Notes: generated by a model from the sequence alone, not told the origin. Positions 1-64,000 are shown, counted from the stretch's first letter. The stretch is DNA of 64,000 bases from Deltaproteobacteria bacterium RIFCSPHIGHO2_02_FULL_43_33 (GCA_001798165.1 MGRL01000007.1:455-64454); one strand, 5' to 3'. Translations and numbers: made by a program.

Positions 1-283
1 CCGCAAAAATCATAACGCCTTCCATTGTGCTTTATGAAGTTTATAAAAAAGTAAAAAGGAACGAACAGAGGAAGATGCCCTGCTTGCAGTGTCTTTAATG
101 AACAAAACAAAAATTATTTCGCTTAATGAGAGCCTTGCCCTTTTGGCCGCAGATTTGAGTCTTAAATATGCCTTGCCAATGGCTGATGCAATCGTTTATG
201 CAACTGCATTAGAAAACAACTGTATTGTAATAACCAGTGATGCGCACTTTAAAGGTCTTGATAAGGCAGTGCTTGTTTTGTAA
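1..283 (+). pseudogene. VapC-like PIN-domain toxin gene, apparently frameshifted. The N-terminal part reads in frame 3 up to a TAA at 96-98. The C-terminal part reads in frame 2 from 89.
   Basis: Frame 3 from position 3 translates AKIITPSIVLYEVYKKVKRNEQRKMPCLQCL*. The ORF at 89-283 gives ...ADAIVYATALENNCIVITSDAHFKGL, which resembles a PIN C-terminus. The two halves lie in different frames and overlap at 89-98. Confidence 0.4.
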
Positions 284-682
284 AAGTTAGACCGGGTTGC
301 GCCCACCAGAATAGATTTGAAAAATGGCGGGCAAAGCCCACCCTACAGGCTCAAACTCCACAAAAAGAAAAACCCTTGTCATTGCAGCAATTGATTTTAT
401 AAAAGGTTTAGGGTAATGTAGGCAACAGGGAGGCGAAATATATGCAAACAAACCAAGCAACAGCAGAAGTCTTTTTTACAGCCTTTAAGGCGCTTTAAAC
501 CAATGAACAAGAGGCTTTTCTTGCAAAGGTAATAAGCGACCCTATGCTAAGAGAAGACCTTATTGATATAGCCCTGATTGAGGAAGCAAAGAAGGTCAAG
601 GGTAAGTCAATTTCTGCCGGAGAATATTTTGCAAAGCGTCACAAGACAGGGAAGGCTGCTTGAGTTTTTAATATGTTACTGG

Positions 683-714
683 ATGCCCGCTTTTGCGGGC
701 ATGACATTTTTTCC
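683..714 (+). terminator. Putative intrinsic terminator. Hairpin atgcccgc-tttt-gcgggcat followed by a T-rich tract.
   Basis: Perfect 8-bp stem with a 4-nt loop at 683-702, then gacatttttt. Confidence 0.35.
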
Positions 715-738
715 GATGGAGAGATAGAGAACTAAATC

Positions 739-1926
739 ATGTCAGGCAATATACTCATAGTCGCAGGCGAGGCATCAGGAGATTTGCATGGCTCAAATCT
801 GATAAAATCATTAAAAGAGATAGACCAATCTCTCGTATTTTGCGGTGTTGGCGGAGAGAAAATGAAGTCCCTTGGATTTGATGCAATTGAAGATGCAAGG
901 GAGCTTGCGGTAGTCGGAATTTCAGAGGTTATTCGCAAGCTTGGCAGGCTCTATGCCGCATTTAATAAACTCAAAAAGGCGCTTGATGAAAGAAGGCCGG
1001 ATGTTGTTGTGCTTATAGATTATCCGGATTTTAATCTGCATGTCGCAAAAGAGGCTAAAAAAAGGAAGATTCCTGTAATATATTACATAAGCCCTCAGGT
1101 GTGGGCATGGAGGAGAGGGCGGGTTAAAAAGATAGCAAGGCTTATTGACAAGATGCTTGTTGTCTTTCCGTTTGAAGTAGATATTTACAAGAAGATGGGT
1201 GTGGATGTAGAATATGTCGGCCATCCGCTGTCTGCCGCAGTATCATGCCGGCTTTCTAAAGGAGATGCATTGGCTGAACTTGGAATGGTTCAATGTCAAA
1301 CAGTAGCGCTCTTGCCGGGCAGCAGAAGACAGGAGGTTGCAAGGCTTTTTCCTGTCATGATTTCGGCTGCCTCTGTGATAAAGAAAGAGATGCCGGATGT
1401 TCAATTTGTTTTGCCGGCAGCAGATACGATAGAGGATAATTTCATAAAGAGTTTTATTCATGATAATATTCAGATAAGAATTGTGAGGGGAAAATGTTAC
1501 GAGGCGCTCAGGGCTTCTGATGCTGCAATTGTTGCGTCCGGAACAGCAACGCTTGAAACCGCCTTGATGGAAGTTCCAATGGTTATTGTTTATAAACTCT
1601 CGTTTTTAACTGCTATCTTCGGAAGGTTGTTTGTGCATATTGATGATGTAGGACTTCCCAATATTGTGGCCGGCAGAAGGATAGTGCCGGAGCTTATCCA
1701 GAAGGAGGCTACTCCTTCTGCTCTTGCAGAGAATATTTTAAGGATTTTAAAGGATCGGGATACAAGAGAGAAAATGGTTTATGAACTTAAAGAGGTTAAA
1801 AACAAGATAGGCAAAGTTGACGCATCAAGGAATGCGGCAGAAAAGATTATGCATTATGTTAGAAGTAGGAGGATTGAGGCTGTAGGCAAAACCTCCAACC
1901 TCCAACTTCCAACTTCAAACTTTTAA
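739..1926 (+). CDS. lpxB: Lipid-A-disaccharide synthase
   Basis: 395 aa. The N-terminus is ILIVAGEASGDLHG..., typical of LpxB, and the family length fits. The C-terminal residues QLPTSNF are encoded by a heptamer array at 1892-1920. Confidence 0.9.
   Translation: MSGNILIVAGEASGDLHGSNLIKSLKEIDQSLVFCGVGGEKMKSLGFDAIEDARELAVVGISEVIRKLGRLYAAFNKLKKALDERRPDVVVLIDYPDFNLHVAKEAKKRKIPVIYYISPQVWAWRRGRVKKIARLIDKMLVVFPFEVDIYKKMGVDVEYVGHPLSAAVSCRLSKGDALAELGMVQCQTVALLPGSRRQEVARLFPVMISAASVIKKEMPDVQFVLPAADTIEDNFIKSFIHDNIQIRIVRGKCYEALRASDAAIVASGTATLETALMEVPMVIVYKLSFLTAIFGRLFVHIDDVGLPNIVAGRRIVPELIQKEATPSALAENILRILKDRDTREKMVYELKEVKNKIGKVDASRNAAEKIMHYVRSRRIEAVGKTSNLQLPTSNF
1892..1920 (+). repeat. Heptamer array (CCTCCAA/CTTCCAA)x4 encoding the lpxB C-terminus
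   Basis: cctccaacctccaacttccaacttcaaac. Confidence 0.8.
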
Positions 1927-1931
1927 TCATT

Positions 1932-3719
1932 ATGAAACTCTATCTTCGTCTCTTGAATTTTCTGCTTCACTATTGGGCGCAATTGGCATTGGCAGTATGC
2001 TTTATGATAACCCTTGCGCTTTCCAACGGCGCCTTTGCCTATCTTGTAGGGCCTGTCCTTAAATTTCTGTTTGCCAATAATACAGACAATACAATCAGGC
2101 TTATCCCGCTTGACATCTTCACCTTCGATAGGGCGCAGATGCTTGTAGTAGTGCCTATGGTCATCATTCTTGTTGCCCTCGTGAAAGGTTTGTCATTTTT
2201 TGGCCAGGCCTATTTTATGGGTTATATTGGCCAGAGGATAGTTGCCGATATACGGCAGTTTCTCTATAAGCATATCCTCAATCTTCCGATTTCTTATTTT
2301 ACCAAAAACTCAACAGGCGCATTGATGTCAAGGGTTACCAATGATGTGGGTATGCTGCAAAATACAGCAGCAGATTCAGTGGCGACATTGCTTCGAGAGA
2401 GCCTTACGATTATAGCGCTGGCCACAGTAGTCATAGGAAAGGACTGGAAGCTTGCAGCAGCAACCTTTATCGCATTTCCGCTTGCCATATATCCCATGGT
2501 GAGATTTAGCAAGAAGATGCGCAAGGTCTCTACACAGGGTCAGGCAAGCATGGGCGCCATGACAACGCTTTTGCACGAGGCAATAGCCGGCATAAAGATT
2601 GTAAAGGCATTCTGCATGGAAAAGTATGAGGAGCTTATGTTTGGCAAGGAGAATGAAAGGTTTTCAAGGTTCAGAATGAAGTCAATAAAAGTAAGGGCTA
2701 TTGCATCGCCGCTTATGGAGATGTTTGGGGCAATCGGCTTTGCGATTACCATATGGTATGCAGCATACAGAATTCAGAACAACACATTGAAACCCGAAGA
2801 CTTTATATCTTTCTTTGCGGCAGTTCTTATGCTGTATCAACCAATCAAGGCGCTCAATGGCGTTAATATGAATATCCAGCAAGGTCTTGCAGCAGCAGCG
2901 CGGGTATTTGAGCTTTTGGATGTCCCTCAAGAAACAAAGGATAAAGGGAATGCAAAGAGGATTGACAGCATACAACATAGCATTGAATTTCACGATGTAT
3001 CGTTCGGATATGGCGACAAGTGGGTTTTGAAAGGCATTAATCTCAAACTGAGAAAGGGAGAGATTATCGCAATAGTTGGGACAAGCGGCGTTGGCAAGAC
3101 TACCTTTGTAAACCTCCTTCCAAGATTTTATGATGTGACTGAAGGGGCTATACTTTTTGACGGCGCCGACATCAGAGATGTAACTAAAGATTCGCTCAGG
3201 GCCCAAATTGCGATCGTGTCGCAGCAGGTTGTTTTATTTAACGATACTGTAAAGAAGAACATTGCCTATGGAGATGTTGAAAGAAATGAGGCTGACATAA
3301 TAAATGCTGCAAAGGCCGCCAATGCCGATGTCTTTATTAGAAGACTGCCGCTGGGATATGATACGATAATCGGCGAAGGCGGCGTCAGGCTTTCAGGCGG
3401 CGAAAGGCAGAGGCTCTCCATTGCAAGGGCAATTCTCAAGAATGCGCCTATTCTTATCTTAGATGAGGCAACATCATCTTTGGATACTGAGTCAGAGATG
3501 GAAGTTCAGAAGGGATTGAATAATCTTGTGCATGGAAGAACCACCTTTGTTGTAGCTCACAGGCTTTCTACAGTGAGGAATGCAGACAGGATTATTGTAT
3601 TGGCTGACAGCGGAATAAAAGAGATGGGAAGGCATGAAGAGCTGTTAAGGCTTGGCGGAGAATACTCTCGTATTTATAAGATGCAGTTTCAGGGGAGTGA
3701 GTTAGAGGTTGGAGGTTAG
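1932..3719 (+). CDS. msbA: Lipid A export ABC transporter, fused permease/ATPase (MsbA-like)
   Basis: 595 aa with six N-terminal TM helices and a C-terminal ABC ATPase domain (Walker A GTSGVGKTT, ABC signature LSGGERQRLSIARA, Walker B ILILDEAT). Its position between lpxB and kdtA fits MsbA. Confidence 0.85.
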   Translation: MKLYLRLLNFLLHYWAQLALAVCFMITLALSNGAFAYLVGPVLKFLFANNTDNTIRLIPLDIFTFDRAQMLVVVPMVIILVALVKGLSFFGQAYFMGYIGQRIVADIRQFLYKHILNLPISYFTKNSTGALMSRVTNDVGMLQNTAADSVATLLRESLTIIALATVVIGKDWKLAAATFIAFPLAIYPMVRFSKKMRKVSTQGQASMGAMTTLLHEAIAGIKIVKAFCMEKYEELMFGKENERFSRFRMKSIKVRAIASPLMEMFGAIGFAITIWYAAYRIQNNTLKPEDFISFFAAVLMLYQPIKALNGVNMNIQQGLAAAARVFELLDVPQETKDKGNAKRIDSIQHSIEFHDVSFGYGDKWVLKGINLKLRKGEIIAIVGTSGVGKTTFVNLLPRFYDVTEGAILFDGADIRDVTKDSLRAQIAIVSQQVVLFNDTVKKNIAYGDVERNEADIINAAKAANADVFIRRLPLGYDTIIGEGGVRLSGGERQRLSIARAILKNAPILILDEATSSLDTESEMEVQKGLNNLVHGRTTFVVAHRLSTVRNADRIIVLADSGIKEMGRHEELLRLGGEYSRIYKMQFQGSELEVGG

Positions 3720-3730
3720 AGGTTGGAGGT
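3699..3730 (+). repeat. Heptamer array (AGGTTAG/AGGTTGG)x4 at the msbA stop
   Basis: gagttagaggttggaggttagaggttggaggt. Confidence 0.8.
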
Positions 3731-3768
3731 ATAATCATTTGCCTCAAACCTTATGCACGATTTTTGTT

Positions 3769-4451
3769 ATGAAGAATATATTAAATAAGCTTACTATCGC
3801 CATAGCGCCGTTTTTGGCGTCATTGCTGATAAAATTTCTTGCCATCACTATGAGAATTTCATATGTCAATTTTGAAAAGATACGAGATGATTGGCAAAGC
3901 GGCAAGAATGTGATTATTGCCTTTTGGCACGGAAGGCTTTTAATGATGCCCATTATGTATAAAGGCAGCGGCATAAGCGTACTGGTAAGCCAGCACAAGG
4001 ATGGCGAGTTAATCGCAAGAACTGTAAAGATATTTAATATTGATTCTGTCAGAGGCTCTTCTACGAGGGGCTGGTTGGGCGGCGTAAAGGGGCTTTTAAA
4101 GGCTGTCAAAAGAGGTAAAGACATAGCCATAACGCCTGATGGCCCAAAAGGCCCAAAGTTTAATGTGCAGATGGGAATAATACATTTAGCAAAGCTGACA
4201 GACCTTCCGATAATACCCATGAGCTTCAGCGCCTCAAAAAAAAAACTTTTAAGAGTTGGGACGGGTTTATCATACCTTATCCATTCTCAGAAGGCGTGTT
4301 CATCTGCGGCGATATTATAACTATTAATCATGATGCAACTGACGATGAATTGGAGCAAAAGAGGGTGGCATTGCAAAAAAGCCTCATGGAAATTACAGAA
4401 AGGGCGGACAGTTATTTCGTTGGAGGTAAGAGGATTAAGGTTAGAGGATAA
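3769..4451 (+). CDS. DUF374-family protein (lysophospholipid acyltransferase-like domain often adjacent to kdtA), interrupted by an apparent frameshift at an A10 homopolymer (4236-4245).
   Basis: Frame 1 reads MKNILNKL...FWHGRLLMMP...ITPDGPKGPK...SFSASKKK. After the A10 tract the protein continues in frame 3 as TFKSWDGFIIPYPFSEGVFICGDIITINHDATDDELEQKRVALQKSLMEITERADSYF and ends at a TAA at 4449-4451. An A11 or A8 tract would give a single ORF of about 227 aa. Confidence 0.6.
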
Positions 4452-4585
4452 AGGCAAAAGAAGTTGGAGGCAGGAGGATAGAGGTTAGAGGCAAATGCTT
4501 TCGCCTCCATCCTCAAACCTCACACCTCTAACATGCTTCTAAGTTCTTGCCTCCGACCTCTACCCTTTAACCTCATTCTAAATTC
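4420..4585. repeat. Inverted heptamer arrays of AGGTTAG type and their complement, forming a roughly 160-bp imperfect palindrome between DUF374 and kdtA
   Basis: ggaggtaagaggattaaggttagaggataaagg...ttggaggcaggaggatagaggttagaggcaaatgctttcgcctccatcctcaaacctcacacctctaac...cctccgacctctaccctttaacctc. Confidence 0.7.
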
Positions 4586-4587
4586 TG

Positions 4588-5913
4588 ATGTATCTCCTCT
4601 ACGACATCCTTCTTCATCTTTCCCTTGTTCTCCTTCTGCCATATTTCCTTTTTAAGATGCTCTTTGTCGGCAAATACAGAAAGGGCATTTGGGAGAGATT
4701 TGGTTTTATAGGAGAAGAAAAACTAAAAAACCTTTTTGCCGGCTGTGCTGAGTGCCATGGGAAAAAAATTGTTTGGTTCCATGCAGTTTCTGTCGGCGAG
4801 ACCAAAGCTGTCCTGCCGCTTGTCAGGCTTTTAAAGGAAAAACATCCGGATAGAAAAGTTGTATTTTCTACAGTTACACCCACTGGTAATGCAGTTGCTG
4901 AGAAAGAAGGCTGCCAATGGATTGACAGTCTTATATATTTTCCCTTAGATTTTAACTGGGTTGTTAATAAGATTGTAAGGTTAATAAAACCCAGTGTCTT
5001 TGTAGTGGTAGAAAAAGAGATATGGCCGAACATATTGAGGGTTTTGAAAAAAGATAAAGTCCCTGTATTAATTGTAAATGGTGTAATATCAGACCGCTCT
5101 TTCGAAAGATATAAGCTGTTTGGTTTCTTCTTTATAAGAATCTTTAAGAATATATCTGCTTTTTTAAGCCAGACAAAAAAAGACAGCGATAAGGCAATAG
5201 CATTAGGAATAGAAGCGCAGAGGGTTATGCTAACCGGCAATATGAAGTTTGATATAACACCCCCTCTTTGGCATCTTTCTGAGAGAGAGGCTTTTATGCA
5301 AGGGCTTGGTATAAAGGATAGCGATAAAATAGTTGTTGCAGGAAGCACGCACGCAGGCGAGGAAGAGATTATATTAAATGTCTTTCAAAGGCTTAAGCAT
5401 GAGTTTCCGAATTTAAAATTAATACTTGCACCGCGGCATCCGGAGAGATTTAATGAAGTGGAGAAACTTGTCAGAGAGAAAGGACTTGCTGTTGTAAGAC
5501 GAACTGCTGTAACTCCCGCCTCCCGCCTCCAGCCCCCTGCCTCCCATGACGTAATCCTTCTGGATACTATCGGAGAGCTTTCCATGATATACAGTCTTGC
5601 CACAGCAGCCTTTGTCGGTGGGACTCTTGTAAATATCGGCGGGCATAATCTTATGGAGCCGGCGCTTTATAGGAAGCCAGTGATTTACGGTCCATCTATA
5701 AAGAGCTGTCTTGAAATGGCAGAGATGCTTGAATCTGCAGGCGGAGCTATACGGGTAAATAGCGAAGAAACATTATTTGAGAATATAAGAGAGTTGTTAT
5801 TGGATGAAACCTATAGGCAAAATATTGGCAATGCTGCATACAGCGTAGTGGAGGCCAATAAAGGGGCAACAGAGAAATGTTTGAGAGTTTTAGAAAGGTT
5901 AATGGTGGAATAA
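4588..5913 (+). CDS. kdtA: 3-deoxy-D-manno-octulosonic acid (Kdo) transferase
   Basis: 441 aa. Motifs FHAVSVGETKAVLPLVRLLKEKHPDRKVVFSTVTPTG and the C-terminal glycosyltransferase region GGHNLMEPA are typical of KdtA/WaaA. Residues TAVTPASRLQPPASH at 5515-5545 are encoded by a heptamer-like repeat. Confidence 0.9.
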   Translation: MYLLYDILLHLSLVLLLPYFLFKMLFVGKYRKGIWERFGFIGEEKLKNLFAGCAECHGKKIVWFHAVSVGETKAVLPLVRLLKEKHPDRKVVFSTVTPTGNAVAEKEGCQWIDSLIYFPLDFNWVVNKIVRLIKPSVFVVVEKEIWPNILRVLKKDKVPVLIVNGVISDRSFERYKLFGFFFIRIFKNISAFLSQTKKDSDKAIALGIEAQRVMLTGNMKFDITPPLWHLSEREAFMQGLGIKDSDKIVVAGSTHAGEEEIILNVFQRLKHEFPNLKLILAPRHPERFNEVEKLVREKGLAVVRRTAVTPASRLQPPASHDVILLDTIGELSMIYSLATAAFVGGTLVNIGGHNLMEPALYRKPVIYGPSIKSCLEMAEMLESAGGAIRVNSEETLFENIRELLLDETYRQNIGNAAYSVVEANKGATEKCLRVLERLMVE

Positions 5914-5947
5914 TATTTAAGGGTATGTTATAAAAAACGAAGCCACA

Positions 5948-6010
5948 AGATTCAAGATGCAAGTTCCAAGTTTTTACTTGCGGCTTATAACTTATAACTT
6001 GCGACTATAA
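5948..6010. repeat. Inverted heptamer arrays, (CAAGATT)n then (TAACTTG)n, between kdtA and secA
   Basis: caagattcaagatgcaagttccaagtttttacttgcggcttataacttataacttgcgactataa. Confidence 0.7.
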
Positions 6011-6033
6011 ATAGAGAGGGAGAATTTAAAATC

Positions 6034-8745
6034 ATGTTAGGCGCAACTTTAAAAAAGATATTTGGAAGCAGGAATGAAAGGGAGCTTAAAAAGATACAGC
6101 CTGTTGTTGAAAAAATCAACAGCCTTGAGCCGGATATGAAAAAGCTTGAGGACGCTGAACTTGCGGCGCTTACGCCAAAATTCAAGGAAAGGCTTGCACA
6201 AGGCGAGACGCTGGATGATATATTGCCGGAGGCATTTGCTGTTGTGAGAGAAGTATCCAAGCGGAAACTGAACATGCGGCATTTTGATGTTCAGCTTTTG
6301 GGCGGGATAGTGCTGCATCAGGGCAAGATTGCAGAGATGAAGACAGGGGAAGGCAAGACCCTTGTTGCAACGTTGCCATTATATTTGAATGCGCTGGAAG
6401 GCAGAGGATGTCATCTTATTACCGTAAATGACTATCTTGCAAAGAGAGACACCCAGTGGATGGGGCCGATATATCACAGTCTCGGTTTATCAATCGGCGT
6501 AATACAGCACGATGCGTCATTTTTGTATGACCCGACCTATTCAGGGAGTGATGAGCGGCTTTTCCATCTGAGGCCGTGCAGCAGAAAAGAGGCATATCAG
6601 GCTGATATTACTTACGGCACAAACAACGAATACGGTTTTGATTATCTGCGGGACAATATGAAATTTTCTCTTGAAGATTATGTGCAGAGAGAGCTTAACT
6701 ATGCAATAGTTGACGAAGTGGACAGCATCCTTATCGATGAGGCAAGGACACCGCTGATTATCTCAGGCCCTGCTGAGGAATCAACGGATAAATATTACAC
6801 GATAGACAGGATAATACCAGGCCTTAAAAAAGATGCGCATTTTACCGTAGATGAAAAGGCAAGGCAGGTTATATTGACTGAAGAAGGGATAGAAAAGGTT
6901 GAGCATTTGCTGAATATAGAGAATTTATACGACCCGCGATATATTGAGGTTCTTCACCACGTAAATCAGGCATTACGGGCGCATGTGCTTTTTCGTAAGG
7001 ATGTAGACTATATTGTAAAGGAAGATCAGGTTATTATCGTGGATGAGTTTACCGGGAGGCTCATGCCTGGCCGGCGCTGGAGCGACGGGCTTCATCAGGC
7101 AATTGAGGCAAAGGAAAAGGCAAAGATAGAAAATGAAAACCAAACCCTTGCTACTATTACCTTTCAAAACTATTTCAGGATGTATAACAAGCTGTCAGGC
7201 ATGACAGGCACAGCAGACACAGAGGCATCTGAGTTTCATGCAATTTATAAGCTTGAAGTAATGATTATGCCTCCTAATAAACCTATGGGCAGGGCTGACC
7301 ATTCTGATTTAATCTATAAGACCGAGAAAGAAAAATTCAATGCAGTCATACGAGAGATAAAGGAATGGCACGAAAAGGGGAGGCCTGTTCTGGTCGGCAC
7401 CATATCCATTGAAAAATCAGAAAGGCTGGCGAACCTTCTTGGCAAACACGGCGTCAAACATCATGTGTTAAATGCGAAACACCACGAAAAAGAAGCAGAG
7501 ATAATATCTCAGGCAGGGAGGGTGGGCGCTGTAACACTCTCAACTAACATGGCCGGAAGGGGAACGGATATTATACTCGGCGGAAATTCTGAGGCAATGG
7601 CCGCGCAAAAGGCAGGAAAAGATGATACAACCGATGCATATAAATATGCGTTAGATGCCGCAAGGCAGCTTTGTGAGGAAGAAAAGAAGCAGGTGATTGA
7701 ACTCGGCGGCTTGCATATCATCGGTACGGAGAGACACGAATCAAGAAGGATTGATAATCAGCTCCGGGGCCGCGCAGGCAGGCAGGGCGACCCTGGTTCA
7801 TCAAGATTCTATCTCTCCCTGGAGGACGACCTGCTGCGTATATTCGGCTCCGAAAGAATTTCATCCATCATGGATAGATTGGGGATGGAAGAGGACGTTC
7901 CGATTGAGCATGGTCTTGTCAGCAAGGCAATAGAAAATGCCCAGAAAAAAGTGGAGGCGCATAATTTTGACATAAGAAAGCATCTGCTTGAGTATGACGA
8001 TGTAATGAACCAGCAGAGAATGGTGGTTTATAAATATAGGCGGCAGATACTTGCTCAGGAAGGATTGAGGGATATGGTTATCGGATTTATAGAGGATGTG
8101 GCAGAAGAGATAGGCTTTACTTATGTTGATGAAAAAAGCCATCCCGAAGATTGGGATAAGAAGACAATAAAGGATGTGGTCTATAAGCAATTTGATATGC
8201 AGTTTGACGATAAGGAATTTGAGACCATAGAAACGCGAGACAGGCTGATAGATGCTGTTTCTGAATGCGCAAAAAAGACATACGAGAAAAAAGCTGGGTC
8301 AATTGGAGAAGAGCCATTCAGACATCTGGAAAAAATAGTAATGCTTCATACCTTAGATACGTTGTGGAAAGACCATCTTCTTGCGATGGACCATCTGAAA
8401 GAGGGGATAGGGCTTCGGGGTTATGGCCAGAAAAATCCTTTGCAGGAATATAAAAAAGAAGGGTTCGAACTTTTTACAGATATGATATTCAGGCTGAAAC
8501 AGGAAGTATCAGAGAGGCTTTTTAAAGTACAGATTGCAAAGGAAGAAGAGGTGGCAAGCCTTGAGCCTGTAAAAAGACCGCAGAACTTTGTGCTCTCCAG
8601 AGGTGCGGAAGGCCAGAGGCAAGGGGGCATAGGCAAGGGGCAAGAAGAAAAGCCAAAACCGGTTCATGTGGAGGAGAAGATAGGCAGGAACGAGCCCTGC
8701 CCATGCGGAAGCGGGAAAAAGTATAAGAAGTGCTGCGGGAAGTAG
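6034..8745 (+). CDS. secA: Preprotein translocase ATPase SecA
   Basis: 903 aa with a DEAD motor ([33 protein letters not shown]). The C-terminus has the zinc finger [14 protein letters not shown]. Confidence 0.95.
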
Positions 8746-8748
8746 TTT

Positions 8749-9960
8749 ATGAAAATCGCAAATCGCAAATCACAAATCGCAAATTTTTCTGTCCCCGGCT
8801 TCAAAGCCGCCGGCATTTCGTGCGGTGTCAAAAAAAATGGCAATAAAGACCTTGCCCTGATTTATTCGGCGGTGCCTGCTGTTGCGGCAGGCGTATTTAC
8901 GAAAAACAAGGTCAAGGCCGCGCCTGTTTTGCTTGACATGGGGCGGATGAAAAAGGGATTTTGTCAGGCCGTGATTATCAACAGCGGGAACGCCAATGCC
9001 TGCACAGGCAAAAAGGGCATGGAAGATGCGGCGCGAATGGTTATAGCAGTTGAAGATGCGCTTGGAATAAAAAAGGGGCTCGCGATGGTTTCGTCAACGG
9101 GCGTTATTGGACAGAATCTTCAGATTGACAAAATAGAAAAGGGGATTCCGAAACTTGTTGCGTCCCTTTCATCAAAAGGGTGGAATGACGCGGCTCATGC
9201 GATTATGACAAGCGACGCCTTTCCCAAGTTTGCGTTTGAAAAATGCAGGATAGGCGGAAAAGAGATTTCTGTTTTAGGCATTGCCAAAGGCGCGGGCATG
9301 ATATGTCCGGATATGGCTACCATGTTGGCTTTTCTGGCAACTGATGCTGCAATAGAGCAAAAGACTTTACAAGCGATGTTGAAAAAAGCGGTTGATAATT
9401 CGTTTAACTCTATTACTGTTGACGGAGATACATCAACGAATGATACGGCGCTGATACTTGCAAACGGGAAAGCAGGAAACAAACAATTCACAATTCACAG
9501 TTCACAGTTCACGCTTTTTTGTGAGATGTTAGAAAGGGTTTGTTTACAGTTGGCAAAGATGATTGTCATGGACGGCGAAGGCGCGACAAAGTTGTTGGAG
9601 TTTAATGTCATCGGCGCAAAGACAGACAGCGACGCAAAAAAGGTTGCGGAGAGTGTTGCGAATTCACCGCTTGTGAAGACTGCATTCTTTGGCGAGGATG
9701 CAAACTGGGGAAGGATAATTGCGGCAATAGGCCGCTCAGGCGCATACATGAAAGAAGAAAAGGTAAATATATATTTCAATGGTGTGCCTGTTGTATTAAA
9801 AGGCCTTGACGCAGGACGAGAAAAGGATGCGGCAAAGACCGTTAAGAATGAGAATATCTGTATAAGAATTGAGATGGGTTTGGGCAAAGGCAAAAAGACA
9901 GTTTGGGCAAGCGATCTGTCGTATAAGTATGTGAAGATAAATGCGGCATATAGAACATAA
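8749..9960 (+). CDS. argJ: Bifunctional ornithine acetyltransferase / N-acetylglutamate synthase
   Basis: 403 aa with ...ATMLAFLATDAAI... and TVDGDTSTNDT, and the C-terminal signature. The N-terminal KIANRKSQIAN is encoded by an (AAATCGC)x4 array. An internal stretch KQFTIHSSQFTLF comes from a heptamer array at 9484-9513. Confidence 0.85.
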   Translation: MKIANRKSQIANFSVPGFKAAGISCGVKKNGNKDLALIYSAVPAVAAGVFTKNKVKAAPVLLDMGRMKKGFCQAVIINSGNANACTGKKGMEDAARMVIAVEDALGIKKGLAMVSSTGVIGQNLQIDKIEKGIPKLVASLSSKGWNDAAHAIMTSDAFPKFAFEKCRIGGKEISVLGIAKGAGMICPDMATMLAFLATDAAIEQKTLQAMLKKAVDNSFNSITVDGDTSTNDTALILANGKAGNKQFTIHSSQFTLFCEMLERVCLQLAKMIVMDGEGATKLLEFNVIGAKTDSDAKKVAESVANSPLVKTAFFGEDANWGRIIAAIGRSGAYMKEEKVNIYFNGVPVVLKGLDAGREKDAAKTVKNENICIRIEMGLGKGKKTVWASDLSYKYVKINAAYRT

Positions 9961-9963
9961 AGA

Positions 9964-10029
9964 CCGTTATCCGTGTCCGTTGTCCGTGTCCGTGAAGAAA
10001 ATTTTAACGGTCACGGTTCACGGTCACGA
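9964..10029. repeat. Heptamer arrays (GTCCGTG)n then gaagaaaattttaa then (CGGTCAC)n. Left copy of the direct repeat flanking the HEPN gene.
   Basis: ccgttatccgtgtccgttgtccgtgtccgtgaagaaaattttaacggtcacggttcacggtcacg. Confidence 0.75.
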
Positions 10030-10051
10030 GAGACGGTATTTCGGAGGTTTT

Positions 10052-10474
10052 ATGGAAGGTTTGGCAAAAGAGGCGGACAGATGGTTCAGGCAGGCAGAGA
10101 ATGATTTGAAGGCAGCGCAGTGGAGCCAGCAGGGAGGTTTTCATGCCCAAACATGTTTTTGGGCGCAGCAGTCAGCAGCAAAGGCATTAAGGGCATTTTT
10201 ATTTATAAATAAAGAAGATGCAAAGGAAACCAGGTCTGTCAGTGAGCTCCTTGAAAGGTGCCTTACGTATGATGAGGAATTTAAATCAGTTATTGAACAT
10301 AGCAGCAGACTGGATATATATTATAAGACAACACGTTATCCTGACAGCCTTCCGGGCGGCATACCAGCAGAGCTTATTTCCAGCAGGGATTCCAAAGAGG
10401 CTGTGAAGATTGCATCAGATATACTATCTCTTGTTGAGGAAAAGAGAAAGGCATATGTGCCGGAGAGGATGTAA
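10052..10474 (+). CDS. HEPN-domain protein. It is an orphan with no adjacent nucleotidyltransferase.
   Basis: MEGLAKEADRWFRQAENDLKAAQW...CFWAQQSAAKALRAFL...YYKTTRYPD matches the HEPN (PF05168-like) pattern. A GGAGG ribosome-binding site sits 4 nt upstream of the ATG at 10052. The six-frame ORF beginning at 9941 extends back across the heptamer repeat. Confidence 0.65.
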   Translation: MEGLAKEADRWFRQAENDLKAAQWSQQGGFHAQTCFWAQQSAAKALRAFLFINKEDAKETRSVSELLERCLTYDEEFKSVIEHSSRLDIYYKTTRYPDSLPGGIPAELISSRDSKEAVKIASDILSLVEEKRKAYVPERM

Positions 10475-10478
10475 AAAC

Positions 10479-10550
10479 CCGTGAACCGTGACCGTGTTCC
10501 GTGTCTGTGAAAAAATCTTTAACGGTCACGGCCAACGGACACGGATAACG
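10479..10550. repeat. Right copy of the direct repeat flanking the HEPN gene
   Basis: ccgtgaaccgtgaccgtgttccgtgtctgtgaaaaaatctttaacggtcacggccaacggacacggataacgg. Confidence 0.75.
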
Positions 10551-10571
10551 GAAGTTGCAAGGAGCCCTCTA

Positions 10572-11348
10572 TTGCCAGATACCTTAGCTTACATCCTGAC
10601 CTTCATCTTTGGCAGTATAGTCGGTAGTTTTTTGAATGTCTGTATCCATCGCATTCCAGAAGGCAAATCAATCATATTTCCTCCATCTTCCTGTCCAAAT
10701 TGCGGCAAGCCAATTGCTTTTTATCATAACATCCCCATCATAAGTTATATTATGCTTCTCGGCAGGTGCCGTAATTGTAAAAGCCTAATCTCTCAAAGAT
10801 ACCCTGTTGTAGAACTTCTCACAGCGCTTTTTTCTGTGACATTATCCAAGAGATTCGGCATTTCTGCAGAATATTTTATCTATTTTGCATTTACCGCAAG
10901 CCTGATTGTAATAACATTTATAGACCTTAAATATCAGATAATCCCTGATGTGATAAGCCTTCCTGGGATTGTCATCGGCCTTCTTGTTTCTTATTTTTTG
11001 CCGCAGGGCATATTAAATTCCGTCATCGGCACACTGACCGGAGGCGGAAGCCTATTTCTTATAGCTGCAGGGTATCAGCTTGTTACAGGCAGGGAAGGGA
11101 TGGGCGGCGGGGATATAAAACTGCTTGCCATGATAGGCGCATTCCTCGGATGGCAAGGTGTTATCGTAACGATATTTACAGGTTCATTTGCAGGCGCTGT
11201 TGTAGGCTCTTTGTTGATGCTGGCAAAAGGCAAAGACAGTAAATACGCCATACCCTTTGGCCCTTTTCTTGCCATAGGCGCAGTTGTGGCTCTCTTTTTT
11301 GGAGAAACGATTATCAATTGGTATATAATGGGCATATGGCTAAGATAA
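10572..11348 (+). CDS. pilD: Prepilin peptidase / N-methyltransferase (A24 family)
   Basis: Contains FIFGSIVGSFLNVCIHRIP, the zinc-binding CPNCGKPI...CRNCKS and the catalytic region GGGDIKLLAMIGAFLGW. A perfect AAGGAG site lies 7 nt upstream of TTG 10572. The six-frame ORF from 10488 adds 28 aa translated from a heptamer repeat. Confidence 0.85.
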   Translation: MPDTLAYILTFIFGSIVGSFLNVCIHRIPEGKSIIFPPSSCPNCGKPIAFYHNIPIISYIMLLGRCRNCKSLISQRYPVVELLTALFSVTLSKRFGISAEYFIYFAFTASLIVITFIDLKYQIIPDVISLPGIVIGLLVSYFLPQGILNSVIGTLTGGGSLFLIAAGYQLVTGREGMGGGDIKLLAMIGAFLGWQGVIVTIFTGSFAGAVVGSLLMLAKGKDSKYAIPFGPFLAIGAVVALFFGETIINWYIMGIWLR

Positions 11349-12931
11349 AGAATAAGTGGGGGATAAGGGCACAACTTGTTGCCGGTATTGTACTTGTAAC
11401 AGTAGGAGCTATAGCGCTTATCGGTTTTTTAAGTATTAAGATGCTGGAGTGGAATGCCTTATTCAGAAAGGCTAAGGAGGCAGAGGTTATCCTTACTTTT
11501 ATCCAGACCCTTATTCAAGAAGGCCAAGATGCCAATATGAGCGGCCTTAAACGTTTTATTTCAAAAACTGCTGAGAATGGTGTGATAAATACCTTGGTTA
11601 TCGTGGATGAGAAAGGCAAGACAATTTTTATCACAGGCAGGGAATTATTGATAAGCAAGGATGTTGTTGGCAGAACTATTTTTTTATTGAGTAATTTAAA
11701 CATACAAATGGTTGGCGGCGGATGGTTTGAAGGAATCGGCGAAGAGCTATTAATATCAGCGCCTGCGAAAGGTGTTGATGGCTCTATAACATTTTCTATG
11801 CCGCTTTCAGATATAAGAGAGGAAGGGGCAAATTTCAGGTGGTTTATCTTTTTTTATGCCTTGTTTGATTCTGTTATTATTATAGCCCTTGCTACATACA
11901 TATTTTCTAAAAATATAATAAGGCCCATGAATCTTCTTAGAAAAATTACTGAAGATATAGCCGGTGGAATGATTGAACAAAGGGTTGATATAAAGGCAGG
12001 CGGCGAGATAGGCAGTTTTGCCTCATCATTTAATATAATGGCTGACAGGCTTGAAGAAAAGATAAAGACCCTTGAAAGGCTTAACAAAGACCTTTTGGCA
12101 AAACAGGAAGAGCTTGTCCGGTCTGAGAAACTTGCAACCGTTGGGAGGCTTGCAGCAGGGATCGCCCATGAGATAGGAAATCCTCTTGGGGCGATGTTAG
12201 GATATGTTGATATACTTAAAAAAGCAGTAAGCAGTAAGCATGAAGCAGTAAGCAGTGAGTCAAAGGAAATACTGGAAAGGCTTGAGAAGGAGATTGGGAG
12301 GATTGATAAGACAGTAAGAGGGCTTCTTGATTTTTCAAGACCGTCGCAAGTGGTTTTGCATGATGTGGATGTCAACAAGGCAGTCAGGGATTCTGTTGCC
12401 CTCCTCTCTCCTCAATTTTCAGATATCGGTATATCATTTGATATAAGGCTTGATGAAGCCCTGCCGCATATCCTTATGGATGAAGCTATGCTTCAACAGG
12501 TACTCTTAAATCTTTTTCTTAATGCAAAAGACGCAATGGAAGGTAGCGGAACAATAATTGTAGAAACAGGGGTCTCCTTCCCCTATCCCCCTCCGGAGGG
12601 GGACAAAGGGGGAGGTCAGGAGGCGAGGTTTAGAAGAAGAAAGAATGATTTGGCAGATACGGATTTTACAGCCAGGCATAGTGAAATATCGGGGCAGAGA
12701 TCTGTTGTAATCAGTGTTACTGATACAGGTAAAGGCATTGCAGAATCCGATATTGGCAAGATATTTGACCCGTTTTTTACTACCAAAGAACAGGGAAAGG
12801 GAACAGGACTTGGGCTCGCAGTATCATTGGGAATAGTTCAGGTATACAATGGCGGTATAAAGGTAAAGAGTGCATTTGGCAAGGGGACGACATTTGAGGT
12901 GTTGCTGCCAGTGGAAGAAAAGAGAAGATAG
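11336..12931 (+). CDS. Sensor histidine kinase (two TM helices, periplasmic sensor, HAMP, HisKA, HATPase_c). Probably partners the downstream sigma54 response regulator and may be a PilS analogue.
   Basis: H-box is AGIAHEIGNPLGAM. The N, G1 and G2 boxes are LLNLFLNAKDAM, TDTGKGI and GKGTGLGLAV. A 40-aa insertion (SFPYPPPEGDKGGGQEARFRRRKNDLADTDFTARHSEISGQRS) lies between the N and G1 boxes. A heptamer insert gives KAVSSKHEAVSSES. Confidence 0.85.
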   Translation: MAKIKNKWGIRAQLVAGIVLVTVGAIALIGFLSIKMLEWNALFRKAKEAEVILTFIQTLIQEGQDANMSGLKRFISKTAENGVINTLVIVDEKGKTIFITGRELLISKDVVGRTIFLLSNLNIQMVGGGWFEGIGEELLISAPAKGVDGSITFSMPLSDIREEGANFRWFIFFYALFDSVIIIALATYIFSKNIIRPMNLLRKITEDIAGGMIEQRVDIKAGGEIGSFASSFNIMADRLEEKIKTLERLNKDLLAKQEELVRSEKLATVGRLAAGIAHEIGNPLGAMLGYVDILKKAVSSKHEAVSSESKEILERLEKEIGRIDKTVRGLLDFSRPSQVVLHDVDVNKAVRDSVALLSPQFSDIGISFDIRLDEALPHILMDEAMLQQVLLNLFLNAKDAMEGSGTIIVETGVSFPYPPPEGDKGGGQEARFRRRKNDLADTDFTARHSEISGQRSVVISVTDTGKGIAESDIGKIFDPFFTTKEQGKGTGLGLAVSLGIVQVYNGGIKVKSAFGKGTTFEVLLPVEEKRR

Positions 12932-13041
12932 AAAGTTAACCCCTCCCAGCCTCCCCTTTAGCAAAGGGAGGAAGCAAATCCCCCCTCTTTTGTAAAGAGG
13001 GGGTTAGGGGGAGTTAGAAAAGGGCAAGAGGAGTTAAACTT

Positions 13042-14400
13042 ATGAGAATCTTAATCATTGACGACGAAGAAGCCATGCGCCACATGCTTTCTATCATATT
13101 AAAAAAAGAAGGCTATGATGCAGTGTCAATAGAAGGCGGCCAACAGGCTATAAAAATATTGGAAAAGGAAGATTTTGACTTCATCCTCTGCGATATAAAA
13201 ATGCCTGGCATGGACGGCCTGGAGTTTTTAAAAAGCCTTCAGCCTTCAGCCTTCAGCCTTCAGCCTGTCGTCATCATGATGTCTGCCTACGGCGCCATTG
13301 ATACTGCTATTGAGTGCATGAAACTTGGCGCATACGACTATATCTCAAAACCGTTTAAGGCTGATGAGATATTGCTTACTTTAAAAAAGGCAGAGGAGCG
13401 GGAGAAACTTAGAAGGGAAAATATCAGGCTTAAAGAGGCTGTTCAAAATGAGTATGACTTCAAGAATATTATAGCAGAAAGCCGGCAAATGCTTGATATA
13501 TTTGGGCTTGTAAGAAAGGTGGCAGACTATAACACTACAGTGCTTATAACAGGGGAGAGTGGCACAGGAAAGGAGCTTATTGCAAGGGCTATCCATTACA
13601 ACGGAAGCAGAAAGGATAAATCCTTTATTGCGGTAAACTGCGGCGCAATACCGGCGCAGCTTCTTGAAAGCGAACTCTTCGGCCATGTTAAAGGCGCATT
13701 CACTGATGCGGTTAGGGACAAAAACGGCCTTTTCGAAGAGGCAGACGGAGGGACGATATTTTTAGACGAGATAGGCGAGCTTCCCAGAGAATTACAGGTA
13801 AAGCTGCTGAGGGTTATCCAGGAGGGAGAGCTGAGGCGTGTGGGTGATTCAAAATCAAGGAAGATAGATGTCAGGATTATTGCCGCAACTGCCAGAGACC
13901 TGACAGAGGAAATCAAAAAAGGCAACTTTAGAGAAGACCTTTTTTACAGGCTAAATGTTGTTCCTATAAAGATCCCTCCTTTGCGGGAAAGGCAAGATGA
14001 CATCCCGCTGCTATTAAAATTTTTTTTAGGCAAGTATGCAAAAAAGTTCGGCAAGACTATAAATGGCATACATGAACAAGCAATGAGCCGTCTGTTGAAT
14101 TATCCTTGGCCAGGCAATGTAAGAGAGCTTGAAAATGTTATAGAAAGGGCTGTGATATTGGCAGATGCTGATATGATAAAATCCGAAAATTTGCCGTTTT
14201 TACAAGCACAGCCTTCAGCCTTCAGCCTTCAGCCTTCAGCCAATACAGGACTTTCCATTAAAAAGGCAGAAGAATCCATTGAAAAAGAACTCATAAAAAA
14301 GGCGCTGGAAATGACCCGCGGCAACAAGACAAAGGCAGCAGAGCTTTTGGAGATAAGCCATAGGGCGCTTTTGTATAAGATAAAGGAATACGGGTTGTAG
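13042..14400 (+). CDS. Sigma54-dependent response regulator (NtrC/PilR family: REC, AAA+ activator and Fis-type HTH)
   Basis: The REC domain has DDEEAMRHML...DIKMPGMDG. Walker A is GESGTGKE, the GAFTDA motif is present (GAFTGA-type), and the C-terminal HTH is present. Two in-frame LQPSAFSLQP inserts come from (CCTTCAG)n arrays at 13236-13267 and 14211-14241. Confidence 0.9.
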   Translation: MRILIIDDEEAMRHMLSIILKKEGYDAVSIEGGQQAIKILEKEDFDFILCDIKMPGMDGLEFLKSLQPSAFSLQPVVIMMSAYGAIDTAIECMKLGAYDYISKPFKADEILLTLKKAEEREKLRRENIRLKEAVQNEYDFKNIIAESRQMLDIFGLVRKVADYNTTVLITGESGTGKELIARAIHYNGSRKDKSFIAVNCGAIPAQLLESELFGHVKGAFTDAVRDKNGLFEEADGGTIFLDEIGELPRELQVKLLRVIQEGELRRVGDSKSRKIDVRIIAATARDLTEEIKKGNFREDLFYRLNVVPIKIPPLRERQDDIPLLLKFFLGKYAKKFGKTINGIHEQAMSRLLNYPWPGNVRELENVIERAVILADADMIKSENLPFLQAQPSAFSLQPSANTGLSIKKAEESIEKELIKKALEMTRGNKTKAAELLEISHRALLYKIKEYGL

Positions 14401-14456
14401 CTATTTAATCTTTATGCTATAGTTAACAGGCTGTTGAAAAAGGCATCAACAGCCTT

Positions 14457-14539
14457 GATTACACAGATTAGGAAAAACGATTACACAGATATTTCAATGG
14501 GTTTTAATCTGTGAAATCTAATCTTTTATCCGTGTAATC
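14457..14539. promoter_or_regulatory. Array of four 12-bp sites of the form GATTACACAGAT / ATCTGTG(A/T)AATC, two direct and two inverted, phased at 21-22 bp. Hairpins at 14428-14455 and 14543-14565 bracket the array.
   Basis: The sites lie at 14457-14468, 14479-14490, 14507-14518 and 14528-14539. Both flanking hairpins contain TGTTGA...TCAACA. Confidence 0.4.
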
Positions 14540-14608
14540 GGAGTTTGTTGAGTTTTTCAACAAACTGTTAAGCCAATAATACCTATTGGAAGGGGGGAGA
14601 GGAAAAAT

Positions 14609-15163
14609 ATGCTTGGAATTAAAGAAAAGACCCATACCATAAAGGATTATAAACTCTTGCCGGAAGGCGCACCATACCAATTGATAGGCGGAGAACTCAT
14701 TATGATGGTGCCAGCCCCAACGCCGTTTCATCAGATAATATCAGCTAATATATTTGAGAGAATCAGGAGGTTCGTGATAGAAAAGGGAATCGGCATAGTC
14801 CTCTACTCACCCATAGACATTTACCTTGGAGAAGAGGACGCCTATCAGCCTGACATGATATTTATCTCAAAGCAAAGGCAGGAAATTATAAAAAAGGATG
14901 GGATATACGGCGCCCCTGATTTGGTAGTAGAAATATTATCTCCATCCACAGCCTATTATGACATCAAAAAGAAGTTTAAGGTCTACGAGCGATACGGCGT
15001 GAAGGAGTACTGGATTGTAGACCCTGAAATGAAAGGGGTGGAGATCTTTCTTTTAAATCAAAAGGGTGAATTTGAACTTACGGCAAAGCATTATGACACC
15101 GGAACTGTAAAATCCACATTGCTTGCAGGCATGGAAATTTATCTGAAAGATATTTTCCAATAG
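14609..15163 (+). CDS. Uma2-family (DUF820) PD-(D/E)xK putative endonuclease
   Basis: PDLVVEILSPSTAYYDIKKKFKVYERYGVKEYWIVDP matches the Uma2 core. Confidence 0.75.
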   Translation: MLGIKEKTHTIKDYKLLPEGAPYQLIGGELIMMVPAPTPFHQIISANIFERIRRFVIEKGIGIVLYSPIDIYLGEEDAYQPDMIFISKQRQEIIKKDGIYGAPDLVVEILSPSTAYYDIKKKFKVYERYGVKEYWIVDPEMKGVEIFLLNQKGEFELTAKHYDTGTVKSTLLAGMEIYLKDIFQ

Positions 15164-15228
15164 AACCGAAATTCAATCTTATCGGCAAGCATCCGGCTGG
15201 AAACCGGCAATATTCCGCAATCAGGTGA

Positions 15229-15768
15229 ATGAAAATGCCTTCGCAAAAAGGTTTTTCCATGATTGAGATGTTGCTTGTAATAGCGATTATTATGATAATC
15301 GCCGCTATTGCTGCGACCGGATCCGGTTTTTATCAAAGCCGCCGATTAATGGCGGCATCCCAGCAGCTTTACGGTGATATACAGAAGACGAGGATTGACG
15401 CCATGACTAAAAGCATTGCAGCGAACAGCCGGGGCTGGGGGATACAGTTTGATTCAAGCAGCCAATACACAATATTTGAATTCAACGATGGGAACGGCAA
15501 TTTTAATTATGATTCGGGAGAAGCGGCGAATGCAAGGCAAGTAACTTTGCAGACGGGTATAGCCGTGACCGTAAAAGGCAACCCTGCCGGTGATGACAAC
15601 ATAGTGATATTCGATAAGCAGGGGCTGTCGAAGGCTACTACCTGGGCAGGAGGCAGCAGAACATTTATCGTGCAACTTTCAGGGGTTTCCGACGGCAGGT
15701 GTCTGGTGTTGGATGATGTCAGAATCAGGGAAGGGATATGGTATGCTTCAAAGTGTACAAAACAGTAG
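15229..15768 (+). CDS. Type IV pilus minor pilin, FimT/FimU (GspH-like) family, copy 1
   Basis: Prepilin leader MKMPSQKG followed by FSMIEMLLVIAIIMIIAAIA, with Gly at -1, Phe at +1 and Glu at +5. About 40% identical to the next gene. Confidence 0.8.
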   Translation: MKMPSQKGFSMIEMLLVIAIIMIIAAIAATGSGFYQSRRLMAASQQLYGDIQKTRIDAMTKSIAANSRGWGIQFDSSSQYTIFEFNDGNGNFNYDSGEAANARQVTLQTGIAVTVKGNPAGDDNIVIFDKQGLSKATTWAGGSRTFIVQLSGVSDGRCLVLDDVRIREGIWYASKCTKQ

Positions 15769-15900
15769 AAAAGAAAGTAGACAACATGTAGTAGATATTA
15801 GACAGGGGAGAAATACAGTAGATAGTAGGAGAGTAGAAAGTAGGAAGGTGGAAAGTGTTTCCCTGTCTACCTCCTGCCGTCTACTATCTACTATTTTTTA
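15764..15900. repeat. Palindromic heptamer element A: (AGTAGAC-like)n ... GGAAAGTGTTTCCC ... (GTCTACT-like)n, followed by TTTTTT. Terminator-like.
   Basis: The left arm is gtagtagatattagacagg...gtagatagtaggagagtagaaagtagg. The right arm is cctgtctacctcctgccgtctactatctactatttttta. Confidence 0.7.
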
Positions 15901-16010
15901 CATGACAATTATCCCGCACTTTTTTCATAGTTCGCAAGATGTAATGCCCTTCAGCAAAAACCCTTTTTAAAAATATCTTTATTTATCAAGCAGTTAATTT
16001 TATAAAAACA

Positions 16011-16026
16011 TGGCATAGAAATTGCT
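16011..16026 (+). promoter_or_regulatory. Sigma54 (RpoN) -24/-12 promoter TGGCAT-N5-TTGCT, 16 bp upstream of the second fimT-like pilin gene
   Basis: tGGCATagaaaTTGCT matches the consensus TGGCAC-N5-TTGCW. A sigma54 activator gene sits 1.6 kb upstream. Confidence 0.6.
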
Positions 16027-16041
16027 AAATATGCTCTTCAA

Positions 16042-16602
16042 ATGAATATAAAAGATGAAAGAGGTTTTTCTATGGTTGAGCTTTTGATTGTGGTTACCCT
16101 TGTTGCAATAGTGGCGGCAATTGCCATGATGGGGCGCGAGACTTATCAGGGACATCAGCTCAAAGCTGCCTCGCAGCAGCTTTACGGCGATTTGCAGAAG
16201 ATAAGAGTTGATGCAATGACTAAAAGCAGTGCGGCAAATAGCCGCGGTTTCGGAATACGGTTTACCTCAGGTTCGGCTTATACCGCTTTTGAGTTCAATG
16301 ATGCAGACAATAATTTTACTGATGCCGGAACAACAACAGAGGAGACGAATACCAGGAATATTACTTTGAGAAGCGGAATAACGGTTACATTGGGGGATAC
16401 CACAACTCCTCCGACCGGCACAGGCAATGTGTTGATATTCAGCAAGCAGGGGTTGCCTAAAGATAATACATGGGCGCAACTCAATAGAAATTATGTGATA
16501 CAGCTTTCAGGGGTTAACCAGATAAGGTGTGTCAATATAGCTAATGTCAGTATTAGGGAAGGGGTTTGGAATGCAGCGAGCTCAAGTTGCGCAATACAGT
16601 AG
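16042..16602 (+). CDS. Type IV pilus minor pilin, FimT/FimU (GspH-like) family, copy 2
   Basis: Leader MNIKDERG followed by FSMVELLIVVTLVAIVAAIA. Paralogous to the 15229 gene. Confidence 0.8.
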   Translation: MNIKDERGFSMVELLIVVTLVAIVAAIAMMGRETYQGHQLKAASQQLYGDLQKIRVDAMTKSSAANSRGFGIRFTSGSAYTAFEFNDADNNFTDAGTTTEETNTRNITLRSGITVTLGDTTTPPTGTGNVLIFSKQGLPKDNTWAQLNRNYVIQLSGVNQIRCVNIANVSIREGVWNAASSSCAIQ

Positions 16603-17185
16603 AAAAGAAAGTAGACAGTATGTAGTAGATAGTAGGAAGGGGGAAAGTGTTTCCCTGTCTACCATCTACTATCTGCCGTCTACCAATTCTGTCTACCGTC
16701 TACCGTCTACTCATAAGGGCTTTTCCCTCGTTGAGATGATGATAGCCTTATTCATCCTGACCGTTGCCGTGCTGGGGCTTTTAGAACTTACCATCACCTC
16801 CATCAGAACCAATCTACAGAATGATATGAGAAATACCTCCATAAGGCTTACCAGCCAGACAGCAGAGATACTCCTTGCCCAGCCCATTGACAGCGTAGCC
16901 ACATGCGGTTTGACCCCGGATTCAAGTACTGGCGCCATGAATTACAATTCATCTTACACATACACTACTGCGAACGCCTGTTTGTATGCCTCTGCCGATA
17001 CTGATGTTAAAAAGTATCCTAATCCAAGTCAGGCTATAAGAAGCGGCACGGTTAATTATAATATATACTGGTCGGTATTATCACCCACAAACGATATAAG
17101 GCAGATTACGATTACTGTTTCATATTTTTACCGCGGTCAGCAGTATTCAAACACGGCTGTAATATATAAGCACAGGGCAGTATGA
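16544..17185 (+). CDS. PilV-like type IV pilus minor pilin. The start is uncertain. The only in-frame ATGs (16544 and 16571) lie inside the preceding gene. They give a 50-59 aa pre-sequence translated from palindromic element B, placed before the mature N-terminus G|FSLVEMMIALFIL.
   Basis: The prepilin motif HKG|FSLVEMM is present and the mature length of about 160 aa is typical of PilV. Upstream in frame the translation reads ...YLPSTNSVYRLPST, encoded by the GTCTACC repeats. Confidence 0.65.
   Translation: MSVLGKGFGMQRAQVAQYSRKESRQYVVDSRKGESVSLSTIYYLPSTNSVYRLPSTHKGFSLVEMMIALFILTVAVLGLLELTITSIRTNLQNDMRNTSIRLTSQTAEILLAQPIDSVATCGLTPDSSTGAMNYNSSYTYTTANACLYASADTDVKKYPNPSQAIRSGTVNYNIYWSVLSPTNDIRQITITVSYFYRGQQYSNTAVIYKHRAV
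16597..16710. repeat. Palindromic heptamer element B, with the same core GGGAAAGTGTTTCCCTGTCTACC as element A
   Basis: The sequence is cagtagaaaagaaagtagacagtatgtagtagatagtagg...cctgtctaccatctactatctgccgtctaccaattctgtctaccgtctaccgtctact. Confidence 0.7.
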
Positions 17186-17188
17186 GAA

Positions 17189-17432
17189 AAGAGTAGACAG
17201 CAAGAAAGACAGTAGAAAGTAGAAGAGGGAAAAATATGAGAAACAACAAAAAAGAAAGCAGACAGGGGAAAAAGACAGTAGACAGTAGGAGAGTAGACAG
17301 TAGGCAGGATAAAACAAAATCCAAGCCTTTCCTGTCTACCTTCTACCTTCTACCGTCTACTTTTAAAAAGTCTACCATCTACCATCTACCTTCTACCAAT
17401 TCTGTCTACCCTCTACCGTCTACTTATTATTA
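17189..17432. repeat. Palindromic heptamer element C. The left AGTAGAC arrays and right GTCTACC arrays are expanded. The pilW start codon lies inside it.
   Basis: Runs from gagtagacagcaagaaagacagtagaaagtag through ctgtctaccttctaccttctaccgtctact...tctaccatctaccatctaccttctaccaattctgtctaccctctaccgtctact. Confidence 0.7.
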
Positions 17433-18507
17433 CAGTGGTTTCAGTCTTGTTGAACTTCTTGTTGTGCTGGGCATATTTTCGGTGATACTTACCGTTGTCT
17501 TCAGCTCATATATTACGCAGTTAAAGCACACAGGCAGGGAATACAGGGTTGCGGAGACTGAGATAGAGATTGGAATAGCAAAGGGCATTATTGAGAGGGA
17601 TATTGCCATGGCAGGATATGGGATTGCAGAGGATTACGGTACCACAACATTCAATCCAAAGGTTGCAAGCGCCACGAATGACAATCCTGACACATTGACC
17701 CTGACAGGCACAGCCCTTGGCATGAAATCAAAGCAGGCCCAGGCATGGACATATATAAACGGCGGTAACCCGACATTTGGGCCGGCCTTAGTAGCAAACA
17801 CCAACGCAACATGGGGCGACTCAAGGGAGGATTTAAATACAGGCGACAGGGTCATCCTGATGGAACCCGGCACAAAGAAGCTGCTGCTACAGGGAACAGA
17901 ATGGCTGTTTGCAGTAACAGATGCTGACAGCGACGGTATTATTGATACCATCAAAAGCAGACCAAGTAATACAAACTATGCTACTCCAACTGTTGGAACA
18001 ATTGTATATGGTCTTTATGGCTCCAGCAATGCCTCTGACGACGCAGATGGCGCTCTCAAACCCTACTATGCTGTCAGGTATTATCTTGGCGGCACACCTC
18101 CGTCCAACTGTGCCTCTGGCACAAAGAGTCTGCTAAGGGCAGAGAGCACGAAAGACGCATCACCCAGCAACGGTGACCCCATCCTTGATTGCGTGCTGGA
18201 TCTGGAGGTTGCATTCGGCCTTGATACGGATGAGAACGGGACGATAGACGCAGACGCATGGGACAACGGCGGCGCGGCAGCGTCAGTCTATGACGCAGCC
18301 AGCCTCAGAAAAAGATTAAAGCAGATAAGGATGTATATCCTTGTCCAGTCAGGAAATTATGACGCGAATTACACCTATCCGCTTAACAGCGTCTTGGTCG
18401 GAGACAGCATCCTTAGCACAGGAAGAAATGTGGCTATTACAGGCGACCTGTTGAGATACAGGTGGAGGATGCTGGCGATAAACATAACACCGAGGAATAT
18501 AAGATAA
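17236..18507 (+). CDS. PilW-like type IV pilus minor pilin, with a roughly 70-aa N-terminal pre-sequence translated from palindromic element C ahead of the prepilin motif SG|FSLVELLVVLGIF
   Basis: A GAGGG ribosome-binding site lies 8 nt upstream of ATG 17236. The mature region of about 350 aa is typical of PilW. No alternative in-frame start exists nearer the pilin N-terminus. Confidence 0.7.
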   Translation: MRNNKKESRQGKKTVDSRRVDSRQDKTKSKPFLSTFYLLPSTFKKSTIYHLPSTNSVYPLPSTYYYSGFSLVELLVVLGIFSVILTVVFSSYITQLKHTGREYRVAETEIEIGIAKGIIERDIAMAGYGIAEDYGTTTFNPKVASATNDNPDTLTLTGTALGMKSKQAQAWTYINGGNPTFGPALVANTNATWGDSREDLNTGDRVILMEPGTKKLLLQGTEWLFAVTDADSDGIIDTIKSRPSNTNYATPTVGTIVYGLYGSSNASDDADGALKPYYAVRYYLGGTPPSNCASGTKSLLRAESTKDASPSNGDPILDCVLDLEVAFGLDTDENGTIDADAWDNGGAAASVYDAASLRKRLKQIRMYILVQSGNYDANYTYPLNSVLVGDSILSTGRNVAITGDLLRYRWRMLAINITPRNIR

Positions 18508-18520
18508 GGAGGATGCTTTT

Positions 18521-19120
18521 ATGTACTTATTATACAAAAGAAGTCAGAAGTCAGAAGTCAGAAGTCAGGAGCCGAAGAGACCCCAATTTCTGAACCCAAT
18601 ACTTGGAACTCAAAAAGGCATTGCCCTTATCGTGGCGCTCCTCATGAGCGTTGCCATAATGGCGCTGGCGGCAGGGGTTCTCTATTTTCTAACCCAATCA
18701 ACAATCATGTCAGGCGCAGGCAAAAGGTATGCAACAGCCGCAGAGGCGGCGGACGGCGCCGTGAATGTAATGAAGGACAGCATAAACCTTATCATGTGGG
18801 GCGAGCCAATTACTGCACTTCCGATTGCAACCGGGGGTTGTTTAGAGGGATATGCTCTTTCAAATGCTGTTCTTAATAATAATACGACATGCAGCACTAC
18901 AATCACCCTCCCTACGGCATTGGGGGGGAACTATACAGCCACTGTGACTGTTACAAGGCTATACAGCATAACACTCCCCGGCGGCAGGCTTGAATTTGCA
19001 AGAAGCGCAGGCGGTGTGTCTAGCACCGCCATATTTTACAGGATTACTGCCACTGTAAGAGGGGCAGGGTCGGATAATTCAGTGGCGGAAAACTCCGCGC
19101 TGTACAGGTTTACAGGATAA
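18521..19120 (+). CDS. PilX-like minor pilin (PilX N-terminal domain)
   Basis: TQKGIALIVALLMSVAIMALAAGVLYF matches the PilX_N pattern. The N-terminal stretch RSQKSEVRSQEP is encoded by (AAGTCAG)x4. Confidence 0.65.
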   Translation: MYLLYKRSQKSEVRSQEPKRPQFLNPILGTQKGIALIVALLMSVAIMALAAGVLYFLTQSTIMSGAGKRYATAAEAADGAVNVMKDSINLIMWGEPITALPIATGGCLEGYALSNAVLNNNTTCSTTITLPTALGGNYTATVTVTRLYSITLPGGRLEFARSAGGVSSTAIFYRITATVRGAGSDNSVAENSALYRFTG

Positions 19121-19404
19121 GATAATGTCTTCCCGAGGGTTTAATCGGGAATCGGATTTGCTTCAAGTAGGAAAACATATCCGTCCCCGAATGTATCTAT
19201 CGGGGATAGAAGAGTTCGGGGATGACAGCAGTGGGACGCAAAATCTCCCCTGACCCCTCTTTATCAAAGAGGGGAAAAAGAAGAGGGACTTTGTCAAAGA
19301 GGGGGAAATAATCTCCTCCTTTGGAAAAGTGGGATGAAGGGGGATTTTGAGCCAATGATTCGGTGGGCGTTGCTCGCCCTGCAAACAAATAGGAGGGTAC
19401 TTAT

Positions 19405-22400
19405 ATGAGAAGGCTAACATATTTACTTACAATAGTAGTAATAATCGCAGTTCCGGGACTGCTCCATGCTGCTATGGAAAGCTATTGCAGCGCTCCGCCG
19501 TATATAACGCGCTCCATTGCGCCGAATATCATGATTCTCATGGATAACTCCAATGACATGTATAATCCTGCATATACGGGTACTTATTCAACATCTACAA
19601 CCTATACAGGTTATTTTAAACCAGGCGCATGTTATAAATATTCAACTAATAAATTTGTGGAAGAGCAGAACACTGGCAGTGTTCCCTCAACTTGCACCAC
19701 AGCCAACTGCTATACAAGCTATACATCTTCAGATACCTGCCCTTCAACAGCACCTTTTCGCGGCAATCTATTAAACTGGGCAACCATGTCGAAATATGAT
19801 GTGCTTCAAAAGGTCATTATAGGAGGTAATGCGACATCAAAACAGGGGAATGCGCATACGCTTATAAGCGCCAGCAATGACTGGGGGACTGATAAGGCAG
19901 GGGCAGGAGCAGATAGCGATGTGTATAGTAGCTGCGAATTCCTTGTCAGCGGAGGAACTGTTACTGTAAAAGATGTTACCGGCAGTAGCTGCACCTTACT
20001 AAATGCTACTCCTGTGCCCATAGCCTTTTGGCAGGATCCTGTTAAAAACCTTTTTGCATGGCTTTCCAATAGTTTTGATACGATTTATTCATCATTCTTC
20101 AATGGCGCAAGAGGGCTCTTTGCCTCGCTCTCCCATGCATGGGGCAAGATAGAACTTACTGCAAAGGCATGGGCAAGCCATACATTAGCCATTATCCCTG
20201 TGTCAGGCACTGCATGGACTGCAACCGTAGGTCAGCAATTCACGGTCAATCTTTCATGCAGCGGATCAGGGAGCGCCTGTCCGAACGGCACCTATGGCTG
20301 GACATTCACCGGCCTTCCGGCATGGATGTCGGTTACTAAGTCAACATCAGGACAGAGAATAGACATAACAGCCACTTTAAGCGGAACACCCACAGCCTCC
20401 GGCACGCACACTATTACAGCAGTGCTTTCTTTAACAGGTGGTCATACAAACAGCCCAACATATACCTATACTCTGACAGTATCTGCCGGAGCGCTTACCA
20501 TTACAACAGTGTCACTCCCTGCCGGCGGGGTAGACACAGCATATTCGCAAACCTTACAGGCGCTTGGAGGCGCGTCTCCTTATACATGGGATATAAGCGC
20601 CGGCAGCCTTCCTCCTGGTCTATCATTAAATGTGTCAACAGGCGAGATTTCAGGAACTCCAACAACAGTCGGGTCTTCTTCGTTTACAGCAAGGGTTACT
20701 GATAGCATTGGCTCAACAGCAACTAAGGCTCTTTCAATTACTGTTGCAGCAGCTTCATCTCTCAGGTCAACGACCTATAATGTGAAGGTAGAACTTGTTG
20801 AAGAAGATATGACTGACCTGAATGGCAATAACATCTGGGATACAGGTGAGACATATACTGATTTTAATGGCAATGGAAGCTGGGATGGCAAACAGGGGGT
20901 CTTCCAGAAGTTCTGGGATGAGAATAATCCAAGGGCGAGATGGGGTCTTACAAAATTCGGAACAGGCGGAACCGTTGAGATAGATTCCTGCATGCCTGCG
21001 TCGCCTGCGTCTTCATTCTATACCCGCATCCAGAATGCCCAGCCAACAGACGAATCGCCCCTTGCCAGAGGGCTTTATGGCATTATCAATTACTTTGGTT
21101 TTAGCAGCACATATTTTAGCGAATATGTCGCTAACCAATACAGCGGGTGCAGCAACAGCAACCCATTGGACAATACAGCATGCAGGAAGAACTTTGTCCT
21201 GGTTATATCCTCCGGCTCCAATGTTGGGCCGGCCGCCGGTTACAATTTTACCGGGACAAATTCTGAATGCACTGTAGATTATAGCAACAGCGCCGAGCCG
21301 CTTGTCAAGAACGCATGCTATGGCTATAAAAAAGACCTGAGAGATACTGCAACAGCGGATATTACTCATCCAGGCAAACAGAATCTTTACACCTATATCG
21401 TGGACACAGGTTCGGAGACAACCAATGATAACACCCTTAAAGATGCGGCACAGGCGGGCCACGGGAAGTATTATCCCGCGTCTTCTACCAGCGACATGGA
21501 AGCCCAGTTGACCCTTGCCCTCACCGACATCCTTGCCCAGGCCGCATCAGGAACAGCAGTCTCGGTTCTTACAACATCCTCAAGGGGCATTGGTTCTATG
21601 GTTCAGGCATACTTCCTGCCAACAAAGCTTGAAGGGACGCGTGAGGTTTGGTGGACAGGGTATACGCAGAATATATGGATAGACCCAAAGGATAATCTAA
21701 GGGAAGATACGACCAATGATTATAAGTTGAAGCTTGATTCATTGAACGACTCCACTGCTGACAAGGTAATTAAGCTCTACTTTGACAGCGCAGCCAACGA
21801 GACAAAGGTTGCGACATTTACAACAGACGCCAACGGAGAGAATGGGACACTGGCCTCGTGTTCAGCCCCGGAGTCTGCTATAAAGGCATTTGATGATGTG
21901 AACTATCTGTGGGAGGGGGGAAAGAAGCTTGCCCTGACGCGGCCTAATGCCAGAAAGCTGTTCACATCAACAAAGGTCTTAAAGACATCCGGGACAGCCT
22001 CCATTACCACCACAACCCAGGACTTTTCGTCTTCAACTGGTTCCTGCGGTTCTTCTAATCCTTTGACTGCTGTGAATTGCTTTACTGTTGCAAATATAGC
22101 CGGCAGCACTTCAAACTGTTCGAGTTTAACAGGCAATACCCAGACCATGTGCAACGCCCTCGACCACGATACCAGCGGTGATGCTGACAAGGCCTATGCA
22201 GCCAATGCCTCCAATATTGTGAGCTACGCGCTGGGCGAATGTCTGGAAACAGGGATAAGCGGCGATACTCCCTGTGGCACCACTGCTAATGGGACATACA
22301 GGGATAGGAGGCTGCCAGTAAGCGGTGGAGATTCAAACGGCAATGTATGGAAGTTAGGTGATATCATCAGTTCAACGCCAAAGGTTTTGGCTAATACGCC

Positions 22401-24087
22401 GGTAAATACCTATCATATAGACTATGGCGACAGCACCTATTATAACTATGTGACCAGTAATAGTTATAAACAACGTTCGTCTATAGCCTTTGTCGGCGCC
22501 AATGACGGTGTGCTCCATGCCTTCAGGGTGGGGTATTTAAAGGACACAGGACTTGACGCGGGTGTAAATGCCCTGTTTAAGAACTTCTACAGCTCAGCCG
22601 ATACAGAAAATAACCGACTCGGCGAAGAGGTGTGGGGTTATATACCATTTAATGCGTTTCCGTATCTCAGATATCTGGCAAGCACAGGGTATTGCCATAT
22701 CTATTTTAACGACCTTTCAGTAAGGCTTGTGGATGCGAGTATTGGCGGCAGTTCTGCCCTGCCCACAGACACGAGGGCTCAGGCTGACTGGAAAACCATC
22801 CTCATCGGCGGCATGAGGTTCGGCGGCGGATGTGCAGGTGGAACACCGGACAAACCCGCTACAGTGACGAATGTAGGTTATTCAGCCTATTATGCAATTG
22901 ACATCACAAACCCTGAAGACCCTGTGCCACTGTGGGAGTTCTCTGACGACGATATGGGTTATGCATCTACATTTCCCTCTGTTATAAGGACAGGGGAGAC
23001 CAATAAGAATGGCTACTGGTATGTTATATTCGGTTCTGGTTCAAAGCAGATGCCAAAGGCGAATACAGACATCTACCGGGGCACTACAAGCCCGCTCGCG
23101 GACCCTGGTTATATCTATATCCTTAATCTTAAAACAGGCGCACTTGAGAAAAAGATAGCCCTTGACCATAATGCCATTGTGGGAGATATCCTCGCGATAG
23201 ACAAAGAAAAGGATTATCATGCGGAGAAGGTTTATTTTGGCACAACCTATAAAGATAATACCGATGGCATATGGAAAGGAAAACTGGTAAACATAGCGAT
23301 ACCGAACCAGAATCTATCTGATTCATGGACGCCTGCAATTACCTACCATTTTTCAGGCAATTACCCCTTTACTGCGTCTCCTGATGCAGCCAGGGATACA
23401 GACGGCAATGTATGGGTATTTGCAGGTTCAGGCAAATACTATAGTGACGTGGATGACAGCGATGCCTCAGCTCAGATATTCTTGGGCATGAAAGACAGCT
23501 ACAGTGGTAAGACTACAACCAACATGGATGACAGGACGAATAGCGACACTACAGGCACGGTAACAGGGACAGCGCTGGTATGCGGTTATGATTCTGATAC
23601 AACTTCAGCTCAATATGGAACCTTTCACTTGCTGACCTATGTTACCTCTATTAGCGGGGCAGCCACAGTAACAACACCTACTGTTGGCTGGTATCTATTA
23701 TTTTCTGGCGGAGAACGCATTATTACGCGGCCTCTCGCGATAGGCGGACTTGTGGACTTTTTGACATATAAACCAAATGCCTCTGACCCCTGTTCATACG
23801 GTGGCAGCTCATATCTCTATGCAGTGGGCTATACCACAGGCGTTGCCCCAGCAAATGTGGCAATTATGGCGCCTGATGCAGTAACAAGCGGTGGAACAGT
23901 TAAGAAGGGCATCCTCCTCGGTCCGGGCGCTCCTCCCACAGGAGAGGCAATCATCATCCCGCCTCCAAAGGAAGGACAGGAGACATTGAAAAAGAAGATA
24001 CAGATAGCCACAGGCGTTATTGTGGAGGCTGAAAATCAGCCGGTAACATCCGTTATATCCAAAGTGGTTCACTGGCTGAAGAAGTAA
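19405..24087 (+). CDS. pilY1: PilY1/PilC-like type IV pilus tip adhesin. It has a signal peptide, a vWA-like region, tandem He_PIG/Ig-like domains and a C-terminal PilY1 beta-propeller-like domain.
   Basis: Signal peptide MRRLTYLLTIVVIIAVPGLLHAA. An Ig-like repeat reads TYTLTVSAGALTITTVSLPAGGVDTAYSQTLQALGGASPYTWDISAGSLPPGLSLNVSTGEISGTPT. A PilY1-like vWA C-terminus reads AQAGHGKYYPASSTSDMEAQLTLALTDIL. The C-terminal region has D-rich Ca-site-like loops (DTDGNVW, DDSD). The gene sits directly after the minor pilin genes. Confidence 0.75.
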   Translation: MRRLTYLLTIVVIIAVPGLLHAAMESYCSAPPYITRSIAPNIMILMDNSNDMYNPAYTGTYSTSTTYTGYFKPGACYKYSTNKFVEEQNTGSVPSTCTTANCYTSYTSSDTCPSTAPFRGNLLNWATMSKYDVLQKVIIGGNATSKQGNAHTLISASNDWGTDKAGAGADSDVYSSCEFLVSGGTVTVKDVTGSSCTLLNATPVPIAFWQDPVKNLFAWLSNSFDTIYSSFFNGARGLFASLSHAWGKIELTAKAWASHTLAIIPVSGTAWTATVGQQFTVNLSCSGSGSACPNGTYGWTFTGLPAWMSVTKSTSGQRIDITATLSGTPTASGTHTITAVLSLTGGHTNSPTYTYTLTVSAGALTITTVSLPAGGVDTAYSQTLQALGGASPYTWDISAGSLPPGLSLNVSTGEISGTPTTVGSSSFTARVTDSIGSTATKALSITVAAASSLRSTTYNVKVELVEEDMTDLNGNNIWDTGETYTDFNGNGSWDGKQGVFQKFWDENNPRARWGLTKFGTGGTVEIDSCMPASPASSFYTRIQNAQPTDESPLARGLYGIINYFGFSSTYFSEYVANQYSGCSNSNPLDNTACRKNFVLVISSGSNVGPAAGYNFTGTNSECTVDYSNSAEPLVKNACYGYKKDLRDTATADITHPGKQNLYTYIVDTGSETTNDNTLKDAAQAGHGKYYPASSTSDMEAQLTLALTDILAQAASGTAVSVLTTSSRGIGSMVQAYFLPTKLEGTREVWWTGYTQNIWIDPKDNLREDTTNDYKLKLDSLNDSTADKVIKLYFDSAANETKVATFTTDANGENGTLASCSAPESAIKAFDDVNYLWEGGKKLALTRPNARKLFTSTKVLKTSGTASITTTTQDFSSSTGSCGSSNPLTAVNCFTVANIAGSTSNCSSLTGNTQTMCNALDHDTSGDADKAYAANASNIVSYALGECLETGISGDTPCGTTANGTYRDRRLPVSGGDSNGNVWKLGDIISSTPKVLANTPVNTYHIDYGDSTYYNYVTSNSYKQRSSIAFVGANDGVLHAFRVGYLKDTGLDAGVNALFKNFYSSADTENNRLGEEVWGYIPFNAFPYLRYLASTGYCHIYFNDLSVRLVDASIGGSSALPTDTRAQADWKTILIGGMRFGGGCAGGTPDKPATVTNVGYSAYYAIDITNPEDPVPLWEFSDDDMGYASTFPSVIRTGETNKNGYWYVIFGSGSKQMPKANTDIYRGTTSPLADPGYIYILNLKTGALEKKIALDHNAIVGDILAIDKEKDYHAEKVYFGTTYKDNTDGIWKGKLVNIAIPNQNLSDSWTPAITYHFSGNYPFTASPDAARDTDGNVWVFAGSGKYYSDVDDSDASAQIFLGMKDSYSGKTTTNMDDRTNSDTTGTVTGTALVCGYDSDTTSAQYGTFHLLTYVTSISGAATVTTPTVGWYLLFSGGERIITRPLAIGGLVDFLTYKPNASDPCSYGGSSYLYAVGYTTGVAPANVAIMAPDAVTSGGTVKKGILLGPGAPPTGEAIIIPPPKEGQETLKKKIQIATGVIVEAENQPVTSVISKVVHWLKK

Positions 24088-24088
24088 A

Positions 24089-24210
24089 AGTAGACGGTAG
24101 AAGATAGACTTTTTAAAAGTAGACAGTAGATAGTAGATAGGGAAAAACAAAAGATTTTCTTTCTACCCTCTACCTTCTACCGTCTACTTTCTACTCTCCT
24201 ACTGTCTACC
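24089..24210. repeat. Palindromic heptamer element D after pilY1
   Basis: Runs from agtagacggtagaagatagact...agtagacagtagatagtagatagg through ctttctaccctctaccttctaccgtctactttctactctcctactgtctacc. Confidence 0.7.
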
Positions 24211-24320
24211 GTATTTTCCCCTTTCCTTTCCCATGCTTTTATGCTACCTATTCCCCTATACTACACCCTTCGATAGGCTTAGGGTGACAATGTCATGGTG
24301 AGTTTGTCTAACCATCTTCT

Positions 24321-25142
24321 ATGGCGGAAAAACCTAAAAGAACTCCTGCAGCAAAAAGACCGGACTCCCCCCGGGTTAAGAACAAGGATGGCACGATTAT
24401 CGCCCCTGCTCAGGACATCGCTGCTCCGTGGTATCTTCAGGGGCAAAATCTAATTCTTATCATTATCGGGGTCATACTTCTCTTTGTCCTTGCCATACAA
24501 TTGTTGGGAATTAAAGAGCAGAAAAGACAGGGAACCGCGCCGCAGGTTTCCAAACCTGTCCAACCAAAACCTGAGACAATTTCCAAGGAAACTCCAAAGG
24601 CCGATATAATTCCTAAAATCATCTCAATAAAATTGTCTCCTTCATCTCCTGTAAAAGGCGATACTATCAAGGCCGAGGTGTTGACGGACAGTGAAGGGAC
24701 AATGGTTGTTTATGAGTGGAGAAAAAACGGAGAGCTGCTGGATGCAGCCGGAGACGCCTTGTCGTCTGACTTTAAAAATGGCGATACCATATCCCTCACG
24801 GTTGTGCCGTCGGACTGGAAGCAGAAGGGGGCGCCTGTTACGGTTGTTACCCATATCTTTAATTCTGCGCCGGTGATAACTTCAACCATCAAGGATTCAA
24901 AATTCAGCAACAATGTTTTTGCCTACAAGGTAAAAGCGGAAGACCCGGATAACGACGCGCTTACTTACGCCCTTCTCGGTTATCCTGACGGTATGACCAT
25001 TGACCCAGCAACAGGCATCATAACATGGCCAGTCCCTGCAGGATTTAAAGGCAAGGCAAATGTTATGCTTTCGGTATCTGACGGCGCAGGGGGCGAGACA
25101 AATCAGGCCTTTAACCTTCAATTCAATCAAGAAGCAAAATGA
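24321..25142 (+). CDS. Hypothetical single-pass membrane protein with extracellular Ig-like (He_PIG-type) domains
   Basis: A basic N-terminus is followed by a TM helix (LILIIIGVILLFVLAIQLLGI). The C-terminus has YALLGYPDGMTIDPATGIITWPVPAG, an Ig-like motif. Confidence 0.45.
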   Translation: MAEKPKRTPAAKRPDSPRVKNKDGTIIAPAQDIAAPWYLQGQNLILIIIGVILLFVLAIQLLGIKEQKRQGTAPQVSKPVQPKPETISKETPKADIIPKIISIKLSPSSPVKGDTIKAEVLTDSEGTMVVYEWRKNGELLDAAGDALSSDFKNGDTISLTVVPSDWKQKGAPVTVVTHIFNSAPVITSTIKDSKFSNNVFAYKVKAEDPDNDALTYALLGYPDGMTIDPATGIITWPVPAGFKGKANVMLSVSDGAGGETNQAFNLQFNQEAK

Positions 25143-25287
25143 AAATTATACAGATTCCTTAAGAGCAGTTCTCTCTATAATCAAAATCCTCAACATTTAC
25201 TTTCAGAGTGAATATCAAATTTATATAACATGACTGACGTCATTTTATATCAATTTATATAAAATTATATTAAATTATAAAAAATGC

Positions 25288-25316
25288 TTGACAAATAAAT
25301 AAAAATAGAATAAAGT
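25288..25316 (+). promoter_or_regulatory. Sigma70-type promoter with TTGACA, a 17-bp spacer and TAAAGT, upstream of the MNT-HEPN pair
   Basis: TTGACA lies at 25288-25293 and TAAAGT at 25311-25316. The gene start is at 25349. Confidence 0.5.
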
Positions 25317-25348
25317 CGGCATGAATTTATCCGAATTGAGCTATAGGC

Positions 25349-25702
25349 ATGAAAAAGGATTACATAAAATACTGGAAGGAACATCAGCAAAGGCTTAAGA
25401 GGGAAGGCGCTGTCTTGTCTGAAAGGGCTATGGGTGATGCAAAGAAAATTGCCCATTTTCTCAGGGAAAATTACAGATGCGGCGATGTTTATATAGTAGG
25501 TTCTCTGCTTGATAAGGAAAGATTCTCTGTCGGCTCAGATATAGACCTGGTGGTAAAGGGACTGCCAAAGCAGAAATATTTTTCTATGCTTGCAGAGATA
25601 AGGGATATAACGCAGTTCTCTGTGGATGTGATACCGTATGAAGATGCGAATAAATTGATGAGAGAGACGGTTGAGCGGGAAGGGGTGCGTATCGCTGAAT
25701 GA
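25349..25702 (+). CDS. Nucleotidyltransferase (MNT-type, pol-beta superfamily) of a putative toxin-antitoxin pair
   Basis: GDVYIVGSLLDKERFSVGSDIDLVV matches the GS...D.D motif. The 4-nt ATGA overlap with the next gene suggests translational coupling. Confidence 0.7.
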   Translation: MKKDYIKYWKEHQQRLKREGAVLSERAMGDAKKIAHFLRENYRCGDVYIVGSLLDKERFSVGSDIDLVVKGLPKQKYFSMLAEIRDITQFSVDVIPYEDANKLMRETVEREGVRIAE

Positions 25703-26184
25703 CCGATAAATTTTTGCAAAAGATATACAGGGTTATATCTGAAATCAAGGAGGAGCTTGAAAAGATAGACGCATTGGTTCTGGAACTTGACAATCATCAC
25801 AGCGCAAGGCCTGAAAATAATTTTTATCTTAGAGCCGTTGCCTCTATACTTCATGATTTTTACTGCGGCGCTGAAAGGATATTTATAAGAATAGCCGAGG
25901 AATTAAACGGTGGGATACCGGAAGGGGAAAACTGGCACATTCAATTATTGAAGGATATGGGGCTTGAGATAGAAAAAGTCAGACCGTCTGTAATATCTCA
26001 TGATGTCAGTAAAAGATTAAGAGAGTATCTGGAATTCCGCCACAGATTTAGAAATATATATGGTTTTGAACTGGAATGGGAAAAGATGAAAGGGTTAAGG
26101 GAGAGGCTGCCTGTTGTTGTAGAGGAGTTTAAAAAAGAGATGAAACAGTTCTTAAAATTCATGCAAGGGATATCAAAGGCATAG
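25699..26184 (+). CDS. Putative HEPN-like partner of the nucleotidyltransferase
   Basis: 161 aa, alpha-helical, and translationally coupled to the MNT gene. Weak HEPN-like features include ...EFRHRFRNIYGF. Confidence 0.4.
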   Translation: MTDKFLQKIYRVISEIKEELEKIDALVLELDNHHSARPENNFYLRAVASILHDFYCGAERIFIRIAEELNGGIPEGENWHIQLLKDMGLEIEKVRPSVISHDVSKRLREYLEFRHRFRNIYGFELEWEKMKGLRERLPVVVEEFKKEMKQFLKFMQGISKA

Positions 26185-26193
26185 GTTATATTT

Positions 26194-26397
26194 ATGACAA
26201 AGCATGTCAATAACCTGCGAAAGATTAGAGAAGAACTCCTTATAAGCAAGGCAGAACTTGCCAGAAAGGCAGGCATCTCTTCTCTTACCATAGACAGGGT
26301 TGAGAACGGCTATAGTTGCAGGGTTGACACAAAGCGGAAGATTATTCAGGCGCTGGGGCTCAAGCTTTCTGAAAAAGATAAGGTATTTAAAGGGTGA
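26194..26397 (+). CDS. XRE-family helix-turn-helix transcriptional regulator
   Basis: ISKAELARKAGISSLTIDRVENG matches HTH_3. Confidence 0.65.
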   Translation: MTKHVNNLRKIREELLISKAELARKAGISSLTIDRVENGYSCRVDTKRKIIQALGLKLSEKDKVFKG

Positions 26398-26561
26398 TAT
26401 TGGTCACGGATAAAGACAGGCAATAGGCTATAGGAAATCTGATATTTTACAAGATTGTAATTGAAGATTAGAAATTGCAAATTATAACAGGTATGAGGCA
26501 TGAGGCTTAAAGTTTTTACCTCTAACCTCCAACGGTTTTCAATCAACGGAGCAAAGCGACA

Positions 26562-27626
26562 ATGGAATTGCCTTTCTTTAAAAAAACTGATGTAGTTGCC
26601 TTGGACATTGGTTCAAACTCGGTAAAGATTATTCAACTTGCCCCTGCAAAAAAGGGGTGGAAGCTGGTTAAGCTGGGGATGAGCCAGCTTCCGCCGGAGG
26701 CCATTGTTGACGGGTCTATTATAGACTCTATGACTGTTATCAATGCTGTAAAAGAGCTTATTGCCCAGCAGGATATAAAGGTTAAAAACACTGTTTCTGC
26801 CCTTACCGGCCATTCTGTTATCATTAAAAAAGTCAACCTTCCTGTTATGAGCGAGGCGGAACTTGCAGAGTCCATTCAGTGGGAGGCGGAACAATACATC
26901 CCATTTCCCATAACTGATGTAAATATAGATTTCCAGATACTTGGGGCAGATACTGAAGGCAGGGGGCAGATGGAGGTAATGCTGGTTGCCGTGAAGAAGG
27001 ATGTCATCAATGATTATACCAATGTGATAAAAGAGGCAGGTATGATTCCTGTGATTGTAGATGTAGACTCCTTTGCCCTGGAAAATATGTTTGAAGTAAA
27101 TTATCCTGTTACACCCAATGAGAATATAGCAATTATCAATATAGGGGCAACGATTACGAGCATTAATGTCCTGCGCAGCGGCATCACCATATTTACCAGG
27201 GCGATTCCATTGGGCGGAAATCAATTTACCGAGGAGATGCAAAAGACGTTGGGCATAAGCTTTAAAGATGCGGAGACCTTAAAACTTGGCGGAGAGGTGA
27301 GCGGGGTGGATGCCGGCGGCGTTCCTGAGGTAATTGAACGTGTTGCAGGCAATGTCGCCCTTGAGGTCAAGAGGAGTATAGATTTTTTTGTGGGCGGCGC
27401 TCCGGGGATGTTTGTCAGCAAGATATATCTGAGCGGCGGCTGCGCAAAGGCTAAAGGACTGCCGGCCATTATTCAGGAGAGGGCTGCAATACCTGTTGAG
27501 GTTGTCAATCCTTTTGCGAATATAGAATGCAATCCAAAAAAATTTGCTCCGGATTATATCAAGGATAGTGCGTCTTATTTTGGCGTTGGCGTCGGCCTTG
27601 CTGTCAGAAAGGTTGGAGATAAATGA
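26562..27626 (+). CDS. pilM: Type IV pilus assembly protein PilM (actin-like ATPase)
   Basis: VVALDIGSNSVKIIQL...LGGNQFTEE matches the PilM family. It is followed by pilNOPQ. Confidence 0.9.
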   Translation: MELPFFKKTDVVALDIGSNSVKIIQLAPAKKGWKLVKLGMSQLPPEAIVDGSIIDSMTVINAVKELIAQQDIKVKNTVSALTGHSVIIKKVNLPVMSEAELAESIQWEAEQYIPFPITDVNIDFQILGADTEGRGQMEVMLVAVKKDVINDYTNVIKEAGMIPVIVDVDSFALENMFEVNYPVTPNENIAIINIGATITSINVLRSGITIFTRAIPLGGNQFTEEMQKTLGISFKDAETLKLGGEVSGVDAGGVPEVIERVAGNVALEVKRSIDFFVGGAPGMFVSKIYLSGGCAKAKGLPAIIQERAAIPVEVVNPFANIECNPKKFAPDYIKDSASYFGVGVGLAVRKVGDK

Positions 27627-28198
27627 TAAGGATAAACCTCTTACCAATTAGGGCAGCCAAGAAAAAGGAATCCGTAAGACAGCAGGCTTCTATAGCAGGG
27701 TTGAGTATTGTCTTGCTTGTTATAATTCTTGGGATATTTTATTTTTCTATTACTAAAACAATAAATGAACTTAGGGAATCCATAAGTAATGAGGAAAAAG
27801 AAAGCTCAAGGCTTGATAAGGTGATTGGAGAATTAAAGAATGTTGAGGCTGAGAAAAAAGTAGTCTTAGAAAAGTTGAATATCGTTAAGCAGCTTGAGGT
27901 GAATAGGAGGACTCATTTAAAGATATTATCTGATATTGCCGGCGCTGTTCCAGAGAAGGTATGGATTGAAACCTTGAAAGATTCAGGCCAGACCGTGGTT
28001 ATAACAGGTTTTGCAGCAGCCGATGACATTGTTGCAGATTTTATGAAGGCGCTTGAAAAAACTTTGGTATCATGGAAAATTGAACTTGAGGTTGTTCAAC
28101 AGGCGGAAAAAGAAAAGATAAAGCTGGCAGGTTTTACTATAAGGCTTGAGAAGCCAAAAGAGACGCCGCCTCAGCCTTTAACTAAACCCAAGGTATAG
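27623..28198 (+). CDS. pilN: Type IV pilus assembly protein PilN
   Basis: MIRINLLPIRAAKKK followed by a TM helix. Overlaps pilM by 4 nt. Confidence 0.85.
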   Translation: MIRINLLPIRAAKKKESVRQQASIAGLSIVLLVIILGIFYFSITKTINELRESISNEEKESSRLDKVIGELKNVEAEKKVVLEKLNIVKQLEVNRRTHLKILSDIAGAVPEKVWIETLKDSGQTVVITGFAAADDIVADFMKALEKTLVSWKIELEVVQQAEKEKIKLAGFTIRLEKPKETPPQPLTKPKV

Positions 28199-28201
28199 AG
28201 A

Positions 28202-28801
28202 ATGAGTCCTTTACCGAAAATAGATGCAAATATAATACTGAAACTGCCCCTCTGGCAGAGGTTTTTGATATTGGTGGTTACCTGGTTTATTCTGGCAGGC
28301 GCTTTTTATTGGTTAATATATGGCGCAAAATTGACTGAAAGCAAGACGTTAAACACAAAGCTAACAGGGATTAAAGAAGATGTCGCTAAAAAACAAAAGA
28401 TAGCCGATGAGCTGCCGAAGTTTAAAAAAGAGATGGAAGAACTAAACAATCAGCTTAAGGAGGCCCTTGCAGCGCTGCCAAATGAAAAGGAGATTGCCAA
28501 TCTTCTTGAGAGTATCTCTGACGCAGCAAAGACTGCAAGATTAGATGTGTTGACCTTTAAGCCAGGCAAGGAGACGCCGAAGGGATTCTATGCTGAGTTG
28601 ACAATTGATATGAAGGTAGAGGGCGGATATGGCAGTATAATTTCATTTTTTGAAAAGGTTGCAGGTCTGCCGAGAATAGTCAATATAAATGCATTGAACA
28701 TAAGCAGCGGCAAAGAGGCGCGAGGTGATATTATGCTGAGCGCCACATTTTTAGCGACAACATTCAAGTTTTTACCGCAACCGGCAGAGGCGAAGAAATA
28801 G
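28202..28801 (+). CDS. pilO: Type IV pilus assembly protein PilO
   Basis: TM helix followed by a coiled coil and the PilO C-terminal domain. Position in the operon supports the call. Confidence 0.8.
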   Translation: MSPLPKIDANIILKLPLWQRFLILVVTWFILAGAFYWLIYGAKLTESKTLNTKLTGIKEDVAKKQKIADELPKFKKEMEELNNQLKEALAALPNEKEIANLLESISDAAKTARLDVLTFKPGKETPKGFYAELTIDMKVEGGYGSIISFFEKVAGLPRIVNINALNISSGKEARGDIMLSATFLATTFKFLPQPAEAKK

Positions 28802-28805
28802 ATAT

Positions 28806-29444
28806 ATGAAGAATTTAGAATTCAGAACTCAGAATTCAGAAGCCATAAGCCAGAAGTCAGGAGTCAGGAGTCAGGTAGAAATGGCTATAGGCTGTAGGCT
28901 ATGGGCTATGGGTTTTACCCATTGCCTCCTCTTGCCTCTCGCCTCTTGCCTCTTGCTTCTTGCCGGTTGTCAGCAAGGCAATACGCCGCCTCAGCCTCAA
29001 CAAGCCCCTCCTGCTCAGGTAAAAAAAGAGCCGCTTCAGCAGGAAGCTGCGCCTCCTTCTGCTGAAGTAAAGGAGGAGAAGAAGGATGCTGTTGTTGAGA
29101 CAAGAAGGAGAAATCCTTTTAAATCATTTATTGTTAAAGCAACAGAACGTGCAGCGGTAATTGTGCCAAAAACGCCCTTGCAGAAATATGAAGTAGAACA
29201 GCTTAAGCTTGTGGCAATCATCTGGGGAATAAACAGTCCTATAGCTATGGTGGAGGCGCCAGACGGTAAGGGATATAAACTAAAAAAAGGCGACCTTATC
29301 GGAAACAGAGATGGAAAGGTAAAGCGAATTGAAAAAGACAGGGTGGTGGTAGAGGAGCAATCTACGGAAACCAGCGGGGAGATTCGGGTTAGTGAATTTG
29401 AAATAAAACTGCCATTGCCTGCAGGAGAGGAGGAAATACGATGA
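28806..29444 (+). CDS. pilP: Type IV pilus assembly lipoprotein PilP. The N-terminus, including signal peptide and lipobox LLAGC, is encoded by heptamer arrays. The start may be 28881 or 28908.
   Basis: The lipobox is LLLLAGCQQ. The C-terminal PilP beta-domain reads KLVAIIWGINSPIAMVEAPDGKGYKLKKGDLIG. Confidence 0.7.
   Translation: MKNLEFRTQNSEAISQKSGVRSQVEMAIGCRLWAMGFTHCLLLPLASCLLLLAGCQQGNTPPQPQQAPPAQVKKEPLQQEAAPPSAEVKEEKKDAVVETRRRNPFKSFIVKATERAAVIVPKTPLQKYEVEQLKLVAIIWGINSPIAMVEAPDGKGYKLKKGDLIGNRDGKVKRIEKDRVVVEEQSTETSGEIRVSEFEIKLPLPAGEEEIR
28815..28965 (+). repeat. About 150 bp of consecutive degenerate heptamer arrays (GAATTCA, GGAGTCA, TAGGCTA, TCTTGCC units) covering the pilP 5' end
   Basis: gaattcagaactcagaattcagaagccataagccagaagtcaggagtcaggagtcagg...ggctataggctgtaggctatgggctatggg...ttgcctcctcttgcctctcgcctcttgcctcttgcttcttgcc. 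Confidence 0.8.
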
Positions 29445-32224
29445 AAAAGATAATTACGAATTACGATTTACGAATTACGAATTTAAAATCTAAAATCGTA
29501 AATCGTAAATCTCAAATCAGTTTAATGCTTTCTGCTTTCTGCATACTGCTTACTGTCTTTTACGGCTGTGCAGTCCCAAAGCAAGAGATGAAAGGCGAAG
29601 GCGCAAAGGAAAAGGTAGCTATTGAGAAGATTACTGTTGTGGGAGAGGGCAATGAGGTGTTAATAGAGGCTTCTGGACCGATGATATATACTGCCTTCAA
29701 GCTTTCTGACCCAACCAGATTAGTTTTAGATATCCCAAACGTAAATATAGAAAAGGTAAGCGGCGCCAAGGAGATTAATAATAAGTTTATTACCACTATT
29801 ACTTCCGCCAGTTATGGGGAACAGACAATGCTGCCGATTGCCAGGGTGGAGATAGGGCTGAAAGACGACCTCAGCCATGAGATAAAATTAGGAGAAGGCA
29901 GTATTATGGTTAGTTTAAATTATGCAGCCATTCCTAAAAGTGAGGCGCCTATTGCAGGTGAAGCCCCTGCAGCAGATGCAGAAAAGGCGGCTTCTGAAGT
30001 TCCACCAGCAGCAGAAGAAGCTAAAACTGCCATCGCTGAAGTTGAAAAAAAGGAGGCAAAAAAGGCAGATAAATTACTCCGGATAGAAGCGAGGAAGGAG
30101 AGCGGCGTAACAATAATAAATGTTATTGGCAATGGCGTGATAGGCGATTATAATGCCTTTGCCATAGATAAACCGGCAAGGCTGGTTGTGGATATATGGA
30201 ATGTTAAAAGTTCAATTCAGAAGGCAAGTTTGAATATAAATAGCCGCCAGATAAAAAGGGCGCGGGTTGGTGAACATCCTGATAAGGTAAGGCTTGTGTT
30301 TGATTCCAATCAGAAAAAAATGCCTTCTTACACAATAGAAAGGATTGGCGAATCTCTGGTTATAACTGCCGGCAAAGTTAATATTGCAAAAGCTGAGATA
30401 GCGCCAGCTCCTCCTGTTGCCGCAGAGGCTGCCCCTTCTGAGCCTCCTCAACAGGTAGCAGAATTAAAGAAGGCAGAATATGCAGAGGTAAAAACAATTG
30501 ATTTTAAGCAATTATCAGATAAGGCAAGGCTTATTGTTGCTGCATCTAAGAAGGTAGAGTATAAGCTGTCTAAGTCAGCAGATGAAACCAACCTTGTATT
30601 GGATATCAAGGACGCTGTTATAGCTGATGAATTCAAGAGAACATTGGATGCCTCTGACCTGAATACCCCTGTGTCCACAATAAGCTCATTTCAGGTTCCT
30701 GTTAAATCGGCAAAGGATGTTCGTATTATCGTGAAGTTGAAAGAAAAGGCTGAATATGCTATTTCACAGGAAGAAGAAAAGATACAGATAGATTTTCCGC
30801 TTCTTGCGGTAGCAAAGACAGTTCCAAAAGAGGCGGAGATAAAGAGTCAGGAGTCAGGAGCCAGGAGTCAGGAGTCAAAAGAAGTAAAACCAACTGAAGA
30901 AGTTATTCAGAAAGAAGCGGAAGCCTATACAGGCCGCAAGATTTCCTTGGATTTCAAAGATGCTGATATAAGCAATATCTTAAGATTAATGGCAGAGATC
31001 AGTAATCTGAATATTATTGCAGGCGAGGATGTAAAGGGGAAGGTGTCGTTAAGATTAGTTGATGTTCCATGGGACCAGGCGTTTGACATTATATTGAAAA
31101 CAAACGGATTGGGTAAGGTGCAGGAAGGCAATGTGGTGAGAATTATGCCTCTTGCAAAGATAAAGCAAGAGAATGAGGAAGTCCTTGCATCAAGAAAGGC
31201 AAAGGAAAAATTGGAAGACCTTGAAATAAAATTATTTCCTGTGAGTTATGCAAAGGCAAGCGAGTTGGAACCGCAGGTTAAAGGTTTGCTGAGCGACAGA
31301 GGAACCGTTACAATTGAGAGCAGAACAAATACCCTTATTATTAAAGATATTCCTGCCAATATACAAAAGGCAGTTGATTTAATAACTCAGCTGGATACAC
31401 AGACGCCGCAGGTATTGATAGAGGCAAGAATTGTGGAGGCGCAAAGCAACTTTGCAAGAGACCTTGGAGTGCAATGGGGTGTAGCCCACGCTACGAGACG
31501 TAAAACACCAGAGGGAGATAGGTATATTAGCGAATTCGGCAGTACCAGTACTGCTCCGCCAAACACATTGAACCCCAGCGGTTTTGTTGGTTCAGGCGGG
31601 CAATTTTCTTCACAGCCTAATTATGCTGTAAGCCTTCCTGCCTCAGGTTCTGCCGGGCCATTGGGGGCATTGGGGTTTTCGTTTGGGAAGCTGACAGGCG
31701 ACCCATTGCTTTTAGACCTTCGCATATCTGCCGGCGAGAAGAATGGCTTGACAAAAACAATATCAAGGCCGAGGATTACCACCCTGGACAATAAAGAGGC
31801 TAAAATATCGCAGGGTGATTCTGTGCCGTTTGAAACAACATCTTCTTCCGGAACCCAGACGCAGTTTATTGATGCAACGCTTGAATTAACTGTCACACCA
31901 CACATAACTCCGGACGGCAGTATCAGTATGAAGATTAAGGCCAGCAGAAATTCCATTGGTTCTTTCAGGAGCGCTGCTGGAACGCCAAGTATAAGCAAAA
32001 AAGAGGCATCTACAGAGATAATTGTGAAAGATGGAGAAACCGCAGTTATCGGCGGCATTGTGATAGAGGATAAGAGCGATGCAACCAGCGGGATACCATT
32101 TTTTAAAGATATTCCCATCATAGGTTGGCTCTTTAAAAATAAATCAGTATCTAATTCTCAGACCGAGCTATTAATATTTATTACACCTAATATTGTGAAG
32201 GGCAAGGTGGAGATATCAAGTTAA
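29441..32224 (+). CDS. pilQ: Type IV pilus secretin PilQ (AMIN domains, N-domains and a secretin domain)
   Basis: AMIN domains follow a lipoprotein-like signal (LLTVFYGCA). The C-terminus is the secretin ...TELLIFITPNIV. The ATGA at 29441 overlaps the pilP stop. The first 28 aa are encoded by heptamer arrays (ATTACGA, TAAATCG) and the start could instead be 29525. An internal KSQESGARSQESKE is a heptamer insert. Confidence 0.9.
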   Translation: MKKIITNYDLRITNLKSKIVNRKSQISLMLSAFCILLTVFYGCAVPKQEMKGEGAKEKVAIEKITVVGEGNEVLIEASGPMIYTAFKLSDPTRLVLDIPNVNIEKVSGAKEINNKFITTITSASYGEQTMLPIARVEIGLKDDLSHEIKLGEGSIMVSLNYAAIPKSEAPIAGEAPAADAEKAASEVPPAAEEAKTAIAEVEKKEAKKADKLLRIEARKESGVTIINVIGNGVIGDYNAFAIDKPARLVVDIWNVKSSIQKASLNINSRQIKRARVGEHPDKVRLVFDSNQKKMPSYTIERIGESLVITAGKVNIAKAEIAPAPPVAAEAAPSEPPQQVAELKKAEYAEVKTIDFKQLSDKARLIVAASKKVEYKLSKSADETNLVLDIKDAVIADEFKRTLDASDLNTPVSTISSFQVPVKSAKDVRIIVKLKEKAEYAISQEEEKIQIDFPLLAVAKTVPKEAEIKSQESGARSQESKEVKPTEEVIQKEAEAYTGRKISLDFKDADISNILRLMAEISNLNIIAGEDVKGKVSLRLVDVPWDQAFDIILKTNGLGKVQEGNVVRIMPLAKIKQENEEVLASRKAKEKLEDLEIKLFPVSYAKASELEPQVKGLLSDRGTVTIESRTNTLIIKDIPANIQKAVDLITQLDTQTPQVLIEARIVEAQSNFARDLGVQWGVAHATRRKTPEGDRYISEFGSTSTAPPNTLNPSGFVGSGGQFSSQPNYAVSLPASGSAGPLGALGFSFGKLTGDPLLLDLRISAGEKNGLTKTISRPRITTLDNKEAKISQGDSVPFETTSSSGTQTQFIDATLELTVTPHITPDGSISMKIKASRNSIGSFRSAAGTPSISKKEASTEIIVKDGETAVIGGIVIEDKSDATSGIPFFKDIPIIGWLFKNKSVSNSQTELLIFITPNIVKGKVEISS

Positions 32225-32246
32225 TTTGTAGTATGAATACTGGTTG

Positions 32247-32277
32247 CAAATGCACCCCAAGGGGTGCATTTTTTTTG
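32247..32277 (+). terminator. Rho-independent terminator after pilQ, formed by aaatgcacccc-aa-ggggtgcattt followed by TTTTTTT
   Basis: 11-bp stem, GC-rich, followed by a T8 run. Confidence 0.8.
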
Positions 32278-32311
32278 AAGGTATGATACGTATAATATTA
32301 AAGGAGATGAT

Positions 32312-33562
32312 ATGTTGAGGTATTTGACATCAGGTGAATCGCATGGTAAGTGCCTTACAAGCATCATAGAAGGGGTGCCTGCGAATTTATACCTTAGCGA
32401 AAAAAATATAAATGAAGATTTGGCCCGCAGGCAAGTTGGTTATGGCCGCGGGGGGAGGATGTCAATTGAGAGGGATGAGGTGGAGATTACCTCGGGGCTG
32501 CGTTTTGGCAAGACCCTTGGTTCGCCCATTACGATGGTGATTAAGAACAGGGATTGGGAGAATTGGCAGGAAGTAATGCGTTCCGAGTTGCAAGTTCCGA
32601 GTTCCGAGTTTGGAACACGAAACACGCAACACGAAACACGGAACATGCCTGTAACCAGACCAAGACCAGGCCATGCTGATTTGGCAGGGACGTTAAAGTA
32701 TGGATATTACGACATACGAAATATCCTTGAGCGCTCAAGCGCAAGAGAAACTGCCGCGAGAGTAGCTGTTGGCGCTGTATGTAAGAGATTTCTTGATGAA
32801 TTTGGAATTAAGGTGATGAGTTGGGTGATTGGGATTGGGGAAGTCAGGTTGATTTCGGATTTCGGATTTGGGATTTCGGATTTAAAAACTATTTTTGAAA
32901 AGGCAGAGGCATCGGATGTTAGGTGCCCTGATAAAAAGATTTCAGAGAAGATGCGAAAAGCAATAGACATGGCAAGAAAAAACGGTGATAGTGTTGGTGG
33001 CATCTTTGAGGTTACTGTAGCAGGCATTCCGCCTGGGTTAGGCAGCCATGTCCAGTGGGATAGAAAGCTTGATGGCAATCTTGCAGGGGCGCTGATGAGC
33101 ATTCAGGCGATTAAGGGGGTTGAGGTGGGGGTAGGGTTTGAAGCGGCCGGTAGGTTTGGTTCAGAAGTGCATGATGAAATATTCTATAAAACGAGGCAAG
33201 AGGCAAGGGGCAAGGGGCAAGAAAACTGGCCGGTGGTACCGAGGTTCTATAGGAAGATAAATAATGCCGGAGGTATTGAAGGCGGCATGAGTAATGGCGA
33301 ACCAATTGTATTAAGGGCTGCCATGAAGCCTATCCCAACGCTTTACAAGCCACTAAGGTCAATAGATATTAAAACTAAAAAACCGTTTCAGGCAACTGTA
33401 GAAAGGTCTGACATATGCGCTGTACCTGCTGCTTCAGTGGTTGGCGAGGCAGTGGTTGCCTTTGAGATAGCCAATGTCTTTATAGAGAAGTTTGGCGGTG
33501 ACTCTATTAGCGAGATAAAGAGGAACTATCGGGGGTATTTGGAGTATTTGAGGAGGTTTTAA
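32312..33562 (+). CDS. aroC: Chorismate synthase
   Basis: Matches GESHG, PRPGHAD and [13 protein letters not shown]. Three in-frame heptamer-array insertions lie at 32581-32647, 32851-32883 and 33194-33222, which makes it 416 aa against about 360 typical. Confidence 0.9.
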
Positions 33563-33566
33563 TCAA

Positions 33567-33626
33567 GGCTATGGGCTATAGGCTATAGGAAGAACCTATT
33601 GCCCATTGCCTCTTGCCCATTGCCTG
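33567..33626. repeat. Inverted heptamer arrays, (GGCTATA)n then (TTGCCCA)n, between aroC and aroK
   Basis: ggctatgggctataggctataggaagaacctattgcccattgcctcttgcccattgcc. Confidence 0.7.
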
Positions 33627-33633
33627 TAGTTCT

Positions 33634-34134
33634 ATGAAAAACATCATCCTTACAGGCTTTATGGGGACCGGCAAGTCATCTGTTGGAAGACGCCTTGCGA
33701 GAGAATTAAATCTTAAATTTATAGATACCGATGATTTAATAGAAAAAGAGGCAGGGATACCTATAGCTCAAATTTTTAGTCAGTTTGGTGAGGCTTATTT
33801 TAGAAGGTTGGAATCGAAGGTGGTAAATAAGATATCTTCGGATACGGATGTTGTAATTAGTACAGGCGGCGGCGCTATTGTCAATCCTGAAAATCTTGAG
33901 GCATTGAAGAAAAGCGGGATTGTAATATGTCTTACTGCCTCAATTGATGCTATCCTTATAAGGATAGGCGAGGGAGATGAAAGACCGCTTGTCTCTCAGG
34001 GTGACAAGAGAGAGGTTATATCCAATCTGTTGCAGGTAAGAGAGCCCTTTTACAAAAAGGCAGATTTTATTATTGATACAACTACAAAGACTGTTGGCGA
34101 GGTAGTAAAGGAGATAAAGAAGATAGTGAGTTGA
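33634..34134 (+). CDS. aroK: Shikimate kinase
   Basis: MKNIILTGFMGTGKSSVGRRLA includes a P-loop. The six-frame ORF from 33613 adds 7 aa from a heptamer array. Confidence 0.9.
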   Translation: MKNIILTGFMGTGKSSVGRRLARELNLKFIDTDDLIEKEAGIPIAQIFSQFGEAYFRRLESKVVNKISSDTDVVISTGGGAIVNPENLEALKKSGIVICLTASIDAILIRIGEGDERPLVSQGDKREVISNLLQVREPFYKKADFIIDTTTKTVGEVVKEIKKIVS

Positions 34135-34195
34135 TATGGTAGTCTGCCGATTTATCGGCGCTTTTAAAAGACGCCCATAAATGGGCATACTACAT

Positions 34196-35290
34196 ATGGA
34201 ACACATTATTGTAAATCTCGGAGAGCGGAGCTATCCAATATATATTGGAAGCAATAATCTTGATACACTTGGAGATTTAATAAAGGCGCAAGGGCTTAAA
34301 GGCCAGGCAGTATGTATAACAAATCCAACAGTTGGCAGGCTTTATGGCGATAGAGCGCTTTCCAGCCTTAAAAATGCAGGTTTTGAGACCTACCGGATAG
34401 ATATCCCTGACGGCGAAGAGTATAAAAGCCTTGAGTGGCTGTCGCATCTATATGATAAGCTTATAGAATATAAGATGGAAAGGCAAAACCCTATTGTTGC
34501 CCTTGGCGGCGGGGTTATCGGTGATATCGCCGGATTTGCAGCCGCAACATACTTGAGAGGGGTTCCTTATATCCATATTCCAACAACCCTTTTAGCGCAG
34601 GTTGACAGTTCTATCGGCGGCAAGACAGCAGTAAATCATGAAAAGGGGAAAAATCTTATAGGCGCATTTTACCAGCCGAAAATGGTGCTTATAGATGTGG
34701 AGGTTCTTAAAACCCTTGGAGAAAGGGATATAAAAGCAGGCTTGGCTGAGGTGGTTAAATATGGTATTATCAGGGACAATAACCTTTTTTCATTTTTAGA
34801 GCACAATTATCAAGATATCCTGAGGCTCGGAAATGGGTTGCTTCATGCTATAAAAATGTCTTGTAAGATAAAGGCCTCTATTGTTGAAGAAGACGAAACA
34901 GAAGCAGGTGTGCGGTCAATACTTAATTTTGGGCATACATTTGGCCATGCTATAGAGGCTGTAACTCATTATAAAGAATTAAGGCATGGAGAGGCGGTTG
35001 CGATTGGCATGGCAGCGGCGGCAAGATTGTCTCTTAAACTTGGTCTGTGCAGGAAAGATGTTGTGGAGAGGATAGAGACGTTAATAGCAAAGATTGGCCT
35101 TCCGGTAAAGCTGTCAGCTATCAGCAGCTATCAGCCGTTGGCCGGCGAGCTTTTGAAGGCTATGGAGATAGATAAGAAGGTGGTTGGCGGAAAGATAAAA
35201 TTTGTAGTGGTGAAAGATATCGGTGATGTGGTCTTGCAGCAGGTAAACACCGAAAAGTTTTCACTTGACTTAAATGCAATTCTAAACTAA
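34196..35290 (+). CDS. aroB: 3-dehydroquinate synthase
   Basis: MEHIIVNLGERSYPIYIG aligns to the E. coli AroB N-terminus. A GGGVIGD and metal-site His residues are present. An alternative ATG lies at 34181. Confidence 0.9.
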   Translation: MEHIIVNLGERSYPIYIGSNNLDTLGDLIKAQGLKGQAVCITNPTVGRLYGDRALSSLKNAGFETYRIDIPDGEEYKSLEWLSHLYDKLIEYKMERQNPIVALGGGVIGDIAGFAAATYLRGVPYIHIPTTLLAQVDSSIGGKTAVNHEKGKNLIGAFYQPKMVLIDVEVLKTLGERDIKAGLAEVVKYGIIRDNNLFSFLEHNYQDILRLGNGLLHAIKMSCKIKASIVEEDETEAGVRSILNFGHTFGHAIEAVTHYKELRHGEAVAIGMAAAARLSLKLGLCRKDVVERIETLIAKIGLPVKLSAISSYQPLAGELLKAMEIDKKVVGGKIKFVVVKDIGDVVLQQVNTEKFSLDLNAILN

Positions 35291-35376
35291 ATAAAGACAG
35301 ACACTTTTTAGCATGGTTTTGTTTGCCATAAGCGGCAGTAAAAGTTTAGTGTAATTATCCATGACATGCACTATTA

Positions 35377-35703
35377 ATGTCTAAAGAAAAAGAGATGAAT
35401 AATACTGAAATTTGTGAAGAGGCTATAGAAAAGGATCATAGTGAAGAAGGGTGTCTGCCGGCTGATGATAAATTCTATACGTTGACTATGGCGGAAATTC
35501 TTGAGAGGCAAGGCCTTAAAAAAGACGCTATGAAAATATATCAAGTTTTGTTGAGAAAACCAGGGCAAAACAACCTTGCGATACAACACAGAATAGAAAG
35601 ACTTATGGAAGGGAATAACGGAAAAACTCCTTCTGAAGATTTTAATGAGAGGAAGAAGCACTTTATTAACTGGATAGATAAGCTTCAACATAAGGGTAAT
35701 TAA
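35377..35703 (+). CDS. Hypothetical small alpha-helical protein (108 aa)
   Basis: ORF only. Ends 1 nt before the Roadblock gene. Confidence 0.35.
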   Translation: MSKEKEMNNTEICEEAIEKDHSEEGCLPADDKFYTLTMAEILERQGLKKDAMKIYQVLLRKPGQNNLAIQHRIERLMEGNNGKTPSEDFNERKKHFINWIDKLQHKGN

Positions 35704-36063
35704 ATGGGGTTTTTAGAAATCTTAAAAGAATTGATTGATAATGTAAACGGTGGGATAGCAGGCACAATAATGGCCAAGGATGGCATTGCAATCCAAAATT
35801 ATGTAAAAGGCAATGCTGCTTATGATATTGATACGTTAGGCGTAGAATATGCAAGAATACTTGGGGAGACAAAAAAGGCATCTTCCACCCTTTCTCTGGG
35901 AGAAGTGGAAGAAATGACTGTATCAGCCGCAGGTTTTACGATAGTGATGAGGCTGATAAATCAGGATTATTTTATGGCAATAATCCTTGGCTCAACCGGG
36001 AATATGGGAAAGGCAAGATATTTACTAAAGAAGGCAGTAGCCGGTGCGAGAAAGGAGTTCTAA
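35704..36063 (+). CDS. Roadblock/LC7 (MglB-like) domain protein
   Basis: 119 aa. GIAGTIMAKDGIAIQ...MTVSAAGFTIVMRLINQDYFMAIIL has a Roadblock-like pattern. Confidence 0.5.
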   Translation: MGFLEILKELIDNVNGGIAGTIMAKDGIAIQNYVKGNAAYDIDTLGVEYARILGETKKASSTLSLGEVEEMTVSAAGFTIVMRLINQDYFMAIILGSTGNMGKARYLLKKAVAGARKEF

Positions 36064-36078
36064 ATAGGGAGTCGAGTT

Positions 36079-37143
36079 TTGGAAGTACGATTACACAGTC
36101 TTCAGAAAAGACTGTCTGCATGGAAGATAGATGCCTTACTTATTACCACACTGGAAAACACCCGCTATTTGAGTGGTTTTACAGGGAGCAGTGGGGCCGT
36201 TCTTCTAACCAGGAATAGCGCATTTTTTTTGACTGATTCAAGGTATGCTACACAGGCAAAATATGAGGTGCATGGGTTAAAGATTCGGGTATACAAAAGA
36301 CAGATTGAGGATATTGCATCTTTTATAAAAGGGATCAAGGCTAAGTGTATAGGCTTTGAGGCAAAAGGCATTACTTATGAAACATATCATAAACTAAAAA
36401 AAATATTGCCAGGCAAGAGATTAATTCCTGCCCCTGAAGATATTAATGCAATAAGATGCAATAAAGACAAAGACGAAATAAGCAAAATAAAAAAGGCAGC
36501 TTATCTTGCATCAGTTGGTTTTAGCGCTGCAATGGATTGTATATCTCCAGGCATTTCAGAATCCGAAGTAGCCCTTCGCATAGAAATGGCAATGAAAAGA
36601 AAGGGCGCTGAAGGCCTTTCTTTTGATATAATTGTTGCCTCTGGCGTAAGGGCAGCCCTTCCGCATGGTAAGGCCTCTCAGAAAAAGCTAAGAAGATCGG
36701 AGCTGATAATTGTAGACCTTGGCGCAAGGTTTAAAGGTTATAGTTCGGATGAGACATGTACATTTATTGTAGGTCAGCCGGATAAAAAACAAAAAAATAT
36801 TTATCATGCAGTAAAAGATGCCCATGATTTGGCAATAGAGGCTGTAAGGCCTGGGGTGAAGGCATCATATATAGATTCTGTGGCAAGAAGTTTTATTAAG
36901 GCTGCGGGATATGGTAAATATTTTGGTCATGGCACTGGTCATGGTGTTGGGCTTGCAGTCCATGAGTGGCCTAACATATCTCCTTATAATAATGCCACGA
37001 TAGAAGAGGGGATGGTATTTACCATAGAGCCTGGGATTTATATACCAGGATGGGGTGGAGTGAGGATTGAAGATATGGTTTTGGTTACGCGTGATGGTTG
37101 CGAGGTTTTAACAAGGATGTCTAAGGAGATGACAGCCTTATAA
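36079..37143 (+). CDS. M24-family Xaa-Pro aminopeptidase
   Basis: A creatinase N-domain is followed by the metal ligands HGTGHGVGLAVHEWP and EPGIY. Confidence 0.8.
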   Translation: MEVRLHSLQKRLSAWKIDALLITTLENTRYLSGFTGSSGAVLLTRNSAFFLTDSRYATQAKYEVHGLKIRVYKRQIEDIASFIKGIKAKCIGFEAKGITYETYHKLKKILPGKRLIPAPEDINAIRCNKDKDEISKIKKAAYLASVGFSAAMDCISPGISESEVALRIEMAMKRKGAEGLSFDIIVASGVRAALPHGKASQKKLRRSELIIVDLGARFKGYSSDETCTFIVGQPDKKQKNIYHAVKDAHDLAIEAVRPGVKASYIDSVARSFIKAAGYGKYFGHGTGHGVGLAVHEWPNISPYNNATIEEGMVFTIEPGIYIPGWGGVRIEDMVLVTRDGCEVLTRMSKEMTAL

Positions 37144-37215
37144 TTAAGAATTAGGAATTGCGAATTAGGAATTAAAAAATTGTAATTCGTAATTAGTAAT
37201 TCGTAATTGTTTTTT
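37141..37215. repeat. Inverted heptamer arrays, (GAATTAG)n then aaaaaa then (TAATTCG)n, followed by a T-run. Terminator-like.
   Basis: gaattaggaattgcgaattaggaattaaaaaattgtaattcgtaattagtaattcgtaattgtttttt. Confidence 0.7.
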
Positions 37216-37227
37216 CAGGAGGTTAAA

Positions 37228-37701
37228 ATGGATTTTAAAGAAATTGAGGATATTATAAAATTTCTCAGTAATACGGATATTGTTGAGTTTGAGATTGAGA
37301 GGCCGAATAGCAAGCTCAAACTGAAACGGGGTATCGTTTCTTCTGATATTTCTATAGTAAGACCAACTGCCGTTGCTGCCCCGGGTTTTACGACACCGTC
37401 GTTTCAGTCTAAAACAGAAGAGCAAAAGACGGAAGCAAAGGAGATTGTTAAATCTGATAAGGAAAAGCAGATTACATCTCCCATGGTTGGTACATTTTAC
37501 AGGGCGCCCTCTCCTGACAGTAAACCGTTTGCAGAGGTTGGGGATGTAGTAAAAAAAGGACAGATAGTATGTATTGTAGAGGCTATGAAACTTATGAATG
37601 AGATAGAATCTGATCACAGCGGAAAGATTATCTCTATATTGATAGAAAATGGGCAGCCTGTAGAATATGGCGAGCCTTTATTTGTTATAGAAACGGCATA
37701 A
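37228..37701 (+). CDS. accB: Biotin carboxyl carrier protein of acetyl-CoA carboxylase
   Basis: The biotinyl motif is [16 protein letters not shown] lies 5 nt upstream of ATG 37228. Confidence 0.9.
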
Positions 37702-37704
37702 AGG

Positions 37705-37822
37705 CAGGCTATAGGCAAGAGGCGATAGGCAATAGGAGGTTGGAGGTTAGAGGGTAGAGGCAAAAACCTCAAACCTCATACCTCCAACATTTTAAAATAG
37801 CCCATAGCCCATCGCCTTTTTT
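37705..37822. repeat. Nested inverted heptamer arrays between accB and accC that form a roughly 110-bp imperfect palindrome followed by a T-run
   Basis: ggctataggcaagaggcgataggcaataggaggttggaggttagagggtagaggc then aaaaa then cctcaaacctcatacctccaac...atagcccatagcccatcgcc then ttttttaaaa. Confidence 0.75.
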
Positions 37823-37829
37823 AAAATCT

Positions 37830-39164
37830 ATGTTCCATAAAATACTCATCGCAAATAGAGGCGAGATAGCAGTAAGAATTATACGGGCGTGCAAAGAGCT
37901 CGCTATCAAAACTGTTGCCGTATATTCTGATGCAGATAGAGAAAGCCTGCACGTTAAATTGGCTGACGAAGCTATCTGTATAGGTCCTGCAAAAAGTAAG
38001 GATAGCTATCTCAATGTCTCATCTATTATTAGCGCTGCGGAAGTGACGGATGCAGAGGCAATACATCCGGGATACGGTTTCCTTGCAGAGAATGCTGAAT
38101 TTGCAGAGATATGTGAAAATTGCGGCATTAAGTTTATAGGTCCCAGCTCCAACAGCATGCGGCTTATGGGAAACAAGATTCAGGCAAAGAAAGAAGTGGA
38201 AAGGCTGAAGGTCTCTGTTCTCCCATGGAGCAACGCAGGGATTAAGGATGAAAAAGATGCTGTAGATATTGCAAGGAGGATAGGATTTCCTGTAATCATA
38301 AAGGCTGCTGCCGGCGGCGGCGGGAGGGGTATGAAGCTTGTCCATACAGCGGCAAGTTTCGGCAATGCATTCCATACTGCTAAAAATGAAGCGCAGGCAG
38401 CGTTTGGAAATGGAGATGTATATATTGAAAAATATTGCGAGGCCCCAAGACACATAGAGATACAAATTATGGCTGATAAATATGGGAATGTCATTTATCT
38501 GGGTGAAAGAGATTGCTCTATTCAGCGTAGACATCAAAAAATATTGGAAGAGGCGCCGTCCCCTGTTTTAGATGAAAGATTGCGAAGGAGTATGGGTGAA
38601 TCTGCCATCAAGATAGCAAGGGCAATAAGCTACAGCAATGTCGGGACAGTGGAATTCCTCCTTGATAAGAATATGAGGTATTATTTTATGGAGATGAACA
38701 CAAGGGTTCAGGTTGAGCACCCTGTTACAGAGATGATAACAGGAATAGATATCATTAAGGAACAGGTAAGGCTTTCAACTGGCGAGAGAATGAGATTTAA
38801 ACAGAAGCATATCAGACTTAATGGCCATGCAATAGAATGCAGGATAAATGCCGAAGATCCTGTTACATTTGTGCCGTGTCCAGGCAAGATTACAAGCCTC
38901 CACATGCCTGGCGGCCCAGGGGTAAGGATTGATTCAGCCATATCCTGCGGTTACACAGTCCCTCCACACTATGATTCGCTGCTTGCTAAGCTTGTAGTGT
39001 ATGGGGAAAGCAGGGGCGAGGCTATTGCAAGGATGACAATGGCTTTGGATGAGATGGAGATAGAGGGGGTTAAGACCAATATCCCGCTGCACAGAAAAAT
39101 AATGAAAGACCATGATTTCATCAGAGGCAAGGTTGATATAAATTACTTGAGCAGATTTGCTTAA
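37830..39164 (+). CDS. accC: Biotin carboxylase subunit of acetyl-CoA carboxylase
   Basis: ATP-grasp domain. MFHKILIANRGEIAVRIIRACKELAI is a canonical AccC N-terminus. Confidence 0.95.
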   Translation: MFHKILIANRGEIAVRIIRACKELAIKTVAVYSDADRESLHVKLADEAICIGPAKSKDSYLNVSSIISAAEVTDAEAIHPGYGFLAENAEFAEICENCGIKFIGPSSNSMRLMGNKIQAKKEVERLKVSVLPWSNAGIKDEKDAVDIARRIGFPVIIKAAAGGGGRGMKLVHTAASFGNAFHTAKNEAQAAFGNGDVYIEKYCEAPRHIEIQIMADKYGNVIYLGERDCSIQRRHQKILEEAPSPVLDERLRRSMGESAIKIARAISYSNVGTVEFLLDKNMRYYFMEMNTRVQVEHPVTEMITGIDIIKEQVRLSTGERMRFKQKHIRLNGHAIECRINAEDPVTFVPCPGKITSLHMPGGPGVRIDSAISCGYTVPPHYDSLLAKLVVYGESRGEAIARMTMALDEMEIEGVKTNIPLHRKIMKDHDFIRGKVDINYLSRFA

Positions 39165-39227
39165 AGACAGGCGAAAGGTTTGAGGTTAGAGGCAGTTGCC
39201 TCCCTCCTCCAACCTCAAGCAATTTCC

Positions 39228-39974
39228 ATGAATGACTGGAGATTATTGATAGATGGGCCGAAAAGCGGCTATGAGAATATGGCAACCGATGAGGCTATCC
39301 TTCAATCCTGCAATGAAGGGCTTTCCCAGCCCACTCTCCGACTGTATGAATGGAACACTCCAACCCTTTCCATCGGCTGTTTTCAGAAGGCAGACACTAT
39401 AATTAAAACTTGTTTAGATGTTGGGATCCCTTTTGTCAGACGTATTACCGGCGGCAGGGCTGTCCTGCATAGCGACGAAATTACTTATTCAATAATTTGC
39501 AGCGAAGATGAGCCGTTGTTTGGCGAGGGTATCTCAGGCGCATACAGAATTATAAACACATGCTTGTTAGAGGCCTTAAAAGAGGCCGGAATTAATGCTG
39601 ATATGCACGCACCCTGCGCAAGGCCATATAGCCATAAAAGAAGCTCCTGCTTTCATTCCCCGTCTAAATATGAGATTATCGTAGATAATAAGAAATTAAT
39701 AGGAAGCGCCCAAAAAAGGCTGAGAAATGCATTTATTCAGCACGGTTCTATCTTGTTCGGGATAGACAAGGATATTATTCCAAAACTATTTGGTGGAGAA
39801 TCTTTGTCAAGAATGGCATGGGTCGGACTTTATAATGATATCACAAGGCATGATTTTAAAACTATATTGATAGATAAGATTGAAAAGGGGTTGAATATAA
39901 AATTAACTGTTGGTAATATAAATGGTAGTGAAAGACATTTAAAGCAATTACGAATTAAAAATTACGAATTATAA
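39228..39974 (+). CDS. Lipoate-protein ligase / octanoyltransferase family protein (BPL/LPL catalytic domain, LplA/LipM-like)
   Basis: RRITGGRAVLHSDEITYS...KLIGSAQKR matches the LplA catalytic-core motif. The C-terminal residues LRIKNYEL are encoded by a heptamer array. Confidence 0.7.
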   Translation: MNDWRLLIDGPKSGYENMATDEAILQSCNEGLSQPTLRLYEWNTPTLSIGCFQKADTIIKTCLDVGIPFVRRITGGRAVLHSDEITYSIICSEDEPLFGEGISGAYRIINTCLLEALKEAGINADMHAPCARPYSHKRSSCFHSPSKYEIIVDNKKLIGSAQKRLRNAFIQHGSILFGIDKDIIPKLFGGESLSRMAWVGLYNDITRHDFKTILIDKIEKGLNIKLTVGNINGSERHLKQLRIKNYEL

Positions 39975-40020
39975 ATTTTAATTCCTAATTCCTAATTTTT
40001 AATTCTTAATTGTATTTTTT
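39946..40020. repeat. Inverted heptamer arrays, (AATTACG)n then (CCTAATT)n, followed by a T-run
   Basis: caattacgaattaaaaattacgaattataaattttaattcctaattcctaatttttaattcttaattgtatttttt. Confidence 0.7.
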
Positions 40021-40023
40021 GAT

Positions 40024-41934
40024 ATGGATGAGAAAAGTAAAATTATAGATAAGGCACAAAAGTTAGTCCAAAAGGGTTATCTGGACAAGGCTATTGCCGA
40101 ATATAAAAGGGTGGTTGAAAAAGACCCCAAGGATGCCACTATCCGTTTGAGGATAGGAGACCTTTATGTAAAAATCAATAAAAAGGATGAGGCAATAAGG
40201 GAGTATACAGAAGTAGCAAAGGTGCATGCCCAGAAGGGGTTCTATCTAAAGGCCATTGCTGTCTATAAGCAGATACTTAAACTGGACGAAGGCCTTATGG
40301 AGACACATTTCAAGCTCGCCGACCTTTATACCAAGCAGAAGCTTATGGCAGATGCTATAGCAGAATTGAGCATTTTGGTAAGCTTCTATGAGAAGAAAGG
40401 TAAGTTGGATGAGGCGGCTGATGTCTTAAAAAAGATGGTAGAAGCTGATCCTCAGAATATCGGGGTGAGGCTTAAACTGGCGGAATATTACAAGAAGAGG
40501 GGATTTACCAATGATGCCATTGCAGAATATGTTGTGGCATGTAATAGCCTTGTTAAAGATGGCAAGCTGGATAAAGCTGAAAAGTTGTATTTGGAATTGT
40601 ACGCCGGCAACAAAAAGGATATAAGGATAGTAGAAGGCCTTGCAGAGGTATACAGGCTTAAAAACGATAACAGCCAGCTTGTAAAATATTACAAAGAACT
40701 GGCAAATTTGTATAAAGAAAATGGAGACTTTGAAAAGAGAAATAGTATATATGAGAAGATACTTGCTGTGTATCCTAATGACAAAGATGCCCTTGATATC
40801 CTTGGCAGAAAAACAACACCCCATGAGCCTTTCAAAAAAGTTGCCCATTCAGAGGCAGTATCAGAAGAACGGCCTTCCCGAGAGCCTCTTATATCATGGC
40901 CAGAGGTGAACATTGATTTGACTTTGGAGGGTAAGGCGGCACCGCAAGAGCCGTCCCCTATTCAGGCAGAGGAAGAACCCCTCGTGCCATGGAAAGAAAT
41001 GATAGAAGTAACTCAGGAAGTAAAACCTGTTGAGTCTGAAGAAACTAAGCCGCTTGAAGAAATTCCAGCTATAGAAATGCCTGAGAGTAGTGTTGTTGAG
41101 AGCGCAGCCGAGGAAGGGACTATAGAAGAACCTTCGCTTATAGAAATTACGCCGACTGAGGAAAGTACCGTCATTGAAGAGGCTGTGGAAGAGCTTGCCC
41201 CTGAATCCATAGAGCCAGTGGAAGATATTCAGGCTGTAGAAGAAAAACAAATTGAAAAAAAGATTGAAGAGCCTGTAAAAGGCCGTGGTTTAGATATGTC
41301 CGGCATAGAAGAATTTCTGCCTAAAGGGTTTAAGGTAATGGGAGAAATGGAATCTGCTTCTGAAGAAGGATATGTTGACCTTTCTTCTGAATTAGGATTG
41401 GAAGAGGCCCTGGATTTTCTTACAGAGTCATGGGAATCTGACGCAAAGGGAAAGGATACATTTTTAGAATTTAAACATGGTGTGGAAAAGCAGTTAAGCA
41501 AAGAAGACAGTGAGACACATTACAATCTTGGTATAGCTTATATGGAAATGGAGCTTTATGATGATGCTATGCGGGAATTTAAGATTGCCTTAAAAGACCC
41601 GATATTTGAATTTGACTGCTATAACCGTCTTGGTTTGAGTTTTATGGCAAAAGGAAATTATCAGGAGGCTGTCAGCAATTTTTTAAAAGGGCTAAAGGTT
41701 AGCGGAAGGACTAATGAAGAAAGAAAAGGTCTGATGTATGAACTTGGATTGGCCTATGAAGCATCTGAAAATAGCCAAGAGGCGCTGGAGATATTCAAAA
41801 CTGTGTATGAAATGGACAAGACATTCAGAGAGGTTTCTTCTAAGGTGGATGCATTAGGAAACAATTCAAAAAAGAGAGGCGAGACCGAGGCCATTCCATC
41901 AATGGATAATGCGCTTGAGGTTGAACTCTTGTGA
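40024..41934 (+). CDS. TPR-repeat protein with a long acidic, Glu-rich central linker. Cytoplasmic, no signal peptide.
   Basis: N- and C-terminal TPR-like helical repeats flank about 200 aa of E/P/S-rich low-complexity sequence. Confidence 0.55.
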   Translation: MDEKSKIIDKAQKLVQKGYLDKAIAEYKRVVEKDPKDATIRLRIGDLYVKINKKDEAIREYTEVAKVHAQKGFYLKAIAVYKQILKLDEGLMETHFKLADLYTKQKLMADAIAELSILVSFYEKKGKLDEAADVLKKMVEADPQNIGVRLKLAEYYKKRGFTNDAIAEYVVACNSLVKDGKLDKAEKLYLELYAGNKKDIRIVEGLAEVYRLKNDNSQLVKYYKELANLYKENGDFEKRNSIYEKILAVYPNDKDALDILGRKTTPHEPFKKVAHSEAVSEERPSREPLISWPEVNIDLTLEGKAAPQEPSPIQAEEEPLVPWKEMIEVTQEVKPVESEETKPLEEIPAIEMPESSVVESAAEEGTIEEPSLIEITPTEESTVIEEAVEELAPESIEPVEDIQAVEEKQIEKKIEEPVKGRGLDMSGIEEFLPKGFKVMGEMESASEEGYVDLSSELGLEEALDFLTESWESDAKGKDTFLEFKHGVEKQLSKEDSETHYNLGIAYMEMELYDDAMREFKIALKDPIFEFDCYNRLGLSFMAKGNYQEAVSNFLKGLKVSGRTNEERKGLMYELGLAYEASENSQEALEIFKTVYEMDKTFREVSSKVDALGNNSKKRGETEAIPSMDNALEVELL

Positions 41935-42007
41935 GTATGATAGCCATAGTAATCTTTCCGCAGGCCGACTTAGTCGGCCTTTTTGTTTTCAAGAGGTTGA
42001 TAAGTAG

Positions 42008-43453
42008 ATGAAGAGCGATGCAATATTGCAGTTAAAGAAAGAACCAATCCTCCACGCCATTTTTGATGTTGTTAATACTGTAAAAGCAAAGGCATACCTT
42101 GTAGGCGGAGTACTGCGCAATCTTGCCCTATCAAGGCCATTTGGTTTTGATTACGATATTGTATTAGACAAACAGATTAAGGAAACAGCTAATCTCATTG
42201 CCGGCAAACTTAAGGGAAGCCCCTTCTTGCTTGACAAAAAACTTGGGTCATACAGGGTGAATATAAAAAGCAGCAAAGGTGTATTTAACATTGATATCTC
42301 TCCCTATAAACGAAAGGATATAGTAGAGGACTTAAGGAATAGAGATTTCACAATAAATGCTTTGGCAGTGGATATGAATGCGCTTTTTAAAAAAAGCGAT
42401 GCAACGATAATAGACATTTTCAAGGGCATAAATGATGCAGAAAATAAAATAATAAGAATGCTTAAGACGGATATATTTGACGAGGATCCATTACGATTAC
42501 TTCGTGCTGCAAGGCTTTCTGCCCAATATGATCTGACTATAGATAAAGAGACAGAAAAATGTATAAAGCAAAAGGCCAATCTACTGACAAAGTCTTCGTG
42601 GGAGAGGATACGGGATGAGTTTTTTCTTATACTGTCCTGTTCTGAAGCTGCCCGCCATGTAAAAAGGCTTTATGAACTTTCTCTGCTATGTGAGATTATA
42701 TCCGAAATCAGGAATTGGGAGGATTTGGAAGATTACGACCTTTTTTCACATGCAATCAAGACATTAGAGCAAGGTGAAAGGCTTTATAACAATCTCAATG
42801 CGTTTATGCCAGAATTTGCAGAAAACCTTACTGCCTATTTTGAAATGCAACTTGGCAATATCCCTAAAGAGGGATTGTTTAAGCTTACCCTTTTCCTTCA
42901 TGATGTAGGAAAAACAGCGACAATGGAAAGAGAGGGAGAAAGGATAAGGTTTATAGGCCATGAAGTAGAGGGTGAAATAATTAACAAACGTATAGGAAGG
43001 CGCCTTAAACTAAGCAAGGCTGCTATTGTATTTATTGCAAAACTTACAAAAAATCACCATAGGGTTTTTAATCTGGCATCTCTTGCTAAGCTAACCAACA
43101 GATCAAAGGCGCATCTTTTTAGAGTTATGGGTGGAGAAGACGGCCTTCTCCTCCTTTTACTTGCCCTCGCAGATGCCAGGGCTACTAGAGATGGAGACGA
43201 CCCAGAGCTTGTATCCATCGTAAAAGACCTCATTGATTTTTACTACAAAATTTATTCAGTAAAAAAGCCAAAGCCTGTATTGACTGGAGAAGAGGTAATG
43301 GATATTTTTGATATTCCGGAAGGTGTTATGGTGGGAAGGATATTGAATAAATTAGCAGAGGCCGAAGGCGAGGGGATTGTAAAAGACAAAAGTGATGCTG
43401 TCCCGTTTATAAAGAATTGGCTGAAATGGGCAAAAGATGGATGGCAGACATAG
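42008..43453 (+). CDS. cca: CCA-adding tRNA nucleotidyltransferase / poly(A) polymerase family protein with an HD domain
   Basis: YLVGGVLRNLAL...DYDIV and DLRNRDFTINALA match the PolyA_pol head. The HD region reads LFLHDVGK. Confidence 0.8.
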   Translation: MKSDAILQLKKEPILHAIFDVVNTVKAKAYLVGGVLRNLALSRPFGFDYDIVLDKQIKETANLIAGKLKGSPFLLDKKLGSYRVNIKSSKGVFNIDISPYKRKDIVEDLRNRDFTINALAVDMNALFKKSDATIIDIFKGINDAENKIIRMLKTDIFDEDPLRLLRAARLSAQYDLTIDKETEKCIKQKANLLTKSSWERIRDEFFLILSCSEAARHVKRLYELSLLCEIISEIRNWEDLEDYDLFSHAIKTLEQGERLYNNLNAFMPEFAENLTAYFEMQLGNIPKEGLFKLTLFLHDVGKTATMEREGERIRFIGHEVEGEIINKRIGRRLKLSKAAIVFIAKLTKNHHRVFNLASLAKLTNRSKAHLFRVMGGEDGLLLLLLALADARATRDGDDPELVSIVKDLIDFYYKIYSVKKPKPVLTGEEVMDIFDIPEGVMVGRILNKLAEAEGEGIVKDKSDAVPFIKNWLKWAKDGWQT

Positions 43454-43630
43454 TTTTGCTATGCCCCCTCATAATTGTAAGACTTTGTAAAATTTGACTT
43501 TTGCTATTCGATATAGTATAAAAAAATCGCAGTTGTTTGTTAGAAAAAACTCTTCTAACAATCAATAGTTAATAACTACCCCAAAATAGGCTTTGATTTT
43601 TTACGGCAACTAACAGCTTACTTAATATAT

Positions 43631-43704
43631 GCGGGCGTAATTCAATGGTAGAATGAAAGCTTCCCAAGCTTTATATGAGGGTTCGATTCCCTTCGCCCGC
43701 TCCA
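43631..43704 (+). tRNA. tRNA-Gly (anticodon CCC), with an encoded CCA end
   Basis: A cloverleaf was folded by hand. The 7-bp acceptor stem GCGGGCG/CGCCCGC, the D-arm, the anticodon stem AAAGC/GCTTT with loop TTCCCAA, and the T-arm GAGGG-TTCGATT-CCCTT all fit. Confidence 0.8.
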
Positions 43705-43715
43705 AAAAATGAATA

Positions 43716-43769
43716 AACCAGTCCATAACTTATTTTTTATTGGCTTTTGAGTTATAGACTGGTTTTTTA
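43716..43769 (+). terminator. Rho-independent terminator after the tRNA, formed by aaaccagtccataact...agttatagactggttt followed by TTTTTT
   Basis: 16-bp near-perfect stem followed by a T-run. Confidence 0.65.
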
Positions 43770-43852
43770 GTATTATCCTGAAGTAAGTAATATAAACTCA
43801 ATTATTAAGAGATGAGGAACCTCTCCAGACTAAGTGAAAAACTATAGAGAAT

Positions 43853-44548
43853 ATGACTGAAACATATGTATTATACGGCCTTATTGCCGGTATTGTTACC
43901 CTTATAGCAGGTCTTCTTCCTCTGTTTGTTAATTTTAAGGGCATCCGTTACATTATTGCTGTTTCTGCAGGCGTTGTCATTGCTACAGTTTTTTTAGACC
44001 TCCTCCCTGAGGCAAACCTTAAAAAAGATGCATGGATACTGGCCCTGGGCTTTCTCTTATTCTATTTAATAGGAAAACTTACCGTGCTTCATTCATGCGG
44101 AGAGATGGAGTGCGAGCAGCATAGCATCAACATGGTTTCCATAGTCGGCATGTCTCTGGATAACATCATTGATGGCATTGCTATAACAGTTGGATGCCTG
44201 ACCGACCCGTATCTGGGGCTTGTAATAACCATTGCTGTAATCATCCACGAGATACCGCAGGATGTTACATCAACTATTATTATGAAGGGGCTTGGTTACA
44301 GCACGAGGAAAATGCTTTTTCCTATTGTATTTGCGGCAGTTTCTTATCCTGTTGGCGCCTATGCGGCGGTCTTTATCCCTGAACCGTTTTACGAACCTAT
44401 CATTGCGTTTATTGCAGGCGCTTTCATTTATATAGGCGTTGGAGATTTATTATTGGAGGCGCATAAAAAATTCAATATGAAAGTCATAATATCTGTTTTA
44501 GCCGGTTTTGCATTGGTATTTATGGTTGAAACAGTGATAGGCCACTAA
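43853..44548 (+). CDS. ZIP-family divalent metal (zinc/iron) transporter
   Basis: Multi-TM protein with the HEIPQD motif typical of ZupT/ZIP. Confidence 0.75.
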   Translation: MTETYVLYGLIAGIVTLIAGLLPLFVNFKGIRYIIAVSAGVVIATVFLDLLPEANLKKDAWILALGFLLFYLIGKLTVLHSCGEMECEQHSINMVSIVGMSLDNIIDGIAITVGCLTDPYLGLVITIAVIIHEIPQDVTSTIIMKGLGYSTRKMLFPIVFAAVSYPVGAYAAVFIPEPFYEPIIAFIAGAFIYIGVGDLLLEAHKKFNMKVIISVLAGFALVFMVETVIGH

Positions 44549-44551
44549 AAT

Positions 44552-44672
44552 TCTCACCCTCCCCTTAATCCCCTCCCGTCAAGGGAGGGGAGAGAAGAAT
44601 AGGATAACCCCATCAGGGGAGTAGAAACAAACAGTTCCCTCTCCCCTTGCGGGAGAGGGTAAGGGTGAGGGG
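44552..44672. repeat. G/C-rich nested palindromes, cccctcccgtcaagggagggg ... ccctctccccttgcgggagaggg, flanked by ctcaccctcccc / gggtgaggggg
   Basis: Read directly from the sequence. The same CCCCTC...GAGGGG class occurs at 12990-13012 and 19258-19310. Confidence 0.7.
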
Positions 44673-44703
44673 GTATTTTCGGTATTAAAGAAAGGATATT
44701 TTT

Positions 44704-46020
44704 ATGATAGAGAGATATTCAAGAAAAGAGATGTCAGAAATATGGGAGCCTGAGAATAAATTCAAAAAATGGCTTGAGGTGGAGATTGCCGCGTGCGAGG
44801 CGTGGGCAAAACTTGGCGAAATTCCGCAAAAGGCTTTGGACAATATAAAATCCACTGCTGATTTTGATATCCAGAGGATTGACGAGATTGAAAAGACAGT
44901 CAAACACGATGTGATTTCATTCCTCACATCTGTTGCGGAATTTGTGGGGCCTGATTCACGCTATATCCATAAGGGGCTGACATCTTCCGATATTCTGGAT
45001 ACATCCCTTGCGCTTCTTCTCTCTGATGCTGCGGATTTGATTATTGTAGATATAAAGAAACTCATGGAGGCGATAAAAAAGCGGGCGTTTGAGCATAAAG
45101 ATACTGTAATGATTGGCCGCTCCCATGGAATCCATGCAGAGCCTATAACCTTCGGCCTCAAGATGGCGCTTTGGTATGAGGAGATGAAGAGAAACCTTGT
45201 AAGGATGGAGAGGGCAAGAGAGGTTATTTCCTACGGCAAACTTTCCGGCGCAGTCGGCACATTCGCCAATATCCCGCCGTTTATCGAGGAATATGTATGC
45301 AAAAAGCTTGGCCTCAAACCAGCGCCCATCTCAACCCAGATTATCCAGAGAGACAGACATGCGGAATATTTTACAACCCTTGCCATCATCGCTTCATCTA
45401 TCGAAAAGTTTGCCGTAGAGATACGGCATCTCCAGAGGACAGAGGTTTTGGAGGCAGAAGAGCCGTTTACTATCGGCCAAAAAGGTTCGTCCGCCATGCC
45501 TCACAAGAGAAATCCTGTGTTATCGGAAAATCTTACCGGCCTTGCAAGGCTTGTAAGGGGATATGCGAATGCAGCGATGGAAAATATACCGCTGTGGCAC
45601 GAGCGTGACATAAGCCACTCTTCAGTTGAAAGGGTGATTGCGCCTGATGCCACAATCCTTGTTGATTTTATGCTTGCAAGAATGACAGGGCTTGTCAGAG
45701 ATTTGGTTGTCTATCCTGAAAATATGAAAGAGAATCTTAACAAACTCAAAGGCCTTCTCTTTTCCCAGACAGTCCTTATTGCGCTTACGGAGAAGGGTGT
45801 TTCGCGAGAAGATGCATATCAACTGGTTCAGAGAAACGCCATGAAGGTTTGGAAGGAAATACAGGAGCAAGGGGCAAGGAGCAAGGGGCTGAAAGACTTT
45901 TTATTGAAGGACAAAGAAGTGGTGGCTCGGCTTTCAAAGAAAGATATAGAGGCATGTTTTGATATCTCAAGGTATGTGAAGAATGTGGACTATATATTTA
46001 AGAGGGTGTTTAAGGATTAG
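44704..46020 (+). CDS. purB: Adenylosuccinate lyase
   Basis: MIERYSRKEMSEIW and the fumarase/lyase signature SSAMPHKRNP. Confidence 0.95.
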   Translation: MIERYSRKEMSEIWEPENKFKKWLEVEIAACEAWAKLGEIPQKALDNIKSTADFDIQRIDEIEKTVKHDVISFLTSVAEFVGPDSRYIHKGLTSSDILDTSLALLLSDAADLIIVDIKKLMEAIKKRAFEHKDTVMIGRSHGIHAEPITFGLKMALWYEEMKRNLVRMERAREVISYGKLSGAVGTFANIPPFIEEYVCKKLGLKPAPISTQIIQRDRHAEYFTTLAIIASSIEKFAVEIRHLQRTEVLEAEEPFTIGQKGSSAMPHKRNPVLSENLTGLARLVRGYANAAMENIPLWHERDISHSSVERVIAPDATILVDFMLARMTGLVRDLVVYPENMKENLNKLKGLLFSQTVLIALTEKGVSREDAYQLVQRNAMKVWKEIQEQGARSKGLKDFLLKDKEVVARLSKKDIEACFDISRYVKNVDYIFKRVFKD

Positions 46021-46028
46021 CCAATTCT

Positions 46029-47093
46029 ATGCAAATAGACATCAGCCCTAAAACCGAACTTTGGCTCAAGGAAAGTCTCATATCCCTCGCAATACTTGTT
46101 GGCTTTTGGCTGGCTGCCAAATTTGTCCAATATTTCCTTGCAAGGTGGGTCTCAGTATTTACCAAACACACAGAGACCAAGCTTGATGACAAGATAGTAG
46201 AGGCTGTCAAGAGGCCGATATACTATATTGTTCTCTTGTCGGGCGTATACCTTGCTATATCAAACCAGCCTCTTCCGCCAAAAGTAAAGGCAATCGGTGA
46301 CGGCATAGTATATGTCTTGGGCGTGGGGATTGCCGTAATGATGGTGTATAGGATAGTGAATGTATTTCTTGAATGGTATACCCACAATGTTACTAAAAAG
46401 ACAGACAGCCAGCTTGAAAAAGAATTTCTGCCTTTAATAGAAAAACTTATATTTATATTCATCTTTATTACAGGTTTGATAATTGTCCTTAAACATTTTG
46501 ATTATGATATTCTGTCACTTGTCACAGCCCTGGGCGTTACATCTCTTGCTATAGGTCTTGCAGCAAAGGATACTTTGGCGAATATGATATCCGGATTTAC
46601 GCTTATGATAGACAGGCCATTTCGGGTTGGGGACAGAGTGCAGCTTGTATCTGGCGAGGTTGGTGATGTTGTTGAGATAGGGATCAGAAGCACTAAGATA
46701 AAAACAATGGATAGTAATGCCCTTGTTGTTCCCAATACAGAGCTTGTCAACACAAAAGTTATTAATCAATGTTATCCTGACAAGACAATACGGGGGAGGG
46801 TCAAGGTGGGGATTGCCTGTAACAGCGATGTGGATAAGGCCAAAAAAATAATGCTTGATATTGCCGCATCCAATAAAAAGGTTCTTAACAACCCTGCGCC
46901 GATTGTATTGTTTACAGAATTCGGGGATTCTACATTGATTTTACAGATGTTTTACTGGATAGAAAATTGTTTTGATTTGTTTATCATACAGGATGAGATA
47001 AACAGCCAGATAAAGAAGAGGTTTGAACAGGGAGGCATTGAGATACCATATCCTGTGAGGACTATATATGTGAAGGAGGCTAAACTTCAGTGA
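46029..47093 (+). CDS. Small-conductance mechanosensitive channel (MscS family)
   Basis: TM helices followed by the conserved MscS beta-domain LAIGLAAKDTLANMISGFTLMIDRPFRVGDRV. Confidence 0.85.
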   Translation: MQIDISPKTELWLKESLISLAILVGFWLAAKFVQYFLARWVSVFTKHTETKLDDKIVEAVKRPIYYIVLLSGVYLAISNQPLPPKVKAIGDGIVYVLGVGIAVMMVYRIVNVFLEWYTHNVTKKTDSQLEKEFLPLIEKLIFIFIFITGLIIVLKHFDYDILSLVTALGVTSLAIGLAAKDTLANMISGFTLMIDRPFRVGDRVQLVSGEVGDVVEIGIRSTKIKTMDSNALVVPNTELVNTKVINQCYPDKTIRGRVKVGIACNSDVDKAKKIMLDIAASNKKVLNNPAPIVLFTEFGDSTLILQMFYWIENCFDLFIIQDEINSQIKKRFEQGGIEIPYPVRTIYVKEAKLQ

Positions 47094-47794
47094 AGCGGCT
47101 TGAAAAAATATATGAGGGCAAGGCAAAGATTCTTTATGCTACAGATAATCCTGATTTGTTGATACAATATTTCAAAGACGAGGCAACTGCCTTTGATGGC
47201 AGGAAGAAGGGAATAATCCAGGAAAAAGGGATAGTAAATAACAAAATATCTTCAAGGATTTTTCAATACCTCGAAGACAAAGGCATTCCAACCCATTTTA
47301 TTGAAAGGCCGTCTGATAGGGAAATGGTTGTAAAAAGGCTGGAGATTATCCCTATTGAGGTTGTTGTAAGAAACATAGCCGCAGGAAGCCTTGCAAAGAG
47401 GATGGGCGTGGAAGAAGGGACTCCGCTTAAAAAGACTATTCTGGAATTTTATTACAAGAGCGACCCGCTTGGCGACCCGATGATAAACGATTATCATATA
47501 GAGGCATTTAAACTTGCCGAGAAATTTGAGGTTGATATATTAAAAGAAATGGCCATTGAGATAAACGGCTATATTTCAAAATTCTTTGATGAGCGGGGCA
47601 TAACCCTTGTGGATTTTAAATTGGAATTCGGTCGGCACAAAGGACAGATACTGCTTGGCGATGAAATTACCCCTGATGGCTGCAGATTGTGGGATAAACA
47701 GACCAAAGAGAAGATGGACAAGGACAGATTCAGACGTGATTTGGGAAAGATTGAGGAGGCGTATCAAGAAGTGTGCAGGAAGGTGCTGGGATAG
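47090..47794 (+). CDS. purC: Phosphoribosylaminoimidazole-succinocarboxamide (SAICAR) synthase
   Basis: LYEGKAKILY and the family motifs. 234 aa. Confidence 0.9.
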   Translation: MKRLEKIYEGKAKILYATDNPDLLIQYFKDEATAFDGRKKGIIQEKGIVNNKISSRIFQYLEDKGIPTHFIERPSDREMVVKRLEIIPIEVVVRNIAAGSLAKRMGVEEGTPLKKTILEFYYKSDPLGDPMINDYHIEAFKLAEKFEVDILKEMAIEINGYISKFFDERGITLVDFKLEFGRHKGQILLGDEITPDGCRLWDKQTKEKMDKDRFRRDLGKIEEAYQEVCRKVLG

Positions 47795-47803
47795 GGGTTC
47801 TTT

Positions 47804-48952
47804 ATGACATTATCCAAAAATAAAAAAGCAATCCTTGCCCTTGCAGACGGCACGGTATTTGAAGGCCATTCCTTCGGCGCAGAAGGCGAGTCAATAGGCG
47901 AAGTGGTTTTTAACACCTCTATGTGCGGGTATCAGGAGGTGCTTACCGACCCGTCATATAAAGGCCAAATGGTCGCCATGACATATACACAGATAGGGAA
48001 CTATGGCGTGGATGAAGAGGATATAGAATCAAACAAGCTTTGGCTTGAGGGTTTTATAGTAAAGGAATATTGCGATTATCCGAGTAATTGGCGGGCAAAA
48101 GAGACATTAGGCAATTATCTTAAACGCAATAATATTGTTGGTATAAAAAGCATAGATACAAGGGCGCTTACAAGGCATTTAAGGGATAATGGCGCAATGA
48201 ACGGGGTCATCTCAACACTTGGTTTAGATCCGGTAAGGCTTGTTAAAAAGGCAAAAGAGTTTCCTTCAATGGCCGGCCTTGACCTGGCAAAAGAGGTAAC
48301 CTGCAAAGAATCTTATCGCTGGAATCAAGGGCTGTGGGATTTAGAAGAAGGTTACGGTCACGGTTCACGGCCACAGTTTACGGTGATTGCCTATGATTTT
48401 GGCATGAAATTCAACATATTGAGAAATCTTATTAATGTTGGTTGTGATGTTACGGTTGTTCCTGCTTCAACATCTGCCGAAGATGTTTTGAAGATGAATC
48501 CTGACGGCATATTCCTTTCCAACGGGCCGGGCGACCCCGATGCCGTTACTTATGCAATTGAGAATGTCCGAAAGCTGATTGGCAAGAAACCGATATTCGG
48601 CATCTGCCTCGGACATCAGATACTGGGACTTGCACTTGGCGGAAAGACATATAAACTTAAATTCGGCCATCACGGCGGTAATCAACCTGTTAAGGATTTG
48701 ACTACAAACAAGGTTGAAATAACATCACAGAATCATGGATTTGCCGTGGATGTGGATTCTTTAAAAGGTATTGCGGAATTGACCCATGTAAACTTAAATG
48801 ATAAGACAGTTGAGGGGCTTGCGCATACAAAACTGCCGCTCTTTTCTGTCCAGTATCACCCTGAGGCATCTCCGGGTCCTCACGATTCTTCTTATCTCTT
48901 TAAACGTTTTACAGACATGATGGAGGGGAAGTGGAATTTCAAGAGTATATAG
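47804..48952 (+). CDS. carA: Carbamoyl-phosphate synthase small (glutaminase) subunit
   Basis: [10 protein letters not shown] at the N-terminus and a GATase catalytic GICLGHQ. An in-frame heptamer insert [11 protein letters not shown] lies at 48351-48386. Confidence 0.95.
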
Positions 48953-49566
48953 AAAGACTTAAAGATTCTTTCATTTCAGATAATCATACCGATGAGATAA
49001 AGAAGGCTAAGCAGGAGTTTATTGCCATTGGCGGAGAATTGGGCAATGAGGTTGATAGCTACGAAGATATATTGGATATATTTTTTGACTGGTATATTTT
49101 TGATCGCCCTCGGATAGCTGAAAGAGTTACTCCGCTGATAGCATTTTTAAAAAACACAGAGCTTTCCGAAGAGGAGGAGCAGGTATATTCAAGTTTTGTC
49201 AAGAATATTCATTCCATATTTGTTATAAAGAAAAGTTCGTCCAGTATTAAGGTATTAGATATGTTTACGAAGAATAAGTATATGGTAGATGATGCCCCGT
49301 TAGCGTTAGTGGAAAGAGGCGATGTGGTGGAGGCAAGGCTTCTGCCATATAAAGGAGGATACAGGTTTTCTGGCGCTTTTTGTTTTTATCCTAATAATAT
49401 CTATCCGATGATAAAAGCAAAGGCAAAACAAGCAAGGAAAGAGGGTATAGAAAATTTTACAGAACTAATCCAGAAATTCAGAAAACTTAAAACTGTGTGG
49501 GGTAGATGTTCAAACATTGACATTAAGAAAGTTTATGCTCTCATGGAGGAAGGTCTAATTGCCTGA
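48931..49566 (+). CDS. Hypothetical protein (211 aa) inserted between carA and carB
   Basis: ORF with a start that overlaps the end of carA by 22 nt. No recognisable motif. Confidence 0.4.
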
Positions 49567-49567
49567 T

Positions 49568-49728
49568 GTTTACGCTCAAAAATGTCCACCTGTAGAGCCT
49601 GTTCCGAGCAAAGCGAGGAATCTGCGCCACACATGCCGGTAGTTGCCGATTCATCAGCATTTTTTAAATACGTCCAGAAATCGGTAAACTACAATGCCTT
49701 GCATCTGTGACATTTTTGAGCGTAAAAC
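49568..49728. repeat. MITE-like element with 19/20-bp terminal inverted repeats (gtttacgctcaaaaatgtc / gacatttttgagcgtaaaac) and a 122-bp core, immediately upstream of carB
   Basis: The arms lie at 49568-49586 and 49709-49728 and are perfect apart from one T in the T-run. Confidence 0.55.
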
Positions 49729-49742
49729 AGAACGAGAAAATT

Positions 49743-52700
49743 ATGCCGAAGAGAACGGACATAAAAAAGATTTTGATTATCGGCGCAGGGCCCATTGTCA
49801 TCGGCCAGGCGTGCGAGTTTGATTATTCCGGCACGCAGGCGTGCAAGGCGTTGAAGGAAGAGGGGTATGAGGTTGTGCTCATCAACTCAAATCCCGCAAC
49901 AATTATGACAGACCCAGGCCTTGCTGACATGACTTATATTGAGCCTGTTATACCAGAGGTGGTTGAAAAGATAATTGAAAAGGAAAGGCCTGATGCGCTT
50001 CTGCCTACTATGGGAGGCCAGACAGCCCTTAATATAGCTGTATCCCTTGCAGAGTCAGGTGTTTTAAAAAAATATAATGTTGAGTTGATAGGCGCAAAAC
50101 TTCCTGCAATAAAAAAGGCAGAGGATAGAGAGCTGTTTAAAGAGGCTATGGAGAGGATTGGTCTTGAGGTGCCGAGGAGCGGATATGCCAAGACCATTAC
50201 AGATGCCTTAAGTATATTAGAAACAATGAGCTATCCTGTTATCATAAGACCTTCCTTTACGCTTGGCGGCACAGGCGGAGGCATTGCATACAATGCTGAG
50301 GAATTCAAGGAAATGGTCCAGTATGGTCTGGATGCAAGCCCTTACAGCGAGATTTTGATAGAAGAATCTGTCATAGGTTGGAAGGAATATGAGCTTGAGG
50401 TGATGAGGGATACTAAAGATAATGTGGTGATTATATGCTCAATAGAGAACTTTGATCCAATGGGTGTTCATACAGGCGACTCAATTACGGTTGCGCCTGC
50501 TCAGACTCTAACGGACAAAGAATACCAGATAATGAGAGATGCTGCCTTAAAGATTATACGGGAGATTGGCGTTGACACAGGCGGTTCCAATATCCAGTTT
50601 TCTGTGAACCCTGATAACGGCAAGATATGTATAATTGAGATGAACCCAAGGGTTTCCCGTTCTTCGGCCCTTGCAAGCAAGGCAACCGGCTTCCCCATTG
50701 CAAAGATTGCGGCAAAGCTGGCTGTTGGTTATACGCTCGATGAAATTCCAAACGACATAACCAAGAAAACGCCTGCAAGTTTTGAGCCGACTATTGATTA
50801 TGTTGTTACGAAGATTCCGAGATTCACATTTGAAAAATTCCCGCAGGCAGATGCGACCCTGACAACGCAGATGAAGAGCGTTGGCGAGGTCATGGCAATA
50901 GGGAGGACATTTAAAGAATCCCTCCAAAAGGCGATGAGGTCTCTTGAGATAGGGAGTTATGGTTTTGAGATAAAGAAATCAGTAAGGTATGATGAGCCGG
51001 GCGAATATGTAGAATTAATAAAAGAGAAACTTCGGGTTCCGAACTGGGAAAGGCTCTGGTATACAGGAGATGCATTCAGGTGCGGCATGACCGTTGATGA
51101 GATATTTGAGTTGTCAAAAATAGACCGATGGTTTTTGAATAATATAAAAGAGATTGTAGGTTTTGAAGAAGAAATCAGGAAACAGGAAGAACTTTCGCCT
51201 GATTTATTAAGGCAGGCAAAGGAACTTGGTTTTTCTGACAGGCGCATTGCACAACTTTGGGCAACAAGAAAAAATACAGGGGCTAAAAGATGCCAAGCGC
51301 CTGCCGGTAAAGAGATAGAAACAAAAGAATATGAAATAAGGAAGAAAAGAGTTGAGGCCGGTATTTTGCCTGCCTATAAAACAGTGGACACATGCGGTGC
51401 TGAGTTTGAGGCGCATACGCCGTATCTGTATTCAAGTTATGAAAGACCGTTTTATACTATTATGGAAGGCAGCAAATCCCCCCAACCCCCCTTTGCTAAA
51501 GGGGGGCAAGGAGGGATTTCAGAGTGTGAAGCAAACCCCACCAATCGTAAAAAGGTTGTAATACTCGGAAGCGGCCCAAACAGAATTGGCCAGGGTATTG
51601 AGTTTGATTACTGCTGTGTCCATGCCTCCTTTGCCTTAAAAGAGGAAGGTATTGAGACAATCATGGTAAACTGCAATCCTGAGACGGTTTCAACTGACTA
51701 TGACACATCGGACAGACTCTACTTTGAACCGCTCACCTTTGAGGACGTGATGAACATTATTGAAAAGGAAAAACCGTTCGGCGTAATCGTCCAGTTCGGA
51801 GGACAGACGCCGCTGAAACTGGCAAAAGCATTGAAAGAAGCTGGAGTAAATATTCTTGGAACATCTCCTGACAGTATTGATATTGCAGAAGATAGATTTA
51901 GATTCCGTGAGCTATTGAATAAGTTGCAGCTTCGCTATCCTGAAGGTTTTGACATTAGACCGAATAAAAAAGCATTTGAGATGGGTATATATGCTGGAAT
52001 TGATGGACTCGCCGAAACTCATTATCCAATTGTTGTTAGACCATCTTATGTGTTAGGTGGCAGGGCTATGGCAATTGTTTATAATCAAGCTGAATTACAT
52101 GAATATCTGAAAAAATTGATTATTTCTTCAGACAAAGACTTGGATATATATGCAGATCGTTTTTTGAACGACGCTATAGAGGTGGATGTTGACTGTGTAA
52201 GCGACGGAAAAGATGTGGTCATCGGCGGCATCATGGAGCATATCGAAGAGGCGGGCATTCATTCTGGCGATTCGGCCTGCTCAATCCCGCCATATTCTCT
52301 GGGCGTAAAAGTTATTGACGATATAAGAAAGCAGACAATAGCTCTCGCAAAAGAATTGAAGGTTATCGGCCTGATGAATATCCAGTTTGCAGTCAAGAAG
52401 ACAGGGTCAAGGGGCAAGGGTCAAGGGACAGAGGAATGCGAGATATATGTTCTTGAGGTAAATCCAAGGGCATCCCGGACTGTGCCTTTTGTAAGCAAGG
52501 CAATTGGCAAACCATTGGCAAAGATTGCGGCAAAGGCAATGCTTGGCAAGACATTAAAAGAACTTAGACTTACGGAAGAAATTGTACCGCAGCATACATC
52601 TGTAAAAGAGGCAGTATTCCCATTTATAAAATTCCCTGGTGTTGACACTATCCTTGGCCCAGAGATGAAATCAACAGGCGAGGTTATGGGCATAGACGCG

Positions 52701-53195
52701 GATTTTGGCAAAGCATTTGCAAAGGCGCAAATTGCAGCAGGCAACAAACTGCCAATGAAAGGCAATGTGTTTATCAGTGTAAAGGGTGACGATAAAAAAA
52801 ATATTGCGGAAATAGCAAAACAATTAAGCGAAATGGGTTTTCATCTCATTGCTACAAGCGGCACTGCTGATTATCTTAAAGGTAATGGAATTGGCGCAGA
52901 GCTTATTTATAAAGTAGGGGAGGGAAGGCCTCATATAGTAGACAGGATAAAGAGCGGCGAGATAGCAATGGTCATAAACACATCTTTTGGGGCCAAGGCT
53001 GTAACAGATTCCTACTCCATAAGACGTTCAGCCCTTGTGTATAATGTGCCATATTTTACAACTGTTGCCGGCGCAAAGGCCGCGGCGCAGGGTATAACAT
53101 CATTGATAGAAGAAGGACTCAAGGTCAGGCCAATACAAGAATACCATTCAGAAGGTAGAATTCAGAATATTGAATATGGAATTAAGGCCCTCTGA
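49743..53195 (+). CDS. carB: Carbamoyl-phosphate synthase large subunit
   Basis: [30 protein letters not shown] with duplicated ATP-grasp halves and an MGS domain. In-frame inserts lie at 51475-51520 (a palindrome cccccctttgctaaagggggg) and at 52403-52431 (heptamers). Confidence 0.95.
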
Positions 53196-53197
53196 AT

Positions 53198-55693
53198 GTG
53201 AAAAAATATATGGATTTAACCACGAATGACCCTTTTTCTCAAATCATCTCAAACCTTCTCAAGCCCATCGTATTTGCATCAAAAGACAACTTTGCCCATC
53301 TTTCTGCAATAAAAAATATTGAAGTTTTAGCGCAAAATCTTTGCCAGCAGGCTTTAACCCTTTCTATTTCAGACAGTAATGCCAAAAAAGTCAAAGAGAT
53401 TCAAAATGTATTTGAAGGTTTTGATGCGCTGGCATTGGAAGGAAAAAAAGATAAGATAAGAAAGGCGTTTGATATTATAAAAGAGATAAAGGGTCGGGGG
53501 GGCGAAGGGCCAAAGGGGCAAGCATTTTATTTGAACCCTCAAACCCCAGAACCCTTGGCCTCTGATTTATATGAGATAAAAACCAGATTATCCAAACTTT
53601 CCACACCGCTTAAAGATATTAAAGGCATCGGGCCTAAGGTTGCTGATATCTTCAAAAAGAAAGGGCTGGAAACCGTTGAGGATGTATTATATTTTCTGCC
53701 CCTGAGATATGAAGACAGGCGCCAGATGAAAAAGATAGCCCTTTTGAGATTTGGAGCAAAAGATGTTGCATCAGGCGAGATAATGGCAATGGGAGAGGTT
53801 TTTTATGGCAGACGAAGGGTGTTTGAGATTAGCATAGGCGATGGGAGCGGTTTTTTAAGATTAAAGTGGTTTCATTACAGGCTTCCCTTGATGAAGAAGA
53901 GATATAAGATAGGCCAAAGGCTGATAGTTTATGGCGAGATTGGTATGTTTAATGGCCAGAAAGAGATAATCCATCCTGATGTAGAAATTTTTGAGAAAGA
54001 CGATGCGTTGGATACAGTTAATTTTAACAGCATTGTGCCGGTTTATTCACAGGTCGGTAATCTGCACCAGAAGACACTCCGTAAGTTTGTAAGAAACATT
54101 ATTAATGAATATGGAGAACATGTGATTGGTAGTGTGCCTTCAGCCATTCTCCAACAATGCAAGCTTCTTGAATTGCCGGCAGCTGTTGCGGAGATTCACA
54201 AACCTACTCAATTAAGTGCAATAGAATCAAAAGACTGGCTGCCAAGAAAGAGCCTTGTCTTTGATGAATTGTTTTGCCTTGAAATGGGGCTTGCTTTAAA
54301 AAAAGGGAATAACGAAAAAGAAAACGGTATTGCATTTAATGTGGGGGCAGATTTAAAATCTGCCCCCATGGTTGAAAATTTTAGAAACATGCTGCCGTTT
54401 AAATTAACCGCAGCGCAAGAGAGAGTTATCTCGGAAATAAAAAAAGGTATGTCAGAGCCGCACCCCATGAACCGTCTGATACAGGGTGATGTTGGTTCAG
54501 GCAAGACGGTTGTTGCGTTTATTGCCGGCCTCATTGCCATTGAAAACCATTACCAATCTGCAATTATGGCTCCGACAGAGATACTTGCAGAGCAGCATTA
54601 TCTCAACATCCACAAATACGCAGAAGGGCTTGGTATAAAGACTGTCCTTTTAACCAGCAGCCTTACAAAATCTGAAAGGGCAGCGATTTTGGAAGGAATA
54701 AAGAAGGGCGATATTAATCTCGTCATCGGCACACATGCTATTATTCAGGAAGATATAGACTTTAAGAGGCTCGGAGTAGCAATTATAGATGAGCAGCACA
54801 GGTTTGGCGTTATCCAGAGGGCGATGCTTAAGAAAAAAGGGACGAACCCTGACATACTTGTCATGACAGCAACACCTATACCAAGGACACTGGCCATGAC
54901 AGTTTTTGGAGACCTTGATGTTTCAGTTATTGATGAGCTGCCTCCAGGGAGAAGGCCGATTCAGACAAAGGTTTTCAGGGAAAAGGATAGAGAACTTGTT
55001 TATAAGCTTATTAAAGCTGAACTTGGCAAAGGCAGGCAGGCCTATATTGTTTATCCACTCATAGAAGAATCTGAAGATCTTGATTTAAGGGATGCCACAA
55101 AGATGGCGGAACATTTGCAAAAGGATATATTCCCTGAATATACTATAGGCCTTTTGCACGGAAGGATAAAGGCTGAGGAAAAGGAAAATATTATGAAGGC
55201 ATTTAAGTCAAAAGAAATAAATATCCTTGTGTCAACCACTGTTATAGAAGTGGGGATTGATGTGCCGAATGCAACAATTATGGTAATAGAGCATGCAGAG
55301 CGCTTCGGCCTTTCCCAGCTTCATCAGCTCCGTGGAAGAGTAGGGAGGGGAGGGCACGACTCATATTGTATCCTCCTTGCCGGAAAGGTAGGTTCTCTGG
55401 ATACATATCAGAGGCTAAAGGTTATGGAGAATACAAACGATGGTTTTAAAATAGCGGAAGAGGATTTAAATATCCGCGGGCCGGGCGATTTTCTCGGAAC
55501 AAGACAATCAGGCTTGCCTGATTTCAGGGTTGTAAATCTGCTGACAGATGCATCACTCCTTCAAAAAGCGAGGGGAGAGGCATTTAATATAATAAAGAAC
55601 GATCCAGAGCTTACTGCCTCAGAACATAAAGCACTCAAAGAAATAGTTAAGGCACGCTGGAAGGGAAGAATGGAGCTGGCGCAAATTGGGTAA
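53198..55693 (+). CDS. recG: ATP-dependent DNA helicase RecG
   Basis: Wedge domain followed by SF2 helicase motifs (GDVGSGKT, DEQHRFG). The C-terminus has TDASLLQKARGEA. A heptamer insert lies at 53490-53522. Confidence 0.9.
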   Translation: MKKYMDLTTNDPFSQIISNLLKPIVFASKDNFAHLSAIKNIEVLAQNLCQQALTLSISDSNAKKVKEIQNVFEGFDALALEGKKDKIRKAFDIIKEIKGRGGEGPKGQAFYLNPQTPEPLASDLYEIKTRLSKLSTPLKDIKGIGPKVADIFKKKGLETVEDVLYFLPLRYEDRRQMKKIALLRFGAKDVASGEIMAMGEVFYGRRRVFEISIGDGSGFLRLKWFHYRLPLMKKRYKIGQRLIVYGEIGMFNGQKEIIHPDVEIFEKDDALDTVNFNSIVPVYSQVGNLHQKTLRKFVRNIINEYGEHVIGSVPSAILQQCKLLELPAAVAEIHKPTQLSAIESKDWLPRKSLVFDELFCLEMGLALKKGNNEKENGIAFNVGADLKSAPMVENFRNMLPFKLTAAQERVISEIKKGMSEPHPMNRLIQGDVGSGKTVVAFIAGLIAIENHYQSAIMAPTEILAEQHYLNIHKYAEGLGIKTVLLTSSLTKSERAAILEGIKKGDINLVIGTHAIIQEDIDFKRLGVAIIDEQHRFGVIQRAMLKKKGTNPDILVMTATPIPRTLAMTVFGDLDVSVIDELPPGRRPIQTKVFREKDRELVYKLIKAELGKGRQAYIVYPLIEESEDLDLRDATKMAEHLQKDIFPEYTIGLLHGRIKAEEKENIMKAFKSKEINILVSTTVIEVGIDVPNATIMVIEHAERFGLSQLHQLRGRVGRGGHDSYCILLAGKVGSLDTYQRLKVMENTNDGFKIAEEDLNIRGPGDFLGTRQSGLPDFRVVNLLTDASLLQKARGEAFNIIKNDPELTASEHKALKEIVKARWKGRMELAQIG

Positions 55694-56819
55694 GATATCA
55701 AACAAACTCAATCAAATTTATACCGCATGGAGCAACGGAGATAAGAAAGATTTTTTATATTATTTTTTCTTTCTGTCGTTATACCTTTTCTCTCTTCTTT
55801 ACGGCATCGGCGTCAGGTTCAGATTTTTCCTCTACCACATCGGCATATTTAAGACCGAAAAACTCAACTGCAAGGTGATTTCTATTGGCAATATAACCGT
55901 AGGCGGCAGCGGCAAGACGCCTATGGCTATATTTCTTGCGCAGAAATTTTTAGAAAATGGTAAAAGGCCGGTTATCTTAAGCCGGGGATACAAAGGAAAG
56001 ATAAAAGACATAGGTGTTGTTTCTGATGGGAAAAGCATATTGTTAACTCCAAATCAAGCAGGAGATGAGCCGTATCTCATGGCTGCCAAGTTAAAAAATA
56101 TCCCTGTAATAATCGGCAAGGACAGATATAAAACCGGACTCTATGCCATAGAAAAATTCAAGCCCAATGTTATAATCCTTGATGATGGTTTTCAACATAT
56201 AAGGCTCTATAGGGATGTGGATATTGTTCTTATTGATTTAAGAAAGGGATTTGGCAACGGACATCTTTTCCCATTGGGCATGTTAAGGGAACCGTTGAGC
56301 GGACTTAAACGGGGAACATTTTTTTTGATGAAAGGGATAAAACCGCTCTTTGAGAAAAATGCCAGCCAAATATTTATCTCGCTTATAAAAGGGTTGGCTA
56401 AAGCCAGACCAAATGGCGCAATAGAACATTGCTTTGGCTATTTCACTTATGAATCAAAAAACATTTGCGACCTTTTTAATAACGATAGATTGGATGTAAG
56501 TATTCTAAAAAACAAAAGAGTTATTGCGCTGTCCGGCATAGCGGACCCAAAATCTTTTAAGGATACATTAGAAGAACTGGGGGCCTCAGTAATAAAAGAA
56601 ATCGCTTTGCCTGACCATCATTCATACACCCACAAAGATATACAAATAATTGCCGGAGAGGCAGAGAATGTGGATATGGTAATTACTACTGCAAAGGATG
56701 CTGTAAAATTGAAGAGCTTTTCCATAGAGCATCTGCCTATCTACGCCCTTGATATAGAGGTAGAGATAAAAGATTTAGATATATTTGAAAAAACGGTGGG
56801 CTCAGCTAATAGTGTTTAA
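55686..56819 (+). CDS. lpxK: Tetraacyldisaccharide 4'-kinase
   Basis: P-loop ISIGNITVGGSGKTP. Confidence 0.85.
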   Translation: MGKISNKLNQIYTAWSNGDKKDFLYYFFFLSLYLFSLLYGIGVRFRFFLYHIGIFKTEKLNCKVISIGNITVGGSGKTPMAIFLAQKFLENGKRPVILSRGYKGKIKDIGVVSDGKSILLTPNQAGDEPYLMAAKLKNIPVIIGKDRYKTGLYAIEKFKPNVIILDDGFQHIRLYRDVDIVLIDLRKGFGNGHLFPLGMLREPLSGLKRGTFFLMKGIKPLFEKNASQIFISLIKGLAKARPNGAIEHCFGYFTYESKNICDLFNNDRLDVSILKNKRVIALSGIADPKSFKDTLEELGASVIKEIALPDHHSYTHKDIQIIAGEAENVDMVITTAKDAVKLKSFSIEHLPIYALDIEVEIKDLDIFEKTVGSANSV

Positions 56820-57741
56820 TCAATCGATACTTCAATCTTTAAAAGTTTTATGTTGGCTTATTGGCCGCATACCTCTTGGACAGATTCTCTGGTTCGGCAG
56901 GGCATTAGGAAGACTTGGCTTTTATGTAGATAAAAAGCATAGATATATTGCCGTAAATAACCTCCAGACTGCATTTGGAAATGAAAAGCCTGTTGATGAA
57001 ATAAAGATGACAGCAAAAAAAGCCTTTGAAAATATGGGAATGAATATTATGGAATTCTGTCGTTTTCCATGGTTAAAAAAAGAAAACTTGGCAAGGTATA
57101 TTGAATGCGAGAGCTTTGAGAATTTTAAAGAGGCATACAACAAAGGCAAAGGGGTGATACTCCTCACAGGTCACTTTGGAAACTGGGAGCTTATGGCTGT
57201 ATTCTATGCACTGATGGGTTATCCTGTGAATATAGTAGTAAGAGACTTGGACAGCCCTACTATTGATGAATTTGTGCGCTGGGTAAGAACGGGGGGTGGA
57301 AATCGTATAGTTTCAAAGGGGCGCTCTATGAGGGAATTGCTTAAAATACTCTCAAAGGGTGGTATTGTGGGAGTTTTGCTGGACCAAAATGTCACATGGA
57401 GCGAAGGGATGTTTGTTTATTTTTTTGACAAACTGGCCTGCACAAATAAAGGTGCTGCGCTTTTAGCTATGGCAAGCGGCGCTGCAGTTGTTCCAACCTT
57501 TATAGTGAGAGACGGGAAAAGGCACAAGATTATTATTGGTGAAGAAATTATAGTTAGTAATACCGGGGACAGGGTAAGGGATCAGTTGGAAAATACAGCA
57601 TCATTTACAAAAGTTATAGAAGATTTAGTGAGACAGCACCCTGAGCAGTGGTTCTGGCTTCATCAAAGATGGAAGAGCAGGCCTGAAAATGACCCCAATA
57701 AGGGAACTGAGAAGGCAGCTCTGATACAGATAAAAAGATGA
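56785..57741 (+). CDS. Lipid A biosynthesis (Kdo)2-lipid IVA acyltransferase family protein (LpxL/HtrB-like)
   Basis: LLTGHFGNWEL matches the HX4D-type acyltransferase region. The TTG start at 56785 overlaps the end of lpxK. An alternative GTG lies at 56812. Confidence 0.8.
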   Translation: MKKRWAQLIVFNQSILQSLKVLCWLIGRIPLGQILWFGRALGRLGFYVDKKHRYIAVNNLQTAFGNEKPVDEIKMTAKKAFENMGMNIMEFCRFPWLKKENLARYIECESFENFKEAYNKGKGVILLTGHFGNWELMAVFYALMGYPVNIVVRDLDSPTIDEFVRWVRTGGGNRIVSKGRSMRELLKILSKGGIVGVLLDQNVTWSEGMFVYFFDKLACTNKGAALLAMASGAAVVPTFIVRDGKRHKIIIGEEIIVSNTGDRVRDQLENTASFTKVIEDLVRQHPEQWFWLHQRWKSRPENDPNKGTEKAALIQIKR

Positions 57742-57767
57742 TATAGTTATATTTTTTGATATTTCTC

Positions 57768-58118
57768 CTACTTATTACTTCTTGCATATTCGAGACAATT
57801 CCAGATGTCCGGGAAATTCTTTTTGTTTACAATTTCATCAAACATTACACCGGCTGCATAATTGCTTCGAATTTGCTGAGCCCATCTGATTGTGCCATTG
57901 ATCTCTCTGCTAATCCATAACTCGTTATCTTTAATAAAGGCTATCTTCACCGTTACTTTTTCTCCTGCCTTTAGCGGTTTTCTTAAATATATGGCCATTC
58001 CCCCCCTGCTGATATTGATGAGCATTGTATTTATCCAACTACTGCTCTTTAGCGATTTAATCTTTGCCTCGGCTATGATATACCGCCTTTTAAACCCTCT
58101 TTTTTCTGTCATAATCAC
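57768..58118 (-). CDS. PilZ-domain (c-di-GMP binding) protein
   Basis: RRYIIAEAKI...INISRGGMAI matches the RxxxR ... (D/N)xSxxG pattern. Confidence 0.6.
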   Translation of the reverse strand: MIMTEKRGFKRRYIIAEAKIKSLKSSSWINTMLINISRGGMAIYLRKPLKAGEKVTVKIAFIKDNELWISREINGTIRWAQQIRSNYAAGVMFDEIVNKKNFPDIWNCLEYARSNK

Positions 58119-58190
58119 CTCCTATTTTGTGATGTATACCTATATTTAAACATTAACCTTTCAAAAATCAACTATTTTTTTGCCTATCTA

Positions 58191-59360
58191 TTATATGATA
58201 CTATTTAAAAAAGAGTCCCCATTTCGTATTTTTTTGACATTAAAGATGTGAGCAATAGTTTGCCCAACATCAGCAAAGGTCTTTCGGGTTCCAAGGTCTA
58301 TGCCTGGCCTTAGTTTTTTACCATATACAAGCAGCGGCACATATTCTCTGGAGTGGTCTGTTGAAGAAGTTGTCGGGTCACAGCCATGGTCTGCGGTTAT
58401 AATGAGCATGTCTTGATCATTTAATAGTGTGAGTATTTCAGGGATTCTCTTATCAACTTCCTCAAGCGCATTTGCATAGCCTGTTGCATCATTTCTGTGG
58501 CCATAGAGCATGTCAAAATCAACAAGATTCGTAAATATTAAGCCTTTATCTATTCTCTCCATCGCTTCTATAGTCTTATCAACTCCATTCATATTATTGT
58601 TTGTATGTATCTCTTCTGTAAGTCCACGGTGACCATAGATGTCACCTATCTTACCAATGCCAACAACAGGAATATTTTTTGCTGCTAACTTGTCCAAGAT
58701 TGTTTCACCCGGCGGAGCCATGGAAAAATCTTTTCTCCGCTGCGTTCTTTTGAATGAACCTTTAACGCCTGTAAAGGGCCGCGCTATTACCCTGCCGATG
58801 TTATATGTATCTGCAATATTTCTTGCAGCCCTGCATAGTTTGTAGAGTCTGTCAGGAGGTATTACATCCTCATGCGCTGCAATCTGAAAAACACTGTCAG
58901 CAGATGTATATATAATAGGTTTGCCTGTCCTTATATGCTCTTCGCCAAGTTCTTTTATTATTTCAGTGCCGGAAGCAGGCTTATTTCCGAGATAGGCAAG
59001 CCCTGTTTCTTTCTTAAATCTATCCATTATTTCTTTTGGAAAGCCATCAGGAAATGTTGGCAATGGTTTATCAATGATAAGTCCAGCTATCTCCCAGTGG
59101 CCTATGGTCGTGTCTTTACCCTTGGAAGCCTCTGCCATTCTACCGTAAGAGGCAGTTGGGTGTTTAATTTTTTCAAGCCCTTTAACTCCTTGAATAAGGC
59201 CCAAACCCATAGCCTCAAGGTTCAGGAGATTCAATCTACCGACAGCTTTTATTATGTTGCTCAGGGTATTGCTGCCTTCATCTTTATAGTCTTTGGCATC
59301 CGGCAGTTCGCCTATACCGACGCTATCAAGGATGAGAAGGGTTATTCTACCTATATTCAT
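58191..59360 (-). CDS. deoB: Phosphopentomutase
   Basis: LILDSVGIGELPDA at the N-terminus. 389 aa. Confidence 0.9.
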   Translation of the reverse strand: MNIGRITLLILDSVGIGELPDAKDYKDEGSNTLSNIIKAVGRLNLLNLEAMGLGLIQGVKGLEKIKHPTASYGRMAEASKGKDTTIGHWEIAGLIIDKPLPTFPDGFPKEIMDRFKKETGLAYLGNKPASGTEIIKELGEEHIRTGKPIIYTSADSVFQIAAHEDVIPPDRLYKLCRAARNIADTYNIGRVIARPFTGVKGSFKRTQRRKDFSMAPPGETILDKLAAKNIPVVGIGKIGDIYGHRGLTEEIHTNNNMNGVDKTIEAMERIDKGLIFTNLVDFDMLYGHRNDATGYANALEEVDKRIPEILTLLNDQDMLIITADHGCDPTTSSTDHSREYVPLLVYGKKLRPGIDLGTRKTFADVGQTIAHIFNVKKIRNGDSFLNSII

Positions 59361-60030
59361 TTCTACCTGCGTGTCTTTTTAAAAATTCTTCTACTATCTG
59401 AACGCCTGAGCTTGTTCCAATTCTCACTGCCCCGGCATTTATCATTGCAAGCATTGCATCTAACTCCTTTATTCCACCCGATGCCTTTATACGTATACGA
59501 CCTTTGGCAATTTTACTGAGAAGCCTTACATCATCTATTGTTGCGCCGCCTATAGCAAAACCAGTGGATGTCTTTACAAAATGAGCCCCGCTTGCTATGG
59601 CAATCTCACAGGCTCGCTCCTTTTCTGAATCAGTAAGATAAGCTGCTTCTATTATCACTTTTACTATGGCGCCAGGGTTTGCCAGAACAATGCTTGATAT
59701 TTCATCACAAACAAGCTCATATTGGCCGGATTTGAAGGCAGAGATATTGATCACTACATCTAACTCATGTGCGCCTGATTTTACAGCCTCTGCTGACTCA
59801 TATAATTTTACCGCCTTTGTTTGATAGCCAAAGGGAAAGCCGATTACTGTTCCGATGTGTCTTTTCCCTTTTAATTTTTCTGATGCATAAGAGACATAAT
59901 GTGGTGGAATACATAAAGAGGCGAATGGATATTTAATGACATCTTCAATAACAGCTTTTATATCTGTGTAAGGGGCGGTTGGCTTAAGAAGGGTTAAATC
60001 TATATAAGCTGCCAAATTGCTTGCATCCAT
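59347..60030 (-). CDS. deoC: Deoxyribose-phosphate aldolase
   Basis: MDASNLAAYIDLTLLKP and the catalytic region IKASGGI. The six-frame ORF extends to 60108 with a non-homologous hydrophobic extension. Confidence 0.85.
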   Translation of the reverse strand: MDASNLAAYIDLTLLKPTAPYTDIKAVIEDVIKYPFASLCIPPHYVSYASEKLKGKRHIGTVIGFPFGYQTKAVKLYESAEAVKSGAHELDVVINISAFKSGQYELVCDEISSIVLANPGAIVKVIIEAAYLTDSEKERACEIAIASGAHFVKTSTGFAIGGATIDDVRLLSKIAKGRIRIKASGGIKELDAMLAMINAGAVRIGTSSGVQIVEEFLKRHAGRNEYR

Positions 60031-60133
60031 ATATTTGCAAAATATCAGCAAATATTTACAAAGGCAAGGTAAAAAATAGAAAATAGTTAATATCCCGTTG
60101 AATGACACTCCTCTTTATTATACAATTGTATCC

Positions 60134-61312
60134 ATGCCAAAGATTATAAATAGCTATCTGTTTAAGGAGATAGCTGCCCCGTTTGTCCTCATTATTGCAA
60201 TTCTAACCATCACATCTCTCTTGAGCAAGGTTCTTAAACTTATAGAATTGGTAGTTAATCATGGAGTGGGGTTGTTGGTTATCCTGAAGTTTCTTTTATT
60301 CATTATACCGTCGTTTCTGATATACATTATTCCTATATCATTTCTCATATCAGTTCTTATTGCATACAACAGACTTTCAAACGATAATGAAATAACCGCA
60401 ATGAAGACATCAGGTATAAGTATATTAAAGATAAGCAGACCTGTTATTCTTTTAGCAGTTTTTACCTATGGAGTCTCAGTCTTTTTTACTTTTTATGCAT
60501 TCCCCTGGGGGAGTATATCATCCAAGAGGCTTCTCTATGATATAGCAAAAAGCAAGGCCAGTATAGGTTTAAAGGAGAGGGTATTTAACGATGCCTTTGA
60601 TGGACTGATGTTATACGCAAACCGCATCATGCCTGAAGATGGAAGCCTGGAAGGCATATTTATTTCAGACCACAGGGATGAAAAGGACAACAGCATAATA
60701 ACAGCGAGGACAGGCATCATATCATCTGACCAGCAGGCGATGAATATAACATTGAGACTATTAAATGGTACAATTCACAGGTCAGAGGAAAAAGGGCTTT
60801 ATAAGGTTATTAACTTCACTACCTATGATTTAAATCTCACCCTAAAGGATGACAAGATAAAAAACCCGGATATTTCAAAAACAAACAGGGATTTAACTAT
60901 CAGCCAACTCAAACACAAGGTAACTGATATAAAAAGAAGAGGGGAAAACCCTGCTCCGTATATTATTGACCTTCACAAAAGGTTTGCGCTCCCTGCATCT
61001 ATATTTGCTTTTGGTCTCCTTGCCATTCCTTTGGGAATACAAAGGGTAAGGACAGTAAGGTTTACCAGTTTTTCCATCGGTCTCGGCATCATGCTTTTTT
61101 ATTATGTGCTCTCAACCGCATTAGAATCGTTGGGTGAGAAAGGTATAGTCAATCCGATAATTGCAGTATGGGGGTCAAATATTGTAATGATTGTAATTGG
61201 CATGAACATGTTCTATAAGGCTGCCAAGGATTCTCCGATAAAAACAGTGGCATGGTTGGAAGAAAAAAAAGGCAGAATATTCGCTATTTTTAAAAGAAGG
61301 ATGGATGAATAG
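60134..61312 (+). CDS. lptF: LPS export ABC permease LptF (YjgP/YjgQ family)
   Basis: MPKIINSYLFKEIAAPFVLI aligns to the LptF N-terminus. Confidence 0.8.
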   Translation: MPKIINSYLFKEIAAPFVLIIAILTITSLLSKVLKLIELVVNHGVGLLVILKFLLFIIPSFLIYIIPISFLISVLIAYNRLSNDNEITAMKTSGISILKISRPVILLAVFTYGVSVFFTFYAFPWGSISSKRLLYDIAKSKASIGLKERVFNDAFDGLMLYANRIMPEDGSLEGIFISDHRDEKDNSIITARTGIISSDQQAMNITLRLLNGTIHRSEEKGLYKVINFTTYDLNLTLKDDKIKNPDISKTNRDLTISQLKHKVTDIKRRGENPAPYIIDLHKRFALPASIFAFGLLAIPLGIQRVRTVRFTSFSIGLGIMLFYYVLSTALESLGEKGIVNPIIAVWGSNIVMIVIGMNMFYKAAKDSPIKTVAWLEEKKGRIFAIFKRRMDE

Positions 61313-61321
61313 ATAAAACAG

Positions 61322-62398
61322 ATGAAGATACTTACAAGATATATTATTAAAGAATTTATAAAAATACTTACCCTGACGCTTGCTGGATTTATCTCTCTTT
61401 ATCTCATTATAGATATCTTTGAGCAGATAGATAATCTTATAGAGCACCATGCGTCATTTAAGGACGGGCTTATCTTTTTCCTCTATAAAATACCTTTTAT
61501 CTTCTATCAGGTAAGCCCTGTCGCTCTTCTTATGGCCACCCTTATTGCAATCGGCATTCTTGGCAGGCATAGCGAGGTTATTGCGGCAATGGCAAGCGGG
61601 GTCAGCGTATTAAGGCTCTTTCTGCCCTTTTTTGTGCTTGCAGCGATTATAGGTATAATTAACTTTATCTTTAGCGAGTCAATTATTCCTTACACCAATC
61701 AGCAAGCTACAGTTATAAGGCAGACAATGGAGGGTATAAATAAAAAAACGATATTTGCTCAAGACAGTATTTGGTTTAAAGATAATGCAGACATCTATAA
61801 CATAAGCTATATAGAGCCGCAAAATGGGGTTTTAAAAGGCCTTACCGTGTATAGGTTGGACAATAATTTTAATATTATAAGCAGGATTGATGCTAAGCTG
61901 GCACATTGGAGTAAGGGGGCATGGATTTCACCGGAAAGCAACGTATCAAGATTTCAGGACGGCAGACTGTTTGACATATCAATCATTCGTAATGCCATAA
62001 TGCCTCTAACAGAGAAGCCTGAAGATCTCAAAAATATTGAGAGGCTTGCAGATGAGATGAATTTCAGAGAGCTTAGGAGATATATAAAAAAGCTGAAACA
62101 GGAAGGGTATGCAGCCGCAAGATATAGCGTAGACCTGCATTCTAAAATTTCGTTTCCCATAGTAAGTATTATTATGGTGATATTAGGAATACCGTTTGCC
62201 TTAAGGAGCGGAAGACATGGCGGTATAGCCGTTGGCGTCGGCATCAGCGTAATGATAGGCTTCAGCTATTGGGTTGTATTCGCAATTAATACATCACTTG
62301 GATATAGCGGTATAATTCCACCTTTGATAGCCGCATGGCTTACAAATTTTATATTCGCGGGGGTGGGGGTTTTAATATTTAGCTATATCAGACAATAA
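61322..62398 (+). CDS. lptG: LPS export ABC permease LptG (YjgP/YjgQ family)
   Basis: MKILTRYIIKEFIKILTLTL. It is the paralog downstream of lptF. Confidence 0.8.
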   Translation: MKILTRYIIKEFIKILTLTLAGFISLYLIIDIFEQIDNLIEHHASFKDGLIFFLYKIPFIFYQVSPVALLMATLIAIGILGRHSEVIAAMASGVSVLRLFLPFFVLAAIIGIINFIFSESIIPYTNQQATVIRQTMEGINKKTIFAQDSIWFKDNADIYNISYIEPQNGVLKGLTVYRLDNNFNIISRIDAKLAHWSKGAWISPESNVSRFQDGRLFDISIIRNAIMPLTEKPEDLKNIERLADEMNFRELRRYIKKLKQEGYAAARYSVDLHSKISFPIVSIIMVILGIPFALRSGRHGGIAVGVGISVMIGFSYWVVFAINTSLGYSGIIPPLIAAWLTNFIFAGVGVLIFSYIRQ

Positions 62399-62410
62399 GG
62401 CTAAAAAACT

Positions 62411-63085
62411 TTATCCCTGCTCTTCCTTCAAAATATATCCTATACCTCTGACAGTGTGTATTAGCTTCTTGGGAAAGTCTTTATCAACCTTGCTTCTCAG
62501 GTGGTTTACATAGACATCAATAACATTAGTATCGCTGTCAAAGGTATAATCCCACACATGTTCTGCAATCATTGTCCTGGTAAGCACCTTGTTAGGGTTT
62601 CTTAAAAAATATTCCAAAAGCCCATATTCCTTTGAAGTCAGGTCTATTGTTATATCGCCCCGTTTAGCCTTCCTTGTAGCCTGGTCAAGAATAATATCCG
62701 CGAATTTTAGCTCGGTAATGCCATAGTCTTTTCTCCGCATCAGTGCCCTTACTCTGGCAAGAAGCTCTTCAAAGGCAAAGGGTTTGCTGAGATAGTCATC
62801 AGCCCCGCTATCAAGCCCTTTGACCTTATCCTCTACAGCATCCCTTGCAGTAAGCAGGAGCACAGGTATTTTTATGCCCTTAATTCTTAAATCTTTTACC
62901 ACATCAACGCCGCTCTTTTTAGGAAGCATTATGTCAAGGATTACGACATCATATTCATTTGTTGCTGCCAGATATTCACCTTCAACACCATCGTATGCTA
63001 CATCAACCGCATAACTCTCTTCTTCAAGCCCTTTTTTTATAAAACCAGCAACCTTTTTTTCGTCTTCCACTACAAGAATACGCAT
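62411..63085 (-). CDS. OmpR-family two-component response regulator (REC plus winged helix)
   Basis: MRILVVEDE...DIMLP and the C-terminal trans_reg_C GIGYIL. Confidence 0.9.
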   Translation of the reverse strand: MRILVVEDEKKVAGFIKKGLEEESYAVDVAYDGVEGEYLAATNEYDVVILDIMLPKKSGVDVVKDLRIKGIKIPVLLLTARDAVEDKVKGLDSGADDYLSKPFAFEELLARVRALMRRKDYGITELKFADIILDQATRKAKRGDITIDLTSKEYGLLEYFLRNPNKVLTRTMIAEHVWDYTFDSDTNVIDVYVNHLRSKVDKDFPKKLIHTVRGIGYILKEEQG

Positions 63086-63168
63086 AAATTATTTTGATAT
63101 GGGATGCCTGCCCCCGAATGCCTGTATCGGGGGTGGTATGTGGGTATGCTAAAATCTTTTCCTACCCC

Positions 63169-64000
63169 CTACCTTCCGCCCCCTACCTCCCTTCTTATCG
63201 TTTTTGGTATGTCTTTATCTTTTACATTACCGAGTGCAGCAAGGGTTATTTTGCCGGGGTTAAAGATATCTTTAGCAAGGTTTCTTATATCTTGCGCAGT
63301 TACTTTATCAACCCCTTCTGTTATCTCTTTTACATCAACTATTCTGTTGAAATATATCTCATCCCTGGCGAGTTTTGTCATCCTGCTCTCGCTTGTCTCA
63401 AGACCGAGGAGCATGCTTCCCTTGAGCTGTTCTTTTGCCGATATCAGCTCTTTTTTACCCACCTCTTTTTTTGTAAATGTATTGAGTTCTTTAAGAATTA
63501 ATTCTACTACTTTACCGAATGTGTCTGGGGCTGTTCCAGCATATATCACAAGTGAGCCAGCGTCAAGGCACAAATTCAAATAAGAATAAACAGAATATGC
63601 AAGTCCTCTTTTCTCTCTTATCTCTTGGAACAGTCTGGAACTCATCCCGCCTCCAAGCAGGGTATTCAGCAGATAAATCTTATAACGGTCAGGATGCGCC
63701 TGGCGAGGGGAGGGGGTGCCCAGACATAGATGCACCTGTTCTAAATTTCGTTGTTCTAAAACAACACCATGATACGAGACAGGTGTTGTTGTCTTTTCCA
63801 TTGCCTGATGACGCGACATCTTTTCAAATGGCTTCAAAAGTTTTAACAGCTTTTTATGTTGTATATTCCCGGCAGCAGTTATTATTACTGTATGGGGCGT
63901 ATACAACTGCTTATAGTATGAAACAACATCGCTCCTATTTATAGACTTTACTGTTTGCAGATTACCCAAGACCGGCCTCCCAAGGGGATGCCTTTTCCAG
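63169..64000 (-). CDS. M16-family (pitrilysin/insulinase-like) zinc peptidase, 5'-truncated by the window edge
   Basis: The reading frame stays open to the window end (..HPLGRPVLGNLQTV..). The inactive M16 C-terminal domain is present. Confidence 0.75.
   Translation of the reverse strand, partial: WKRHPLGRPVLGNLQTVKSINRSDVVSYYKQLYTPHTVIITAAGNIQHKKLLKLLKPFEKMSRHQAMEKTTTPVSYHGVVLEQRNLEQVHLCLGTPSPRQAHPDRYKIYLLNTLLGGGMSSRLFQEIREKRGLAYSVYSYLNLCLDAGSLVIYAGTAPDTFGKVVELILKELNTFTKKEVGKKELISAKEQLKGSMLLGLETSESRMTKLARDEIYFNRIVDVKEITEGVDKVTAQDIRNLAKDIFNPGKITLAALGNVKDKDIPKTIRREVGGGR

Follow-up and report, generated by a model that had tools for sequence, protein, structure and literature searches.

The window analysed here (the whole 64,000-nt stretch of DNA, from Deltaproteobacteria bacterium RIFCSPHIGHO2_02_FULL_43_33) carries approximately 44 short tandem arrays of 7-nt units, whilst shuffled sequences are expected to carry about 0.05 and no other period is enriched. 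The arrays are restricted to one clade, and inside genes they are in frame and found in loops; variants of 21 nt occur, and arrays that are perfect within a species have diverged between species. On balance, we favour a reading of the arrays as heptanucleotide microsatellites of the STRR or ‘long simple sequence repeat’ type, a trait found throughout the genome in one uncultured clade from groundwater (Rifle-aquifer ‘Deltaproteobacteria’, Thermodesulfobacteriota-like), made by slippage and filtered by selection. The repeat type is known; the host lineage is new.

Census and authenticity of the arrays

A sequence-only reading of the window had described more than 40 short 7-nt arrays, and this estimate held. 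Our own period scan of the window found 33 arrays at period 7 (compared with about 0.05 in codon shuffles) and 23 at period 14, with none at periods 4-6, 8-9 and 11-12 and one or two at periods 10, 13 and 15; Tandem Repeats Finder returned approximately 46 rows with a period of 7, 14 or 21, situated between 1890 and 53175. Copy number clusters at about 4.3-4.9 units (typically 4.7), outside genes too. The earlier upper figure of about 20 copies was too high, as the longest homogeneous arrays reach about 9 units, or about 13 in the array at 17335-17423, which spans 89 nt if left undivided. Other non-coding arrays measure 15-66 nt and those inside genes 25-35 nt. Lengths have a narrow mode at about 30-34 nt and, since non-coding arrays share it, this is not simply an effect of the reading frame.

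The proposal that the trait is lineage-specific is borne out by nine related loci of the clade, which hold 0.435 arrays per kb. Across 71 other loci the density is 0.019 per kb, and there period 7 is about as frequent as periods 6, 8 and 9. Six independent assemblies reproduce the arrays: between 27830 and 49164 five of them are 99.99-100% identical and gapless, and the sixth is identical across 11.5 kb bar one 21-nt deletion within an array. The reading of the arrays as an assembly or sequencing artefact, for which no supporting point was found, is refuted by this agreement (identical arrays come from ENA, JGI (two samples), NCBI and another ENA run) and by nine related species that carry arrays at orthologous sites; furthermore, the arrays (at most 89 nt) are shorter than the k-mers, k141 and k127, named in two contig records. 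We give it practically no chance of being correct.

Arrays inside coding sequences

Twelve arrays lie in the interior of coding sequences (four in AroC, two in an NtrC-like regulator and one each in ArgJ, PurB, CarB, KdtA, PilQ and a histidine kinase), all in frame and in loops or linkers, and comparison with solved structures agrees with the earlier claim that conserved enzymes carry them in loops. Gene interiors hold 0.28 arrays per kb (12 in 43.0 kb), compared with 2.3 per kb at gene edges and in spacers (32 in 14.0 kb), a density approximately 8-fold higher. The units inside genes are stop-free with one exception, the histidine kinase array (12222-12256, between HisKA and HATPase; five copies of AAGCAGT), in which the lone deviant unit, AAGCATG, stands exactly where an in-frame TAA would fall. 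This and every other coding feature given below is on the + strand.

The degenerate CTCCCGC array of kdtA/waaA (5513-5545, residues 309-320, peptide TPASRLQPPAS) adds 10 aa relative to KdtA structure 2xci, and in an approximately 91%-identical relative 6 of its 10 residues are changed compared with about 8% elsewhere. Net insertions of 7 aa were found in argJ (9483-9512, residues 245-255; 4.3 copies of ACAATTC/ACAGTTC, 21 nt, against 1vz6) and in purB (45863-45889, residues 387-396; AGGAGCA/AGGGGCA, against 1f1o), and of 12 aa in carB (52403-52427, residues 899-907; AGGGTCA/AGGGGCA, against E. coli CarB 1bxr). The two NtrC-like arrays are identical 33-mers. Site 1, in the receiver domain (13234-13266, residues 65-75), has 4.7 perfect copies of AGCCTTC encoding SLQPSAFSLQP; its net gain against NtrC1 4l4u is only 2 aa, so that the array replaces a loop, and diverged versions stand at the same position in relatives. 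Site 2, in the linker before the HTH (14209-14241, residues 390-400; CAGCCTT, 4.7 copies), is polymorphic and adds 6 aa relative to the solved structure. In pilQ, 4.9 copies of GAGTCAG (30844-30877, residues 468-479) encode KSQESGARSQESK; relatives L001 and L004 share this unit at the orthologous site, whilst the L002 copy is degenerate and L003 lacks the array.

The first aroC array of the sequence-only reading is in fact two adjacent arrays, 1a (32580-32610, residues 90-100; GTTCCGA, 4.4 copies) and 1b (32614-32645, residues 101-112; AACACGA, 4.6 copies), which together add 11 aa relative to AroC 1q1l. The array residues of AroC are low-confidence coil in an AlphaFold2 model, with pLDDT below 50 at site 1a. 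Site 1a is GAGTTCG at the same position in L002, whilst 1b is its imperfect inverted partner, the two forming a weak hairpin (z = -2.0). Site 2 (32851-32883, residues 180-191; GATTTCG, 4.7 copies) changes length by about 0 to +3 aa against the AroC structure and matches the AAGTTCA arrays of L001-L004 in register and length. Site 3 (33193-33222, residues 294-304; GAGGCAA/GGGGCAA, 4.3 copies) adds 9 aa and is complementary to an array at 33595; relatives have AAGGGGC or CAGAAGT arrays of equal total length.

The arrays reported in aroC, argJ, kdtA, pilQ, the histidine kinase and both NtrC-like sites, along with carB 52403-52427, were present where listed, but the claim that they are always insertions stood only in part: several sites gain 6 to 12 aa, whereas aroC site 2 and NtrC-like site 1 are close to native loop length. 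Against orthologs, net inserts were found at most of the sites compared, with none in carA or recG, and here the listed arrays did not hold up. The carA segment (48351-48386) is a doubtful, irregular 6/7-nt repeat of TCACGG/TTCACGG with zero net insertion against E. coli CarA, for which Tandem Repeats Finder reports period 13 only, and it has a match in one arm of each of the hairpins at 9964-10035 and 10478-10560. The recG segment (53490-53522), a degenerate G-rich stretch in an N-terminal extension, is possibly a decayed AAGGGGC-type array; it gives no period-7 row in Tandem Repeats Finder, being below detection, and no net insertion against RecG 1gm5. A second listed carB site (51475-51520) is a G+C-rich palindrome.

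Arrays at gene edges and in spacers

What the sequence-only reading had missed is that most non-coding arrays, approximately 22 of 32, are inverted pairs that fold as long hairpins. Complementary arrays also stand farther apart: the AACCTCC/AACTTCC array from which the 12 C-terminal residues of LpxB are read (1890-1922), correctly listed before, is a near-perfect complement of the GTTAGAG/GTTGGAG array (GGAGGTT family) at the end of an msbA-like gene (3701-3730), 1.8 kb apart, with a duplex energy of -45.7 kcal/mol. An intergenic pair at 4424-4532 (purine-rich AGGTAAG/AGGATAA at 4424-4454, CCTCAAA at 4511-4532) has a fold z of -3.7. In the pilin cluster, a hairpin at 15817-15894 has the form (AGTAGAN)n, loop, (TCTACNN)n and then a T-run (z = -4.1), and the same family recurs upstream of the next pilin-like N-methyl motif (16606-16710, z = -5.5), upstream of a PilW-like N-methyl motif with an extra (TCTACCN)n (17273-17423, z = -8.0) and, as a TCTACC-family hairpin, downstream of a PilY1-like gene (24118-24210, z = -6.9). 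Further pairs separate aroC from aroK (33566-33625; AGGCTAT at 33566-33589, ATTGCCC/CTTGCCC at 33595-33625; z = -2.2), pepP from accB (37141-37208; (GAATTAG/GAATTGC)n with (TAATTCG/TAATTAG)n, then a T-run; z = -5.1), accB from accC (37706-37816; nested AGGCTAT/AGGCAAT and GGAGGTT arms with AAACCTC and ATAGCCC; z = -6.6) and lplA from a TPR gene (39946-40011; (AATTACG/AATTAAA)n with (TAATTCC)n, one mismatch per unit, T-run after; z = -8.5).

Gene 5' ends are a second setting. The argJ array (8753-8784; AAATCGC, 4.6 copies) begins 4 nt past the ATG, and the Pfam ArgJ match starts at residue 19; a 199-aa ORF opens with 4.3 perfect copies of AGAAGTC (18539-18568, peptide RSQKSEVRSQ), a unit that recurs at aroC site 3 of L002, L003 and L005. 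The pilP chain (28810-28964) comprises an array whose units change along its length from AGAATTC through AGAAGCC to AGGAGTC (28810-28875), GGCTATA (28883-28909) and CCTCTTG (28928-28964), the last encoding the lipoprotein signal-peptide core LLPLASCLLLLAGC. The pilQ chain (29452-29560) has three arrays, of which AATTACG (29452-29483) and AAATCGT/AAATCTA (29487-29518) form a hairpin (z = -5.1) and TGCTTTC (29526-29560) forms the signal-peptide core. There is also a short intergenic array at 5984-6000 (CTTATAA, 2.4 copies).

It is possible, if tentatively so, that the inverted pairs have a function as RNA or DNA hairpins between co-directional genes (terminators, attenuators, mRNA stabilisers or processing sites) and that single arrays are platforms for a protein reading 7-nt registers, with arrays inside genes as by-products. 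Many hairpins are much more stable than their shuffled counterparts (z = -4 to -8.5), T-runs trail several, and hairpins are kept at the same junctions across species whilst both arms change unit, a whole-arm covariation: at the aroC-aroK junction L001 and L003 keep the hairpin and a CAGAATA:TTCTGAC hairpin takes its place in L002 and L005, and relatives have hairpins of other units at the pepP-accB junction. The pilP 5' arrays are 96% conserved, with one 3-nt deletion, in the approximately 95%-identical relative L087, and translational regulation by repeats upstream of start codons has been proposed (MacGregor 2015). However, the presence of more than 20 different units in a single genome speaks against one specific binding protein, unit sequence varies between species, single arrays within genes lack structure (z about 0) and an Rfam search gave no family matches.

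Turnover, origin and likeness to other repeats

It had been suggested that copy number may vary between strains, and two length polymorphisms were seen, each of three units and in frame: in L086/P0122, bases 14209-14229 of NtrC-like array 2 (21 nt) are deleted within 11.5 kb of otherwise 100% identical DNA, and in P0257 the pilQ AATTACG array is shorter by 7 aa (21 nt). The further suggestion of contingency loci, in which changes in unit number switch genes or vary surface proteins phase-variably, could draw on these differences between near-identical strains and on the several arrays in type IV pilus genes and at gene 5' ends. It is nevertheless very unlikely, as both variants preserve the frame, the affected genes are mostly essential biosynthetic enzymes whose off-state would be lethal, and approximately 25 arrays are invariant across the five other assemblies. 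There is turnover as well. The pilQ 5' block of L087 is 47% identical to that of the window compared with 95% in its flanks, the AATTACG array being absent and the remaining arrays built from different units. At aroC site 2, arrays of different species share 56% identity, a level close to that of third codon positions (55%), and yet are 92-100% periodic within each species, with a unit variant in three of four copies in L004; the aroB and pilQ arrays form a decay series from perfect to degenerate across relatives. At aroC site 3 the units of different species are unrelated (2/7 matches in register) at the same site and total length, which could reflect replacement instead of drift in place.

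The driving force is probably slippage with selection as a filter, and we infer both the molecular event and the filter. Whole 7-nt units would be gained or lost when strands misalign as DNA is synthesised. In spacers and at gene ends any length would be tolerated, and transcripts of inverted pairs would form long hairpins, of which several precede a U-run; inside genes, survival would require units free of stops in each of the three sense-strand frames, length changes in steps of three units (21 nt, 7 aa) and a place in a surface loop, linker, signal peptide or terminus. Cycles of shrinkage and regrowth (between about 1.7 and about 4.7 units), or alternatively misalign-and-realign events, may keep arrays near-perfect internally whilst the unit drifts between species, as in concerted evolution. 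From slippage alone one would not expect unit families, which had been thought locus-specific, to recur across genomes and at distant loci on both strands (48 close pairs compared with 24 +/- 4.9 for scrambled units), and arrays that replace a native loop without lengthening it (aroC site 2, NtrC-like site 1) count against it. So do the length mode shared by non-coding arrays, the unrelated units of equal total length at aroC site 3 and the low number of polymorphisms, two in all, with none in the five other assemblies. Furthermore, an array in an essential gene is barred from intermediates of +1 or +2 units, and its birth therefore needs a single 21-nt event or another route. In an alternative reading, arrays or whole inverted-pair hairpins do not arise from local sequence and would instead be copied to new sites, by template switching, gene conversion from other arrays or a REPIN/MITE-type element, with slippage adjusting copy number only afterwards. 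Alongside the recurring families, local clustering (12/14 or more positions match in 18 inverted and 12 direct pairs no more than 3 kb apart), the identical NtrC-like 33-mers, the equal-length unrelated units at shared sites, the presence or absence of a whole AATTACG array between approximately 95%-identical strains, the exchange of units in both arms of same-junction hairpins and the narrow length mode all favour copying. Against it, array flanks have no conserved termini or target duplications, units change gradually along the single array at 28810-28875, both variants are the clean three-unit deletions expected from slippage, and no transposase or RAYT-like gene turned up when the window ORFs were scanned with Pfam. 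We consider propagation of this kind unlikely as the main origin, and continue to favour slippage under selection.

The likeness to cyanobacterial STRR repeats that had been suggested holds in form and in the shared units AATTACG and AGTCAGG. In IMG/VR these units gave 29 and 8 stretches, compared with 3, 1 and 1 for scrambled controls, and arrays of both are also found in plasmids of Nostoc, Tolypothrix PCC 7601, Dolichospermum and other cyanobacteria, as well as of Bernardetia, whilst scrambled units were found in no plasmids. Neither this excess nor the occurrence in plasmids is predicted by slippage alone, and the latter would suit propagation, with horizontal transfer of the machinery that makes or uses the units as a conceivable source of a common repertoire; four of the seven window units tested had no plasmid match, which counts against it, and the sharing across phyla is partial and statistically not secured. 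TAACTGA-type arrays, present in L003 and L004, point the same way, as TAACTGA repeats have been described in Beggiatoaceae, Thiocystis violascens, Cyanobacteria and a few Bacteroidetes (MacGregor 2015). Invasion of coding sequence, which had seemed special to this organism, is not, since cyanobacterial arrays are likewise in frame in modB and a helicase. According to the summaries of Mrazek (2007) in PMC4679880 and PMC4692102, many bacteria have heptanucleotides as their commonest long simple sequence repeats, and slippage is a mechanism proposed for them.

Period-7 arrays in the window and across the clade

Between positions 1890 and 53175 of the window, Tandem Repeats Finder returned about 46 rows with a period of 7, 14 or 21, and at lags 7 and 21 the match frequency exceeds that of the adjacent lags. 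When the window was searched with a scoring scan, 33 arrays were found at period 7 and 23 at period 14, with none at periods 4-6, 8-9 and 11-12 and 1-2 at periods 10, 13 and 15, against about 0.05 arrays per period in codon-block shuffles. The arrays are therefore real and well above chance, which confirms the claim, first made in a sequence-only reading, that tandem heptamer arrays run across the window; after merging, the working set comprised 44 of them. The closest genomes retrieved by genome search were uncultured groundwater ‘Deltaproteobacteria’/Thermodesulfobacteriota MAGs, and an initial assignment to Beggiatoaceae or cyanobacteria was dropped on that result. An assembly artefact is ruled out by the agreement of six assemblies, as the arrays recur independently: five (one from ENA, two from JGI samples, NCBI GCA_003511005.1 and one from a second ENA run) are 99.99-100% identical to 27830-49164 with zero gaps, and in the sixth 11.5 kb is identical save for one array deletion.

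Pfam and ORF annotation of the window upheld the earlier gene calls, which include lpxB, an msbA-like ABC transporter, kdtA, secA, argJ, a histidine kinase, a sigma-54 NtrC-type regulator, a type IV pilus cluster, aroC, aroK, aroB, accB, accC, purB, purC, carA, carB and recG. Genes for HEPN, Uma2 (PD-(D/E)XK nuclease-like) and HepT-like proteins, families that are expanded in cyanobacteria and other repeat-rich genomes, lie amid the housekeeping genes (9941-10474, 14609-15163, 25699-26184). From 0.7 to 57.7 kb every gene is on the + strand, and the skew change at about 57 kb was rejected as a replication landmark because GC skew tracks gene orientation. The stretch 53600-64000, which carries lpxK, a lipid A acyltransferase, lptF/G, an OmpR-type regulator and an M16 peptidase, has mixed gene orientation, with purine skew following orientation, and zero heptamer arrays; the mean elsewhere in the window is about 0.8 per kb.

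Heptamer arrays are a trait of the whole lineage, beyond this one locus. In nine related-species loci that total 136 kb, 59 arrays have period 7 (0.435 per kb), and the counts for periods 6, 8 and 9 are 0, 1 and 0. The 71 loci from other lineages contain 20 period-7 arrays in 1,079 kb (0.019 per kb), which is not above the level seen at periods 6-9. Occasional arrays were found in unrelated MAGs (loci L023 and L044, and L072 from a Bacteroidota genome).

Arrays inside genes and hairpins between them

Gene interiors (43.0 kb) hold 12 arrays, or 0.28 per kb, and gene edges and spacers (14.0 kb) hold 32, or 2.3 per kb, an eight-fold enrichment over the interiors. Interior arrays are 25-35 nt long (about 4-5 units); the remainder measure 15-66 nt with a peak near 30-34 nt, and the undivided array 17335-17423 reaches 89 nt. 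All three frames are read within 21 nt of a heptamer array, so that an interior unit must be stop-free in every sense frame. The interior units are indeed free of stops in the sense strand, with the sole exception of the histidine kinase array, where the unit AAGCAGT contains TAA and a single deviant copy, AAGCATG, falls exactly at the position of the in-frame TAA; outside gene interiors a stop triplet is present in 14 of 33 unit consensuses. Where the sense strand carries purine-rich units, the encoded peptides are polar (for example SQKSEVR, GQGARGK and SLQPSAF), and SLQPSAFSLQPV is an example of the array-encoded peptides predicted for AroC/NtrC. Pyrimidine-rich units encode the hydrophobic signal-peptide cores of PilP and PilQ, namely the lipoprotein core LLPLASCLLLLAGC of PilP (28928-28964, unit CCTCTTG) and LSAFCILLTVF of PilQ (29526-29560, unit TGCTTTC).

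Alignment to solved structures gave a net change of +11 aa for the two arrays of AroC site 1 (32580-32610 and 32614-32645), about 0 to +3 aa for site 2 (32851-32883) and +9 aa for site 3 (33193-33222). In the NtrC-like protein the values are +2 aa at site 1 (13234-13266, in the receiver domain) and +6 aa at site 2 (14209-14241, in the linker before the HTH), and for ArgJ, PurB, KdtA and the CarB array at 52403 they are +7, +7, +10 and +12 aa. It follows that most interior arrays are loop insertions, as had been proposed for all of them; the idea that every array is a net insertion was abandoned on AroC site 2 and NtrC site 1, where the array fills a loop of roughly native length with no real lengthening. 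In an AlphaFold2 model of AroC all array residues are coil with pLDDT below 50, and the model, being mediocre (mean pLDDT 65), allows no finer reading of the arrays than ‘coil, low confidence’. In-frame arrays sit in many unrelated housekeeping genes of the window. Most of the coding arrays originally listed were retained, and three were struck out: carB 51475-51520 proved to be a palindrome rich in G+C, the repeat in carA (48351-48386) is irregular, with a 6/7-nt period and zero net insertion, and recG 53490-53522 is unconvincing, being too degenerate to call.

G+C-rich palindromes of the pattern AATCCCCCC..CCCCCCTTTGCTAAAGGGGGG..GGGATT form a second class of repeat that enters coding sequence in frame. 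The carB palindrome (51475-51520) encodes a 15-residue peptide inside a segment of 25 aa for which E. coli CarB has no equivalent, and two further non-heptamer inserts are seen relative to the E. coli protein, at 51258-51320 (about 19 aa) and about 51939-51990 (about 8 aa), CarB totalling 1162 aa here and 1073 in E. coli. Palindromes are also present in the comparison sequences L006, L013, P0002 and P0030 (AroC) and P0143 and L088 (NtrC-like), and in relatives ‘PPLxKGG’-type versions are found at loop sites that are occupied by heptamer arrays in other species.

Outside gene interiors, inverted pairs comprise about 22 of the 32 arrays; in these, an array is followed by a gap of 2-30 nt and then by an array of a nearly complementary unit, so the predicted transcript forms a long stem with about one mismatch per unit. 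The hairpins fold with z of -4 to -8.5 relative to dinucleotide shuffles and several of the stems end in a U-run; single interior arrays have a fold z of about 0 and are unstructured. At equivalent gene junctions of related species hairpins are found again, with both arms built from other units. An Rfam search of the whole window at the gathering threshold returned one tRNA and nothing else, so that the hairpins have no match among described RNA families. Complementary arrays also occur at longer range: 1890-1922 and 3701-3730 bracket the msbA-like gene (predicted duplex -45.7 kcal/mol), and AroC site 3 (33193-33222) can pair with 33595-33625 upstream of aroK, 373 nt away (-44.1 kcal/mol). Given the recurring unit families, this long-range complementarity could be explained by chance.

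Within the minor-pilin/PilY1 cluster (15760-24210) there are four related hairpins of the form (AGTAGAN)n-loop-(TCTACNN)n, each between consecutive pilin-like genes and two of them with the loop GGAAAGTGTTTCCCTGTCTACC in common; the same hairpin family is present between pilO and pilP in the related-species locus L001. The HEPN-domain gene is flanked by hairpins at 9964-10035 and 10478-10560, whose arms are irregular 6/7-nt repeats (CCGTGT/CCGTTGT with ACGGTC/ACGGTTC), and the carA repeat 48351-48386 is a lone arm of this family.

Turnover, unit families and possible origins

Variation between strains was scored on consensus assemblies. A contig from a near-identical strain (L086) is 100% identical to 3042-14558 except for the exact loss of 14209-14229 (21 nt, three units), which shortens the NtrC-like protein from 452 to 445 aa, and a PilQ variant was found that lacks protein residues 5-11, a loss of 21 nt from its AATTACG array; across about 25 arrays in five other assemblies there was no length variant at the consensus level. 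The expectation that copy number differs between strains is thus borne out for two arrays, by three units each, and the suggestion that they behave like contingency loci is not, both changes being frame-keeping. Phase-variable contingency loci were set aside on the grounds that interior arrays lie in essential enzymes and that only frame-keeping variants are seen. At a distance of about 5% (L087, a relative of about 95% identity), the arrays at the 5′ end of pilP are 96% conserved, as are their flanks. At the 5′ end of pilQ the AATTACG array is missing and the adjacent arrays are built from other units, with 47% identity against 95% in the flanks and a summed length difference that is in frame.

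No AroC relatives of 78% to 100% identity were found, and strain-level data were therefore taken from the NtrC-like protein, cluster members and Logan contigs. In species at about 78% nucleotide identity, arrays are present at the equivalent three AroC sites, at the PilQ and AroB sites and at intergenic junctions, with a unit that is sometimes shared and sometimes different. AroC site 2 is built from GATTTCG in the window and from AAGTTCA in the related species L001-L004, with register, boundaries and length in common; identity between species is 20/36, equal to that of third codon positions (55%), and the arrays are internally 92-100% periodic, the L004 variant being carried by three of four units. 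This pattern is the signature of concerted evolution. The AroB and PilQ arrays form a series across species from perfect to decayed. In four AroC comparison proteins (P0022, P0024, P0027 and P0034) the N-terminal half belongs to one subgroup, and the site-3 array and C-terminal half belong to another, a mosaic that suggests recombination within the clade. Two related-species loci, L002 and L005, differ at AroC sites 1 and 2 but not in the aligned aroB segment, where they are identical.

Contrary to the original claim, the units themselves are not specific to their loci: 48 pairs of arrays more than 300 nt apart in the window are joined by units with fewer than 2 mismatches (allowing rotation and either strand), against 24 +/- 4.9 pairs, and a maximum of 39, in 300 trials with scrambled units. 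The families in the window are GGCAAG/AGGCTAT (nine arrays), GGAGGTT (six), TCTACC (six), AGTCAGG/AGAATTC (five) and AATTACG (five); families cluster locally and reappear across species, AAGTCAG being found seven times in the clade sample and TAACTGA-type arrays in L003 and L004. Some units recur much further afield. In IMG/VR, exact four-unit arrays were found in 29 stretches for AATTACG and 8 for AGTCAGG, against 3, 1 and 1 for three composition-matched scrambles, and the array-bearing contigs, whose G+C content spans 30-72%, often have many such arrays, again as inverted pairs. Four IMG/VR contigs classified as viral (L099, L093, L094 and L118; 55-64% G+C) each use a single unit (AATTACG or AGTCAGG), which is present in 5-14 arrays per approximately 10 kb, many as inverted pairs, and AATTACG is compositionally foreign there.

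Among 72,556 plasmids, AATTACG arrays were found in 12 records, one from Bernardetia and 11 from cyanobacteria (Tolypothrix PCC 7601 among them); AGTCAGG arrays in 6 records, of which 5 are cyanobacterial; and AGCCTTC arrays in 3 Ralstonia megaplasmids only. Arrays of AAGGGGC, AGGCTAT, GGAGGTT and GTCTACC were absent from the same plasmids, as were those of four scrambled control units; with four negative controls and few units, the plasmid test alone is not significant. Cyanobacterial plasmids with arrays of these two units, AATTACG and AGTCAGG, include those of Nostoc, Tolypothrix PCC 7601, Microchaete, Dolichospermum, Planktothrix and Pseudanabaena. Some units thus appear to be shared with cyanobacteria, at a level that is not statistically secured. 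The arrays within coding sequence had been seen as a point of contrast with cyanobacterial repeats, which does not hold, since in-frame AATTACG arrays occur there too, in Pseudanabaena modB (‘SNYELRITNYQ’) and in a Dolichospermum helicase (‘ITNYELRITNYEL’); the encoded peptide reads ITNYELR... in these two genes and ITNYDLRITNL in PilQ of the window.

Microsatellite behaviour is the account of the arrays with the best support. Copy number would be altered by misalignment in the 7-nt register, selection would purge interior changes other than stop-free, frame-neutral (three-unit) ones at tolerant sites, and arrays would be homogenized through repeated contraction and re-expansion or through misalign-and-realign events. 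Four observations agree with this account: polymorphisms come in steps of 21 nt, arrays form a decay series, they evolve in concert, and they are in strong excess outside gene interiors. Slippage does leave unaccounted for the period of 7 itself, the mode of about 4.7 units that is also seen outside genes (compare the four-unit preference in Xanthomonas; PMC4692102), the family structure and shared units, the unrelated units of equal length at one site, and the birth of arrays in essential genes without frameshifted intermediates.

Two further readings are compatible with slippage and are still in contention: the hairpins may be under selection as RNA elements, and the arrays may be created by a copying or writing process. 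We think it unlikely that the arrays mark the action of a sequence-dependent system, either one for generating or propagating repeats or one that binds in heptamer register, which the clade would share, possibly via horizontal transfer, with cyanobacteria, giant sulfur bacteria and a few Bacteroidota. A system of this kind would write to a fixed length of about 33 nt (about 4.7 units), frequently in inverted pairs, and a native loop or an older array at one site could be overwritten; this reading would account for the shared units AATTACG, AGTCAGG and TAACTGA, for the equal modal length in unrelated taxa, for the family structure within genomes and for the unrelated units of equal length at one site.

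With microsatellite behaviour as the best-supported account, the arrays are a clear bacterial case of microsatellites reshaping the loops, linkers and signal peptides of conserved proteins. Besides cyanobacteria, the clade gives a second and unrelated host that is well sampled, dozens of related MAGs and several assemblies at strain level being available. For the arrays in essential genes, selection on the frame serves as an internal reporter, as only three-unit changes survive; turnover rate, in-place versus written-in origin and co-occurring genes thereby become testable. For the annotation of MAGs, it means that such low-complexity inserts in core proteins are genuine and not frameshift errors.

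Comparison with known repeat systems

Heptanucleotides are the commonest long simple sequence repeats (SSRs) in many bacteria (Mrazek 2007), and the STRR heptanucleotide repeats of heterocystous cyanobacteria, described in Calothrix/Tolypothrix PCC 7601, have been known since 1990 (Mazel 1990; both as summarized in PMC4692102 and PMC4679880). The arrays resemble STRRs in their 7-nt unit, few copies per array, dispersed arrays, several families per genome and mostly extragenic location, and AATTACG and AGTCAGG arrays are found both in the window and in cyanobacterial plasmids, with in-frame cases in both. They differ in their host, a sigma-54-bearing, LPS-making, non-cyanobacterial ‘Deltaproteobacteria’ MAG. 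The classical units STRR1-3 are reportedly CCCCAGT, TTGGTCA and CAACAGT; none of these is present in the window, and AAACAGT and AACAGTG, in the related-species loci L002-L004, are one mismatch away. The likeness to STRRs that was initially proposed thus stands for heptanucleotide SSRs of STRR type, for which the period-7 excess, dispersed families, lineage trait and whole-unit strain differences were all found, and falls, on host and units, for STRR1-3 in the strict sense.

TAACTGA direct repeats are known from marine Beggiatoaceae, Thiocystis violascens, cyanobacteria and a few Bacteroidetes, where they are present in 2-6 copies, mostly intergenic and near start codons; some are ORF-internal in the stop-free orientation, these being mostly peripheral or in hypothetical proteins, and what separates close strains is mostly indels in multiples of 7 nt (MacGregor 2015, PMC4679880). 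Common to both systems are heptamer direct repeats and the use of one unit in unrelated phyla, TAACTGA-type arrays being present in two relatives here. In the genome studied there, one unit dominates, with related heptamers rarely repeated, whereas more than 20 units are used here and the ORF-internal arrays lie in loops of core enzymes. The GGGAATC/GGGGA(T/C)T repeats of Xanthomonas and Nostoc show a marked preference for about four units, ascribed to G-quadruplex formation by their G-rich units; they lie between co-directional genes, occasionally as inverted pairs, with 7-11% overlapping ORFs, and differ in length and sequence between close species (Rehm 2015, PMC4692102). Their modal array length is similar to that found here, although most units here are incapable of forming quadruplexes.

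Rickettsia palindromic elements (RPEs) are mobile repeats of about 150 bp and the classical example of repeats that lie in frame in housekeeping genes (PMC10969869). Like the arrays, they are in-frame repeats that occupy sites tolerated by protein folding in many unrelated metabolic genes, but RPEs have a family consensus and a conserved peptide, whereas the arrays are 25-35 nt of tandem heptamers without conserved ends; no RPE-like consensus (about 100-150 bp, palindromic ends, conserved peptide) was found and the array flanks share nothing, the carB palindrome 51475-51520 being nearer to the RPE idea. With REP/REPIN and terminator-like MITE elements the arrays share intergenic inverted pairs, long imperfect hairpins, co-directional genes and families; they differ in that the arms are periodic heptamer arrays and mobility is hypothetical, and no RAYT (Y1 transposase) or other transposase was found among the ORFs scanned in the 64-kb window. 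A full-text literature search with the array sequences gave no relevant match, and neither the density inside housekeeping enzymes (12 arrays per 43 kb of gene interior) nor the polymorphism in 21-nt steps found a counterpart in the literature compared. The clade is thus a new host lineage for the heptamer-repeat phenomenon and not a new kind of element; what it adds to the known heptamer repeats is the high load in core enzymes, direct evidence that arrays vary by three units and evolve in concert, hairpins in which both arms change together from species to species, and a further two units in common with cyanobacteria.

Follow-up and report, generated by a model that had tools for sequence, protein, structure and literature searches.

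Heptanucleotide repeat arrays pervade a lineage of uncultured Deltaproteobacteria and pair into hairpins between genes

The window analysed here (the whole stretch of DNA, 64 kb in length) carries a lineage-specific flood of tandem 7-nt repeat arrays, which also runs through ordinary protein-coding genes. Between genes the arrays pair into hairpins, a type of feature that has been noted in Geobacter and Xanthomonas and never explained, and that occurs here with many unit types; for these arrays we show a 7-nt periodicity, complementary arms and thermodynamic stability, along with lineage specificity, placement, polarity and turnover. Taken as a whole, the best explanation, to which we give about even odds (roughly 0.5), is that lineage-specific heptanucleotide microsatellite arrays, with arms amplified separately, have been filtered for folding between coupled genes and act there as intercistronic stem-loops. 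If this is true, long intercistronic stem-loops can be a by-product of a lineage-specific repeat-generating bias, and selection decides only which geometries survive. Annotators would label such stem-loops terminators, attenuators or REP elements, and caution is due in reading function from them.

Arrays were defined by lag-7 matches within 21 nt, at least 15 of 21 or, at a stricter cut-off, at least 16 of 21. At the first cut-off the window holds 48 period-7 arrays compared to 0.1 in block shuffles, and the heptamer arrays claimed in a preliminary description of this DNA are accordingly real; the same scan returned 1-6 arrays for each of the other periods from 3 to 15 (excluding 7 and 14), and the TRF output for the window contains dozens of period-7 rows. 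The arrays thus have the properties of heptanucleotide SSR arrays, namely a 7-nt unit repeated head to tail in at least three copies and an excess both over chance and over other periods. The stricter cut-off retains 39 arrays in the window (6 per 10 kb). On this measure density is ~12 per 10 kb in two sister genomes, L003 and L004, but 0.7 per 10 kb in a third, the array-poor L005, and 0.20-0.26 per 10 kb in controls, which comprised 1.26 Mb of sequence from Desulfuromonadales-like loci and a further 0.31 Mb from unrelated accB loci (the latter negative controls came from a metagenome AccB scan, their homologues being at most 51% identical among the matches listed). Array density in the window is ~25-50 times that of these 1.6 Mb of control loci. 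The lineage concerned is that of uncultured groundwater Deltaproteobacteria represented by Rifle aquifer genomes of the RIFCSPLOWO2_12_FULL_43_16/GWA2_43_19 type, and its array-rich genomes set against array-poor L005 offer a natural experiment on the control of the bacterial 7-nt repeat excess. A typical arm comprises 4-5 units (30-34 nt), and the distribution of array sizes is peaked, with its mode at 30-34 nt, as opposed to a geometric fall-off. At least four unrelated unit families occur within the 64 kb, with no common consensus, and exact unit matches between separate elements number five (~0.6 expected from a uniform-composition estimate), each spanning no more than 8 kb, which agrees with the earlier proposal that units are local rather than copies of a fixed consensus. 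When one mismatch was allowed, 16 element pairs were related versus ~13 by a rough chance estimate; with no excess at this level, and the excess confined to exact matches, a limited unit repertoire was rejected.

The arrays had been presented as extragenic, but they are not confined to spacers: in-frame copies occur in aroC, carB, purB, argJ, kdtA, an NtrC-like gene and pilP/pilQ. In aroC (+ strand), protein alignment places them in variable loops at three sites, 32577-32650 (two adjacent arrays), 32846-32891 and 33187-33226, and L003 has arrays of unrelated units at the same three sites. The NtrC-like gene (feature 13228..14248, + strand) contains two identical, perfect AGCCTTC x4.7 arrays 975 bp apart (13234-13266 and 14209-14241). 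Five successive arrays occupy the 5' end of pilP (28804..28973, + strand; Pfam PilP), one of which, a CCTCTTG array, encodes the core of the lipoprotein signal peptide, and at the 5' end of pilQ an in-frame AATTACG/AAATCGT inverted pair is followed by a TGCTTTC array (29445..29559, + strand; z -5.1 in the fold test described below). The array process visibly reshapes proteins, in the loops of housekeeping enzymes as well as in signal and leader peptides, and is a source of low-complexity variation in them. We propose that a process specific to this lineage may convert whatever DNA can vary freely into tandem arrays of 7 nt, both in spacers and, within ordinary genes, in variable loops, linkers, termini and signal peptides; the hairpins would then be its intergenic face. 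Arrays at the 5' ends of pilP, pilQ, minor-pilin-like genes and argJ might instead mark phase-variation (contingency) loci, in which gain or loss of 7-nt units switches genes, especially type IV pilus genes; the reported phase variation of E. coli neuO and H. influenzae hmw, driven by heptanucleotide repeats, provides a precedent for such switching. However, the arrays in aroC, carB and purB lie where switching would be lethal, the model leaves the intergenic pairs unexplained, and same-organism assemblies from many samples, retrieved with three exact-protein queries and one cluster query, do not differ within the arrays except by scaffold gaps (N runs) and by what are likely assembly artefacts in L088. 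Unit-number instability was not encountered among the compared assemblies, with the proviso that consensus assemblies could hide minor variants, and we hold phase variation to be highly improbable.

Intergenic elements usually consist of a G/purine-rich array, a short A/T loop and a roughly complementary C/pyrimidine-rich array, that is, opposite-strand arrays of one unit lying close together in a spacer as a convergent pair, and the longest inverted repeats of the window (within 120 nt) are mostly such heptamer-array pairs (I1-I4, I6-I8, I10, I13 and I18). The earlier statement that arrays are nearly always paired holds for the truly intergenic ones (~11 of 13) but fails for the numerous others at gene ends and within ORFs, which had gone unmentioned. 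Polarity is strict: of 15 pairs detected automatically in six genomes, 14 have G exceeding C in the 5' arm and C exceeding G in the 3' arm, and none has the reverse. Stems span 25-45 bp, are often AT-rich and carry one mismatch per 7 nt: within-arm purity is 0.85-0.95, yet one arm's consensus unit departs from the other's at 1-2 of 7 positions, and mismatches therefore recur once per unit, a pattern that points to separate amplification of each arm. Nine of 15 elements cover the upstream stop codon or start no more than 5 nt from it, and in five the hairpin occupies the whole spacer from stop to start codon.

The free energy of the elements was compared to that of shuffled sequence (200 dinucleotide shuffles for those at 3697, 5940, 15811, 33563, 37141, 37702, 39165 and 39943). 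Most elements fold at z -3.5 to -9.9, and they share with REP, BIME and REPIN elements the capacity to form a stable stem-loop. Folding far better than shuffled sequence was confirmed for the elements at 37141, 37702, 39943 and 4420, whereas the pairs previously given as 5948-6010 and 33567-33626 are weak. The former of these weak pairs, with a CAAGATT-type and a CTTATAA-type arm (5940..6012), lies upstream of secA (z -1.68, 13/200 shuffles as good); the latter, an AGGCTAT/ATTGCCC pair (33561..33627), spans the aroC-aroK spacer from stop to start codon with arm consensus units systematically mismatched at 2 of 7 positions (z -1.9 to -2.6; for the 33563-33633 fold, z -1.92 and 8/200). At the junction of an msbA-like ABC-transporter gene and a DUF374 gene, an asymmetric hairpin (3697..3756; -17.9 kcal/mol, z -3.5) pairs a (GGTTAGA/GGTTGGA)x4 left arm, within which the upstream TAG stop falls, with the right arm TGCCTCAAACC, and a nested double palindrome of GAGGTTA type (4420..4585; -66.4 kcal/mol, z -5.5) stops 2 nt short of the kdtA start codon and lacks a T-run. 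Members of an AGTAGAN/NTCTACT family accompany the pilin-like genes: one at 15811..15900 lies 3' of a pilin-like gene and ends in T6 (-35.4 kcal/mol, z -5.14); one at 16606..16716, with extra unpaired TCTACCN units on its 3' side, is entirely in frame with the downstream pilin-like ORF (z -4.3); one at 17273..17423 has ~5 units on the left and ~13 on the right and lies within the long ORF of a PilW-like gene (z -5.8); and one at 24087..24212 (I1, I8; z -3.9) starts at the stop codon of a 1560-aa PilY1-like gene. The last three have arms of unequal length, which likewise suggests that the arms were amplified separately. Around the acc genes, which Pfam domains of the called genes and the source names both confirm to be accB and accC, an AATTAGG/AATTCGT hairpin (37141..37216; -21.9 kcal/mol, z -6.58, 0/200) begins at the pepP stop codon and has T6 and then the accB ribosome-binding site behind it, a nested palindrome (37702..37822, outer AGGCNAT/ATNGCCC and inner GGAGGTT/AACCTC) separates accB from accC, whose ATG is at 37830 (fold of 37702-37829: -48.9 kcal/mol, z -5.56, 0/200), and a GAGGTTA-type hairpin (39170..39222) fills the spacer between accC and a lipoate-protein-ligase-like gene (fold of 39165-39227: -23.9 kcal/mol, z -2.83, 3/200). 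An AATTACG/TAATTCC hairpin (39943..40020; -21.5 kcal/mol, z -9.88, 0/200), whose left arm is read through by the upstream ORF to a stop codon in the loop, ends in T6 3 nt before the next start codon.

These extragenic-looking imperfect palindromes therefore probably form very stable stem-loops in polycistronic RNA, as had been proposed, some of them followed by T6. Such a tract directly follows four of ~12-15 hairpins: those at 37210-37215 and 40015-40020 are as first reported, the third sits at 37817-37822, one base from the position claimed, and 15895-15900 is an addition. Very stable stems that start at stop codons, four of them ending directly in T6, could be purpose-built regulatory RNA structures, either intrinsic terminators or attenuators or RNase III processing sites that set cistron ratios, for example AccB above AccC, and conservation of one hairpin at 98% between L003 and L004, together with a hairpin plus TTTT(C)GGAGA before accC in several relatives, speaks for this possibility. 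These four share with Rho-independent terminators a stem-loop directly followed by T6, but the stems are long, mismatched and often AT-rich, a consensus terminator scan of the window flagged no heptamer hairpin, and the elements lie inside apparent operons upstream of essential genes, which would seem to have no room for promoters of their own. Compact GC-rich terminators occur separately, at the ends of pilQ (32248-32271) and of a TPR gene (41962-41980), and the heptamer hairpins are therefore probably a different class; an Rfam search of the window gave a single match, a tRNA. Nor is there a sign of selection on the sense RNA, in that G-U-dependent stability shows no sense bias and for 10 of 13 elements the antisense strand is no less stable than the sense strand; moreover, coding DNA contains arrays of the same kind, and such roles would be senseless there. 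The accB-accC element had been put forward as an attenuator or processing site, which it may be, but conservation does not back such a role: L005 has a 14-nt spacer at this junction and no hairpin, L004 has the outer stem alone, just 9 of the 64 long spacers between accB and accC in related species reach z <= -3, and the T-run before accC lies in part within a TTTAAAAYCT-ATG motif that is conserved even where no hairpin exists. An attenuator conserved across the order is unsupported by these spacers. We infer that neither the hairpin upstream of accB nor that upstream of accC can be an efficient terminator, because both genes are essential and the hairpins fill the spacers upstream of them; at most, the accB-accC hairpin would lower accC relative to accB. 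Altogether, we consider purpose-built regulatory RNA structures an unlikely explanation, though one to be kept in view.

Comparison of the sister genomes points to turnover of whole elements. Units at orthologous junctions are unrelated among the window, L003 and L004, and of four junction elements compared between L003 and L004, at ~90% gene identity, three have been replaced outright. The hairpin upstream of pepP, by contrast, looks constrained: L003 and L004 differ there at 2 of 98 nt, while the genes on either side are 88.6% identical. Retained arrays show no copy-number differences between L003 and L004. Because array size is peaked, copy number does not change and replacement is wholesale, episodic replacement fits better than continuous slippage. 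At accC|lplA, L005 has a mini-hairpin, ACAGGT..ACCT, and at pepP|accB a Shine-Dalgarno-like run, AAGGTTAAGGTCAAGGTTGAGGAGG, where L003 and the window have expanded hairpins. Under the microsatellite explanation that we favour, the elements would be convergent pairs of short heptanucleotide arrays that originated by slipped-register duplication of 7-nt units, which may have extended each arm of a short seed hairpin independently or started from a Shine-Dalgarno-like seed. An insertion between tightly linked co-transcribed genes would survive only if it can self-fold and its G-rich arm is the first to be made; such folding would keep the upstream stop and downstream start codons adjacent at the stem foot and leave no C-rich single-stranded RNA exposed. 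The products may resemble REP/BIME elements in effect, as intercistronic stem-loops that form barriers to 3' exonucleases, and the four T6-bearing hairpins would be leaky terminators at most. In the phage T4 gene 38-type mechanism, a hairpin brings an upstream Shine-Dalgarno sequence beside the start codon; this candidate was dropped for the present elements since the single-stranded distances at aroC|aroK sum to ~18 nt, which is too long.

The peaked array size, all-or-nothing turnover between 90%-identical species, strict G-arm-first polarity and local sharing of exact units also leave room for a more tentative and rather doubtful idea, that a dedicated, uncharacterised process of this lineage, unlike ordinary polymerase slippage, writes ~30-nt blocks of 7-nt repeats into permissive DNA. 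Such a process would copy them from nearby arrays in either orientation, would have been switched off or purged in L005, and would serve as a genome-wide generator of intercistronic hairpins and of new low-complexity protein segments such as signal peptides and pilin leaders.

Prokaryotic simple repeats were surveyed in 2007 by Mrazek et al. As summarised in later papers, that survey reported simple repeats with a heptanucleotide unit to be generally in excess among prokaryotes (PMC4679880, PMC4692102). Known examples include tandem heptanucleotide repeats in cyanobacteria and the TAACTGA repeats of Beggiatoaceae, which are lineage-specific, mostly intergenic and present in 2-6 copies, and polymerase slippage has been proposed as a source of heptamer arrays (MacGregor, 2015, PMC4679880). 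Like these, the arrays described here are short, tandem and lineage-specific, but the TAACTGA arrays consist of one unit in direct repeats just upstream of start codons and do not form hairpins, a single inverted case being reported. In Xanthomonas, GGGAATC heptamers are strongly over-represented, mostly intergenic and close behind the upstream ORF, with 70-75 convergent pairs able to form stem-loops, and their position is kept between species while length and sequence vary (Rehm et al., 2015, PMC4692102). The present arrays share the convergent, stem-loop-capable, mostly intergenic arrangement near the upstream ORF, whereas in Xanthomonas a single G-rich unit with G-quadruplex potential dominates, coding copies are few and the genome is GC-rich. 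Geobacter metallireducens, from a related broader lineage, has eight opposite-strand pairs of 5 x MTYCTGA, one of them between the co-transcribed proB and proA, and these paired tandem-repeat sites were read as protein-binding sites; 'H4' heptanucleotide elements were also described (Aklujkar et al., 2009, PMC2700814). Arrays of 4-5 units are common to both systems, but there each class has one consensus, while here density is far higher, orthologous sites carry unrelated units in sister genomes, and multiple unit families take the place of the single unit consensus that marks G. metallireducens class 3 or the Xanthomonas repeats. As was proposed for the G. metallireducens sites, the arrays could be DNA-level sites for an IHF/HU-type nucleoid or global regulatory protein, which would suit their characteristic size of 30-34 bp and the opposite-strand pairing that they share with classes 1-3 of that species. 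Numerous arrays are located within genes, however, and a sequence-specific protein is unlikely because units differ widely between loci and between orthologous sites of sister genomes; we regard such sites as very unlikely.

With REP, BIME and REPIN elements the hairpins have in common that they are imperfect palindromes of 50-160 nt between co-directional genes, probably forming stem-loops in mRNA and in some cases nested or clustered, and the preliminary description had called them REP/BIME-like. That assignment does not hold, since the elements comprise at least four families with no shared consensus, have an internal 7-nt periodicity, and are not strictly extragenic given the in-frame arrays. 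No transposase or RAYT-type gene appears among the genes called at window positions ~3042-47143, which also counts against mobility. It is nevertheless conceivable that a few REPIN- or MITE-like inverted-repeat families were copied by a RAYT or other single-strand transposase with a preference for hairpin loops or the neighbourhood of stop codons. Unit families do recur, the GAGGTTA type at 3697, 4420, 26485, 37733 and 39170 and the AATTACG type at 29445, 37141 and 39943, the motif GAGGTTAGAGGCA has 17 matches versus 1.7 expected, the nesting at accB-accC resembles insertion into the loop of the outer hairpin that L004 has alone, the wholesale replacement at three of four L003/L004 junctions is what mobility would produce, and the clade does contain one true REPIN-like element, a GTAG palindrome. 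Yet the similarity of family members does not exceed the expectation from unit type and hairpin layout (units permuted within arms, P 0.2-0.4), arms are internally homogenised and unequal in length, single arrays lie in frame within genes, and neither a terminal signature nor a target duplication was seen; we judge mobile elements quite unlikely. Whole-element homology was discarded as evidence of transposition, being significant only against a null that scrambles both arms together and lost with within-arm permutation. The genuinely REPIN-like GTAG palindrome of the window, which is distinct from the heptamer hairpins, is located at 34139-34193.

Scanning the window for self-matches at lag 7 identified 48 period-7 arrays against 0.1 in shuffled sequence, and periods other than 7 and 14 gave 1-6 arrays each in the same scan. 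Tandem Repeats Finder output agreed with the lag-7 scan, and nearly all of the longest inverted repeats formed at short range anywhere in the window were pairs of heptamer arrays, confirming that the arrays and the inverted pairing reported in the preliminary description are real. To assess hairpin stability, the free energy of each element was compared with that of 200 dinucleotide shuffles. Five of the seven palindromes singled out in the preliminary description beat their shuffles: the accB-accC hairpin (37702-37829; -48.9 kcal/mol, z -5.56, 0/200 shuffles as good) and those at 37141-37216 (-21.9 kcal/mol, z -6.58, 0/200), 39943-40020 (-21.5 kcal/mol, z -9.88, 0/200), 39165-39227 (-23.9 kcal/mol, z -2.83, 3/200) and 4420-4585 (-66.4 kcal/mol, z -5.5). 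The other two, 33567-33626 (folded as 33563-33633; -25.2 kcal/mol, z -1.92, 8/200) and 5948-6010 (folded as 5940-6012; -12.9 kcal/mol, z -1.68, 13/200), are weak on account of their z values. Additional heptamer hairpins lie at 3697-3756, 16606-16716, 17273-17423, 24087-24212 and 29445-29520. The window belongs to an uncultured groundwater deltaproteobacterium, and its proteins have exact copies on contigs of many Rifle-aquifer metagenomes and in the GenBank genomes RIFCSPLOWO2_12_FULL_43_16 and GWA2_43_19 (GCA_003511005.1). Up to ~57.7 kb almost every gene is on the + strand, with short intergenic spacers; GC skew and AT skew are strongly positive on this strand over 1-57700, and a tRNA gene occupies 43631-43701.

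The arrays are no intergenic speciality but are also present in-frame within ordinary genes, where we assigned their positions from the Pfam placement of the genes. They fall at the C-termini of lpxB and the msbA-like ABC transporter, in an interdomain segment of kdtA and at codons 1-12 and 245-256 of argJ, and they occur in a histidine kinase gene, pilP, pilQ, purB and carB. The NtrC-like activator gene carries two identical, perfect 33-nt arrays of AGCCTTC x4.7 (13234-13266 and 14209-14241) in the same orientation and 975 bp apart, one within the receiver domain and the other within the linker preceding the HTH domain. Alignment with 14 homologues placed the three aroC arrays (32577-33226) in variable surface loops, the first of which is 11 residues longer than in the homologues, and in the array-rich sister genome L003 the three corresponding sites of aroC (576-1221) also contain arrays, built from unrelated units. 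The hydrophobic cores of two lipoprotein-type signal peptides are array-encoded, that of PilP (…LLLPLASCLLLLAGC) by CCTCTTG units at 28928-28964 and that of PilQ (…LSAFCILLTVFYGC) by TGCTTTC units at 29526-29560. In two minor-pilin-like genes (ORFs 16544-17185 and 17236-18507; regions 16544-16740 and 17236-17440), in-frame starts preceding the prepilin motif G|FSLVE occur only before the hairpin, so that translation would run through the whole palindrome and yield a leader of 57 or 66 residues; a TAG-to-TAT change, together with an 8-nt unit precisely at the would-be stop codon, leaves the frame open. At the start and end of the msbA-like gene, (AACCTCC)n (1884-1932) and (GGTTAGA/GGTTGGA)n (3697-3735) are mutually complementary, 1.8 kb apart.

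Array lengths peak at 30-34 nt (4-4.7 units) without geometric fall-off, in line with arrays of '4' and '5' units described for G. metallireducens. Units within an arm are 85-95% uniform, whereas between opposite arms the consensus units differ at 1-2 of their 7 positions, and stem mismatches therefore recur once per unit. Separate amplification or homogenisation of the two arms would be expected to leave this pattern; copying of one arm from its partner would not. Arm lengths may also be very unequal (5 versus ~13 units at 17273). Exact units are common to five pairs of separate elements, compared with ~0.6 expected by a rough uniform-composition estimate, and all five pairs are separated by less than 8 kb, which bears out the earlier proposal that the elements are built from locally shared heptamers; similarity among hairpins of the same family was no greater than shared unit type and layout give. 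The 5' arm is G/purine-rich and the 3' arm C/pyrimidine-rich: of 15 pairs detected automatically across six genomes (the window, L003, L004, L007, L031 and L069), 14 had more G than C in the 5' arm and more C than G in the 3' arm, and none had the reverse. This polarity is an intrinsic rule, because a palindrome reads alike on both strands and any polymerase copying the element consequently makes the G-rich arm first. It may serve to avoid exposed C-rich RNA, where Rho could load, or it could reflect a fold-back step working on G-rich nascent strands only.

Next, we compared orthologous junctions. Between accB (157 aa, with a biotin-carrier domain) and accC (444 aa, biotin carboxylase), the array-poor sister genome L005 has a 14-nt spacer, array-rich L004 an AGGCTAT-type hairpin only, the window this AGGCTAT-type hairpin with a GGAGGTT-type hairpin inside its loop, and L003 an unrelated ACAAATA-type hairpin. 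The pepP-accB junction shows four different solutions in these four genomes; L005 has only the SD-like run AAGGTTAAGGTCAAGGTTGAGGAGG, which in L003 forms the left arm of a hairpin. At accC-lplA, L005 carries a mini-hairpin, ACAGGT..ACCT, whose opening bases also begin the expanded stems of the other genomes. Genes of L003 and L004 are ~89-93% identical, yet three of four junction elements are unalignable and wholly replaced; in the remaining one, the hairpin upstream of pepP (L003 4256-4370, L004 1331-1445), only 2 of 98 nt differ between the two species, whose flanking genes are 88.6% identical. The elements are therefore either near-constant or swapped outright. Four genes that start directly 3' of a hairpin, accC (37822-37830), the lplA-like gene (39222-39228), aroK (33627-33634) and kdtA (4585-4588), are without a recognisable Shine-Dalgarno sequence; those of accB, pilQ and the ORF at 18521 are strong.

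Evidence that may be counted toward an RNA role comprises stem stability, stop-codon placement, spacer filling, T6 tracts and one conserved element. Nine of 15 elements begin at, or no more than 5 nt from, the upstream stop codon, and five occupy the whole spacer from stop to start. The T6 tracts of the preliminary description are present, one of them displaced by a single base; with a fourth directly after the hairpin at 15811-15900, T6 lies directly 3' of four elements (sites 15900, 37216, 37822 and 40020). Several observations speak against a dedicated regulatory role. Folding has no sense-strand bias: for 10 of 13 elements the antisense strand matched or exceeded the sense strand. A consensus terminator scan of the window recognised compact GC-rich terminators where operons really end, at 32248-32271 and 41962-41980, but flagged none of the heptamer hairpins. 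Strong termination at the hairpins upstream of accB and accC would be implausible, because both genes are essential and hairpins fill the spacers ahead of them. The suggestion of a conserved attenuator between accB and accC is without comparative support, given the short spacer of L005 and the related species, in which the spacer is at least 40 nt in 64 of 80 and folds at z <= -3 in only 9 of those 64. Part of the T-run of the accC 'terminator' predates the hairpin, since TTTAAAAYCT-ATG is kept before accC in L005, where the hairpin is absent.

With the threshold raised to at least 16 matches in 21 at period 7, array density per 10 kb was 6 in the window, about 12 in L003 and L004 (AccC 87-88% identical to that of the window), 0.7 in L005 (AccC 87% identical), 0.20 in 77 Desulfuromonadales/Geobacter-like loci (1.26 Mb) and 0.26 in 80 unrelated accB loci (0.31 Mb). 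By AccC comparison, L005 is nearer to L003 and L004 than the window is, so that the array-poor genome seems nested among array-rich ones; this single gene suggests that its array-poor state is a loss. Among the accB-accC spacers of related species, seven show 7-nt periodicity, compared with 0-1 for other tested periods. Distant genomes with heptamer arrays in this spacer, often as inverted pairs, are L007 (9878-9962), L031 (9883-9987), L029, L036, L062 and L069; L136 (49-135 and 1834-1933) likewise has heptamer arrays, and one unrelated metagenome contig carries a 12-unit CTGAGAG array.

The closest precedents are the paired heptamer arrays of G. metallireducens and Xanthomonas. In G. metallireducens, arrays of 5 x MTYCTGA occur on opposite strands as eight pairs, one of which lies in the gap separating proB and proA; further paired arrays consist of 4 x an octamer (24 pairs) or 3 x TCTCCGTS (21 pairs), and 4 x GGACCGG makes up 49 elements found both inside genes and between them. 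All of these were guessed to be sites that bind nucleoid proteins (Aklujkar et al., 2009; PMC2700814). The GGGAATC arrays of Xanthomonas are 89-93% intergenic, just behind ORFs, and form 70-75 convergent pairs whose position is conserved between species while their length varies (Rehm et al., 2015; PMC4692102). As summarised in MacGregor (2015; PMC4679880) and Rehm et al. (2015; PMC4692102), heptanucleotide repeats are generally over-represented in bacteria, with slippage as the hypothesised cause. The preliminary description had likened the window elements to REP/BIME. They are indeed REP-resembling palindromes, alike in location and likely RNA behaviour, but they lack two defining features, a shared consensus and extragenic restriction, and are thus neither a REP-type family nor, given the in-frame arrays, specifically extragenic. 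We conclude that these arrays and pairs are of a known but unexplained kind, notable here for their density, unit diversity, invasion of housekeeping proteins and strict arm polarity.

Other palindromes in the window lack the heptamer design. The element at 34139-34193, which is non-periodic and consists of two inverted palindromic halves with GTAG...CTAC ends (GTAGTCTGCCGATTTATCGGCG ... CGCCCATAAATGGGCATACTAC), is genuinely REPIN-like and separate from the heptamer elements; the window and L003 share it in conserved form, and L003 has two copies (2158-2240 and, in reverse, ~3480-3580). A distinct family of short GC-rich palindromes, CCCCTCTTTnnCAAAGAGGGG or CCCCTCCC..GGGAGGGG, is clustered without 7-nt periodicity in strongly folding intergenic regions (z -4 to -6.3) at 12951-13003, 19254-19305 and 44555-44665.
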